A stretch of 64,000 nt of DNA. Source: Haplodiscus bocki (lineage: Eukaryota). Every line of letters begins with the position of its first letter. Position 1 is the first letter of the stretch. Below the pieces are notes generated by a model. The model was given only the letters and a program-made list of their open reading frames with translations, was not told where the DNA came from and did no database searches. Positions 1 through 64,000 of the stretch are shown here, piece by piece. The stretch spans positions 14,508,001-14,572,000 of the forward strand of contig OZ296655.1 of the NCBI GenBank assembly GCA_965655095.1, in the 5' to 3' direction. A program made the position numbers and the translations under genes.

Positions 1-3000
1 TCTTGCGCTTCCTAAAACCCTTAAAGGTCACACCCGAAAGTCTACTGAATGAAAGAATTAGGGATGGCTGGATGACCTCGGTTTTTGCATACGCCTTGAA
101 GTTTTGTACAATGCGGCTTTTTCGAACTACTGTCGGAACTTTTGCAATAGAGTCCCCCTTTCTCCAGGCAGTGTTCTGAAGCAATAACATGTACAACAAA
201 CGCTAAAGAAATTTGTTCAGTTTTGCTAAAAACTGAAACAAAACTGTTTTTTTTTCAAACATCGTTTCGCAGAGTACAAATAACCTTGCGACTCAAATTT
301 TGAAATCTCTGGGCCAGCACATAACCAAAAAATACTTTTCGTCCCAGCCAACTAGGAATTCTGTTTCTGTGAGGCTTCTTTTGCGAGATGCCAAGTTTCT
401 GGAGTTATTGATCTTGTTCGGTGTTTAGTACTTGAGCAATTACTCTTTCTTTCGGGGCCATTTACCTTTGTAGATCGTTTTTCTGCAAGTGTTTACTTGA
501 GCTTCCAGCAAGCAGCACAAAATACTACAGTGGTTTTTCCGTGCACGACGCCCTGCATTTTAGCAGGGCTATCGGTAGCCAAATTTCTGACGATTTAGAT
601 GCGCAAAAAGAAGCTTTGTTTTCTCCGTTGTTATTTTTTCTTACCGATATATGAAATGTGAACACAACCTCGGTGCCTCATATTACGTGGAAGCGAAAGA
701 TCCGAAAAACACGCCACAACCAAATTTGAGGACTCATTGGAGTAGGTATAGAAGATTTTGGTGTACGCTTTTTTTCATTAGAGAGTCATTGATCTTCTAC
801 ACTGCCTTTAATAAAGATCAGGTCACAGTTGTTCCAACAAGTACACGGAGGAGCCATAGAAAGCTTCGTTGTGTCTTAGCGACTCTAGCTGGTGGCTTGC
901 GATGCTTCGTAACGGGTGTCACTGCCGATGGAGCATAAAGTTTGGTAAAGAGATAAAGACAAACAAAGGCTTCAATCCCTTTTCCTGTTGTTGAAAAATA
1001 AACCTTGAGTCAGTTTGTTTCATATGTTTTGAAGAGACTTCATCAAGTTTTTGTGGAAGTTACTTATACGGAGCGTTTGCATGATTAATTCAATGATTCA
1101 AGCAGATATCTGGTCAGCGACGAACGTTGTTTTGCACGCCATTTATGAAAAAAGTCTTCATTTTGGATAAAAGTTGTCCTTTCGATAGATAAATTTTGTC
1201 AAACACCACCTTCGTCAGGAAATTTTTTTTTTGCTCAGCAATTCTGTGTTAGCTATTTTCGAACTCCAGATTTTGGAGCATTACGTGAGGATGGGAAACC
1301 CACAAGGAAAGAGGCTTCTGGATTTCATCTTGAATTTGTATGTGTCAGGTGCAGTTAATATGACGTGTTTTCAAATCATCGGCAACACCTGTAAATTTTT
1401 TAAAAAATGGTTGGACTCCACTCCGGATAGTTTGAAAAGGTTTAGTACAAGAGGTATAGAAACAGAGGCTGTTGAGGCGCGATTCTTTTTGTAGAAACAA
1501 AACAAAACGTGCCGAAATTTTTTTTCAAGCAAGGTTTTCAAACAGGAATTCAAATTGGGGTTGCTGCAACAATACCCTTAAACAAGTTTTCGAAAGAAAC
1601 GTTGCTTCGAGCCAGATGGTTTGTTCATACAAGTTAGGTGTGTATTGCGCCCTATTTCTAGTATGCCATTGCTGAAAATACTCTGTAGGCAACAGTGTCT
1701 AGGTGAATGATTCAATGAAAATGATGCAAATAATGTTCTTAGCGTATCTCAGGCCGGAGTAAGTTCTTTGTCACCGCACATACCAAACCTGGATTCCTAA
1801 AGCTGTGTTGTTATTCGTAAAAAGTGTTGCGTTCTCCATCAAGTTAACAGTTCCGGAATCTGTAGATTTGTTCAACTTCCTTGTAAATCTATGCGGCTCC
1901 AACAGTTCACCAAAAACTGGGTGACTTTGATCCAAGCTTGACAACCCAGATTGTTGGTTGTGAAAATTCTCATTCTGGTTGAAAGAGCAATTTTGCGTAG
2001 TTGTTAAACGGCTCATTGATGTGTCCCACATAGGGTGTGTCGGTAAAAAGCAGCGGAGGCTTGCTGCTTTCCTTCTTCTTCATCAGAAGGAAAGTCAACT
2101 GCTACCATTGGTTTTGGACTTCTGAACGTCTCACGGTGGGAACAGTTCTGCTATTCGAACGTCGCACACATTTTTCCCTTTGGCCTTCGTTTTTTCCACA
2201 GTTGGTTCCCCTTTCGGCGATTGATTACTGTTTTTCGTTGGTCAGTGCTACACAGATGGAACCGTATTGACAATGGGAGCTGTAAAACGTTGCGATGACG
2301 ATCGCATGAGCGTTAATCGGCAACTAGAGGTTCATTTAGTAAATTTGTTGAAAAACCACCCTAGGGTAGCGTTGAATAAGTGTCGGGCTTTGTGAACGTT
2401 TTTTCCCAAAGCCTTTTTTCGTGCGAACAGGGTTGTCAAAGAGCAATGCTTGGTTGCAAATTGTCGACTGTGACGCCTACGTTTGCAGGTTACTGACCGG
2501 AAATTAATGTTCTCATGGAGTTTTAAATAGACACAGGCGTCGAAATATCGCTGGACTAGGAGTCCAAGCATAACATTTAGGTGGTTTTTAAATGATGTCA
2601 CTTAATTGTATCGACGGGATCCGACTAGAGTAAAGCTACTATCGAAAGAATAGGTCGTATTATAATGTGTTGGTGTACCCTTGTTTTCTCGGAAACCAGA
2701 GTTCCAGCATTTATTCATCTTTAGTCAGTATTATTTGAAGCTTTGCCTGTTTTCCATTACTTGACGCCAGATTTTAGCCATCCTTTGGAACGAACGTCGT
2801 TTTCGAAGTGTTACCAAAGTTCTATAATTACAATTTGCTCTGATACTTTATCGCTTTTTTTGGAGTGCTATTGTTACATTTCTAACTTCGTCGTTAAAAG
2901 GCTTTTCAATGATAGTTTATGCAAAAAAAAACAAATTACGCGGCTCTCTTGAGACTCTAACAGATACATTACTTGCAGTGACTGGTTTTCATGTTTTTGT

Positions 3001-4559
3001 GGTGTTGCAGTGAAGTAGCATTTCTGATGTTTCTGTGACGTCGTCTCAAGCCTTCGGACCAAATAGTGTTCTAATTCTTCCGTAAAAATTTTTTCAAATT
3101 ACTTTTTGAACAATATCTGCCTGGAAGACACTGTTTAGGGTTTTTTCAGATCTGAAACAAACGTTTAAAGCTTCTCGGTTGTCCAATTGAGAGTCAGTTC
3201 TTTTTGGAATCATTTCCTCACTCGTATAAGTTTTTAATATTGTATACCTCATGAAAGCATTTTATGTACCTTGTTTTTGATGAGGTGGTTGCCCAACAAC
3301 CGCGTGTTTAACAAAACGGCCCGTAAACTTGAGGAAATTGCGACTAACTTGTAGAATTGCGCATCAAATTTTTGAACGTTTTCTTTGTTTCTCACCAAAA
3401 AACTGTAAATAGTGATTGTTTGAGACCATAAAACTATCTCTCGATTATTCTTAAAAACGTATTTTTTGTTTTGTTCACTTTGTGAACTGGATAGTGTATC
3501 ACCGATATGTTTAATGTCACCAGATGTTTATTGCAAGTATAAAAGAGGGGCTCTTGTTTCTGGCTTCCTGGTTTAATTTGAGATGTGTTCATCTTTGCTT
3601 CTAAAGAAGACTATGGGGCAGTTTTAATTTTCGGAGATGTTCCATTCCTCATAGATTTAGTGAGTTTTTTACTTTTGGGTTGGCTATGTAGCTGTGTTAC
3701 AGTGGCAAATTTTTGATTGCGAGAGTCTTTTGTCTAATAGGCGAAGGACCTACACGAGGGAGGATTCTGGACCAATCACCAGTTTCCCAATTAGTCAGTG
3801 ACCCACATGTTGTATGTTTGTTCGGTTTGTCTGCTTTGATGATACCTTGTTCAAGTGTTCTCAGTTGTTTCGGCTGAATAATATTTTTTTGGTGGCCTTG
3901 TCTTTTTATGGGCAGCACAGGAGACGCCCAGGTCTTTGATCCATTCAGAGCACTCTTCATCGCATCTTCGAGTGAGTCATTCAAAAATGACCATCCAGAA
4001 AAGATAACAGCTCATCCTCTAGAAACGAATTTTAAACAAACAAAAGGAAAATAAATTATCAATCGGCATCATGCCGTCAACAAATATGTGTCAAGCAAAA
4101 AAAATCCGGCAATGAGTCCAAGAGTCTCTATCTCTGGAATAATACCTTTAGAACGGTTCAATCTGGTGGCGTTTGCTTAATTGCAATGATCAGGACCACA
4201 AATTCTAAACAAAGTGTTAAATGAATGTCCGACAGGAGTAAATTTCCTGAAAATGAAGTCAACTTTATCGAAACAGTACGAACAATAATTGGATGAAAGT
4301 AAAATCCTTCAGCTAGGAAGCCTACTGGAAAACCATTTGCTATCCAGAACAATGCCACACGTTGGGTGGCTGTATTTGACATTGCGTCGGCGCCGAAAAA
4401 GACGCAACAACCTCAGAACTAAAGTAAGTGTTTTCAATTTTTACTTTTTATTCCAAGTCATAAGTTTGGGGGTAAGCAGTAACATGTATATACAATTTTT
4501 TCAGATAAAATTGAACGTTGTTGTTTAGAGCCTCAAGGGATCTGAATTGAAGAATTGTT

Positions 4560-6900
4560 TTGAGATTTTGTGAAAGAGAGACTACTTTTAATCAGTGTAC
4601 CTCTCCCACATTGTTTTTGGGGAGCAAAACTGCAGTTGGAAGTGCATGGCTGAAACGTTTGTCATGTTTTGATGGAAGCACATGCTTGTTTTTACAGTTT
4701 CTTGTGAAAACAAACACAAGTCTTCTGGAAACTGTTCGATGAACTCCGGATTTTTCACAAGTAAAAAGAACCAAAAGAGGAAGGGAAGTAGTGACATTAG
4801 CATCAGCTACCGGTAGCTACCGGTGATATTCCACGAAATTTGTTCCACATAGTTTGTTCAGTTGAGTACCCTTGACGTTTCAACAACTTGTCAACGATTG
4901 CACAATGCTCATTGCAACTATTTTTGCATGGCACCTTTCGAGCAGACATTTAGTCTTTGTGAATGCAAGAAACCTCTGGTGATCTTTATTGAATCCGTGT
5001 AGTGGTCGTACTACTTCTGAGGATGTTATTTGAAAGTGAGTGTTTTTCTCGCATCTTCTATATTCCCTGCTGGCAATCAAAAATTTGCCACTGGTATCCC
5101 TGGAAAAGTTGTTTTTCAAAATGCATATACTTCAGAAGAAGCCGAATTTAAAGTATTAGTGTTTTTGAATTGTTACTTTTCCGGGGTGTGTATATTTCTT
5201 GACAATGAGTGAGGACAGTTTTTGGATGACAAACCCGGTAACTGCTGCCGGATGCACCTTGTTCAACTTCAACTGAATTTTTCGGCAGCGAAAAAATTGT
5301 TAAGTTTACTTGCAAAGACCGAATTTTGATGTATAATTTTTCCTTGACAAAGTTCCCATTTGAGCATTCCCGTGTAAAAAATGAGAGTAAAAAGGTGGCA
5401 TTGTATGTTTATTCAGATAGTTTTTCTATCCAGATAACATCTTGGTGCCTTTTTAATAACTGAGAGAGTGAATAGTTGAAAAACCGTGGCTGACGGTACA
5501 GGCGAAGGGTCCCTACGTAACAGCCAGACTATTCTGATACAGGTGATTGTTTTGGCGTTGAAGAAAACTGATAAGCCATTGCATTTCTTCAGATCTCAAA
5601 CTACAAAATCGAAACAACTTTTTCTTGAGAGGATATATGACAAAATGGCCAATACGGGCAAAAGCAGTAGTATTGCACGTTTTTTGGTCATCTCATCTGC
5701 CGACAGAATTGTGCGAAGTTGTTTTTGGATCGACATCTGACTGATAGTTCTGTTGCAGAGTTAACCTATCCAATCCATATTGTGTTTAAAAACTACCAAA
5801 ATAATTCGAAGACTGAGACTCATCAGGCAGTCGTTGTTATCAGCAGCATGACGAAAACGCATTTACAGTCAGTCCGTAAACTTTGTTTTCACATTACACC
5901 TGTTTTACTAGAATAAACACTGAACAACAAAAATTAGCTGATTTTGCATGCAACTTTCTTGCCTCCTACTTGTTCCGGCATTATGTACGACCATCGCATT
6001 TTGAGAAATGAAACAGCATGTGCTTGGTTACAGAAGAAGTCTGTTTGCTTCTGGACGGCCATCACACGCATGAACTTTAGAGACCTGGGAGAAGAACTGG
6101 ACGATCCACTGAGCGAATACCTGACCCGAAGCCATCATTCAGCATCGAGTTTCACCAGCAATGATTTTCCTCGCTTGCCAGCCATTTCGGTTGAATTGAA
6201 TCTATTGTCAGAATCTTTGACTAAGGTGACATAGTGTGTCATCAATAATGGTGGTTGGAAGAACTTTGGCTAGAAGAAACCAAGTTTGTGATAGGTCAAT
6301 CACTCACGGTGTTCATCATGTGAGAGTTTGTCGTCTTACAGCAGCTGCTGTAAAACTAAATGACTTGAAGTGTGTTCTCAATAACGCTCGGAAAACGCAT
6401 AATCAACCACCTCCAAAACAACATGTCAAGCCAAACCCTCATTACGATTGATTCAGTCAGAACTAACCGCCCAGAAAAAACACTTGCTGCTTTCTTGAAA
6501 CCAATATTTTCAAGACCAAGGTTAAACAGGTTATATATTGGCACGATGCCGTGAACAACTCTATGTCGAGCAAGAGGAATCTATCACGGAATCCGACAAC
6601 TCTCTCCTGCATTACAAGGACTTATTCGAGAAGGTTCAATGTGGTGGCTTTTGCCTACTTGCCATGATGAGGAGCAAAAAATTCAAACGAACTGTGGGAA
6701 AATTGTGTGACAGATTTAAGTTTCTTGAGAAAAACTTCGGTTCTGTTTTGCGGACAAAAGATTAGTTGATGAAAATGGTTATCTTCACCTAAATAGTCTG
6801 CCAAACAATCATGAGCTGTCTTCACTACAGTTAATTAGGGTTTGCAGGACTTGCCAATGCGTCGGTGCCAAAAGGTACGCAAAAACCTTCGAAACAAAGT
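4560..6900 (-). pseudogene. Older tandem paralogue of the 7050-8900 gene, present only in copy A
   Basis: Minus-strand 6230-5990 gives DSDNRFNSTEMAG...SLSGSSSSSPRSL...FFCNQAHAVSFLKMR, matching DSFNIFNSTEEAG...LKGLSASSS...FFFKQAHKITIFRKR at 8640-8410. DNA at 4630-4730 aligns with 7120-7220, and catcagc...agctacc occurs at 4801 and ~7275. Confidence 0.7.
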
Positions 6901-7049
6901 TTTCGTTTTGTTCAATTGTTTTTTTTTATTTCATCTTTTTGAAAAAAACCATTTGTACGTGTTTCCGTTAATTTTTTTGAAGGAATAGCAGAATCTTAGT
7001 GACTAGTCCGTTAACGGGTTTATTATCCGAACCGAGAAAATGTTTTGCG

Positions 7050-8900
7050 ATTTTATGCATCAAACGTTAAAATCAACAGGTGTCAAATTTTCAAAGGCCT
7101 TTTGGTGAGCAAATCTGATTTTGGAATTGTATGGCTGGACAGTTTGTCATTATTTATTGAGAGCAGATGCTTGATTTCACGACTTATCCTGAAAAAAGGA
7201 AAGTCTTCCGCAAACTATTTTAAGAGTGTGTTTTATTTAGGTCATATTGAACAGACGTGGATCGCAGAAATCGCCATCAGCAAAAGCTACCGTGACCTCC
7301 GTGAAAATTTTCCGATGACTGGGACGACCGTAGTTGTCTTGACACCACTTAAACTTTTGAAAAAAGATAACTGCTGTCGTGGTTCAATATTTTTGTTGAA
7401 TCGCGCCCTTTTTACTGGTTTTTTGATTTGAAAAGTTCAGTGGTGATCTTTGTTTGATTTCGTTGAACTCTGATCCTACTTTTTGACGATGTGATTTCAA
7501 ACTGCGTGCTTCTCTGGAAAGTTTTATTAACTCCTTTTTCATGGGGTTTCTAATACTGGTGTCTTCCGAAACTTTCTGTTCCTGGAAAGGCATTTAGTTC
7601 AGAAGACGTCGTGTGTAATGTGCTATCCGTTTTGCAATATAAAAGTTTTGAAACTGTGGATACTTTTTGATCTGGAGTGAGAAAAGGCAATTTCTAGGGA
7701 CAAACCGTGTAAATGGTTACATATTCATATGGTTTGGATATAAGTGTAGCTTACGCGGCCCTGAAGAACGGTTCGGCTGGCATTGAAGCAAATAAAAGTT
7801 TTCATGTTAATTTCTGACAAAGTTTTTAGCGAACTTTTCGTAGAAAACGAATTTTAAACAAAACAAACTTTATGACTTGTGTTTTCTATAGTATACCTTC
7901 TTTTCTGGAAACACCTTCTGACTTTCTAGTATGAAATGAAAAGACAAGGAAATGTTGTTGAAAAAACATGCAAAGAGACCCTGGTCAACAGCCAGAACAC
8001 TATGATAAGAATTGAAGGTTTTGCTTTTGGTTGAAGAGAAGTGATAAAACGGGGCAAACTACAAAATTGAAAATACCACAACCTGAAGTGACGTATGAAA
8101 AACGGCCTTGTTGGTCAATGGAATGGTAGAGATTGATGTTTTGTCCTCTCCTGAGCTTCTCCTCAGAAACCTGCAAAACAGTTTTTGGATCGTCCTTTGA
8201 CTTTTGGCTCTGCTGTAGAGATAACAGAGATGTTTTTTTGAACACTTGTTAGGGATATGACAAACATCTTCCGACAATTGAAATTCAACAGTCAATCGCT
8301 GTTGTCAACAAAGTGACCAACGAGAATTTAACGTCAGTTCCATATTCACTTTTCCGTGTACACAAGGGACAATAGCAATTGTCCTCCTTTTTTGGGAGTA
8401 TGGGCGATCGTCGTTTTCTGAATATTGTAATTTTGTGCGCTTGCTTAAAGAAGAAGTGTTTGTCGTCGTGGAATCTCGTTGCACATGTCATTTCCAGAGA
8501 CGTGGAGGAGGGAGGAGGAAGCGGACAATCCTTTGAGCAGAGACACGACCCAATGTCATCAGTTGGAATAGTTTTTCATTAGCAATGTTTTTTGGATGCC
8601 AGCTTCTTCTGTTGAATTGAAAATATTAAATGAATCTAAGACTGTGGTGACAGAGTATGTTAACAATATTGGTGAACGGTGAATGTTGTCTTAAGCAAAT
8701 CAAGTGGGGAGTACCTCTTTTGGACTGTTCATCAAAAGATAGTTCGTTGTCTTATTCCAGCTTCTGTTATCCCGAACAACTTGAAGTATGTTATCGATGA
8801 CGCTCGGTTTCCGCCCAACCGGCCACTTCTTTCAGAGCATGCCAGCCGATACGTTCAGCATGATTGATTCGTCAAGGATTTTTTAAATCTTTCAGGCGTA
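7050..8900 (-). pseudogene. Decayed gene of the tandem unit, unknown protein (copy-B homologue ~22450-24300)
   Basis: Both copies translate on the minus strand to shared peptides across frameshifts: FNSTE, KGLSASSS, FFxKQAH, LCYLYxR, EDKTxIxTIPLTNK, GCGxFNFVxCPVLSL, FACxFNNIxLS, LESQxxFPE, STQFxxxSSKSRIRxQR. Confidence 0.7.
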
Positions 8901-10012
8901 AGCCCATTTTGAAGTCGGACCACAATCAAGTAAAAAGAAATTACTCAGCTTCGGAGCTTTTATATTAAGTGTTATTCGTTAGCGCAGTCAATTTTGCAAA
9001 GTTTAAGCCATATTAGGTGAAATCTACATGCTGATTCATTAAAAACAAAAACTTTTTTCAACATTCGTTAGAGTGAAGTAAGTCTTTTGTGCTCTGTTTC
9101 CTGAAAACACCTTTTTTGGTTGTGCTAGTCACCGGGATTTGTTTCGGAAGGCTAGTTTGTTTTTCTTTTTTTGGATTTTGAAATTTTCCCCAAAAAGGCA
9201 CTACACTTCTCATTGCCACAATTGATCTGTTGCTGTATTTTTTTGTCAGTGGTCACTCATTTCTGATGCCATCAACATTCGTGCTAAATCGATTTGTTTC
9301 ACCTGTTCTGGAAAATTTTAGTGTAAATTTTTTTGTTGTACGAAAACTAGGGACGAACATTTGGTGCGTGATCTGTTTGGTGCTAACTTCAATTAAAAAA
9401 AGAACGGATAAGCAATTCATGTTATTTATTGACGCGTACAAAGTTTTAGGGTACGAATTGTTACTAACAGTAGCGATTGATGTTTCCAATGCCCAGACAA
9501 TTCGAATGATCAAGGAAGGTGGTATTTTCAAAAAAGTATAATTCGAGAACCTCTCCGAAGAATTCGCGATGACTACACTGAGATGAACTTCCTATTGCCA
9601 ACCACACAAAGAGGCACCTCAGGCGATATGGCACTATGCGCCGCCGTTGTCCGATGAAGAGATGTCAAGCCAAGAGGAACAACGGCAAATGCGAAAAAAT
9701 TTCGGAAATTTGAAGCTTTTTAAAACCAGCGGTTTGACAAGATGGTAGTTTCAAAGGTCAACTGAATAATTCTTTTTTATTTTTTGGCCTGCTAGTGTTG
9801 AATGGGCATCGGAAGTCAAACTTTTAGTTATTTGCTCTTTGTCCAGCAAGTCAGATAAAAATGTCAGTCTTGATTAATAATGATATTATAAAAAACATTT
9901 TTGGAGGTCAGAGGCGTTCAGCTCCATTCTCTTGTCTTGACGCTACAACTTGTACGTTTCAAGTTTTTGTTCAGGTTATTTGTTGAAGTTCACATGTTTT
10001 ACTGCAGCATTC
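8800..10012. repeat. 1.2-kb direct duplication, copy 1
   Basis: Runs from acgctcggtttccgcccaa to tgcagcattc. The core (9240-9830) is near-identical to 12840-13430, and ORFs 9253-9531 and 12852-13040 encode nearly the same peptide. Confidence 0.95.
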
Positions 10013-12402
10013 ACCGGGTTTTTCCACAGATTGGTACCCTTTCCTTCACTGGGTGGTCACGCATCTATTCTTTTCGGTATCCCGAGGCCGGGTAAAGACC
10101 CGTTTCCGATGTTTAAAATTAAACCTAAAAACATCATACCTCACAGTGCTCTGTGAAGGCGACTTCCGGTGCCAGTGGGGAGGATTTTTTTTCAAATCTT
10201 GCACGTGGACCTAGAACAGCACTGTAAGGAGTTTAATGTAGGAAAAGTTTTTTCCAATCGAAACGTGATGAGATAAGAGGGAACGATCGTGTATTTTACA
10301 CTATTCAAACATCCGTTTTATTCCTTGTCGACTGGACAAAACGGGCCCAGATTTTGTGTGTGAAGGAGCTAAAATATGAATAGGTTGCATTCTGGAAAAG
10401 TTTTGGGTTTTGATCCAACCACTTTGTTCCGGAGATAGGCGCTGATCAAATTTCTGAAGTTTGACAAAAACTGGTCATTGCGTCCTTCTTGATCAGAAAA
10501 AGTAACCTCTTTTCTTTTCCCACCCTTCTTGAAAGATCTCATAGGCGTATGGGGAACTAATTGTGATGAGAAAAAAAGGTGAAGCTCCAAAAAAAATGAC
10601 GGACAACACAATTTGTTGAAAAAAACTGTCTTTTGCACTCAAAACTCACAATTTCCTGCCCGAAAGCATTGTGGAACTCTTTCACGTTGTCCCAATGGTC
10701 CACAGTTAGAAAATCCGGTCTGACATCACATTTAAATCCCAATAATAGAAATCGGTCTTTTTGAGGTGATAGGTTTCAAGACAGTTTCCAAAAAATCCTA
10801 CTGTTTCCAAGCAGAAGAAAAAACTGATGCCAAAAATTGTGTTTCCCCAAAAAATATTCGACCTTGAAAAACTGTTAGGGCGGAAAATCGTGGTTCCAGG
10901 CAGGAAAGATTACGAAAACATTTTTGATTACGTTTTACCTGTGTAACTTACAGATATTTTTTTCGCATCAAGTGGAATGTATTGTTGAGCTAAAAAATGA
11001 AAAGTTTTAGTTGTGTTGGTTGTAGGGTTCTTTTCTTCTTTTTTTTTCAACCGCTTTTATCCCTTTTCTTTCTTCCTTTTCAACCTCGTCGTAAGAACTA
11101 ACTTCGCCTGAAATTTTGTAGGTTCTTCCATTGTGCGAAGTGTAGCTGTTCGGTCGAAACGCGTAGAAGTGCCATCTTTACATAAATACTTCGGGCAATC
11201 CTTTTATGGATTTTCTTTTGGCACTGAACAAGGATTATATCCATAGTACAGTTGCCCAGGAGGTTGTCCTGTTTAGTGTCAAAACACAAACGGTCGTGGT
11301 TAAAAGTTGATACTGAATCAAATTTGCGTAATCCTCTTTGCAAGCGCTCGAAGTCTTGCTCAAATCAGACAAGCATGGAATCTTTGCCGAAAAAATAGAA
11401 AATTGCCACTTTGAAGGTCTTTAATTTGTTTGTTAAACATCGTTTTCTAAACAAAAATTTTTACTTCAATTGTTGCAACTACAATGGTTAATCCTGTATT
11501 CTGACGGTATGGACCCTAATATAGGGTTTTATGATAAATTATTGCCTTTCGATTTTATTTAACGCATCTGCTTTTTAAACTCCTTTCGTGACTCAGTCAG
11601 ATAGATGTATGTGTCGATTAATATTGCACCAAAAACTGGCGCATCTGATTTCCAGAACGTGGTGTACACTTTTTGTTTATTTCTGTTGAGGGTTTCGTCA
11701 TCATTACCAAACGTCGTCGCCAAAGATGAACTTGTTTATGTGATCGACGTTGGAGAAGTTTTCACCTCAGAAGCAAATGCTGGAGACTTTTACGTTTCTG
11801 TGTTCTCAAGATCACTTGCAGCTCCTTAGGAACGGCTACGCTATTGAGATTTCAATGAGTTGCAGAACTTTGCTATTGTTTCTCTTGAAAACTGTTATAA
11901 AAAGCAAACCTGCCCCTCGGAAGAAAAGAAATTGTGCAAACTTGTGGGCGTTTGTCTGGAAGCAACGACTGCTCCTGTTTCCAATCACCAATGAAGTGTG
12001 TTTCTATTGTTAAAAACTATTTTGATCCTTTGGTGTTCTCCCTTGCATCAAGCAATACCTGGAGTCTTTTCTCGAATTCAGCAACTTTTCCTTGCACAGA
12101 AGCTAATTTGAGAAAAGTTTGCGTTGATTTCAGAAAACCGTTTTCAGGGAAATGATTGAACAGTAACTTCTTGGAAGACTATGGTTTCACAGAATTTCTT
12201 CCTTCAAAAACTTATCCTCTTACAGGTGACTGAAAGTGTTCGTTTTCTGCTATAGCAGTAACCAATTGTTCACAAGGTTGGTACTGTTCGAAATCACGCT
12301 ATTGAAATTGTTCAGTTTCAACCACCCTTCATTTTGCTCCGCGTGCTCTGGAGGTTTGGATGACCATTGACGATGATGTGGTACAGATTGCTTCGAAGCT
12401 GA

Positions 12403-13612
12403 ACGCTCGGTTTCCGCCCAATCGGCCACTTCCTTCAGAGCATGCCAGCCGAAATGTTCAGCATGATTGATTCGTCATGGACTTTTAAAATCCTTGATGC
12501 ATAAGTCCGATTGGAAGTCGGAACACAAGGAAGACGTAGGAATTTTTTCATTTTCGGAGCTGTTATATTAGGTGTCATTCCTTAGCGCAGTCAATTTTTT
12601 CAAGGTATAAGACTTAAGGGGTGAAATCTATATGGAGTTTCACTCAAAAACATTTTTCAAAAATGTGTCAGATTGAAGTAAAGTTTTCGTGGTTGGTTTT
12701 TTGAGAAAAGCTTGTTTCGGCTAAACTAGTTACCGGGGATAGATTCTGAATGATAGTTTGTTTCTCTTTTTTTTCGAATTGAATTTCCTTTAAAAATGAA
12801 CTACGCTTCTGATTGCACAATTGTTCTGTGGCTCTGTTTTTTTGTCAGTGGTCAGTCATTTCTGATGCCATCACCTTTCGTGCTAAATCGATTTGTTTCA
12901 CCTGTTCTGGAAAATTTTAGTGTAATTTTTTTTGTTGTACGAAAACTAGGGACGAACATTTGCTGCGTGATTTGTTTCGTGTTAATTTCAATTAATAAAG
13001 GAACTGATAAACAATTCATGTTTTTTATTGACGCGTACAAAGTTTAAGAGTACGAATTGTTACTAACAGTAGCGATTGATGTTTCCAATGCCCAGACATT
13101 TCGAATGATCAAGGAAGGTGGTATTTTCAAAAAAGTATATTTCGTGAACCTCTCCGAAGAACTCGCGATGACTACACTGAGATCAAATTCCTGTTGCCAA
13201 CCAGACAATGAGGCACCTTAGGCGATATGGCAGTATGTGCGGCCGTTGTCCGATGAAGAGATGTCAAGCCAAGAGTAACAACGACAAATGCGAAAAACTT
13301 TCGGACATTTGAAGCTCTTTAAAACCAGCGGTTTGACATGATGGTAGTTTCAAAGGTCAACTGAATAATTCTTTTTTATTTTTTGGCCTGCTAGTGTTCA
13401 GTGGTCATCGGAAGTCAAACATTTAGTTGATTGTTTTTTGTCCACAAAGTCAGGAATAAGTGTCAATGTTGCTTTTTTTAACATTACAAAAAAACCATTT
13501 TAGAAGTCAAAGATATTTATCTCCGTTCTCTTGTCTTGACGCTACAACTTGTACGTTTCAGGTTTCTGTTCATGGTTTTTTGTTGGAGTCCATATGTTTT
13601 CTTGCAGCATTC
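12403..13612. repeat. 1.2-kb direct duplication, copy 2 (inserted relative to copy B)
   Basis: Same sequence as 8800-10012. Its flanks (~12330 and ~13660) correspond to nearly adjacent positions ~27090 and ~27260 in copy B. Confidence 0.93.
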
Positions 13613-16600
13613 TCTTGGCTGTCACGGCATTGATGCCAACAGTTGATAGTATAAAAAAGCTCGTATTTGTGTTTCTTTGAGTGCAACCGTCTCCTCCAAT
13701 ATCCTGCCTTGGAAGACTTTTTTTAACACAAACAAGACAGAATGAAAAAACCGCAATGGTATTGGAGGACGAATACTAATAACCGTCGTCAGTTGGATGG
13801 GGTAAGAAAATCTACGGTTTAGGTTCCCGAATCTTCAACAAAAAATACCAAAAAGCGAGAAACTAGCGATAATTGTTGTCGAATTTCACATGAGGCATAC
13901 TCTGGCAAAAGAAAGCAATCAAACGAAGATTTTAATTCTGACCTAGTGTTACGTGTTTGTTGTTCCCAGGCTGTTTTGATTATATAATTGACGGTGAATA
14001 CTGACCTTCCGTTAATCAATCGTTACTAAAAGACCCAAGCATTGGAGAAAAGACTTTTTGCTTTATTACCTCCTGAAAAAAGTGATAGTTCGGCCATTTG
14101 TCGTTTTTTCCACTACACTGTTAGTATGGATGATCGAGTATTTCTGGTTGTTACTAACAAACGGAAGCATTTTTTCTGAACAAAGTAAGTTCAAGTTCCT
14201 TTTTCCGATTTAGCGTAAGCTTTGGACAGTGAATCTTATCGAATTTGTAGATGTCCGCCTGGGTGTTTCACATCTGTTGAGAAAAATGGTGATATAAGAT
14301 CCAACCACTTCGTAGTTAGTGTTCTGTTTTTTTATCGAATTTTTCCAACGCTGAATACTTGAACCATCTGCAGAGCAGAAAATGATTGGCTGAAGCCAAG
14401 GAGAGTTTTGGATGCGCTTGATGTCTCCGGCTTCGTCAGTGTTTCGGCACATGTGGCCTTCTTTTGGGAGCTTTTGAGCATCTTACCAATGGATTTCACG
14501 TACTGTCTCCTCTGCCTACGCACCCGTCGTCTGGACATTTCAGTGTTCCGACCAGTGACGGACCAGCAATTGTTGTTCCAACTTTGCGAATATTGAAGAA
14601 CGCCAAAACGAACTACGCTAGTCATACTTTCCACTTATTAAAAGCCGTAGCTAGTTTTTCAGGTGTTTACAACACTGAGTTGAGCTCTGAGCTACGTTGG
14701 GATTTGACATCACGTCTGTTAGTAAAGACTGAATATCAAGGTAAATTAATTCCAGGTGACCTTCAATACGTTTCCACCAACCTATCGGCCTCCGGCGGAT
14801 TGAGTGACGAAATCCGACAGGGCAACCACTTAAACCCAAAACTGACTACCCCTAAGGTTGTCTTTTAGCGTCAACCAGCGATTCTTTTTTGGATACTCAT
14901 CCTTTTTTAATTGTGCTAAATTGACTGATGGACAAAACTTTTGTGCATTGCCTCAGCCTCCAAACTATTTTGGTTTTTCTCCTCCAAAGGTTTTGAGCTG
15001 AAAATATTACTGTTTGTCTTTGCTGCAAACAAAATTCTTCATCTCGCCTAAGGATTGTGGACCTGTTTCTAATGCAGCAGCTGCTGATAATACAGTTTTG
15101 CTTTGCTACAGTTTTGAGACCCTGTTGTTCTTCTGAGCTTCCGCCTCACCAAAAAAAGAACGATTGATCATTCTGTGACTGATGAGCAGCTGCAGTTGAT
15201 TTCTAGATTTCACAAAAGTCCATCCCGGTGCCTTGGCTCCATCGTTTTCCAATTCTATGATGATACCAATCACGATTACGTATCCAGCCGTCAAGTTATA
15301 TTGAATTTTTTGGGAACTCGGCAATTTTCTGGTGTTAATGTTGTACTCTTTTTATACATAACAGTAACTTCTCTGCCTCCCAAGTTCAAATCTCTTCTGA
15401 CCTCTCAAAGTGAAGAGACTGTTTTCGAGTTCAATTTTGTAACTTATGAAGCCTCAGCCATTCTCAATAACACTCGTTTGAGGCATGGTCTATTCGGAGT
15501 TTTTGGTTGCACAAAGGAAAAAATATTTTCTTTCAGCAGGTGAGGTTGCTTTTTGATATCGAGATTGATCATTTCATAGGTGATTATTAGAAACGCCGCG
15601 CTTACTATCGATGGACCGTTGACGAGCTTGATGGACTGCGTACAAAATAATTTGAAATAAGGGCAGGCCAAAAAAAATTCTTCCGTAAGGTTGATTCTCT
15701 GCATCTGGCCTGTGATTTTAACAATAGTGACATGAAGTCTTCGTGCGGCAGATTTTGTTTTTTTTCGTTGTCCAGAAAACAGTTGTTCAGCAAGTGTTTC
15801 CAAGATGTAATTTAAATGTATAGATACGTAAGGTCAGTTTGTTTCTGGAAGTAACAAAAAGTTGTGTGGTGAATCCAGAGCGAGTTCAATGTGCGCGTCA
15901 AATCGTTTGGATGAAGGTGGCTTCAGTATTATTTCTATCAGCTCAAACAATGTGTCCTCCTCCTTTTGCACCACGGCCGCATCCTCATCATTTCTTATCA
16001 TTTCTGTGATAAAACTGGAGGAGTCACGAATCACTAATTTCGCTGCCTGCTACAGTTGCTGCTGCAGATTCATTAGTTGTTTTCTTATATGACTTCCGTA
16101 TCAAAAGTACTGATTCTTAGATCCCTTTACAAGTTTTTTGAAGCTCATTGCGGTTTACTGAAGTGGAATAAACGGTCTCCAATTTATATTCCAGCTAGAC
16201 AGAAAAAAAATTTGGAGACAATCTTCGTTACTTTGCCCCAGCTCGGTCTTTTTGCTGAAACCGGAAGCTATGTTGTGTTCGTCCGTTTTTAGGCATCAAA
16301 ATTTCAGAACGGACGATATTACGATGCCATTTCTTCTACCTTATACAATGGCCATGATCAAAACAATTAGCTGGGTGTCGCTAGTTTCGATTAACATTTA
16401 CAATGACGCTTGAAAGATCCGTGTTTGTTGACGTTAGTAGATCCTTGTTACGTCCAACTTTTGTTAGAAATTTTTTTAACCAACGGCTGCGTGTCAAGGA
16501 CAGACGTTGGAGTGAAGCCGCTCGGCAAATAGAGACTGTATCTGCCATGCGAGAAAGGACCATGCTTTCGATCAATGCGATTCTCGAGAGATTGTCAATG

Positions 16601-17923
16601 AACTGGAAGAACCTTTGAAGCAACGGCCACCTATCTGTTTTTTAACCCACGTTTGTTTCCAGTGGACGCATCCGGGCTTGAGATAAATTTTGAGTGCGCT
16701 GAACTCAAAGTTTCATCAAGACTTTTATAAAAATGGCGATTAAAAATCAGCGATTCAATGTGAATTGGTCACCATGTTGAAAGCGTTGGAGCGAGCTTTT
16801 CGTCTTAGCATGATTTACAAAGAAACAACGCCCGATCCCTTATTGGGAGACGTACCTGAGCTACCTGATTGCCTCACACACGCGGTTTGATTTTTTGATT
16901 TGGATCACAGTTCTTCAGTGGAGCCGTGAGATCTAGATTTCGTTGCTCAGGAACAACTCTTCTGGGGAAAAAACAAATGAAGATGGTTTGAACAGTTTTA
17001 GTATGGTTGATCTGAACGAGTTATGAGTTCCGTTTAACCGTTACCAACCGTGCAGCTGTTTCAAAGCAGAGTTCCATTGTCAGAAGAAAACCGATAAATG
17101 GAAAGAAATCACATGCTGAATGCTCAAATAACCTTTTTCTGCTGGTTCAACGTACTGAAGTGTTCACAATAACCTGTCGGAGGAAACGATAACAGTTTCA
17201 GAGTAAGATGGACCAGCCGAGTCTAGTGACTTTGATGGTTCTTTCAGCATTGATCGCCGTCTTTGTGGTGGCAAGCATCATTGTCTCATCGAAATTAACA
17301 CAAGCTTTTCGCCAAAAATTCTTAAGTTTCTGCCTTCGACCGATCTAGCAACAATTTGAAAAATTTTTATCGAAAATGTGAGTAGTCAATTGTTTGTCAA
17401 AAAACGTTTCAAGCCTGTCAAATCACAGGGAAATGTCTTATCGTACGTCAATTCGTCAAAAAGAACTCATTATTGCGACTTCTATTTTGATCAAAAAAAG
17501 AACAACAATTTTATTCGAACTCCCCTTGACTCCTATGAAGAAGGAAGGAACACCTGGAAGAGAGTCTTTAAACTCTCGTCTTTTTGGTCTGACAGATTCT
17601 GTGGGAAAACCATTGGAGCTTTCATAAGTTGTGACTTATGTTCAATGATTTCACGTTGCCCTTGTCCACTGCCCGGGAAAGAACAGGGCTGTTGAACCAA
17701 ACCGCAGATTTTGTAGCATCAATCGTAGTCCTTTTTGACGGGCAGTGTTCAATTAGACAAAGCAGGGGCTTCTTCCCTCACCGTTGTTTGACAGAAAATT
17801 AAAAGCGGCTGATGAAAGATACAAACAGAATCCTTTTCTTTATGACAAAATAACAGTTTTTGGTGTTCGTCAGCCCGAACCAACAGTTTTGATCGAAGTG
17901 CTAAAAAAACTGTTTTACGTGGT

Positions 17924-20900
17924 TCATGCGTTTGTTGAAGCCCTTGAATGTCACAACAAAGAGTCTAATGAAGGCGAATATAAATATTCATGTTGGGTAG
18001 ATGGCTTCGGTTCTTGCAAGTACCTTATTTTTTGTACAAGAAACACTTTTTAATATACTGTCGGAAACTTTCCGTAGGTCTATTGTTTTTCAAGGTAATG
18101 TCGTAAAGCCATTGTATGTTCAACAACCCATGGAAGGCACAAATTTACTTTTGAGAAAAAGGCTTGTGAATCATAAGTAGTTTCGTCGAACATCGTTCCG
18201 CAGAACTCAACAAAATTTTTGACTCATATTTTATAGTCTCTCGGAAAACACAAAACCAAACTAAATTTTTTTCGCAGCTGATTATGAAATCTGCGCTTTT
18301 GAGGCTTCTCTAGGAATATCCCCCTCCTCATGCCACGTTTTTGAAGATATTGATGCTGTTTGGTTCTTCGTAAGTGAACAGTTACGCTATCATTCAGTGT
18401 CATCTAGCCTATCAAATAGTTTCGTCACCAATGCCTATTTGCGCATCCACTAACCAACAAAACCTACTTCAATTGTTTCTCTGTCCTCCACGCCCCTAGT
18501 TTCTGAACAGAGCTTTAAAGAGCAAACTAACAGCAGAATTCAAACGAGTTAGATGCTCAAAAAGAGAGTCTTGTTCGTTCATTTGTCAATGGGGATTAAG
18601 TTGGTTTGCCAACTTACGCGCAATTGATGAAGGCCACCTTAGCGCATCACTTGACTCGAAGCCAAAAAATCCAAGAAGTGTGCAACCAGGTGGACGACCC
18701 AATAGATGAACAACTGAAAACTTTGGATTATCATTGTTTTCGTTCGAGATTTATTATCCCGCTACCACGGCCTGTATTAAACATCAGTCCATAGTTGGTT
18801 CAACAGGTGCAAAACAGAGCTATATGCTGATTCCTTGTATGGTTGCGGGTGTATCTAGGGGGTTGAGCTGCATCATAACAGAAGTCGCAACGAAAGGAGC
18901 TTCAATTTTTAGAGGAAGACATGCAAAGACCTCAATCTCAAGTGATGATGTTGAAAATAACCCTTTGAGTCTTTTAATTTCTCCTGCGTTGAACATATGC
19001 CACTGGAATTTTTTGGAATTTACCTATATGAAGAGTTTGTCTGTTTGTTTTAATGATTTCACCTGACTTCCGGTCCGCGCTGGACAAAGTATTGCGAGCT
19101 ATCTCTGAATACAATGTTGTTTTTAGAAAGACGGTTGAAAGTTCGACAGGTGATTTTTTAAAACTCTTGCCTCCTTCCGGAACTTTTCTTCTGCTGAGCA
19201 AAGCTGTGTCCATTTTATTGGAACTCCAGTAATTGGAGCAGTATATTAAGTTGGAGAGCCATCGAGGAGAGAGCCTTCTGCATTTATCGGTCGAGGCACA
19301 TAAATCACCGAGAGTTTTCCAAGCATTGAGAAATCCTGTAACATTGAAGGTAGTTGGTCGAAATCGCATTTGCAGAGTTTAAGAGTGCTTAGTACGGCAG
19401 ATGCCGGAAAAAAGGCTGTTGAAGACAATATCAGTTGTGAAAACACATCAAAACGCACCGAATGTTTATTTCTAATGCAAAGAGGGCGTACCTGACACAG
19501 GAACTCAAAATTGGCTTGCCTCAACAACGATCATTAGAAGGTCTCCAGGCAAAAATTGCTTTGAGCAAGAGTCTTTGAGCATAGATGTTGGCTATGCATT
19601 GCGGCCAACTTGTACTTTACCATCACCGGAATGGCTCCATGGGCAATCGTGTGCAGGTGAATCACTCGATGAAGTCGATCCACGAACTGCTACTAGATTT
19701 AAAGTAGCCGGAGTAAGTCCTGTGTCACTGCACAACCTTAACAAAATGTTACTGGAGTCATGTTGTTTTTTTGGGAACGAAATGTTGTTCTCCATAAAAT
19801 TAACAATTCCACCGTTTGTAGATGTGTTCATTTTTGTTTGAAAATGTATGTGGATTCAACAGTCCACAAAACAATGGGTGTCACCATTCCAAGCTTGGCA
19901 AGCCAGACCGTAGGTGGTGAAAAGATCTCAGCTTGCCTGAGGGTTCATGTATTATAGTTGTTTTTCGGGTGACTTATCAGGCCCACATAACGTTCGTCCG
20001 TGACCAGCAGTGGATATTTGATGCATTAATTTTTTTTACGAAAATATTCAATTGGTACCATTGATTGAGGACTTCTTATCGTCCCAGGGCGCGAGCTGAT
20101 CTGGTACTTCAGCGACACATACTTCCATGCTTTCCCCTTCGTGTTTGTGATGTTCCCGTTTTGGCAATTAGTTCATGTTATTTGTCGATAGTTGCTTAAA
20201 AGAGAAATTCTTTATATGAGAAGCCGTAAAACGTTGCGGTGACGATTGCCGGAGCCTAGTTTGGCAAATGGAGGCTCAAGATACCAAACCTGTTGTTGCA
20301 ACAAAATTTCTGGGCTCTAGTTGCGCACATAACGGGCTTTTTCCACGCTGCTTCCCGAAGCCGTTGTTCTTCAGAACAGGACCGTCAAGAAGCAATAGTT
20401 TTTCTCATTTAGTCGAAAGTTGATTAATTGCCACGCTCACGCTCGCGGAATATTTTCTGGAATGCCATGTAATCATGGGATTGTTCAAAGTTACAGGCAA
20501 GGAAACAGCGCTGAAAAAACTTTCTATGCGAAAGTTTTAGGTTCAAACAGATTGTTGACATTTAATTGTCTCCATAGGTTCAGACGCTTGTTGAACCACG
20601 ATTGAGAAAACGGATCGTAATTCCAAGTAATGGTGTACCTTGGTTTCTCAGAAACCAAAACTTCAGCAAAAATTTTCCTGTAGTCAATCTTTGTGATAAG
20701 CTTGACTACGAGGCATTTTTTTAGTAGTTTCAGTCAACCTTTGAAAAGAACGACCTTTTGTAAATTTTAACGAACGGACCTCTTAGCTACAATTTGTTTT
20801 GTTTCATTATCACTTCTTTATCGGACTTACAGTTTCTATTGCTTGTGGTTGAAGTTTATACTATGCTACCTTTTGGAAATTCAAACGTCAAAAACTTACT

Positions 20901-23900
20901 CGGTAATGGAAAGGTTTTAAATTTTCGTTCGGTAAATATTGCAAACTACTAGTTGAATTTTTGTCTGACTGGAAGACGCTGATCAAGGTGTTCAAAGAAA
21001 TGAAACTGAACTTTATGTAAAATGAAGGGCTTACTGACAGTGAGTTATTTTAGGTGTCCGTATCTGACTGACGTCTTAAATTAATATTGTCTGCCTGAAG
21101 GAAGCAAGTTAGGTTTTTTTGCAGTTGTTGTGCTGGTTAACCAGCAACAGCCGACGTGACTTTTCAATCAGAATCTTTTTTGCCAGATGAACATTTAAGA
21201 GCTGTTTGCACCGCAACGGCATGTTCGAGACATTTTCTTTTGAATTTCAGGAGACAACAGCCAATTTGTATAAATGCCCAGCTACTTTCAAACCACGATC
21301 TATTTTTGTTACCAGGGGAACTGTAAAAGTGGAGATTTGGAATCATAAAATTTTCTCTCATTTATGCTTTGAATTGCGTTTTCCGTTATGTTCGCTCTGG
21401 TGAGGTCAACAGTATTTCACTGATATGTACTTTTTCACCGGAGCTTGTTGCGAGGTTAACGGAGGGACTCTAATTTCTAGCTTTTTAAAATTGATTAGTG
21501 ATATCTTCATCTTTAGTGCCAACGCACACCATAGACTAATTTTAATGCCTGGAAACGTTCATTTGCTCTAACAACTTTTGTACTTTTTTAACGATAAGGG
21601 CGGCTATGTAGCCGTCCTAAAGAAGATATTATCTTGCAGGAGTATAGTAAAGGGTATACAGGTACAAAAGTAGATTTTGTAGTGGTTGTTGGTTTTCCAG
21701 TTGGTCAGTAATCCATATAAGCTACGTCTGTTTCGTTTGTTGGCTTCGATGATAACATCTCCATTGATTTTCAGTTGTTAGGTCTGAATTTTTGTGGTAG
21801 CCTCATCCTTTCGGTGGGCAGCACAGGAGAAGCCTTGTTTTTTTTCGTTTCTTTAAGGCATACCCCTGCGCAAAATTGGATGTTTCATTCAAAAACAACC
21901 ACCAATAGTAAAAGTTGAGTATTTTCATGAGTGCGCTTTTTTCAAAACCAATGGTAAACAGGGTCCAAAATGGCAAGATGCGGTGAATAATTTTTCATCA
22001 AAAAAAAAGAATTTCGCAATGACTACTGGAACCTTTGACATTGAAAAGATTTTTTGAGATTGCACAATGTGGTGGCATTGCCTACATGTGATGGAGACCA
22101 CAATTGAAATGCTGAAAAATTGTCCGGATAAATTTTTTGAAAACGAATTCGATTCTGCTGACGCGGTACAAGAAATTAAATAAAGAAAGCTACGGTCTTC
22201 CTCGAAATAGTCATCTAGCAGAAAATGTGCTATCCAAAAAACTGCTAACCAATGGCTTGCAGGACTTTAAGTTGCGTCAGTGCCGGAATAGTCGCAATAA
22301 TCTCCAAAAAAGTTATTTTTGAGATTTCATTTATGTCTTGTTTCATCAAAGGTATAACAGGCGGGAAAACGAGTTTTCGGTAAATTCTTTGAGAGAAAAG
22401 AAGAACCTTGGTGTTATTCGCTGAACGGAAGTGACGTCCAAACCAAAGAACTGTTTTGAAGTTTTGTGAATTAACGCAGTTAAATTAACGCAATGCCAAA
22501 CTTTTAAAACCTTTTTGGTGAGCACAACCAAACTTCGAAGTGTATGGCTCCAGAGTTTATCCTAATGTATTTGCAACAACTGCTTGTTCCCATGACTTGC
22601 CGTGTAAACAAGTAAGTCCGCTGCAAAGCACTATGATGATTCGTGATCTTTAAAGGTGAAAAAACAGGAGGAGTGCACAAATCGCCATAAACAACAATTA
22701 AGTCTAGCTCCATGAAGATTATTCGATGACTGGGAAAACTGCCAGTGTTTCAACACCGCGTAAAAATTTGCAATTTGATGATTGAGGTCCTGACTCGCTA
22801 ATATTGATGAATCGCGCCATTTTGCTTCCATATGTTTTCGTGATTTGAAAAACTCAAAAGTCATTGTCTCCTCAAGTCGTTGAAATCTGATTCTGCTTTT
22901 TGACGATGCTTTTTTAAACTGCGTGCTCTTCTGAAAAAATGTGTTTATCTTTTTTGCATCGATTTTCTAACACTGTTAACTGTTGCGCACTTTTTGTTTT
23001 TGGAAATTCATTTATTTCAGAAGACGTCGATTATGATGTAATATCCGTTCTTGACTTTAAGTTTTGAATCTGTCGGTACTGTTTGACCTGGAGTTGAACA
23101 AAAGTTTTTCCACGACAAACGCGGTCGATGGTTTTCGAGCCAACTGGCTCACATCCATATTTAAAAAACACCGCATTGAAAAAATGCTCAGCTTTCGTTG
23201 AAGCAAATGGAAATTGTCATGTTGTTTTTCGGACCAGGGCATTTTTTGTTGAGAACAAATCAGAGTAAAAATATGACTTGTCTGCTGTATAAAAGAGTTT
23301 CCTCTCTGGAAACGAACTCTGACTTTCTAGTACGAACTGATGAGACAAATAAATGTTATTGAACTTACATGCAAAGGCTTCCTGGGCAACACTCAGAACA
23401 CTTTGATAAAGGTGGTTAGTTTTGGTGCTGGAGAAAAGTGATAGAACAGGGCATCCTACAAAATTGAAACGCCCACATCCTTAAGGGACGTATGAAAGAA
23501 TGGCCTTTATTGGTCAGTGGAATTGTGAAGATTGTGGTTTTGTCCTCAACTCAGCTTCTCCAGAGAAATCGGCTAAACTTTTCTAAGAACGTCATTTGGT
23601 TGCCGATTCTGTTGTAGAGATAACAGAGCCTTTCTTTCCAAAAATGTGTTTGGGGAAGGACCAAAACCTTCCGATTATTGAAATTCATTAGGCAATCGTT
23701 GTTATCAACAAAGTGTTTCATTAGGATTTCACGCCAGTTCCATCTTTACCTTCCCAAGTACACAAGGAACAAGAGCAAATGTTGTTTTCGCATGGTAACA
23801 TTAAAACTACTACTTTTTCCGGAAGTATGCGCGACCGTCGTTTTTTGAGAATTGAAACATTGTGCGCTTGCTTCTAGAAGAAGTGTTTGTCTTCGTGGAA

Positions 23901-26900
23901 TCTCGTCGCACGTATCATTTCTAGGGACGTGGAAGAGGAAGCGGACAATCCTTTGCGTGGAGACACGACCCAGTGTCATCAGTTTGAATCGATTTTCTGC
24001 AGCATTGTTTTTTGGATTCCACTTTTTTCGGTTGAATTGAATATATTAGGTGAATCTAAGACTGTGATGACAGAGTATGTTAACAAAAATGGTGGTCGGA
24101 GAATGTTGGCTTCAGCAAATGAAGTATCAGTGAGGAGTTTTTTTTCGCACTCTCAATTATGTGGGGGTTTGTCGTCTTTTGCCAGCTGCTGTAATCTTGA
24201 ACAACTTGAAATATGTTGTAGTTAACGCTCAGAAACCACACAAGCGACCACCTCCACTACAACATGCCAACATGAATTTTGAGCATGATCGATTTACCTT
24301 AGTTTCGTATGGAAACCCCCAGGCATACAACCTGTTCAAAAGGGGAAGATATGCAATAAATATATAAACGTTCAAGCTCGAAAATCTCACATCATTTCTC
24401 AATTTGTCGCACCGTCAAATTTTTTCCGTGCATTTCCCTCAGTAAATAAACTTTATATGATTGCTCCCTTATAAACAGTTTGTCAACACACGTTATATTG
24501 AAAGAAGCGATTGTTGTTCTTTTCCTTATAATGTTTTCGATTTGGTTGTGTTAGTGTAGTGCATTGAAATTTGAAAGTTAGTTCAACTTTCTTTGAATTT
24601 TTTGCATTGAGGTTTTTCTCAAGATTTCAGTACGCTTCCCATTGATAGACTTATACTGAGGAACTGTTCCACTTCATTTGCTGGTCACTCACTTCTGATT
24701 CTGACATCATTCGCGCGAGATTGATTTCTTTCACTTCGTGAAAAACAACCTTTTCGTTGTACCAAAGATAAGTGTGAACATTTAATGCGTCAATAGTCTT
24801 GTTTTGAATTTAATATGTCCTGAAATTCGAAAAATAATTAGGGTTTTCTTACGAAGCGTACAAATATCACATTAAAAAAATAGGACGATTTGTTTTTGGG
24901 ACGATTAGAGAAGTCGTTTGAAGGTGAAAAAAACCCAATTGTACGTTTAAAAATGTCTTTTCCTTGTTTGTTGTAAACTTTTCGTTGAATAAACGGAAGT
25001 GAATTTCATGTTCGCCTGAGACAACAAAGCAGCTCCGGCCAAAATGGCAAAGTGTTAGCTCCTTTGTTCCTTATAGAGAGATCGAATTTTTGGGAAAAAT
25101 CACAAATAACTAATCGCGTAGGAGCTTTGGAATCTTTCCATGAACAACAGTTTTGACATGCCAGTGTGTGTATGTACCGTAAGAAAACCCTAATGTTGTT
25201 CTTTGGCCTTGTAGTTGTCAATAGCCATTTGAAAACAAACTTTTACCTAAACGTTCTTCTTTCCAAAAGTGAGATCCAATTGAGAACCTTGGTAGTTATT
25301 CTTCCTTTCTAGAACGGTTATAGGCGTCGAAATCTTTTTTCTCTCCTTCTCATCTGTCGAAATTAAAACTTGTGAGTCTTTGTTTCAAAACACATTTTCA
25401 ATAGGTTTTCCCAGTTTCTTAACCAAGATTCCTGCGGCCTTTCTAGCGAACGGTACAATTTCCTCCACTGGAAGGTCAGAGATGTAGCATTTTCAGAGTT
25501 CGAGACTGCGGAGGGTCCCGCTGTCGAGGCTAAACAAATTTGAAACGGTGAAAAAAGATCATAGTGCACGTTGGGTCTAAGAATGCGATATCGGGTCCTA
25601 CCAGATAGAAGTTTTATATATATTTCATGCCATACTTTAATATTGCGACTGCAAGAACTTTGATGTGAGAAAAAAATGCCATCAAAAGCTAATGAAAAAT
25701 GACTGAATGTTTGTGTAGTTTGCTCTATTTTGGCATTCTCGGCGGCCCATATCTTCATCCACGGGACACAATGGGGCCAAAAAAGTTATATGAGGAAGAA
25801 ATAAAGTGAACAAGTTGCATGCCAAAAGTTTTAGACCGACTCCATTTTGGTCAGGGGATAAGCGTTGAGGAAGTGCCGGAAATTTACGGAAAATGAATCA
25901 TTCAGTCACTTTTGATCGCGAATTGTTTTTTTTGCCTCCTATTGATTGAGGTCAAGTCCAAAGAAAACCTAGAGCTGGAACAAAACCTGGCCCGAATGGC
26001 CAAAAAGAGCGGTATGACGAATGAGAAAAAGATCCATGTCGTTTAAAAAAAAGGAGGTTTTTCTGGACGAATTAGGTTCTCAAGGAACTTCTCGTATTTG
26101 CGTGCACAGTACGCCGAAGAGTGTTACTGAGGTTTTCATCAGCAAGTGCTTTTTGACTTTTTGACTAGAAGAAGTAAAACATGGATGTTTGAAGCGCGCC
26201 CCCGAACTGGCTATGGGATGAAAAAACTGCTCCCAAAGCTTCTGCCCCTGTGTTCACTCTGGGATAAAGTTACAGCCTCCATAACCTGTCCAGCATAGAA
26301 CGTAAAACGTAACAAAATCACATAACTTCAATTTCGATTGTTTGCTAGGAGCTTTCGGTTTGTTCCATTTTTTTCGAAAAATTTTGACGTTTTTTTTGTG
26401 TTTTCAATTTTGTTGGAATTCAACCCACTGTATGCACTTCTATAGGTTGCACCGCGTGAGTTGTAGCTTTTTCAGCGTAATGCGTTCAATTGTGCTTGGA
26501 ATTTGCTATTGTTTTGAGCAGTTTATGGCTGGAAGTTTTTCTGCCTTCAACAATGGTTTTCTTGGGAGTAAATTTCATCAAGAACTTGTCTTGTTAAGCG
26601 TCCATTATCAAGAGTCCTGCATTAGTTTTTAATCAAATTTATGTTCATCTTTTCTCAAGTACTCGTTGTGTCGCTAAAGTTACTTAATCATCGTATCTCC
26701 GCTAATAAGCTTCGAATACCGCAAATGTGAAGGTTGTTCATTGTTTCAAAAAGTTTTCAATGTCAGTCGATTGAACATTTTCACTTTGAAGGTTGCAATT
26801 GTAAAGAGTAGACCAATATCTGCAAAAATCGTACTTTTATTAAATCTGTCGGGATGATTTTGCAGTCCGTCTGTTTGATGAAGTTCTTCTTCGGCACCTA

Positions 26901-29900
26901 TTCCACGGTAGTTCCATATGTATTTCTATTTCACACTCACGCAGCAAATCCTTTTGAAACGATAGCGGTGTTGTCTTCACAAACTCCATTTGCAATGCAA
27001 ATTTTCCCTGATGGCTGCGTTGAGAGTTTGCTGAAAGGAACCACATCATAGAACAATTTGATCTCTGCGTCAATTTCTAAGAACACTTGTGCTCCAAAGC
27101 CTTTTGGGTATTCTGACTTTGGAGTTTTGACTGATTTGACCCATGAAGGCTCACATCAACCTCTGCTAGATTGAGTGTCACCTAAAACGATTTGTTGTTG
27201 ACCAGAAACAATTTGTTGAGCACAGCGAACGATGACTGTAAAAAAAATCTACTGAATGTGTTCTACTGAACTCAGCCGTTTCTTCCAAGGTCCTGCCCCA
27301 ACATACTTTTCAAGCAATCAGCACAAATTGACACAAGTACACTGGTAGTGGAGAAAAACATCGTTTGTTTTGTACAGTTTTAGTGTTTGTGCTTCCAATT
27401 GTTCAGCCGAGACTACGGAAGACGAAACACTTAGTGCTGAATGTCTGCGCTAATTGTTCTCGAGCTTCAGTTGATGCCGAAACTTTGAAAAGACAAACTT
27501 TAGGGAAAAAGGCAATCAGACAATGAAGTTTTGATTTTTGGCCTACTGTTACAACTTTACTTAGTGAAAGTTGTTTCCGTTACAATTAGTACGGACGATC
27601 TTATTGGTAGGCTTGGTCTAGCGTGCCTCTTTTGTTACTAAAAGATCTCAGCTCACGAGATTGTAGTATGCAGAATTTTGTTTCTTTTGCAACTCCAAAA
27701 AAAGGTGACTGCTGGGCTATGTGTCCAACACTGCCTCCTGCTTTTGTATATCTGATCCAGCTACTCTTGTTGAAATCCCTCTGAGCAAGGTGACTTCCGG
27801 TCCTTCTATCGTTATGGGGGATGCTTTGCACACTGAATGCTTTCCATGATCTAGATAGCCGCATGGATGTTTCACATTTGTTTCAGAAAGGGTTCACATC
27901 GGTTTCAACCACACCGATGAATGGTTGTATGACTCCACTCACACCGTTCAACTCTGATTACTTCAAAAAACTGATAACTGCAACAGACAATTGGTTGGAG
28001 CCAATGAAAGCTCTGAATGCATCTGTTGCTTCCGACTTCGTCAGTGTTTCCTAAAAGTCCATCCTGGTGCCTTGGTACCGGTGTTTCCCAAATTTTATTC
28101 ATGTCACTCATCATGCATTAGCAAGCCGTCCGGCAATTTTGTATCTTTAGGGATCTCAACAGTTTGCTAATGTAAATATAATACTTTTTCATACAGGTGA
28201 GTGAATTCTCTGCGCTCTGAGTTAAAATGTCCAGGTAAAATTGAAAGAGCCCAGTCTGTTTTCGTATTGAAGTATAATACAAGAGATTGCTCAGCGACTG
28301 GCAGTAAAATTTTCCGAGGCATGATGGTCTCAGTCGAACCTTTTGGGTGTACAAACGAAAAAGACTTTCCGACGACCAGTTGAGGCACCATTGTGATAAA
28401 ACGGTTGATCAATTCATTTGAGACTATTTCAATGTCTCTGTTCAATATTGATAGACGTCTGCCGGAGTTGATAAAGTGTGGTCAAAATAATTTGAAACAC
28501 TGGCAAGTCAATGAATGTTCCTTTGTAAGAATCACCCTCTGCTACTGATCAATAATTCTTCCAAAGGTTTCAAGTGCTTTGGCTAGAAAGGCTCTATTAC
28601 ATTGTCCAGTTAGTGGTTTTTCAGCAAGTCCTTCCAGAAGACATTCTTTTATTGGATTTCAGGAAAAGCAATTTGTTCCTTATGTTAACAAAACCGTCTG
28701 TGAGAAGGCCAGAGCGAGCTCAGCTTTTGAATAAATTCAAGAAGATGAAAACGACGAATTGTGTTGCGAATCTGCGGCCACTAGAGGAACAGTTTGAGGG
28801 ATCTCATGTTTCACTGCCTGTTACTGCTGATGGAGATTCGACTGTTTTGCAACGTGGTTTCCGAATGCAAATAACTGATTTTCAGCTCCCACTACACGTT
28901 TTATTGATTGAACAACGCGGTTTGCTGAAAAACAGTGGATGGTTTCCGTTATTGGTGCAGCAGAACACTGAAATTTTTTGGAGGAGATCACGGGAACCCG
29001 CCCCCTAACTCTGTCCTTTTGCTTCAGCCCGAAGGGCAGTTTTTCCATCCAGCTTTTGTCATCAAAAATCAGAAGGAACTTATTCGGCTGCGGTTCCTCC
29101 TACCTCATTAACTGATCACGAACGAACCAAAATGCTTGATTTTGCAAACTTAGAACACTGTTTACAAACGCGCTTGAAAGATCCGTCTCTGTTGACGTCA
29201 ACAGATACTCGTGAGTCTGTGTTGTGTTTTCGAGTCTGTTCATTCTACAGCTGCTTGTCAATGACATGCGAATGTTCCTTAACAGAGGTTGGAATGAAGC
29301 CGCTCGGCAATGAACGGCTGTACATGCCATGCAAGAATGGGATCAAGTTTTATTATCTGGGAGTTTCTCGGAGGAATGTCAATGAACTGGGAGCAACTTT
29401 GAATGAACGGCTAGCTACCAATTCTTTCAGCCCCTTTTGTGGCCAACCGATGCATCCTGGCTTGAGATAAAGTTTTAGTGCGCTGGAGCCAAAGCTTCCA
29501 AAAGATTAAGACCCCCGACAGATCGCAATTCAATTTGGTTCAGTCACCGTTTTGAGAGCATGTTACCGAACATATCGCTTGGTTCTGAAGTACATTGAAA
29601 CACCTCCCGAGCACCAACTGGGAGACGTGTCTAAGAGTTGCTCTCAATATGAGTTTCAAGATGAAGCTAGTGCGTTCCCTCACTTACATGCTTGCTTTGA
29701 TTGGGGCGTAAAAGGTTGCTTTAGAAAGCAGTGAAGTCTAGAGTTTGTTGCTTGGCAACAACCTATCTGGGGAAATTTTGACTGAAAGTGGTTTGGACAT
29801 TTTTAGAATGGAATAGATTTAGTGGGTTACGAGATTTGTTTTACCGTTACCAATCATACAGTTGTTTCAAGGCTAAGTTAAAGGTCAAAAGAAAACTAAG

Positions 29901-30729
29901 AAATGGAAAAAAAAATTGCTGAACGCTCAAATAACCTCTTTCTGCTGACTTTACCTACTAAAGTATCCATAAGGACCTCTCAGAAGAAAACATAACAGCT
30001 TCAAAGAAACTCGGTTTAGGGATTAGCCGAGTTGAATGACCTTGATTGTTCTGTTAGCACTGACCGGCGTCTGAGTGGTGGCAAACATCTTCTTCCAACG
30101 GAATTGAACTCTCATTTTTTTCCAACAGACTCTGAAGTTTCTGCCTTCGACCGATCTAGCACCAATCTGAAAAAATTGTTTCAATTGCATGAGTAGCCAA
30201 ATGTTTGTCAAAAAATGTCTAGGGCCTGGAGGCACGCAACAAAATTTCGGTTTATCCGTCGAGTGGAACACGTTTGCACAAATTCCATGTTGACAAAGAA
30301 GTCGAAAAACAAAACTGCTGGAAGCCACTTTGCAAATATAAAGAAGACAACAAGACCTCGAAAAAACTCTTCAACTTCTCGTATGTTTAATTTGACGGAG
30401 TTTCTGTAGTGATCCATGAAATTTCCTTACGTTGTCACCAACACCCAAGTGAATTGCGTTGCCACTGACCTTCGAGAGAAATGGGCTGGATTAGTTATGG
30501 AACCTGAATGCAGACTTTCTACTACTATTCAATGTTCTCTCTTTTGGGAGGCAGTGTCCCGTTAGACACAGCAAGGGTTTGCTCCTTACCGTTCCTCTAC
30601 AGAACATTAGAAGCTGCTGATAATTGATGCAGAAAACAGTACCCAATCCCCGGCCCAAATAACTGTTTCTGGTTTGTACCGTCCAAAGAACCAACCTCTC
30701 TGCTCATAAAGGAAATCTTTTTCAACGGT
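17924..30729 (-). repeat. Copy B of the large tandem multi-gene unit
   Basis: Same anchors as copy A in the same order and orientation. It lacks the copy-A segments ~4900-7080, 12403-13612 and ~14450-15215, which largely explains the shorter period (12.8 kb vs 17.9 kb). Confidence 0.9.
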
Positions 30730-33700
30730 TCTTGCGCTTCCTAAAACCCTTAAATGTCACACGAGAAAGTCTATTGAACGAGAAAATTAGTGATGACCTC
30801 GGTTTTTTACATACGCCATGATGTTTCCTACAATGAGGCCTTTTTGAACTACTGTCAGCACTTTTGCAATAGAGTCCCCCGTTATTCCAGACAATGTGGT
30901 GAAGCTATAACATGTACAAAAAACGCTAAAGAATCAAGTTCATTTCTGATAAAAGGGCTTGTCAGACTAAATGGTTTTGTCGAACATCGTTCCGCGGCAC
31001 ACAACCAATTGTTTGATCCACAAATTGTCGTTGCTTGGATACTATGTGACTCAACTCGACATCTTTCTCTGTCGCCTGTTAAACTTGCGTTTTCGAGGTT
31101 TCTTAAGCAAGACCTCCTAACAGCTGCTAAGGTATTGAAGTCGTTGCTGTTGCTCAGCGCTTCGTACTTGATTAAGTATGCTATCATACAGGGTCAACTA
31201 GCTTCTTAGATCGTTTCTTTACGAGTGTTCATTTGTGCATCCAGCAAGCAGCACAAAACATTTTAGAAATTTTCCCTGTTCAACACCCCGCGTTTCAGAA
31301 AAATAGCAACATTTCTGACAAATTAGATGCGCAAAAAGAGATTGGTTTGCTTCGTGCAGTTGTCAGTGTGGTTTTGTTGGTCTACCAGCTTATGCTCGAA
31401 GGATTTACGCCATCTTACCGCGTCCTTTCACCTAGAAGTAAAAGATCCATAGACCGCGCAACCAGATTGACAACTCGTTGGTAGATAAACAGAAGATTTT
31501 GGATTACATTTGTCCTTTGTAAGAGAATCGTTGCTTTTCCACCACTGCGTCTATTAAACGTGAAATCATAGTTGCTCACCAAGTTCGAACACGAGCCATG
31601 TGCTGCTTCATTGTGTCGTTGTTGCTCTAGCTAGAAGGTTGCGATGCATGAAAATAAGTGACGCTGCTGAAAGAGCATCAAGTTTCCTAGAAGACATACC
31701 ATTGCCCTAATCTCTTTTCGTGTTGTTGAAAATGAAATATCGAGTTATTCAGTTTCGCGTGCGTCAAACAGACTTCCTCGGAATCCTGTAAAATTTACCT
31801 TTATAGAGAGTTTGGACGATCGTTTCAATGATTTTATCTGAGCTTTGGTCCGGGACGGACACTGTACTGCCAGCATTTTTAAACAAAAATCATACTTTTG
31901 GAAGGTAAATTCGTGCTTCCACAGGTGATTTCCGTGAACTTCCTCCTAATTCCGGAACAGTTCTCTTGTTGAGTATCTCGGTGTCTGCTTCTTACAAGCT
32001 CCATTATTTGAGGCAATATATTAGGGTGAAGAAGAGCCAAGGAAAGAGGCGTGCGGAATTGCCGTCCGAATAACCTCTGTCAAAAACATGCAATAGGGAG
32101 TGTTGTCAAATCATCGAAAACTTCTGTAAATTTGTCAGCACGTGGTCGAAAGTCCATCTAGATAGTGTGAGATTATTCAATACGAGAATTGCGGAGAAAT
32201 AGGATGAAGATGACAGAATCTCCCGTGACAACACTTTAAGCGATACAGAGTTCCTTTTTCCAATGCAAGGATAAAATATCTCAGACCGGATCTCTCAATT
32301 GCATTATTGCAACAACACCCCGGAGCAAGTTACTTAAAAGTTGGTTGCCTTGAGCCGTAGTCTTTCTTTTTACATGTTGGTTATGTTTTGAGGCTAACCT
32401 AATTACTCGCGCCTAACGTAAATTCGTGGAGGCTTGTTGTACTTCGTAAACGGTTTGGCGTGCTGCACATAGAGAGCAACTCCACCGTTTGCAGAAGGTT
32501 TCATTTTCCTTCGAAAAATGATGCCACTTTAGGCGTTCACAAAATATTGTGTAACACCGTTTCACGCTTGGCAACACAGATTGTTGGCTGTGAAAATATC
32601 AAAACTTGGCTGAAGTAGCAGCTTTATCAGTTGATTGTCGAGTCACTATTCTGTCTCACGGCATGTTTATCGGTTACAAGCAACGAGCACTTGATGTATT
32701 TAGACTTGTTTGCCATCAAAATAGTCACTCGGTACTTTTGCTTCATACTATTTTGTCCTCTCGTTGCGGGTGGCGTTCTGGTATTTCAACAACCCAAATG
32801 TTTCATCCATTTCCTCTCCGTATCTTTGATGTGGTTCTTCCCACAATTGACAATTGGTTACCATTATTTTTTGGTGAGTGTTGAAGACAGGGAATTTTTT
32901 TACATTGGAAAGTGTAGAACGTTGCGGCGACGATTGTAAGAGCGCATTTCGGGAAATGAAGGTTCCTTTACCAAATCTGTTGAAAAAAGATTGTGGGCTC
33001 TAGTTGCTTACGTGTCGGCCCTTTCCAACGCTGTTTCTTGAGCCGTTATACTTACGAAAAGGATTAACAAAGAGCAATGGTTTTTCGCAATTTTTTTACT
33101 TTGAGGCTTGCGCTTGCAAAAGACTATTCCCAATGCAATGTTCTCACGGGTTTGTAAAAAGGTTAGAGGCATCAAAACAGCGCTCGAGAAAGAATCCAAG
33201 TATAACTCTCAGGGGTCTTTTGACTGTTGTAGCGTAAATGTCTCGATGGGTTCAGACTAAAGAGAAATTACTATCGTGAAGAAAAATCGTACAGGAAAGT
33301 ATTGGTTTACACTTGGTTTCTCAAAGACCAAAGTTTCAGCAACTATTCATCTTCAGCCAATCGTGTTGATAAATTCGACTACTGGCCATTGTATGTCGCT
33401 AATTTTGAGCCCACGTTTGAAAAAGACGACCTTTTCTAATTGTTAACAAACGAGTTTTCAAATGTATTTTGTTTTGATTCTTTATCACTTTTTCATTGGA
33501 CCAATACCATAAATTGTTTTCATTCGTGATCGAAACGTCTTCATATGATACCTAATGGAATCTCGAATGTAAATACCTTACACGATAATTGAATGATTCT
33601 CACATTCAATTTTTGCAATTTCTTGTTTGCAAGATTGTCTGGAGTTGCATTGAAGTAGGTGTTGTGATACTTTTTCGGAATTGTTTCAATCCTTTAGACC

Positions 33701-34030
33701 AACTAGGGTTATAACTTTTTTGTTCAGTGAATACTTCAAAGTGCTACTTGAAAAATTGTCTGACTGGAAGACACTGTGCAAAGATACTTAAGTCATTAAA
33801 TTGATCTCATATCTTTTTGAATGTCTCACTGTTTGTGAGTTTTTGGATGCTAATAGCGGATTCATAACTCCACTTAATGTTGTATTAAGACGGAAGCAAT
33901 CGAATTTTTAGGCTTTTGATGTGCTGTTTGCTCAGCGACCGCCGAAATGATTTCTCAGGTAGAATGATTTTTTTCTAGATGAACGTTTATGAGCTCGTTC
34001 CACGGCAAACGTTTGTTTCATGAACTGGCC
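30730..34030 (-). repeat. Copy C (truncated) of the large tandem multi-gene unit
   Basis: Starts with near-identity to position 1. Last clear homology is agatgaacgtttatgagct (~33977) to agatgaacatttaagagct (~21185); similarity ends near 34030. Confidence 0.88.
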
Positions 34031-34899
34031 TGTAAATATAATTTTTATCTCATCTTTGTTAGTCGTCATTTCCAGAAGCACGTCTCAAAAAGTCAAAAAA
34101 ATGCTTCCCAAGAAGACCCCGATAAAAAATTCAGGAGTACATTCTTATTGTTAAAAAGTTTGAAAGGCAGAACTGAGTAAATGAACGCCTTTCAAGCACT
34201 TTTTGTTCTGTCTTTTCATGAACGATAGGCAAAATGAGCTTCGGTCAGCTTCAAGTTGACTGACGCCAGTAAAACTCTCGAAGGACAGCCAGGTGAAGAA
34301 GAAACATTTTGCAATCATCGATATGAAAAAACTTTAAACACCAACCTGAGGCTGAAATCTTTTTCCCCTGTTGCCCCAGACCATCACATCGCAAGTAGGA
34401 CGACAATAGCCTTGAGCCGGTAGACAAAAACTGAAGGCGCGGTTTTTAAAATCTGCAAGTTTATGGTAACACTTAGTGTTTACAGCCCACACATTTTTAG
34501 AAAATTGTAACCCATTTTTTTCGAAACAATTTTTCAAATCCTCAATAAAAAACGCATATATTACCCCTCGCAATTCCAAGATAATATATGCATTTTCTAT
34601 TGAAGAATAAAAATAATAATAACTAAAATTAGGTTAAATTATTCTCAAAAAAACTGAAAGTTGTAAACTTTAATTGTTACTCGAGAGCTTAGACGGCGCT
34701 CTAGAAAATTTAAAAAAAACCGTCTATTACAACACTTAAGTTTTCTTCTCTTTGAGATTGAAGAAAACACAGCAATAAGGCCGGTAGAAGGAAACTGAAA
34801 GCTTAGGTAGTGTAACCTCTATATGTGAGTGACAACTCAAGTCCACAACTTACACTTCCTAAACTTTGTTGCCGTGAATCCTCAATCATTAAACGCATA

Positions 34900-35010
34900 T
34901 ATTGTCTCCTCGCAAAGGACAAAACAGCAACACTCACTTGATGGAAATCTTCTCGAAGAGCATCCCTGATGTGGTTGTGTTATCCGAAACTTGTTTGGTT
35001 TCTGGAATGT
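34900..35010 (+). pseudogene. Possible LINE apurinic-like endonuclease N-terminal remnant
   Basis: From 34941 the frame reads MEIFSKSIPDVVVLSETCL, resembling the APE motif PDivxLsETWL. Short match only. Confidence 0.35.
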
Positions 35011-37027
35011 TCACTTATTTGGTAGCTTTGGGCCATTATCTCAGTTAAACAAGGAAATGCCATTGTTTTTTCCGAAAAAATATTGAGGAAAAGTTGTTGA
35101 ACAATTTTGAGAAAAAAGACCATGAAAGCCAGCCTAATCAATAAAGGAAGTGTTTTAAAATGAAAAAGTTTTTGAGAAACTGCTAACTAACTGTCAAAAA
35201 ATGTCTCATTTCTTGTTCTCATTGACAAAGAAAACAATGAAAAAGGGAGAATAGAAAAATTGAACACGCGAATTTGATAACAACGAACAGAACACTTCAT
35301 GACATTGAATGTGATTCTATCCCATGTCTATAGTTGTCAAACCAGTTTCGAACACTGTTTCAATAGTAAACTGACTCGGCAGTTTCCACCGCGGAAAACT
35401 TACCACCACCGTGTGAACAAATTTTTAAGAAGCGCAGCAAAAGTTATTTGAGGTACAGCTTGTGTAGTTAACTTTTGTAGTCACTGATAAATAGGTGATA
35501 GCGGACTCAGTGCCGCTTGTCCTTTTGCATGCGTGCTGGCGAATTTCCTCTGTCCCAATCTCGAAAAAGGACTGTATTGGTCCAGTTAAATTGTCCATGT
35601 TGGACTCCAGTGCTGATGCGCCATCGGTATCTCGGCTTTGCACCAGTTCGTGAAGTTCATCCCTAAAGCATTGGGGATGTATTCGTTGATCAGCGTTAGA
35701 TTGCTCACCCTTGTTTTGTTGATCTTCAGCGCTCAAATATGTGTTTGCGGTATTGATAACAGTAGTACCTAAGACAAATACGGCTGTACCACATTCTGGG
35801 CTCTTAGGCGATTCGCAAGAGATCAGATGCTGTTGAAACTTTGATTGTTGTCAAATTATTTTACAGTGATTGAAGATATTTACGAAGAAAGTTACCAAAA
35901 TGCATGCAATTTCAGAAAAGTGACGGCGTGTGAGTGAGTTACTTTTTACTGCTCGGGTGCTTTGTTTTCATAAGAGAAGTAAAGTATTGCAATTAGTGTT
36001 TTATACTAAAAAGGGGGTGAGTTGACAATGAATTGCGTGGCCAAGTGACTATCTAATTAAAAAATGTAACTAGCCACTGCCTTAAGTCTGGCCTCCTTCT
36101 GACTGCTCTGCAGCAACCAACTCACCGTAAGGCAACTCGATTTTATGAAATGAATGATAAATACTCATTTCCAAACTTGCAATTCTCTTCCTGCAATAAT
36201 GACCTGATGTATGACAATTGATCTCGCAGTAGTAATATAAAATAGCACAATGAAAGTTGAAACCACACTTCAATTCATGCTCAGTGATTATTGATAGAGT
36301 TGGGACATTCTCTGAGAAAAAAACACGTATGCTTGAACTCTGTGCTGTGAAATTGCAGTAAATCTCTCCCTAACAAGTATTTGCATGATTAAATGAGAGA
36401 TGACTCTATAAAAATTACTGTAGGAAAAAGAATCTTTTCTGTCAACCCCCCACCCCCCCCACCATAATGGATCTGTGAAATAATAAGTGGCGTAATGGTT
36501 TAATTCACAAAGAGTTTGCTTCCGCGTTGGCGGGGGGGGGGGGTTGTTAAAATTCTCGTTAATAGATGCTGTTGAGGGAGTTAAGAGAAAAGATCCAGGA
36601 AAGATTGTGAAATTCTGATGTTTAAAATGAAGAGCCAATAACAAATGTGACGACAAACAGAAAATGTGGCATGTTCATGAAACAACGGGTCCATCATTCA
36701 TCTTGATGACGTCATATGAAGTGTTGTGACACGTCGTGTAAGTGTATCAAGTCCACCTCAACACGATTGATCATATGATGTTTCGCCGCATTCTGGAAAT
36801 GATAACTCAGTCCACTTCAAACAATTAGACGACTAAATATCCAAAAATAAGTGAAACACAACATGATGTTATGTGACTTTCCGTTGGTTGCATGTCCAGA
36901 ATCCAAACCTGCCTTTGTCGGCTGAGTGTTAATATCGTAGCTGACTTACGATTTTGTCATACCTAGTTAGTTTCAGTTGAAATTGTACCTTGTGCAAATT
37001 AGTTGAATTGCCACCATTTCTTCTTCT

Positions 37028-37424
37028 NNNNNNNNNNNNNNNNNNNNNNNNNNNNNNNNNNNNNNNNNNNNNNNNNNNNNNNNNNNNNNNNNNNNNNNNN
37101 NNNNNNNNNNNNNNNNNNNNNNNNNNNNNNNNNNNNNNNNNNNNNNNNNNNNNNNNNNNNNNNNNNNNNNNNNNNNNNNNNNNNNNNNNNNNNNNNNNNN
37201 NNNNNNNNNNNNNNNNNNNNNNNNNNNNNNNNNNNNNNNNNNNNNNNNNNNNNNNNNNNNNNNNNNNNNNNNNNNNNNNNNNNNNNNNNNNNNNNNNNNN
37301 NNNNNNNNNNNNNNNNNNNNNNNNNNNNNNNNNNNNNNNNNNNNNNNNNNNNNNNNNNNNNNNNNNNNNNNNNNNNNNNNNNNNNNNNNNNNNNNNNNNN
37401 NNNNNNNNNNNNNNNNNNNNNNNN
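37028..37424. other. Assembly gap (N run)
   Basis: Run of N. Confidence 1.
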
Positions 37425-37499
37425 TTTAGTCGTTTGGTGACTTCGCCAAAACTTTTTCCAGAGACTTTTTCAAAACGCATTGGTTGATCAGTTTTCGCC

Positions 37500-38650
37500 A
37501 TTTTTTGTTTTTTTTTCACAATGTCCAGAACTTCTATTATTTATTCAGGTCTGTTATTCCTTGTCGCATACCATTGCTGTCCAACGCAATCTATTGCGGC
37601 TTCTGCATTTTTTTGTATTTTGCACACGTAGCAGTCGAGCAAAAAGAAGCCCTGTAGATTCCCCTGTAATGTAGTCAAAATATTCAGCATTATTTCACAA
37701 TTTACATGGTACGGGGGAAACGTTTTTAAAGCCCACTTTTACGAAACTTCGTTGTTACTGATCCAGTCCTGGTAATTTATTTTCATCTGGAACCATTAAC
37801 TTCACATTTCAAAGACTGCTCTTCGTTTCTGAACCGATATATGATTGCACTAATCATTTCAGAGAATTACTGCATGATAGAACAGACATAGGCCTGAAAC
37901 AACAACTGCTTTTTCAACTCGGTTTTCCAATTTTTCTTCAAGAGTTAATTTTGAACCCAAAAATGCCCCACTTTATTGCAACCAGGTGTATCTTCACAAT
38001 GCCTGATCTCATGAAGCCAACTTTTTTTATTGTAGATTTCTGCGAGTGGCTCCAAGCATTTTTCTATTTATCCTCGTTTTTTCAAAAAGAAATTGCATAA
38101 TATTTCATGTTCAACCCTGTCGAAGACTTTGACGAAGTTGTTGGAGCAAATTTACGCGACCTTTGCTTATCCGAGCGTTTTGCCAGCAAGAGTCAGTGCG
38201 GGAACGCTTTTTTGATAATCCAACCTTCAGTGTCTGAAGTCATACTGTGATCCTTCGAGTTAAGGTTATTCAGATTCCTGAGGAAGAAATCTTGCATTAA
38301 TGTTTCACATCGTGTGGTATGAGAACCATGATTTTGTGTTTATTGTTTTTCTTGGTTTTGTTTTCTTTCGGAAGTTCAACCAACATCGACTGAAGGCACT
38401 CACTTCGCAGCTTTGATTCTACTGTGACTACGCCTTGGGCAGTCTTACAGATACTTTCATGCTCAATATCAAGAGCAACTTTCGAGAACTCAATGAGATT
38501 TTAATCGTTGCCTGGAGTTTCACTAATTCATGGCTTCGGAAAGCTTTCAATTCTTTGAATTTCCAAAACTGGTTGCTGATTGATCAATGGTCGTTTTTTA
38601 TCCTTGTGGTGTAGAGACCAGTCAGTTACTCTTCAGAGCGGGCAAACTTT
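37500..38650 (-). mobile_element. Decayed non-LTR retrotransposon (LINE) reverse transcriptase
   Basis: Ordered minus-strand motif remnants: LPKENKTKKNNKHKIMVLIP (K...NYRPIsLl), SQYDFR (QyGFR), NFVKVFDRVEHEIL at 38140-38095 (DFsKAFDrVdH.iL), SGAFLGSKL (QGSiLGPlL). Many stops and frameshifts. Confidence 0.65.
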
Positions 38651-38764
38651 TGTCTGGGTCGGAGATATTGTCGATCATTTTGTAGAAAATGCAATTCCTT
38701 GCAGCGCGTCATGATTGCTGACAATAGTGTTAACTTCCAGGCTCGTCTTCCTATCGATACGTTG

Positions 38765-40560
38765 AAAATAGTTCTGAGAACATCATCCAGCCAAACAAGT
38801 TTTTTGCTCAAAGGCGGAAAAAATTTAAAATTTTGTACAATAATTGAAAAAGAAACTTCTCGGCGAAGATGTTAATCTGTACAGGTAGAATTTTGTTTTG
38901 AGAACACCAGACAATCATCGCTCAAAGTACGAAAACTTTTGTAACTTTATAAACTTTATCAAAAAAACTCTTTTTTTATCAAAGTGATCCTCTGGACACA
39001 TAGACAGAAGTTTCGATAGCCCCAATTAAAGTTTTTTGTTCAAAGTCCGAAAAAATTGAAGAAACGATCTTTTTTTGAAAAGCATTTCTTCCGATCAAAA
39101 TTGTCCCATGGATATGTAGAAAACGGTTCTGATACCACCAGCCAAACACTTTTTGCTCAAAACGCGAAAATTGTCCAGAGCTGATGTCTTTTTTCGAAAA
39201 GTTTCTTTCCATCAAAATTTTACCCTACAAACTTTAAAAAGAGTTCTGAGAACATGAGTCAAGTATTTTTTGCGCGAAGTCCAAAACAGTGAAAAAATGA
39301 ATTCAACTTTCCAAAAAAAAATTATTTCCGTCAAAATGTTCAACTGCAAACTTTGGGAACAACTCACAGAGCGCAAGCCAAAAAATTATTGCCCACAGTC
39401 CTGGAAAATTTAAAAAGAATCTGTTTCTTTTCTCAAGTCTTTATTCCCATTCAAGTTGTTTCTCTGGGCCCGTATAAAACGGTGTCGACAGCATCAGCCA
39501 TAAGTCTTTAGCTGAAACTCTAAAAGTTGTTAACAAAACTCGATTCTCTAAAAAAACTAGTTTATCATCAAAATGCTCCTCCGTAAACTTTGAGAACAGC
39601 TCTTGGAGCGCCAGCCAAAAGTTTGATGCTCGATTCCGGAAAACATACGTTTAAACGGAAAATTGCTTTTCAATCAAATTGTTCCGCACGACATGTAGAG
39701 AAAAACATTGAGAACACCAGAGAAGGGAATTGCGCTCAAGTTTTGAAAGAATGAAGACAATGTTTTTCTTTAAAAAATTTTTTACGATCAATTTGTTCCT
39801 CTGGACACGTCAAAAACGGTTTTCGGAACACCAGTCATGAATTTACTGCTCAAAAATGGAAAAAAATTGGGAAAGGATGCTCTTTCAAAAACATAAACAT
39901 AGACCAATAAGTCACTCAGCATAAAAAAAACTGTTCTGAAACCACAAGCCAAAAAACTCTAACTCAAAGTCCGAAAATCTTTTTACAGGATGTGTTATTC
40001 CAAAAATCTTTTCATAAAAAGGATCTTCTGGAAACTTAAAGAACAGTTCTGAGAACACAAACCAAAATTTTATTGCTCAAAGAAATTCAGAAAATGATGT
40101 TTCTTTCAGAAATGGCTAAACGATCAATTTATTTTTAATCGGGATACGTAGAAAATTGTTTTGAGAACACTAGACAAAAGGTTCATGCTCAAACTCTGGA
40201 AGAAATTCTTACGAGGTTTTTCAAAATTTCATTCAAGATCAATTTTTCCCTCTAAACACGTAAGAAACGGGTTTCGGAATACGGAAAAAAACTCTTGATC
40301 AAAATCTGAAAATAGTAGAAGAAACTACCCGATACTTCAAAAAATTTGATACTTCATCAAAATATTCCTCCGCAAACTTTGAGATCAACTCTTAGAGCGC
40401 CAGTCTAGAATCGAAAGTTCGAGTCCCGATATGCTCGAACAATTGTTTCTTCTGTCGAATTTTTCCTGAGGACACCTAAAAAACAATTCTGAGAACAACA
40501 GCTAAAAACTTGTTGTAAAAGTCCCAAAAGAATTCATGAAAAAAACCTGGTTTTTCTAAA
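38765..40560 (+). repeat. Diverged ~110-120 bp tandem satellite
   Basis: Recurrent gttctgagaacac / ttgagaacaccag and cctctggacacgt motifs at ~115-bp spacing (e.g. 38771, 38897, 39243, 39591, 39708, 39822, 39933, 40046, 40160, 40488). Confidence 0.85.
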
Positions 40561-40579
40561 ATTTCTGTTTTTCATCAGG

Positions 40580-40779
40580 NNNNNNNNNNNNNNNNNNNNN
40601 NNNNNNNNNNNNNNNNNNNNNNNNNNNNNNNNNNNNNNNNNNNNNNNNNNNNNNNNNNNNNNNNNNNNNNNNNNNNNNNNNNNNNNNNNNNNNNNNNNNN
40701 NNNNNNNNNNNNNNNNNNNNNNNNNNNNNNNNNNNNNNNNNNNNNNNNNNNNNNNNNNNNNNNNNNNNNNNNNNNNNNN
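40580..40779. other. Assembly gap (N run)
   Basis: Run of 200 N. Confidence 1.
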
Positions 40780-41959
40780 CATCCATTGGTAGAATATAGA
40801 ATATAGGCAGATTTTCTTTGTTCGACCCGCTGCAAGGTGTGTCGTACGTAATATCACACGTTTGTCCGTGATAGGCGGCAACTTGCCATAGTTATCGAAT
40901 ACTTTTTGGTTGATTTTGCGTGTATCACATTAAACTTTCCATGCGGAAGTTTTGTCTGATGCTGTGATGGCTTTCAAGTTTCTTCAAAGAATTCCGCAAC
41001 ACTAAGCGGATTTTTGTAGTGTGATTTCAGTATTCAGCAGACGAAAAATTAAAAAAGTTGTGCCAGTTTTTGGATGCCGCCAATTAGTTTCACAAGTGAA
41101 GGACAGCCTTACGATTTTGTAGCGCACGACATTGAAAATAATCCAGATTACGTTTAGGTATCCACGCCGTTGCAATTGTAAGCAAATAATAGCTGAATGG
41201 TCAAAACGTCACGCAAATGAAAAATATGAGCAACTCTGAAGTGGTAGTGATTGAGTCAGTGAGTCAGTGAAGGTGCGAGAATTTTTACGTTTTCTATATT
41301 ACTTTGACATCTTGAACAAACTTCTGCAACTGCAGCGGAAACTTTCAAAATGCATGTGTGCTAAATGTCTGAATTTTCCATGTCTTATTTTTAAAAAATT
41401 GACTGCATGCATGCATGCATTTTGTATGTTTTATCTGCACGCCCAACTATGGCAGTAGATCCAATTATCCGGGCTATTGGGTGGTTTCATTCTTTTTCTG
41501 AATCCCGGTCAGAAAGCAGTTAAAACATCAATTTTAAGTTTTTTGCTTCAGAGCAAGAAACAGTTGACAACAAGAAAATTTGGTGAGATAAAACGTGGTG
41601 CACAATAGGTGCAGGTTCAATTGCCGGATGCAGACCATTTGGGAAATTGGACCTATTCTTCCTCTATATGGTCCCAAAATACTTTTGTCATCAGACTTTC
41701 GATGTCATTTATACAATTTTGTTTGTCAACAATCACGAAATATCAGATAAAGTTTCTGTTATACAGCATAATAATTTGCGATATTGCATTTCGTCTGCAT
41801 GCATAACAAGAGGCGAAATAGCGCTGTGATATTTTCTGTCGACAGTGAGTTAGAAGAAGCTCAAAAATGAAATGGTTGAAAACTTCAAGAAAAACATTGT
41901 CAGCCTAAGGTGAAAGGAGGCTCGCTTTTAGCTCAGTAAGTACAACTTCAGACAAAAAC

Positions 41960-42750
41960 CAGTATTCTCAAAACTGATGTTCAGAGGAATATCTTAAACA
42001 TTTTTTAAATCTGAAAAATTTAGATTTTTTTCCATTTTGAGCAAAAGAATTGGCTGGTGTTCTCAAACGGCATTCTACGTGCACAGAAAAACATTTTGGG
42101 GAAAATATTCAACATTTTTTGGAGGTTGAGAAAAAGTTTTTCTGACCTTTAGCAAAAAAAATTTCTGCAGAGTTGCGAAAAATGATTTCTACGTGTCCAG
42201 AGAAATATTTTGCCGAAAAAATTGAAAAAAATATGAATTTTATATATTTTCCCGGATTTGAGCTGGACATTTTGGGGCTTGAGCAAAGAATTTTCCGCTA
42301 TTCAGCGAAAAATGTTCGACAGGTTTGTCAAAACCGCATTTTACGTGTCCAGAGGAACATTTTCTCAAATTTTGTTTTCAAGAACTTCAAATGATTTCGG
42401 ACATTGCGCGAAGAAATTTCGGACTTTGAGCGGAAATTTTTCGATAAGGTTGTCAAAACTGCATTCCAACTTGTCCAGAGGAACAATTCGGGAAACTTTT
42501 GCAAAAAAGTTATTAATTTATTTTTTTCTGACTTCAGACAAAAAATATTTTGGAGATTGAGAAAAAATTTTTCGGCTGGTCTTGTCACAACTGCCTTCAA
42601 CGCGTCCACAACAACACTTCGGGAAAAAATGTTTCAAAATAATTTTTATATTTTCATGAATTCTTCCGGTATTTGAGCAAAAAATTTTCGGCAGCGTTGT
42701 CAAAACTTCAAAATTGAATTCTACGTGTCCGAGGGAACATTTTGAGAAAC
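41960..42750 (-). repeat. Same satellite in inverted orientation
   Basis: Variants of ctacgtgtccagaggaaca (~42075, 42190, 42343, 42472, 42721) and ggctggtgttctcaaa (~42052) are reverse complements of the 38765-40560 motifs. Confidence 0.85.
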
Positions 42751-42867
42751 TAGATCTTTTTCTTGAAGACTTCGCAGTTGGCGTAGCCCGAATCGGCAAA
42801 TCACCGGAGGAAAATTCTAGATACTGAGGAAATGATTTTTCAATCGAAATATACATTACGACAGAAA

Positions 42868-43450
42868 GTAACCAGACTTCCAGCTATCACCGGGATTTTT
42901 TTCTCCTTCTTACTGTTATGAAAAAAAACGACAATCAGAAAACTACCCTTTTATAAACATTCTCACCCATTCTTACATTTTCTCTCAAATTTCAAAATTT
43001 TCATCTTTATTGCAAAGAAATCCAATTTTTTCTGAAAAAAAACCTTTCGAAATTTTCACATTTTTTTGCGTTTTTCTCCTAATTTGCCACCTTTTCCTGA
43101 TTTTGAAAAAAAAACTTCTTCGAAAAATGCCTGCATCTTTTTCAAAGAATATCTACCTTCGTATGTTTTTGGGAACTTTACCTGTTTTATTTGGCTTCTG
43201 CATCAATTTTGCATCAATTTAGTCCCAAAAAACGTTCAAGCGTAAGAAGTTGCAATGGGGCAATCGACGTTATGTAAATTGCTATAAGACGCATGTGAGG
43301 AAAAACCGATATTCCTGCGAAATTGAATTATGGCAAAAAAAGTTTTGTTTGTGTTAATCGAGTTTGTAGCTCTGATTTTGTAACTTCTCGTTGAAATCTT
43401 TGATGATTTATTCTTTTGACGAGGCATTTTTGCGTATTGGCATCAACTGA
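42868..43450 (+). mobile_element. Short interspersed non-autonomous repeat (family copy 1)
   Basis: Begins aaccagacttccagctatcaccggga, matching the family end aacaagacgcccggctaccactggca (reverse strand at 47517). The right boundary is uncertain. Confidence 0.5.
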
Positions 43451-43649
43451 TCTCAAATTGGCAACCGAACCTTAATAAACAATTTTAAAAACCGGTTGTG
43501 TTTTGAATGGTGATACGAAATTCTAGCAAGTTTGACTGCGGAGCTCACATTTAAAAAACCGACCGGTGGAGCAGTTTCTTGCACGTTTTTGTCCGCTCTC
43601 GGTAATACAGATATGAAATTTCAGCCGACTTGCAAGGCACGTTGATCTG

Positions 43650-44600
43650 GGCTAGAGTCCTAAAATGTGATTGACCGTCCATCAACGTTCTTGCACGAGA
43701 CTCCCACTGATGGATAGACGTGTACGCGTATTCAGGGTTTTAATTTGATCTTTACTCGCCTATTTAGATGCGCTAATTACCGTCAACGGAACGCCAACGA
43801 CAACATAAACATTTTTCCAGACGCTGAAACAGCTCTGAATGAGAACTTCATCATGTACGACTACTAATACTCCGTCCCAACTCGGCTGGGCTTTGAAAAG
43901 GCCGTAGGATTTTGTTCAACTGTTTTGTTGAGGTGGGTTTAAACTTATGGTATTCTAGAGTAATTGTTCCAGGAAAAATAAAAGTCTCAACGACAATATA
44001 GAAAATTTTCCTGACCAGAAGCAAGCCAAGGCCGTCACTGACGTCTTAGTTGCTTCCCCTCAAGTCTTCGGTTTGAAATGAGATCACTTGGAAGACAGTT
44101 TCTTCGTTGGTTGAGGAGCTTGTGAAGCTCTGCAATTCTCTCATACAATGAAAAAAATGTACTTGCTGCAACAGTTTTTGATCCTATTGGTTTAATCCCC
44201 ACCTTCACGATCGCATCGCGACTTCGATTCGAAGACATTCGGCGTGTTTCTAGTCAGCAAAGAGAAAACGGACTCCAAAAAATCAGCTCAAAAGAAAAAG
44301 CTTGAATGGAGTTCTGACTTGCCAAACTTTGGTAATTTGTCATTTTTCCGCAGCTCTTTTCCATTTGAAGTGGATCAAATTGAGCTGCTTGTCTTAGGAG
44401 AGAGCTCGTAAAATATATTTTTGTCAGTCACCAGAATTGTCTTTCGCTCTTGAGAAAGCCAGAGTAATCCCAGAATCGGATTCAATTTACACACCTCCCT
44501 TACGACAGCTCGTCTGTCAAGCAAAAAGCATCAAGCCCTTTCACGGTCGGATGATACATTGATATGGTTCAGATGTTTTCGGTCTCATCCCAACTGATAG
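43650..44600 (+). pseudogene. Possible LINE ORF2 endonuclease-to-RT linker remnant
   Basis: Weak plus-strand peptides: ETPT...FNLIFT and YWFNPHLHDRI (PWfn-like). Very decayed. Confidence 0.25.
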
Positions 44601-45119
44601 CAAATGTTTACATTTCATGAAGTTTTTCTGGAGAAAAGCATAGCGGGTAGTTTAACAAAAAGATTATGAAAATAGCAGATTGGTAGCAAAAATGTGACTT
44701 TGAATTTTGATCTGCCCGTATTTTCAGATCCTGTTGAATTCTTTGTTTGTTGCCCATCTCAACATTGGAAAAAAAACAGATCATTTCTTTCTTTTTCCCT
44801 TCTTTTTCCAATCAATCTTTTTTGAGCTTTTAGAAATTTCTATGAAGAAATGAGCACCCATTAAAATCCAACTTTTCCCTGTCATTCATGAAGCCATTCT
44901 TTTTTATAAGTTTTTTTCCGCCCCATGTTTTATATGCAAAACAAAACTCTTCAATGGCTGGTATCGTAATGTTTTTTTCAGACGCATTTTGCCAATTGAG
45001 AGTTTGTTCATTTCTGATAAAAGATAATTCCCTTCTTGTTAAGAAATTGAATAATAATTTATATAAATAATACTACATAAATTCTTATATGTAACGTATA
45101 AAGAGTATATACCACTACC

Positions 45120-45420
45120 GTATAGTTTCAGCCGACTTTTATCAATTTCCGCCCAATATTTGCAATATTGCATATTTGGAAGGAAAAAATTCGTTCAACA
45201 TTCAGGATTTTTACACCAGATTTGCCGATTGCACAAAAAGTTAAAAGTGCAGGCAAAAAGTTTTTAATTCACCAATTTTCTTCAAATTTCCCGTACAGTG
45301 ATTCTACCTAATGGCTTTTCTCAAAAAAATGTTTTTTTGCCAAAATTTAATTTTGGCTGCGAGAAAAAAGGAAAAAAACGATTTTCGATGCAATTTTTGG
45401 CAATTTTTAGGTCGGATTAA
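45120..45420 (-). mobile_element. Short interspersed repeat (partial family copy 2)
   Basis: gccgactt...tttccgcccaatattt...ggaaggaaaa matches gctgactt...tttccgcccatattt...ggaaggaaaa at 46973-47021. Confidence 0.55.
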
Positions 45421-45653
45421 GGATTTTTAATGTTTCTTCCCTAATTCGGAGGGAAGAAAATATCCCCGAGTTACCCAGGAGTCTTGTTTTAATTTAACTG
45501 GGACTGAGAGTTAAAGAAAAACGTTTCGGGAATGAAAAATTTTAGGAGCGAATGATACCGGTTGAGCAATTAAGCCTTTCCGAATAACGACGTTTTGAGA
45601 TCAGGTAATTGAACTTTTAAAAACCTGATTGGTCGAAAAACGGGTGATGCAAC

Positions 45654-46616
45654 AATTGGGACCAAATACCGGATTTGCACTAGAGACAGATTCAAGCCGA
45701 AGACAAATTCAGCCCCAAATTTTAATTAGCGCTATCTAATGGTAATAAGTAATTAGCAGCGTTTATTAAATCTTCTTTAACAGTTGTAGATCAACAAAAC
45801 AACGAGTACCAATTAGAAGTGTAAATCAATATGGACCAAGGTACAATATTTATTACACACTTCAATCTAGCCCCAAAATTTTGGCATTTCACAATGCCTT
45901 GAAATCTACTCCAATATTTTCGGTTTTCCAGTTTTGTCAAATGCGTTAAGAACAAAAAACAAGAAGCCCAGCTTCCTCAGGAATATTTTCCTTCCGTCTA
46001 ACTGTGTTATAATTGCATTTTAGAAGAAAAATGGATCCAATCGCAAATTTTTTGATTCTTGGACAGAATCCTGCAATTGGCAAATTGAAGTAAAAACGCA
46101 TATTTCTACTGTAGTATTTTTTTCAATAGTGAACTATGGGTGGAAAGTAATAATCCCCAACATCGTCATATTTCCTTTGCAACTTCGACGAGAAAATTCT
46201 CGGAACAACTTTTTATAACACAAAAAATCCCCCACTAATGGAGACTTACGGGTGGGGCTAACTTAGGCCGTTCTCGGTTTGTTGCCTCAAAAATTAATCT
46301 GGAGTTCTAACTTTCGGGGTTCTTACTGTGATATCTACCGCCCCAAAAAAGTTAATACAGCCCGGTTAATTTTGATCAAAACTGGTTGAAAAATTGGTAT
46401 ACTTTCAGAGAACAAATTAGTTTAATTTTATTTGCTAATTAAGTAATTGGACTAATTAGCGAAATAATTTGGGCCGAATTTCAAAATTCGGCCCCATTTT
46501 GTCTTCGGTCCGAATTTGTCTTTGGTCCGAAGTTGTCTTTGGTCCGAATCTGGTTCTCGGCCCGAATGATTTTGGTCCAAATTTGGTTTTCGGTCCGAAT
46601 TTGTCTTTGGTCCAAC
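45654..46616. mobile_element. MITE-like element with imperfect terminal inverted repeats built from ~17-bp subrepeats
   Basis: The right arm (46430-46615) has tandem (t)ttgtctt(t/c)ggtccgaa units plus gctaatta motifs. The left arm (45654-45760) is the degenerate reverse complement (ggaccaaa...ccgaagacaaattc...taattagc). The interior is non-coding. Confidence 0.65.
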
Positions 46617-46969
46617 ACAATATTTCAATCATTACGGATGTTTTCCCATAAGTTCGTCTATTTCTTTTTCCTCGTTTTCAAAAAGAACAATAATTGATCA
46701 GGTGGATTGAATTACTGCTCACCTGATAGTCAAAGGGAATATTACTTACACAAGATGTAACTGTAGCAAACTTTTGGGATAGCCTTTTGCAACTGCTTGC
46801 AATACTTTTTGAGCAGTCCTCTGGGTTTCCGTTCTAATATATCCTCACAATTATTCAGCTATTAGGTCTTTTGATGACCAGCCTAGCAACTCAATGAATC
46901 AATGACTTGGGCCGTTCCCGGTTTGTTGTAGGTGGAACTGGAAGTCATTATTGAAGACAAAGAATACAC

Positions 46970-47517
46970 ATTGCTGACTTCGTTATAACTTTCCGCCCAT
47001 ATTTATAATATGGAAGGAAAATCATCCATTCAAAGCGCCCAAATCCGACGTTTTATCGAACCCACCCGCCAATTGATAATGTCCTCCAAGTGTCAGTGTC
47101 CGAAAGTGACAAAATGACAGTTCTGACCGTGAAAGTTTATAATCAGCAAATTGTAGCAAATTTGCTGTAGAATGCGACTGAAATGGTAAGATTTCTCAGA
47201 ATGAAAGAAATTTGTTTTTTTTTTTTAAAAAAAAGAACAATGTTTTCTTCTGCAAAAAATAGAATTTTTTGAAAACCCGTAAAGGTGGTAAATTTGTTGT
47301 AGAAACCGTATCAAAAAAAATAATTCCTGAAAATGTAGTTTCCATCTTAATTGTGAAATTTGTTACAGAAAGATAGGAAAAAATTCAAAACTAGAAAAAT
47401 TAGAAAAAATATGAACATAGTAGTTTTTGGAAAAAAAAGTTTTCGTACTTTCACGAGGCATCTTTAACAAAAACAGAGGGTGAAAAATATGCCAGTGGTA
47501 GCCGGGCGTCTTGTTGT
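46970..47517 (-). mobile_element. Short interspersed non-autonomous repeat (most complete family copy 3)
   Basis: 47150-47517 aligns with the reverse complement of 62775-63100: exact cgactgaaatggtaagatttctcagaa, and a shared end gtagccg...tcttgtt. Confidence 0.8.
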
Positions 47518-48771
47518 TTCACCGAGAAAGTCAACATTTAATTCTTCATGAACAATTATTTTGAAGCCTGCTTACTTTGCAATGACTTGCTTTTTATTTT
47601 CGAAGAATTTGTTTCGCGACCATTTGATTTTGCGAAGAGACTTTCGCCCTCTCATTATCGATGAGTTGTATGCGACGAGTTGTTTTCCGCATAACACTTA
47701 TGACGCAAAAAGTTCAAGAGCATCTTGGGTTTAACTTTTTTTTCAAAAAAAGTTTCGAGTTCAAAAAATTTCACATGGAAAGAATACAACCACAAAAAAT
47801 CACTTAATATACAATCATCTACTATCATCCATTGGAACAATTTTAACAACACAAAATACTCCCATTTTTTTAGTCCTCCATTTCAATACACTCACAAAAC
47901 GTGCCGCAATTTTCTGAATTTGTAAGCTAGTTAACGCAGATAGCATAAAAAGCACATTGATAAAGCAAAATTTTCAAGTCACACTCCAAAAAGCTCGATC
48001 GGCCCCACATAGACTTTATATAAGTTTTAATGTCTGCGTCAGCTCTCTCAATGAAAAACCCGCTCCAACTCTCCGGAGTTTGGAAAACTCGCGACAAAGG
48101 TGGTAAAGTGGTAAACTTTTTTTAGCGTCGGCCAACTTTGTCCTGCCCAAGAACACCGAATAGTTTTGGAGCTCATGAAAGACCTCGGAACTGTTTTTGC
48201 TTTAGTTATTTGAATCACCTCTACAAAGATTTCGCCGATTCAGAAAGTTTGCTCTAGAGCCCACAATTTTGGACCTTCTCAATTCTCAGGAAATTTTGGA
48301 ACACTTCGGCCATGTCAACTTTCCGGTTGAAACCCTCCTGGTCAATCAGGCTATCGGTGGTGGATGGAAAACCCTCCAGGACAGCCAGGAGATTTTCTTT
48401 CACTTTCTGCTCCAAAAAATGCCTATTTGGCCGTCTTGCAAGTGTTGAGGAGGAACAGAATTGAGGAGAAGCGAGTCCGAAAGAGCCATTGCTATGTCCA
48501 AACAGTCAAAAAGCTCCCTACCACCTGAGAGACCCTGACGACACACTCGATTGGCGTAGGAAAAGGAAAACTTGTTTGGGCGGCGAGACTGAGAACCGAG
48601 AACATCGATCCAAAAATGTGGAATTACTCCAGGTCATTATAGCTGTTTGCACTTCTTCAGGCTAGTGACGAATAAAGATGAGTAAGAAGTCAATTGCTGA
48701 AAATTATTTCGAATTAACAAAACATGCAAAAGAAGTTTTTGAAATTTTAGATTACACAAAAAGGTTTTCAA

Positions 48772-49062
48772 TCATCTTATTATTGCAGCAACAAAGCGCA
48801 GTATGCCTTTTCCTGTGGCATATGCTGCAAAATTAGACATTTTGATTTGTCTTTTTACCGTCAGCGTTATCTTTGTTTTGCAAAAAGTTTGCTCCGAAAA
48901 AACAGTGTACTCAACAGAATTGGCGACCAATGGGCTGAAGGAACGCTGAAAGCGGCATGTGTTTAGCAGTTCTCTGTTGTGATAGCCTGCTCCATTTTTG
49001 CAATTTCTCATAAACACACAGAAGAATTTTGAAAAAGCCCTCTCATAACTGTGGTAAAGCAA
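48772..49062 (-). pseudogene. Polinton small conserved basic protein (core/pX-like)
   Basis: FFCVFMRNCKNG...TLTVKRQ...GKGILRFVAAII resembles the small Polinton ORF pattern lcEc..Ni.nG...slkkKR...qkGgfl..ll. It lies directly after the MCP. Confidence 0.45.
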
Positions 49063-49234
49063 TATTCAGCCGTTTTTTGTTCAAAGTTCACCCGGCTCTG
49101 AGGAGAAATCAGTGTTAAAACTTACAAACTTGTTAAGATGGTAAGTTGAAAAGCCGTCTCGCGCAAAACGAATTCGATGTTCGAACTTTTGAATGGGATC
49201 TTTGTTGATCAGGTATAAGAGCTGTGTGTTATCA

Positions 49235-50560
49235 AACAATAAAGATGCTGGAGTCTTTGATAAAGTCGTTTGTGAAAATTGAGCGCAACAGATCTTCTTT
49301 CACCAAACAAAAAGAGTCTCACTGGATTTTTTGTGGCCGTGGAAAACTTGATTTCAAGACCCCACCGGGCACGCACCAGTTAGTTAAAGTCGAATTGTGT
49401 TGTCTTCAATGTGCTAGTCAGCCATGAGTTTGAAAAACAAAAAGAAGCGATTTCCAAATTTATCAATTGTTAAGCCATGCACCCATGCTCAAATCTCAAA
49501 CCCTTCAATGTGTTATAGTGGGAACGACGCAGGTTTCTATGAGACAAAGTTCCTCACGATCATGACGAACAGCTTCCATGTCAAAATGCTGAAAGTGGGA
49601 TGGATTTGCTGGAAGGTTTCCATTAAAGCTAGTCGCTGGCACCACAAACAAAACAAGGCGGCTAATGGGGGCTCGGGTGGAAACATCGTCTCGTTAACAC
49701 AATGTCGAACTACTGTACATCAAAAACGACATGCGAAACGCTCCCCGAAAGTCGTAAAGGGCGGCTTTTGTTGAAAGCATGCGTTAAGTTATCAAATATG
49801 CCTCTCCTTTCGGTTCTGGTTTAAGACTCAACGAAGCATGCGAAATATCAAAAAGTTGTGAAGAGAAATGACCTTGAGAATGAAGAGTCAAACTCGTGTG
49901 TAAAGAGTCAAACTGGTCAGGAGAGCGATACAAACGGACACGCACCTCGACACCCGGCAACGGGAACTTGTGATTGTCAGCCAAAAAACCGTCGAAAATT
50001 TAGCCAAGATAGAAGAACATTCAGAGCAAGTTGCCTTCATTTTCAGTCGACTTGTGACTGCTTCACAACTAACTTGGTCTCCGGGGTCCGTCTCGAACTC
50101 ATACCCCTGACAACATAGCCAACCTTCTTTACAAGACGGATTGTGGGAAGATGCTGCTTCAAATAGCGATTTAAATGATAGAGATTACTCGCAGAACCAA
50201 CGAGTGTACTTTTGAGTGAAACTTTGACCTCCTGGATGAAGCTATGCATCAAGTTGTTGACAAAAATTGGTTTCGATGCAGCTACAATGTTTATCCCTAT
50301 CTCTACCATCAATTTAGAGTTTGACTTCCAATTTCGAAAATAAATTGACATAGTCTTTATCGATACTACCAATGTCATTTTTTGCAGCCTGGAAAATAAA
50401 TTCCAATACTGATCAAACGGCGCTCGTTGGTGTATAAACTTCTCCGTGATATCTTTTTTGGAATACAACAGGAAATTCGGATTGCCCAAACTACGTTAAA
50501 TCTAAATACATGCTGGCCACTGGCGGCTCAGATTAAGCAAACAAACCTGGAATGATGCAG
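49235..50560 (-). pseudogene. Polinton major capsid protein (double jelly-roll, PY/hexon-like)
   Basis: Motifs in the expected order: YLDL...LEF, PIFVNNLMHSFIQEVKVSL...SASNLY (50270-50180), SHNPSCKEGWLCCQGYEFE, LPGVEVRVRLYRSPDQF (49960-49908), SFNGNLPANPSHFQHFD (~49630-49580), GLEIKFS...VRLFLFGERRSV. Frameshifts and stops throughout. Confidence 0.92.
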
Positions 50561-50779
50561 ACGTTGGATAAGAGACTGCGATGAAACGAAACCAGCTTTT
50601 TGGATTTACAAAAACAGTTGAATTTTTGGTTTTTTCACAATAGTTGACCAAGGGCAAACAACTATGGAACTGAAGAGTAATTTCGACTTCTTTCTGTTTT
50701 TGTGTTTTTCCGTGGCGTGGATGCTGACATTCAGAAAGGAAACTTTTGAATTGATTTTTTTGATTTGACGACGACGTTC

Positions 50780-51140
50780 ATTTTTTCCGTACTGTTCTCC
50801 TTTGATTTACTTCGTTCTTCCTGGTTATCTTTTGTAGTCTTAGTTCTAAGTGAGGTGAGACTTTCCGGACTTGTGCTATGAGCGCCAGCAACCTCTTGCC
50901 AGTTTGTCTTGTTACTGAAATTTGCGTTGCAGCTATTGGCTTGGTGTAACCATCTGAAATAATAAAGTTTTCTGGAGAGCTTGCTGCAGAAACGATTTTG
51001 TGATAGAAATGCCATATCCTCTCACCATTGTTATGGCAAATCCTCTCGAGCCAGTTTTCACGGCTTCTCCAAAACCAATCCCAATTTGATGGAATGGCGA
51101 CCCTCGTAAGCAAATTATAATAGTTGGACGCTTTAGTCAA
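50780..51140 (-). pseudogene. Polinton Gly-rich/basic small virion protein
   Basis: An alternate frame gives PFHQIGIGFGEAVKTGSRGFAITMVRGYGISITKSFLQQA followed by a K/R-rich tail, like the QrGxGfG amphipathic ORF found between Polinton capsid genes. Confidence 0.55.
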
Positions 51141-51324
51141 TTGGATTTACACATGGCAAACTAGCTGAAAAAAGGAAGCATTGAAAAAGTTCAACAGTTG
51201 AGTGATCTTTTTTATTTGATACTTCCACAGCGAATATTTTTAGACTTCCACAACGAAATCATTGAATTAATTAAAAAAACGTTAGGAAATATGTAGCTAA
51301 ATTTAAAGTCTGTATGTAACCAGA

Positions 51325-52140
51325 ATTTTTCAAGAAAACGCAGTGTGACACAAGTACAACCAGAAATACGGAAAAGAAACCAAGACTCCTGTGTCAGTTC
51401 TCAGTTTAATCGGCAAGTCAATCAAAGTCACTTTTGAAAAACTTTTTGAAGACAACATCTGAGAAAATGATGAAAGAGCAAGCACCGCCTCCGAGTTTCT
51501 CGAAAAAATCTCAAGGAAGCATGCGTTGCGGGTTGAAGAGAGGGAAGGTGTTCATCATTAGAACTCAGTTGCTTTCAACAAACACTTGGTACACAGAAGG
51601 TAAGCTTGGTGCCGATATTTATTAACAACAGGAGAAACGCCTGGAAAGTAGTGAAATTTCGGAGGACTTTTCCATGGAAGCAACTCTTGTTAACAACTAG
51701 GATTGAGAAAAAAAGTCACGTGACACAATTGAAAAGTTAATTACAGATGGGCTGGAGTTAAGAAGTTTACCTTGATCATCTATGTTCCTTAGCAGACATT
51801 TCTGAAGCTTTTATTTATTCCAAACCCACCTCTTTGAATGAAAGACCTTGACCATTTCCTCAAAAAAAAATGTTCCACGATGGAGTAAAAAACTTTCGTG
51901 AACGTATATCTTTCAACCCAGTGGACATTTTTTACATAATATTTGTCGAAATAAGATTCTTGAATGTTATAATGCTGCCATGGGCATTTCATTTCGGTAA
52001 GATCAGTTGCCCAATTTCCCTCCAGTTCTACCGCGAAGAATAAGAGTGTCCTGAAAGGAGCTAGCTTATTGGTTTTGTGAACTTCCACGGAAGCATTCGA
52101 AGATAGAGTATTTGTGTTGGTGATGTGGAGAAGAGTTCAT
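51325..52140 (-). pseudogene. Polinton minor capsid protein (penton, PX)
   Basis: The N-terminus LSSNASVEVHKTNKLAPFRTLL...ELEGNWATDLTEMKCPWQHYNI matches LpSNsSm.y.p.Nt...F.t.L...L.G.WevaL.Ei.yP..wyNi. The C-terminus reads LRTDTGVLVSF...VTLRF. Confidence 0.85.
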
Positions 52141-52314
52141 TTTCGGAGCAGAAGGCTGTGTTACGAGCACAGGGCTGATAAAAGCGTTTTGGAAAAATTG
52201 TAAACAAGAAGTATTATATTATATAAAAAGTCAAACAAAATGCGCGTACAAAATAACTATTTACGTTCGACTTGACATCAACGAAACAATTTGATGCAAC
52301 GAAGTCTTGTAGAA

Positions 52315-53200
52315 AAATAAAAAGATTCAACTCAGCCGTGTAAAACTTGCTCAGAATGACTTCACCCTCAGGTCATGAAATTTGTATGTGACAGGCCTTA
52401 ATTCTTTGGTACACATACTCAAAATACTTCTAAAACTTCTTTGGTATACTGTTGTTTCCATCCTATATGAAGCTGGAGAACTGCGAATGCGTTCGCCAAC
52501 TTGTTACTTTGGTTTCAAAGCGGTGGTAGAACGTTGCCTTTGCAGTGACACTAATTGTGGTACATGTTTCGCCCTGAAAAATTCAACCTTCAATCCATGA
52601 GATTTTTTCCGCTTTTGTTCCCCAGCGGTACAAACTTCTGAATTTGAGAAATTTACTTGAACGTTTCATTCTCTTCAAAAAAATTGTATAAAAAATTCAT
52701 TTTGTTCTAAGCTGCCCTTCAACCACCCAGCTTTTAGTTCCACTGAAAATTTGGTAAACTTCAGATTAATTGTCTCTACAGACTTGGACGAACTTTCCTT
52801 TGATATTTTGCTTTGTCAACACATTTTTTTATGGGGAACTCTAACGTTTCAAGTTTAATCACTTTGTTGAACGTCAGCATCGCTTCTGCAGCATTTTTTG
52901 ACTTTAATGGTAGAAGGCCGATTTTTTTGGGAGACTGTCCTTTGTCAGCAGGAGATACCTGTAACCATCAATGAGTTTTGCACTTCTTTCCACGTGAGCA
53001 ACACCCACAAAACATATGTGCTTGACACCAAAGGAAAGTGTACTGGCTTTAGTTAGGTTATAATTGCTGCTGATTGCACTTGGATGAGTAAGGGTTGTTT
53101 AATTGCTTGATAGTTTGCGATATTCAGTACGCTTAACGTTCTCTTATCAACTGATTTTGCCTTGCCCGTTTTATTTTGCCTCAATTGCGTTGAATTGTTA
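52315..53200 (-). pseudogene. Polinton retroviral-like (rve) integrase
   Basis: DGYRYLLLTKDSL...LPLKSKNAAEAMLTFNKVI, YQIFSGTKSWVVEGQLRT (Yst.setKs..aEr.iRt), KPK*QVGERIR, PVTYKFHDL...ILSKFYTAEL. Confidence 0.9.
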
Positions 53201-54229
53201 TATTTTTGTTCCAACTGTCAGTCAAGCGGTTTCTGTTAACAATCAATGCCATGACTTTTTTCGGGCGATTTTGCACTGGTAGGAGAAAGAAGTACATCAT
53301 GCACAAATACGGAATTAGTTGGCAATGTTTTGACGAAGCTGGAGATCACGGAAAAAATTCGGAATTCCCTGATTTCCCACTGAAAAATTGTCGCCCAGTG
53401 TTGTCGAAGTTTGTTCAATCCCACTGCCACTTCAGTCGATTTTTGAGACAGTAAAGGTTTCATCACAAGTGATTCTAATTACTGATTCAACAAAACCTCG
53501 CACCTTTTTTTGTAAGGTTGAATCAGATCTCCTGAAACTTAGGTTAACATTTTTTGCGGCTTTTGTTAATTTTGACGTTTTTGAGCCAAACTCTTTCAAT
53601 TTTGTATCCCGTCTCTAAATCTGTCTCTCCAGCCTTGTCTTGCTCTGTGACAGTTTTGTCCGAAATGGCTTTTGGTTCCAAAGAGGGTTCAAAGATACCT
53701 AATAGTTCTTGAGTAGGCTGATCGGAATCATGATTGTCAGATTTATTGCAGGTGCGTTCAGAAGGACAGACAAGAGAAATCAACTACGTAAGAAACAATA
53801 GGGGAAAAGTACGAATTCGTCCGTCGTTGTTTAAAATTTGAACCCGGTTCATTGAACAACAAGTTCCAAAGGTGAGTTTGTAGATTTTTCTTTGTTATAG
53901 AATTTTCATTTTGGTTACGCCAACAAAAAGTCAGAGCTGATCAACAATTTGAGGCCGCACGGGACAGAAAGGAAAATATGACCATTGATAGACTTCGTAT
54001 CGTTATATTGTAGTGTTTTTGAAGTTTTTGTGTGATATTCTGACTCTATATCACTGTTTCACGAGCCCATACGAAAAGTATTTTCTCTGGATAAAAGAAA
54101 CCTGACGGCAGTTGTGGTCCAGTACACGTTGCACGACAATGTGATAAGGAATTACTTTTTGGTTTGTTTTTGAAAAAACTTGGCCCATCTCTCAGCAGCG
54201 GCATTTAGTTTTTTGGATTGGGGAAAAAA

Positions 54230-54830
54230 TGTATCGCATTTAATCGTTAAAATTACTTGTTCATGTACAAAAACTCAGTGAATTGTGGCATGTAGTAGTG
54301 AAGTTAATCATCAAAGATTTAACGGGCATGGATGGTGTCTGCTAGTACGCCTCTTGTAATAAAGCCATAACAGCAAACTGGGCTCGGCACCAAAAAGTTT
54401 CAACTGCCGACCTGTTCTCCGATATTTTAACGTTCGAATATCGGTTGTGCTTTTGGCCAAGGTAACGCAATCTTTTCCTATTTGATCTAAAATGTAGGAG
54501 TGCTAATGACTTACGACGGAGTCTACATTTTGGGATGACACCGAAAATACACAACCAGTTGACTTCCAGGATGTTTTCAGTCCGAACTTTTGGAGGTCAC
54601 TACAATTCCGGAGAGAAGCAATTGCGGTGCGTTTTCCAAGAAAACGATCGTAAACAGGCTGCCCAAAGCAATAAAAAAATTTTCGATCACGGGAGTAAAA
54701 TATACCATCTCAGTGCTTTACCTTGTTCATTAACAGACAAGTCTCGCTCATTTCAGGAGACCCAAAGACGCACGTGAAAACCCGGGAATAAATGGAAGCT
54801 TTTTATCTCGAGTTTTTTTTAATATTCGGG
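54230..54830 (-). pseudogene. Polinton A32/FtsK-like DNA packaging ATPase
   Basis: Degenerate Walker A CVFGSPEMSET (~54770-54738), then GIFY...KFFYCFGQPVYD, VTLAKSTTDIRTLKYRRTGRQLKLFG (tidlNtthiilfKspR..Q...lG) and LLQEAY...LMINF...HNSLSFC. Confidence 0.75.
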
Positions 54831-57419
54831 TTTCTTGGAAAGTTCACCATTCTGTAACAAACAGGCAGTACAACAGAAAAGAAACCTTGCTCCAGCTGTT
54901 CCTCCATCACAACCTAATGAAGAAACAATTAGCATTCTGACCGTAGAGGACAAAACTGAGAAAAAGTACGAAAAATAATTGCCAGGAGAACATGAAAAAC
55001 TTACGGTTGATGTTTCGGTTGAAAATAAACCACGTATCACCGTTCTCATCCCGGTTATCCACATCATCCAAAAAATCGTTCAATGCTTTTGTCACTGTTG
55101 GTTTCTGACAGCGAGTGCAATCAAGGTAGTCTTCTACATAAAATTTCGAATGTGATTTACTTGAGTGTACTTCAGGTTTTTCCAAGAGGTTCATAAAAGT
55201 CGACTTGTACCGTTTTGACCTTGCGTATCGCAATATTTCGGAACTTTTTTTAGATCGTTTTCTGCAGAGGTCCGCCTGGCAGTGGCAGGACCTTTGCTCC
55301 CACCGTTCGCCTTTTCTGAAACACTTGTTGGAGAAATCAAATAGGTCGGAAGTGGAACGCAAGGTGCTGAGTTACACAAAAGTTTCCTGACACTTCTAGT
55401 CAAATTTGCTGGTACACCTCGTATTGCTCTCTAGAACAAAACTCAGTTCCAGTGACGACAAAGTGTCCAAAAAAAGAAAATCAAACACTATTTGAAGACA
55501 AAAAATCTGGGCTGAAGATCGGTATCTGTTCTTTCGCGGCCCACGCTGGAGGTTTTCCCACATTGAAACGACCGTGTGGTTGATTCTGATTCTCCGGTCG
55601 TTTTTTGATGATTTTGTTAAATAGCAGACTTCTTGACATTGTTCCAACTGATTTGATTTCCCGTCAGCTCAACTGGTTAGCTCTTTTCTTGTTTATCCGC
55701 TATATGCAAATAATAGGAAAAAACATTACGATAGATTCGTTTGATAAGTACAACTGCACTCCGTCTACTTGTTTCCACTTTTTTCCTGGAGACTTCCAGT
55801 CTGAAGCAGTAAAAAATTAGGTGGACGCTTTTTTCCGCAAATGACGCGCAGGAAATCACAGTCAATTTTTAACTGTAAACACGAGATCACAAAAAGTTTC
55901 GAGCGGAAAAAAAATCTGAACAAAACTGAAAGCTCTTTTCATGGAACATTGTTAGCTCCAAACTAAGTTTTAGAGCGTAAAGCTACATTCTTGGCTGATT
56001 CATTCGTCCGAAGTGGTGCCACATTTCCATCCAATATTGGAGATGACCCATTTCTCCACTTTTTCGAAAGGTTCTCATTGTGTGCTCCAGTGTCACGGGC
56101 ACCGCTTTCTTCATCAGAGCTACTCATATTTTCTTTTCGGGAGTAATCATCTAGACTTACTTCCTGTAATTGGTCAATAATGGAAGTGGCCCGTAAAGAA
56201 TAGTTGTTTGGAACGCCTGCTGATGTTGAAGATCGACCTCCTGCAACAATGGATGCAAAATCGGAAAGATGTTGGCTTGAGCGGTTGAGATTGACCGTTA
56301 TATTGGGTTTGCTGTTGATCATTGGCTCTTGCATTTGCCGGTAAGCTGTAGACTGTTCAAGGTTGAAATGGTGGCTAACTTTTGATGCTTGATTATTTTT
56401 TAACACAGCATGAGCGCATCAAGAGCTTTGAGAATAAAAACTGTCTGAAGCTGTATCTTTGTTAAAACTCCAAGCGCAAATTAATGACAAGTCACAATCA
56501 CCTCCAGGACTTTGAATCAGACGCTGTGGGTACTATGGTAACTTGTACTCTTGTTCCACATGTAAGCTGAAAAACTTATGTTGCAAGTAGATGAGCCTTG
56601 ATTCAAGATGGCTGAGAGGTTTTCATACACAAGCGTAGACATCGAAACTTGGAAATGTCGGGTGTAAAAAATGTTAATTTGATTTCGGAAACAATCTCCT
56701 GCCTGTGAAATAAAGTTATCTCGAAAAGTTTAAGTAATCATGGCTGAAGTTTTGCTCTCCAGTATTCTACATTACTCGTCCCAGTTAATCTCCAAATAAC
56801 TGAGCTGTCCCAAACCATCCACTGGAGCGTCAACACAAACCCCAGTTCTTGACCATTCGAAGACCGCGTATACTTTAGGATCAAATCATTATCGAGACGC
56901 TTGCTTCGAAGAAGTCAAAGGAGCCGAAACTTCTTATGCGAAACGAAAGTCCGCGAAGAGCCGGATGAAGGAACACAAGCAATCATTTTCTTTTTGAGAA
57001 CGATTATGCTCGTAATGTTGATAGTCACTTCAGTGAGGACAAACAATAATTCGATGGGTTGAAAAGTTTCAATCTCAACCAAGAAAAGAAGACTACGCCG
57101 GTTATATGACACAGTATTTAGTGAATTTTGGTGAGACGGTAAGTTAACCACATAATCATAGTCTGAGACCTGTTTGCGGATCCATACCAGTGACCAATAA
57201 AGTAATGAAGCACAGCATGTATTTTGAAAAAACAAAGTTGACAATAAAGAGAAGACAAAATGCATTCTTAACATTCCTAACGCATTTCCGAGTCCTTCTA
57301 CTTCAACCAAAGGGACTTGTGAGACAACTCAGAAGCACTTGTAAACAGCACGATTGTCACTAAAAGCTACGGAAGATCACCTGTTTCTTTAACGAGAAAA
57401 AAAGGCAAAAAGAGCAGGT

Positions 57420-57860
57420 GATTGAATTGTAATTGACTCGTGACAGAATAAACTGGTTCAAGGGGATATTTGTTATAGACCACCGCTTCAACAGCAAATC
57501 ATTAGTTGTTTCCTGCTATCACGTCTCGATTTAGTTCACCTAGCAAGTTATAGCTAACACCCGTAGTAAGTTTATGAAGTTTGCGACATTTTTCAAACAA
57601 CGTTTCAACTTTTTGATCGCGAAGTACAACAAAAATCCAGGACAAAAAACCTGGATGATAGGACAAGAATGAAAATGTAGGAAGTTTACTATTTGTGGAC
57701 CTTTGTTTAAATTTTAGGAATTCACGAAAAAGACCAAATAAAATCAAAACACCAAACCTACTTTTTGAATTAAAAACAGTCAAAACATTGACCTTTCGCA
57801 CGTTCTTTTTTCATTAAGCCACCGGCTTTTCCCTCGATATTATATTCAAGTTACTGTTTC
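57420..57860 (+). pseudogene. Probable Polinton adenain-like cysteine protease (opposite strand)
   Basis: FKGIFVID...NPGQKTWMI...LLFVDL...QNIDLS follows the order F.GvfpaD / N...PGeHW / yFDS / Q...CG. The catalytic His and Cys are not preserved. Confidence 0.4.
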
Positions 57861-57974
57861 TCGTGTCCCCACACACAAGTTCTTCTGAAACTCAAACAGA
57901 TTTTTTGCTCTTAGCTAGGAGGACACTTCATGTGCGACTGTCAATTTGCATATTCGGAGCTGTGCTTCAATCTC

Positions 57975-58150
57975 TCCTCCATCAACTTTGTTTTTTGTTT
58001 GCAATCCAATCCTTCAGTTGTTTCCAGTCGTCTTCTATCAAGCTGAAGCCATCTTTCATTGAGCACAGGAAAAAAACTAAAGATCGAATATGGATAATGT
58101 ACCCTTCTTTGCTGTGTTTAAAAACTTGTAAGTCCCTTCTTTCTCTTCAC
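57975..58150 (-). pseudogene. PC4/Sub1-like ssDNA-binding protein
   Basis: LQVFKHSKEGYIIHIR...KDGFSLIEDDWKQLKDWI matches the PC4 signature IdIR...kkGisL..eqW..Lk..i. Confidence 0.6.
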
Positions 58151-60009
58151 GTCTTCACAAAAAAACTCGGATTACCTGGACTGCTTGTTTTAAACACCAG
58201 TTGACACTGTCTTTTTTAGTTAACAAAAAATACCTGACACGAATGCGGTGTACCATATTCCTCATGTTGCTAAACGTTTCCTGGGATCCGACATATAAGG
58301 AGTCAAGGGTGTCGTCGAATTTAATACATCTGTTTTAGATGAGTCTGTACGTTCTGGTCCAGCCTTTGTCTCGTTTTTCAGCCTCTTCTTTCACTGCCTT
58401 CGTTTTTCAGGCGTAACTATTGCTATTTTTTCAAGACTAGAAGTAAAAGGGCTAACTTTCTAAAAAACTTCAAGTGCAACTGTTTATGGCGCTTTCACTG
58501 GAACTTAAAGGCGAAGAACAGTCGTGGCACAAACGCAAGAATCATGGAAATTTCAGCAAAGAAACAACTTTTGAACTTCCAAAACACCTCAGACACCGTC
58601 AATTCTGTATCCGCACTGATATTAACATCAAAAAAGAACGACGCTGATTTTATACTCAACGTTTTTTTCCTTCAGTTTCTGGGTTAGCTCAGCACACATA
58701 TTGTGATTAGCGGGAAGAAGAGTTGTGTCAAACGCCCATAAACACCCCTGAATTTCACAAAGAATAGGAATTTAGTTTGTTTCTGCGATCAGTCAATTCT
58801 AGATAAAGCACTGTAACTATCGCCGAAAGACATTGTAAAAAATAATCTCAAGTCATCAGCTCAGCTTCACCAGTCCGTAATAGATAACTAAGTATTCTCA
58901 GAAGTACTTTACAAAACCAAAAGACGTCGAGTTACCTGACGTGATATTAGAAACGTGTTTTTCTCTGGTTACACGAGCGTTTCTTCTGATAAATTTTGTT
59001 CTGATTTGACTGGTCTTAATTCAGTAAATCAATTCAGAGAAAAGGCTGCGCATTTCATGAGTTTCACCCAAAAAAAACTTTTCAAATGTCTCCGGATTGA
59101 ACGTTTTCTCAATTGGTGTGCTTAACTTCACGGCCTTCAGTTTGCAAACGTTGTGTTCCGGTCCAGACTAAGGCTGTGTAGCATTAGGTAGTAAATTTGG
59201 GCCTCAAGGCTGCAAAATTTATCAGTAGGCACATCAAACGGTATTTCATCCGTGATCCGTCCCAAACAAATGCCAACAAGAGTATGTGAGCTCCACCGGG
59301 ACGCATCGTAATCAAGAACAAACGAAAAACTTTCAAAATTGCAGTAGAGATTATCTTTGGAATCCTTTACAAGTTGCTTGTTTTTGAGAAGGACATTTGA
59401 GGCATAGGATGTTGAGAAATGCTGCAAGTCGACATTTGATTTTCGAGGAGCGTCGGCGGCAACCTCTATCAGTTGATACTGCAAAAATTAGGAAGTCATC
59501 TCCAACTGAAGTGGCTTTTGTCACGCTTTTGGTCTTGGATGTTTCGTACCCGATAACTTCTCGATAAAAGTGTACATATCTCGTTTCAGGCACTTGTCTT
59601 TCATTCTGAGATAAATTGAAACGAATCATGTTTTTTGAAAATTTGAATTAGTTGAGGGCAACACTCTCTTTTTTATCCAGTTCCTTCAAATATGCCAACT
59701 TATAATAACAAACACACTTGTTATAAAAGTCGCTGATTTCGGAACCTCAACAGTTTAACTGGAGCCGTCGCGAAACCTTGTTTTTAAACTCAAGAATTTT
59801 GTTGTCGTACATTTTGCACAGAGACACAGATCTTCTGCTTCTCGAAATCTCCAAATTTCCGCCACACCGACAATACGATGTGTATGTCCGGAAGCAACTT
59901 CTCGTATCCCTAAAGGCGTCCTTTTAAACAAGTAACATCGGATTCATAATAAAATTTTAGTTCGTGCTCGAATTAGTAGGTCAAGCTGTTTTCTTGCTCA
60001 AGTTTAAAT

Positions 60010-63000
60010 TCTCCTGCGTGCTAATTGAGACACAAAGTAAAATTTCGTTGCCCTTTCATGGAAGTAATTGAAAAAACAAGTCGAAAAAACATTTCCTCTT
60101 TATAGGCAAAGTCCTATTGTTGGGAGCCACACCGGAGAAACCAGTTTTGCTACCTCAAACAGAACAATGATGACAATTGACAGACACAATTTGCCTCTGA
60201 CTACCTTGCTGCCTAAGTCACCGTATCAAAAGCTGTGAATTTCAGTGCTACGTTGTGAAAATAACGTTTCTGTCGATGCTCGAAATTGGGGAAAACACAC
60301 TTTGTGATTTCATCCCGATTGAAGGTACTCGGAAACATCCATAGAGGGATAGGAACAAAAACGCAAGATTCGGTGACTCAAATGTTTCCTACTCTCGTTT
60401 GAAACAACTTTGTTCCCCGGAAAAAAATCCGGTGTGTATTTTTTGTCAAAACAGCCTTTCCAAACATCTTGAAGAGACGAATGCACTTCCCAACTAAGCA
60501 ACGAACCATTCAGTTTTTGAACACGATCTGTGCTACTAAAGACATCGTTGAAAAAATTATTGTTGCAATCAGAGCCCACTTAGGTTGTTTTTTTCGCGAA
60601 TCGAAATCTCGATTGCTAGTAGAATCGGCTTATGATGGCTTTCGTTTCCACAATTTTGATCAACTTCGATGTCAAACACGTAAAGGTGACGATCTGGTGG
60701 TTTCTGTGTGGAGGCACAAATCGTTGGCTTGTTAAAATCATAGACTCCTTCGGTTTGCTTCTTTCTACTTTTTGCTGCTTTGCTGCGCTGTGGTGTTCAA
60801 AGATTATCAAATTTTTTGTTTCGCCTTCAGTTAAAATCTGGTCAACACCTTTACTGCTTTGGAAACTGCAGGAGGGAGTAGCATCGACTGTGGCTGGTTT
60901 GGCATATTTCAGCAGCCTTTGCAAGAAACACTGGTGTTCTTGTAATTTGCCCTTACAAACTGATACGAAATAAAAGAGTCAGAAAACAGTGCACCTTTTT
61001 TGGTCGAATGTGGTTTAAATGAGCTCTTTTGGGATTATTGTTGTTATAGGATATTATATCAAGATGGCAAACTCCAGTGATCAAGTGGCAGTCCGGGCGT
61101 TTTTTGAGGGCGTACTTCCCTTCAACACCCTCGCGATGGGATTGTAACAGTTTTACCAAAATTTGTTCATCAGTAGAGGTAGTTGTTCCAAAGTGTGGAA
61201 AACTTATGAAACCAGTTCGGTTAAAAGACCCTTGGTATCTTCAAAGCGTACTCCTGCTCGCTGCACATGAATCACATACGTGATTCAATATGGAGAAAGC
61301 TTTGTGGCAGCTGTAACAAAAATGGCCCGCGTCAAACAAACATCTCAAAGATTTTACCACATCTGTATGATAATTCTCAGCGTCAAATAGGAACTAGATC
61401 AATGTGTTGCTCGGCAGGTCGGTTACAACATTTCAGAAAAAACTCATGAAATTGATGTCATAAAGCAAAAAACAGAAGAAACGAAGAATGTTGGTTGTGG
61501 AAAGTTATTGGGGAAGACAGAAAGTCAACGATTTGATATGGGACTTTTGTAATCGGTCCAACTCTAACGCTGATTTGAGAACAATTTTGCCCAGTCTCTC
61601 TCTTATTACACAAGGTGGAATTTTGAGTGTTTTTAGCAAAAATGGGATATTTTTCAAGTTCTTAAATTAGATTTTGCATTTCCCGTAATTGCGTCGATAC
61701 GCAACCCAGTTGAAAGTCTTTTTGGCCTCACTGAGGAAGATGTTCATGAAGCTTGCTGGTGAACATTAACACCCACTGCAAGAACTTTGATCAGGCAATC
61801 TTTTTGAAGCTCCTTTTTAGTAGGAGTGACTTTTTCTGTTCCGCAAACCGTTTGATGTCAGGTACTATTTTGCATTGCATGCCTCCAATTTTTTCTACCC
61901 ATCGCATGCAAATACACCCTCACCACATTGATTTCTTGTTGTTGCTTTTATTAAAACCATCATTCGAGATCACGACAAGTGAATTTTCAGGAGCACAAGG
62001 TATGCGTTGAAGTCGTCGAGAGACGAAAACAGAACATGAATGGAGTAATTAAAAACAGGTAGTTGAGAACCAATCCGGTTCTGATTCACTGTCCCTGAAA
62101 GTCCTTTTGTACTTCACATGTTTTTTTGCGGATCAAGGGATTGAATTTATCACGATGTCTTCCTAGAACGCCCTCAAAATATGTGAAACAGACTCAATAG
62201 TCACGGTTAGCAGCTCTGAGCAATTCTCGCCCCTGTGGCATTTAGTTGATACCGTAGTATTGTTCAGGGTTGAAATCTATCAAACTATCTGTAACAGAAA
62301 GCGACTGAAAACTGCGAACTTCTTAGTTTTGTAGGGTTTTATCCAACTAGGGTTAACTCAGGAACTTTCTTTTTTTTCTCAGTTTTTATCTGAACAGCCC
62401 GATATATTCTCAATGAGTAACAGAAGACAAAAGGATTTTATCTGTTTTTTTAAGCTAGGTTCAAATAATACTATCAATGCATTAAAAAAACAGGATACAC
62501 TAATGAGAAATGATGAAAACGCTATAAAAAAGTCATCTTAGTCCAAGTCTTTGAAGAAGCGCGGAGGTGGCGGACAAGGCTCCCTGGAAGTTCTTCTAAG
62601 CATGTTGAGAATGCAAGTTGTTGAAGACTTCAACAATCACAGTGTCATCTATTACAGGTGATTGAAACCGTTAGCCACAGTGTTCCCATTTTTGACCGCG
62701 TTCAATCAGCAGCGGAACATCTACAGCAACAAGACCTTTTGAAAGATAGTAAAAGAGAACTTTTAATTTAATAACAAACAAGACGGCTACAACCAATATA
62801 TTTTGCGCCTTCGCATCTTTGTGAAGAAGTCTCTTAAGAAGAACAAAAAGTTTTTTTTCTCAGAAAAACGTCCTCTTCATCATATTTTCTAACTATACAA
62901 CTTTCAAACTTTTCTGATTTTTTGCCAAGAAAACCTCATGTTTAGGGCGGAAAATACTATTTTATGAAAGAATATATTCTGATGCATATTCTAAAGCAAT

Positions 63001-63640
63001 TTTGCAACATCTATCAATTTTGAGAAAAACTTCATGTTTTTTGAACGTTCTGAGAAATCTTACCATTTCAGTCGAATTTTACGCCAAATTTAAAAATCAC
63101 GTTCAATCACAAAAACATCTTGCCGATGTTGACATGAATGCAAATTGCAAACATCGGATGAAAAAAAAACGTCGGAAATGGCCTATGTGGGAGGAAAATT
63201 TCTGCTTTCAAATTCTTATTAAAAAATAACAAAACTTTTTTGCTCGATAAAGGTTTGCATGCATTGATATCTTTTAGCTGACAAAAGCACCATTATCATC
63301 ATCGTTGTCTGAACTAGGATTATCCGTACAATGTTCTGATTGGAAACTCGTTTCAGCAAACTTACTTGGTTCACTAGTTTTTTTCTTGTTCAAGGTATGG
63401 ATGCTTCTCAACTTCAACAATGTTGCACAATTGATGATTTTTTTATTGTTGACGGTTTCAGCTTCTACTAACTTTTTGTTTTCTGAAGCAGAAAGTTTCT
63501 TTTGGAATTGTTGCGGGCTGTTGGATGGCATCAAAGCGTTCAAAGGTAATTTTGCCTTCGTTTTTTTCCCAGTTGTATTTTCTTCGAATGAAGAAGTCCC
63601 GGCAGACTCGAGCCTTCTAATAATTCCATTATTCAATGGA
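60010..63640 (-). pseudogene. Protein-primed family B DNA polymerase (pPolB), interrupted by a short repeat
   Basis: Ordered remnants: DINACKPFI (~63260), HVNIGKMFL, FQG, SFQSLSV (ExoI DFES, ~62310), LPVF (ExoII, ~62060), NLKNIPFLLK (ExoIII), CGKIFEM, FQSSKG (NSsYG, ~60860), a degenerate DTDS region near 60590, PDFFPG (~60425) and the C-terminal FNYFHER. Confidence 0.8.
62775..63100 (+). mobile_element. Short interspersed repeat (family copy 4) inserted in PolB
   Basis: Reverse-complement match to 47150-47517; starts aacaagacggctacaacc. Confidence 0.8.
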
Positions 63641-64000
63641 ACTTCTCATGCTCAGATAAACATTGGCAGGAAGTAGTTTTTTTTTCTTGAAGCTTTGTTT
63701 GTGGCTTTGTCATCGAAAATCAACTGCACTGCAAAACGAATCAGCTCTGCGATAATTGAAAAAATTTGCGTCTGTAGTAACAATGGCCACTCTCAAGGTC
63801 GGGTTTAAAATACCAGTGACCAATTTATGTTATGGAACTTTTGTAGGATTTCACTCCCACTTGAATCCAATGGTTGTCCGATTTTGAAAAACCCCACATT
63901 TATCATGTCTGGTTTCATCAGCTTCTGGACAGTTTATCCATATGGATGTTATGGAGCTATTAGTTTCGCAACTAGGCATTATTATCCTTCTTTCTTTTTT

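Follow-up and report, generated by a model that had tools for sequence, protein, structure and literature searches.

Decayed head-to-tail copies of a Helitron-like element in Haplodiscus bocki and a candidate preference of its lineage for resident element junctions

Why the first 34 kb of the window, a stretch of 64,000 nucleotides from Haplodiscus bocki (contig OZ296655.1, positions 14,508,001 to 14,572,000), should consist of long units repeated head to tail is the question raised by this locus. At least three colinear copies had been noticed in a sequence-only reading, and self-comparison confirms them: positions 1-34041 hold three colinear copies in the same orientation at 63-70% DNA identity, and a fourth copy adjoins the window on its upstream side, where that reading had advised looking for further units. 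The units meet at about -5390, at 10052|10053 and at 25471|25472, the third being cut at 34041 (Table 1). Units 1 and 2 measure ~15.4 kb each and unit 3 is a truncated copy of 8.6 kb; the sizes of 13-18 kb proposed earlier were offsets shifted by indels. Conserved peptides had been read on the minus strand, and all nine motifs are present there, but that strand is not the coding one, as the motifs are the antisense of a decayed plus-strand ORF. Nor is the DNA gene-dense, as had been supposed, since the longest stop-free frame within 1-34041 spans 153 aa and each copy carries 36-38 stops and 71-117 indels. For all three units the best match is P0002, the ORF1 protein of an intact relative. What positions 1-34041 preserve is a 15-kb Helitron-like element, coded on the plus strand and present in three copies, all of them decayed.

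Private changes make up 14-22% of the window copies and fall about evenly over codon positions, while sharing among the copies is near star-like, indicating that this is one old family that decayed, and did so neutrally, after insertion. That the units represent different families is ruled out by their common best match to P0002 and the near star-like sharing; being all of one family, the three copies do not by themselves show family mixing. An assembly artefact, which the sequence-only reading had named as a possible source of the array, is unlikely, because contigs from two public runs (of one sample, possibly the source of the assembly itself) span both window junctions and all 30 of 30 bins are covered in a second sample.

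Table 1. Positions of element remnants and junctions within the window
Feature	Position	Strand	Remarks
Unit 1, 3' two thirds	1..10052	+	starts ~5.4 kb upstream of the window; ends CTGG; ~15.4 kb in total
Unit 1 ORF1 remnant	1..2574	+	linker, then PIF1 helicase ~800-1960 and GIY-YIG ~2155-2420; stops and frameshifts; tblastn with P0002
Unit 1 ORF2 remnant, SGNH-like (lead only)	3902..4453	+	
Unit 1 ORF3 remnant, predicted RPA-like OB fold	5483..6448	+	
Second internal ORF2 and ORF3 copy in unit 1	6461..8887	+	ORF2 6470-6976, ORF3 7933-8864
Unit 1/unit 2 junction	10049..10110	+	CTGG^GTGG, then 5'-terminal GC-rich hairpin motif
Unit 2, full-length decayed element	10053..25471	+	15.4 kb
Unit 2 ORF1 remnant	11640..20540	+	OTU-like ~12150-12340, Rep motifs ~16570-16970, helicase ~18740-19950, GIY-YIG ~20130-20370
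Insert breaking unit 2 ORF1	12403..13612	+	1.2-kb copy of the near-terminal 3' region of unit 1 (8800-10012), 85% identical
Unit 2 ORF2 remnant	21794..22307	+	
Unit 2 ORF3 remnant	23334..24289	+	
Unit 2/unit 3 junction	25468..25530	+	CTGG, then decayed 5' end with AAGG where GTGG is expected
Unit 3	25472..34041	+	internal deletion; cut off past ORF1; without ORF2, ORF3 and 3' end
Unit 3 ORF1 remnant	26911..33160	+	HUH motif region ~29570-29720, helicase ~31490-32340, GIY-YIG ~32840-33040

What the element encodes can be read from its relatives. A 3.3-kb query hits 38 places in the genome, mostly at ~70% identity and many at a spacing of 15.0 kb, and the intact version that the sequence-only reading had proposed to seek in the host genome was found there: young copies of 15.0 kb, 90-99.7% alike, carry three ORFs all on one strand. 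With an intact relative as query, proteins thought to belong to no recognisable family can be placed. ORF1 (P0002; 2,771 aa) combines an OTU-like domain, an HUH-Y2 Rep, a PIF1 helicase and an SLX1-like GIY-YIG nuclease. Pfam matches to PIF1 (PF05970, E 4e-13), GIY-YIG (1e-8) and Helitron_like_N (PF14214, 2e-7) lie above the cut-off and that to OTU (E 0.003) below it; the best PDB match of the nuclease is SLX1 (E 1e-7). In a model of residues 490-1310 (mean pLDDT 62), the part at ~890-1110 resembles USP/UCH protease folds (Z 12.9, rmsd 3.6, 205 aligned), a domain that is probably inactive because no conserved catalytic cysteine is visible in this region. The predicted fold of ORF3 is an RPA-like OB fold (Z 10.7, rmsd 3.3, 105 aligned; Foldseek E 3e-5), and of the 18 long metagenome loci scanned, 11 again have ORF3 next to ORF1. 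ORF2 is possibly an SGNH protein, given a GDSL-cluster lead from the atlas (score 0.92, the family on 21-46% of members); it has neither a Pfam nor a PDB match. Short non-coding derivatives of 1.0-1.4 kb have their ends in common with the autonomous copies. With an HUH-Y2 Rep fused to PIF1, no target duplication and non-autonomous copies sharing both ends, these elements belong to the Helitron-like superfamily.

The sequence-only reading had offered either a giant mobile element or an unknown endogenous virus or concatemer, and the Helitron Rep and PIF1 of the intact relatives bear out the former. The intronless 15-kb unit and its circular-type junctions would suit a virus from an undescribed group, endogenised or as a concatemer, and the 2A-like motif and protease-like domains are reminiscent of viral polyproteins. 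However, the architecture is that of a Helitron, with PF14214 and PF05970 supplying the very match to a known transposon that the reading had named as speaking against its view, and neither the non-coding derivatives with common ends nor precise insertion without duplication suits a virus. Moreover, no structural gene was recognised in the three ORFs: neither a capsid nor a packaging ATPase nor a viral polymerase came up in Pfam, PDB and fold searches, the folds covering ORF3 and part of ORF1, and IMG/VR yielded no relative. We therefore consider a viral origin hardly credible.

A word search yielded 43 homologues, and 48 metagenome loci were also found. Across the 23 relatives aligned, HUH, the two tyrosines and the Walker A lysine never vary, and GIY-YIG is present in 122 of the 123 hits that reach past the helicase among the best 150 library hits. 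In separately built Rep and helicase trees the 23 members split from in-genome and database sequences of HLE1 and HLE2 with SH-aLRT of 99-100. These trees are unrooted and have long branches; HLE1 is represented by two distinct Rep sequences and one helicase sequence, HLE2 mostly by one Helentron subgroup, and the sequences compared come from these two groups rather than from the Paramecium HLE or HELIANO 'unclassified' sets. With this rooting, sampling and branch length, a third Helitron lineage apart from the HLE1 and HLE2 sampled is supported but not proven. The HLE2 marker DUF6570 and the AP endonuclease of Helentrons are absent in P0002 and 16 relatives, in contrast to the in-genome HLE2 controls. 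The lineage is large: at E<=1e-30 the C-terminal 1,200 residues match 342 clusters (50% identity), some of which may be other helicases, and the HELIANO 'unclassified' elements in 19 genomes may include this clade.

As far as the available parts of the published accounts extend, the elements share features with several systems. Like HLE1 or canonical Helitrons (Helraiser, PDB 7LCC), they have an HUH-Y2 Rep-PIF1 fusion, a CTRR-type 3' end, no target duplication, RPA-like cargo and precise end-to-end junctions (PMC11417382, PMC5876387). However, HLE1 begins with TC and inserts at A^T (PMC11417382), whereas the 5' end here is [G/T]TG[G/C] and the target CTNG^GT; HLE1 has a 16-20-nt hairpin just before its 3' end, whereas here the hairpin motif is 5' and none is evident 3' in seven junction folds. 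A C-terminal SLX1-like nuclease and a separate branch in both trees also set them apart from HLE1. With HLE2/Helentron/Helitron2 elements, including HLE2-reverse and proto-Helentron, they have in common a 5' hairpin, a nuclease fused downstream of the helicase, cargo of OTU and UCH-like type and, in some families, reversed ORF orientation (PMC5148889). Helentrons, however, carry an AP endonuclease where here a GIY-YIG is found, without a DUF6570 match, and HLE2 has subterminal inverted repeats and uses T^T targets (PMC11417382), whereas here the target is not T^T, no terminal or subterminal inverted repeat longer than 6 nt was found, and the tree branch is separate. A captured GIY-YIG is described for one Sphagnum HLE2, an element with TIRs and TT sites (PMC11417382).

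Closer in target choice is IS91, a bacterial HUH-Y2 element whose origin end abuts a tetranucleotide target, CTTG and rarely CTCG or CTGG, that resembles its own terminal cut CTCG, again with no duplication; it lacks a helicase or nuclease fusion, and the portion of the account available does not describe mixed-family trains (PMC13181058). Telomere-targeting Helitrons of Paramecium, compared here by description, likewise form a third HLE branch and are sequence-targeted with uniform orientation and family-dependent ORF direction, but their target is the host C4A2 telomere repeats at chromosome ends (10.1101/2025.11.06.686955). Plant centromeric Helitron arrays share the head-to-tail junctions and are ascribed, as cited by other authors, to rolling-circle amplification, with truncated copies (Xiong et al. 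2016), whereas here full-length unrelated families alternate. Occasional self-insertion is described, in the excerpt available, for Fusarium Helitrons.

In these elements the 5' end is [G/T]TG[G/C], the 3' end CTRG and the target CTNG^GT. Among 299 junction-like sites the 3' end is CTAG in 229 and CTGG in 58, the site pattern itself having required CTN[G/T]. An element ending in GGTGG was considered and ruled out by tails, family linkage and empty sites, and the cut was moved to CTRG^GTGG: the 4 nt before it vary with the family upstream and the 4 nt behind it with the family downstream, being GTGC in nine of nine cases for one family and TTGG for another. Host DNA reads CTNG at eight of eight train heads (CTTG 4, CTGG 2, CTAG 1, CTCG 1) and starts with GT at nine of ten train tails, the remaining tail starting with AT. 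Seven empty paralogues of a 31-kb train (C11) join head flank directly to tail flank, as does one of a 30-kb train (C2), and at these two trains insertion leaves neither duplication nor loss; a search for an empty site of the C1 train described below found none. With these ends and this target, and without target duplication, each junction offers a new target. All families carry a GC-rich hairpin motif 30-60 nt in from the 5' end, the hairpin being significantly more stable than shuffles in only one of seven folds. Trains and termini are known from one genome; in metagenome contigs the terminal motif is not enriched (24 matches vs 29 in shuffles).

Are junctions actually used in preference to other targets? 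The young copies examined all abut ends of related elements, on the 5' side (10 of 10) as well as on the 3' side (12 of 12). Genome-wide, the junction pattern has 304 forward-strand matches against one for the control, and in one short family all 105 of 105 forward-strand 3' ends are followed by a 5'-end motif; these counts are confined to the forward strand because gapped-pattern counts on the reverse strand are inflated (195 for 112 ends). Bare host CTNG^GT sites number ~1.7 million genome-wide (extrapolated from 292 in 256 kb). The 232-kb train at C1:21,049,087-21,280,919 contains 123 elements of five families, both short copies of 1.0-1.4 kb and autonomous copies of 12-17 kb with ORF1s 26-42% identical to P0002. 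It has a single orientation, zero opposite-strand junctions and 37 family switches, nearly all its elements are unit length with base-exact joins, and its interior offers 210 further CTNG^GT sites away from junctions. Taking the fetched regions together, different families meet at 111 of 278 junctions, in 54 combinations.

It is possible that the same element forms trains mainly without junction targeting, through rolling-circle concatemers, 3' read-through, recombination of circles with same-family copies and unequal crossing-over, with nothing but the 6-bp target rule. Same-family runs and identical twins within one train would be expected from such processes, and tandem Helitron arrays by rolling-circle amplification are reported in plants and bats, in the part of that source available (PMC5876387). 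However, they yield no first clean join of non-homologous families, of which 54 cross-family types exist, and neighbours are not closest kin: only 13 of 116 short elements have their closest relative next to them, same-family pairs have a median identity of 88.0% when adjacent vs 87.6% when not, and 109 of 235 short elements are most similar to one from a different fetched region. That neighbours are no closer kin than non-neighbours argues for insertion one by one at junctions rather than tandem amplification, and growth of trains mainly without junction targeting appears unlikely. Alternatively, insertion could be broad and the trains mere survivors, selection purging other copies or open chromatin providing hot spots. 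Two insertions miss a junction narrowly, one by 27 nt past a 3' end and the other by 78 nt into a 5' end, as would be expected if a region, not a base, were the attractant. Yet insertion inside a dead element should be harmless, and the 232-kb train is nonetheless nearly all unit-length elements with base-exact joins, nor would chromatin state explain a single orientation. We consider survival after broad insertion very improbable.

The array in the window is a fossil piece of the head-to-tail trains of this lineage, and a more appealing scenario, which we consider likely, is that such trains grow by insertion of new copies between two resident ones. If Helraiser and IS91 are a guide, the HUH-Y2 Rep would nick at CTNG^ ahead of the 5' end, the helicase would peel off one strand, and ORF3, whose role is suggested by its fold, may coat it. 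A second cut past the element's own CTRG could then close a circle, to be joined to a target nicked under the same CTNG^ rule. A circular intermediate and rolling-circle activity are suggested by the architecture, Helraiser and IS91; Helraiser forms precise end-joined circles whose junction is cleaved by the transposase, according to the portion of the report available (PMC5876387). A resident junction, CTRG^GTGG with its hairpin, duplicates the enzyme's own origin in full and should therefore be much preferred as a target over a bare host CTNG^GT. One insertion would turn one junction into two, such that a founder copy could seed a growing train open to any family of the lineage. The SLX1-like nuclease would most likely trim a branched strand-transfer intermediate or flap, the least supported of these steps, proposed from its fold.

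On balance we lean towards a broader proposal, namely that a widespread third eukaryotic rolling-circle lineage, equipped with an SLX1-like nuclease and an RPA-like partner, integrates at its own end-to-end junction and thereby builds ordered, polarised multi-family cassette arrays of hundreds of kilobases. If true, the lineage makes its own safe harbour, its arrays record insertion history, and base-precise, repeatable gene stacking could become possible. Helitron target choice is an open question and known Helitrons use two-base targets, so that an IS91-like target rule in a eukaryote, together with an extreme preference for own junctions and with intact copies at hand, bears on it. Repeated targeted insertion would also be a route to mixed satellites with kilobase units, and the system is a candidate tool for stacking cargo at a single site without target damage. 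As a fossil, the array in the window draws its interest from the system behind it. What is new is the insertion rule. The accessible parts of the literature yielded no account of this clade or of junction-targeted mixed trains, Repbase, Dfam, subscription journals and HELIANO supplements lying outside this search; in that sense the sequence-only reading rightly took the group to be undescribed and the tandem layout to need explaining.

Junction insertion need not be the sole source of train growth. Families are clumped in the C1 train (37 switches vs 80 in shuffles), and identical twins within one train are common among the short elements, so growth may owe something to concatemers, recombination or block copying as well. 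The fossil train of the window may likewise have arisen by either repeated insertion or as a concatemer. Age polarity is not evident, as neither five tails nor seven heads are clearly older than copies from the interior. In the smaller C6 train the number of switches comes close to the shuffled range (10 vs a shuffled mean of 15 and minimum of 8). Some families carry the ORF cassette turned round between ends that still follow the orientation of the train, indicating that the ends, not transcription, set train polarity.

In this group of Helitron-like elements there are autonomous families of about 17 kb in which the complete ORF cassette is inverted with respect to the element ends. Two young copies end at an internal CTGG lying 38 nt before the normal 3' end, after which a new 5' end begins, and this suggests that a secondary CTRG can be used for termination or insertion. 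Within the window, the ORF1 of unit 2 is interrupted by a younger copy (85%) of the near-terminal region of unit 1, which breaks off about 40 nt short of the 3' end.

Coordinates of features in the Haplodiscus bocki genome (G000) and in the window
Feature	Location	Remark
Autonomous family, reversed ORF cassette	G000:C1:21232017-21249060
Autonomous family, reversed ORF cassette	G000:C9:1738409-1755307
Young copies ending early at internal CTGG	G000:C4:47977628-47977889 and C4:48068459-48068720
Insertion in unit 2 ORF1	window 12403-13612
Decayed 16-kb repeat	window 47158-63091	between paired 44-bp inverted repeats
Degenerate tandem repeat	window 38600-40550	period about 230 bp
Degenerate tandem repeat	window 42050-42760	period 125-280 bp
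ORF2 homologue	L210:8895-9539	G000:C11, about 4.534 Mb

Self-comparison of the window delimits the 16-kb repeat. A relative carries what we take to be an integrase-like motif, in keeping with the Polinton that the sequence-only reading had placed beside the array; a Pfam search of window fragments returned no match. The degenerate tandem repeats bear no relation to the Helitron-like element.

Near its N-terminus, ORF1 carries the motif LLRSG[IV]ExNPGP (residues 76-93 of P0002, the protein of an intact in-genome relative), which also occurs at loci L083/L084 and L158 and in proteins P0006-P0008 and P0027, and is kept between element families of just 26% identity. We take it to resemble the 2A consensus, with the usual Asp absent; it is possibly a ribosome-skip or signal sequence.

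One ORF2 homologue (E 7.5e-10) lies outside any head-to-tail train, beside a presumably LINE-like ORF, and may point to the origin of ORF2. The GDSL/SGNH domain PF13472 is present in several Helentron proteins (P0306, P0307, P0313, P0316, P0318 and P0321), and GDSL/SGNH is therefore a recurrent cargo across Helitron groups. In distant relatives (metagenome loci L146-L189), ORF1 and the ORF3 homologue are encoded on the same strand in some cases and on opposite strands in others, and the ORF3 homologue has additional unannotated ORFs on its flanks.
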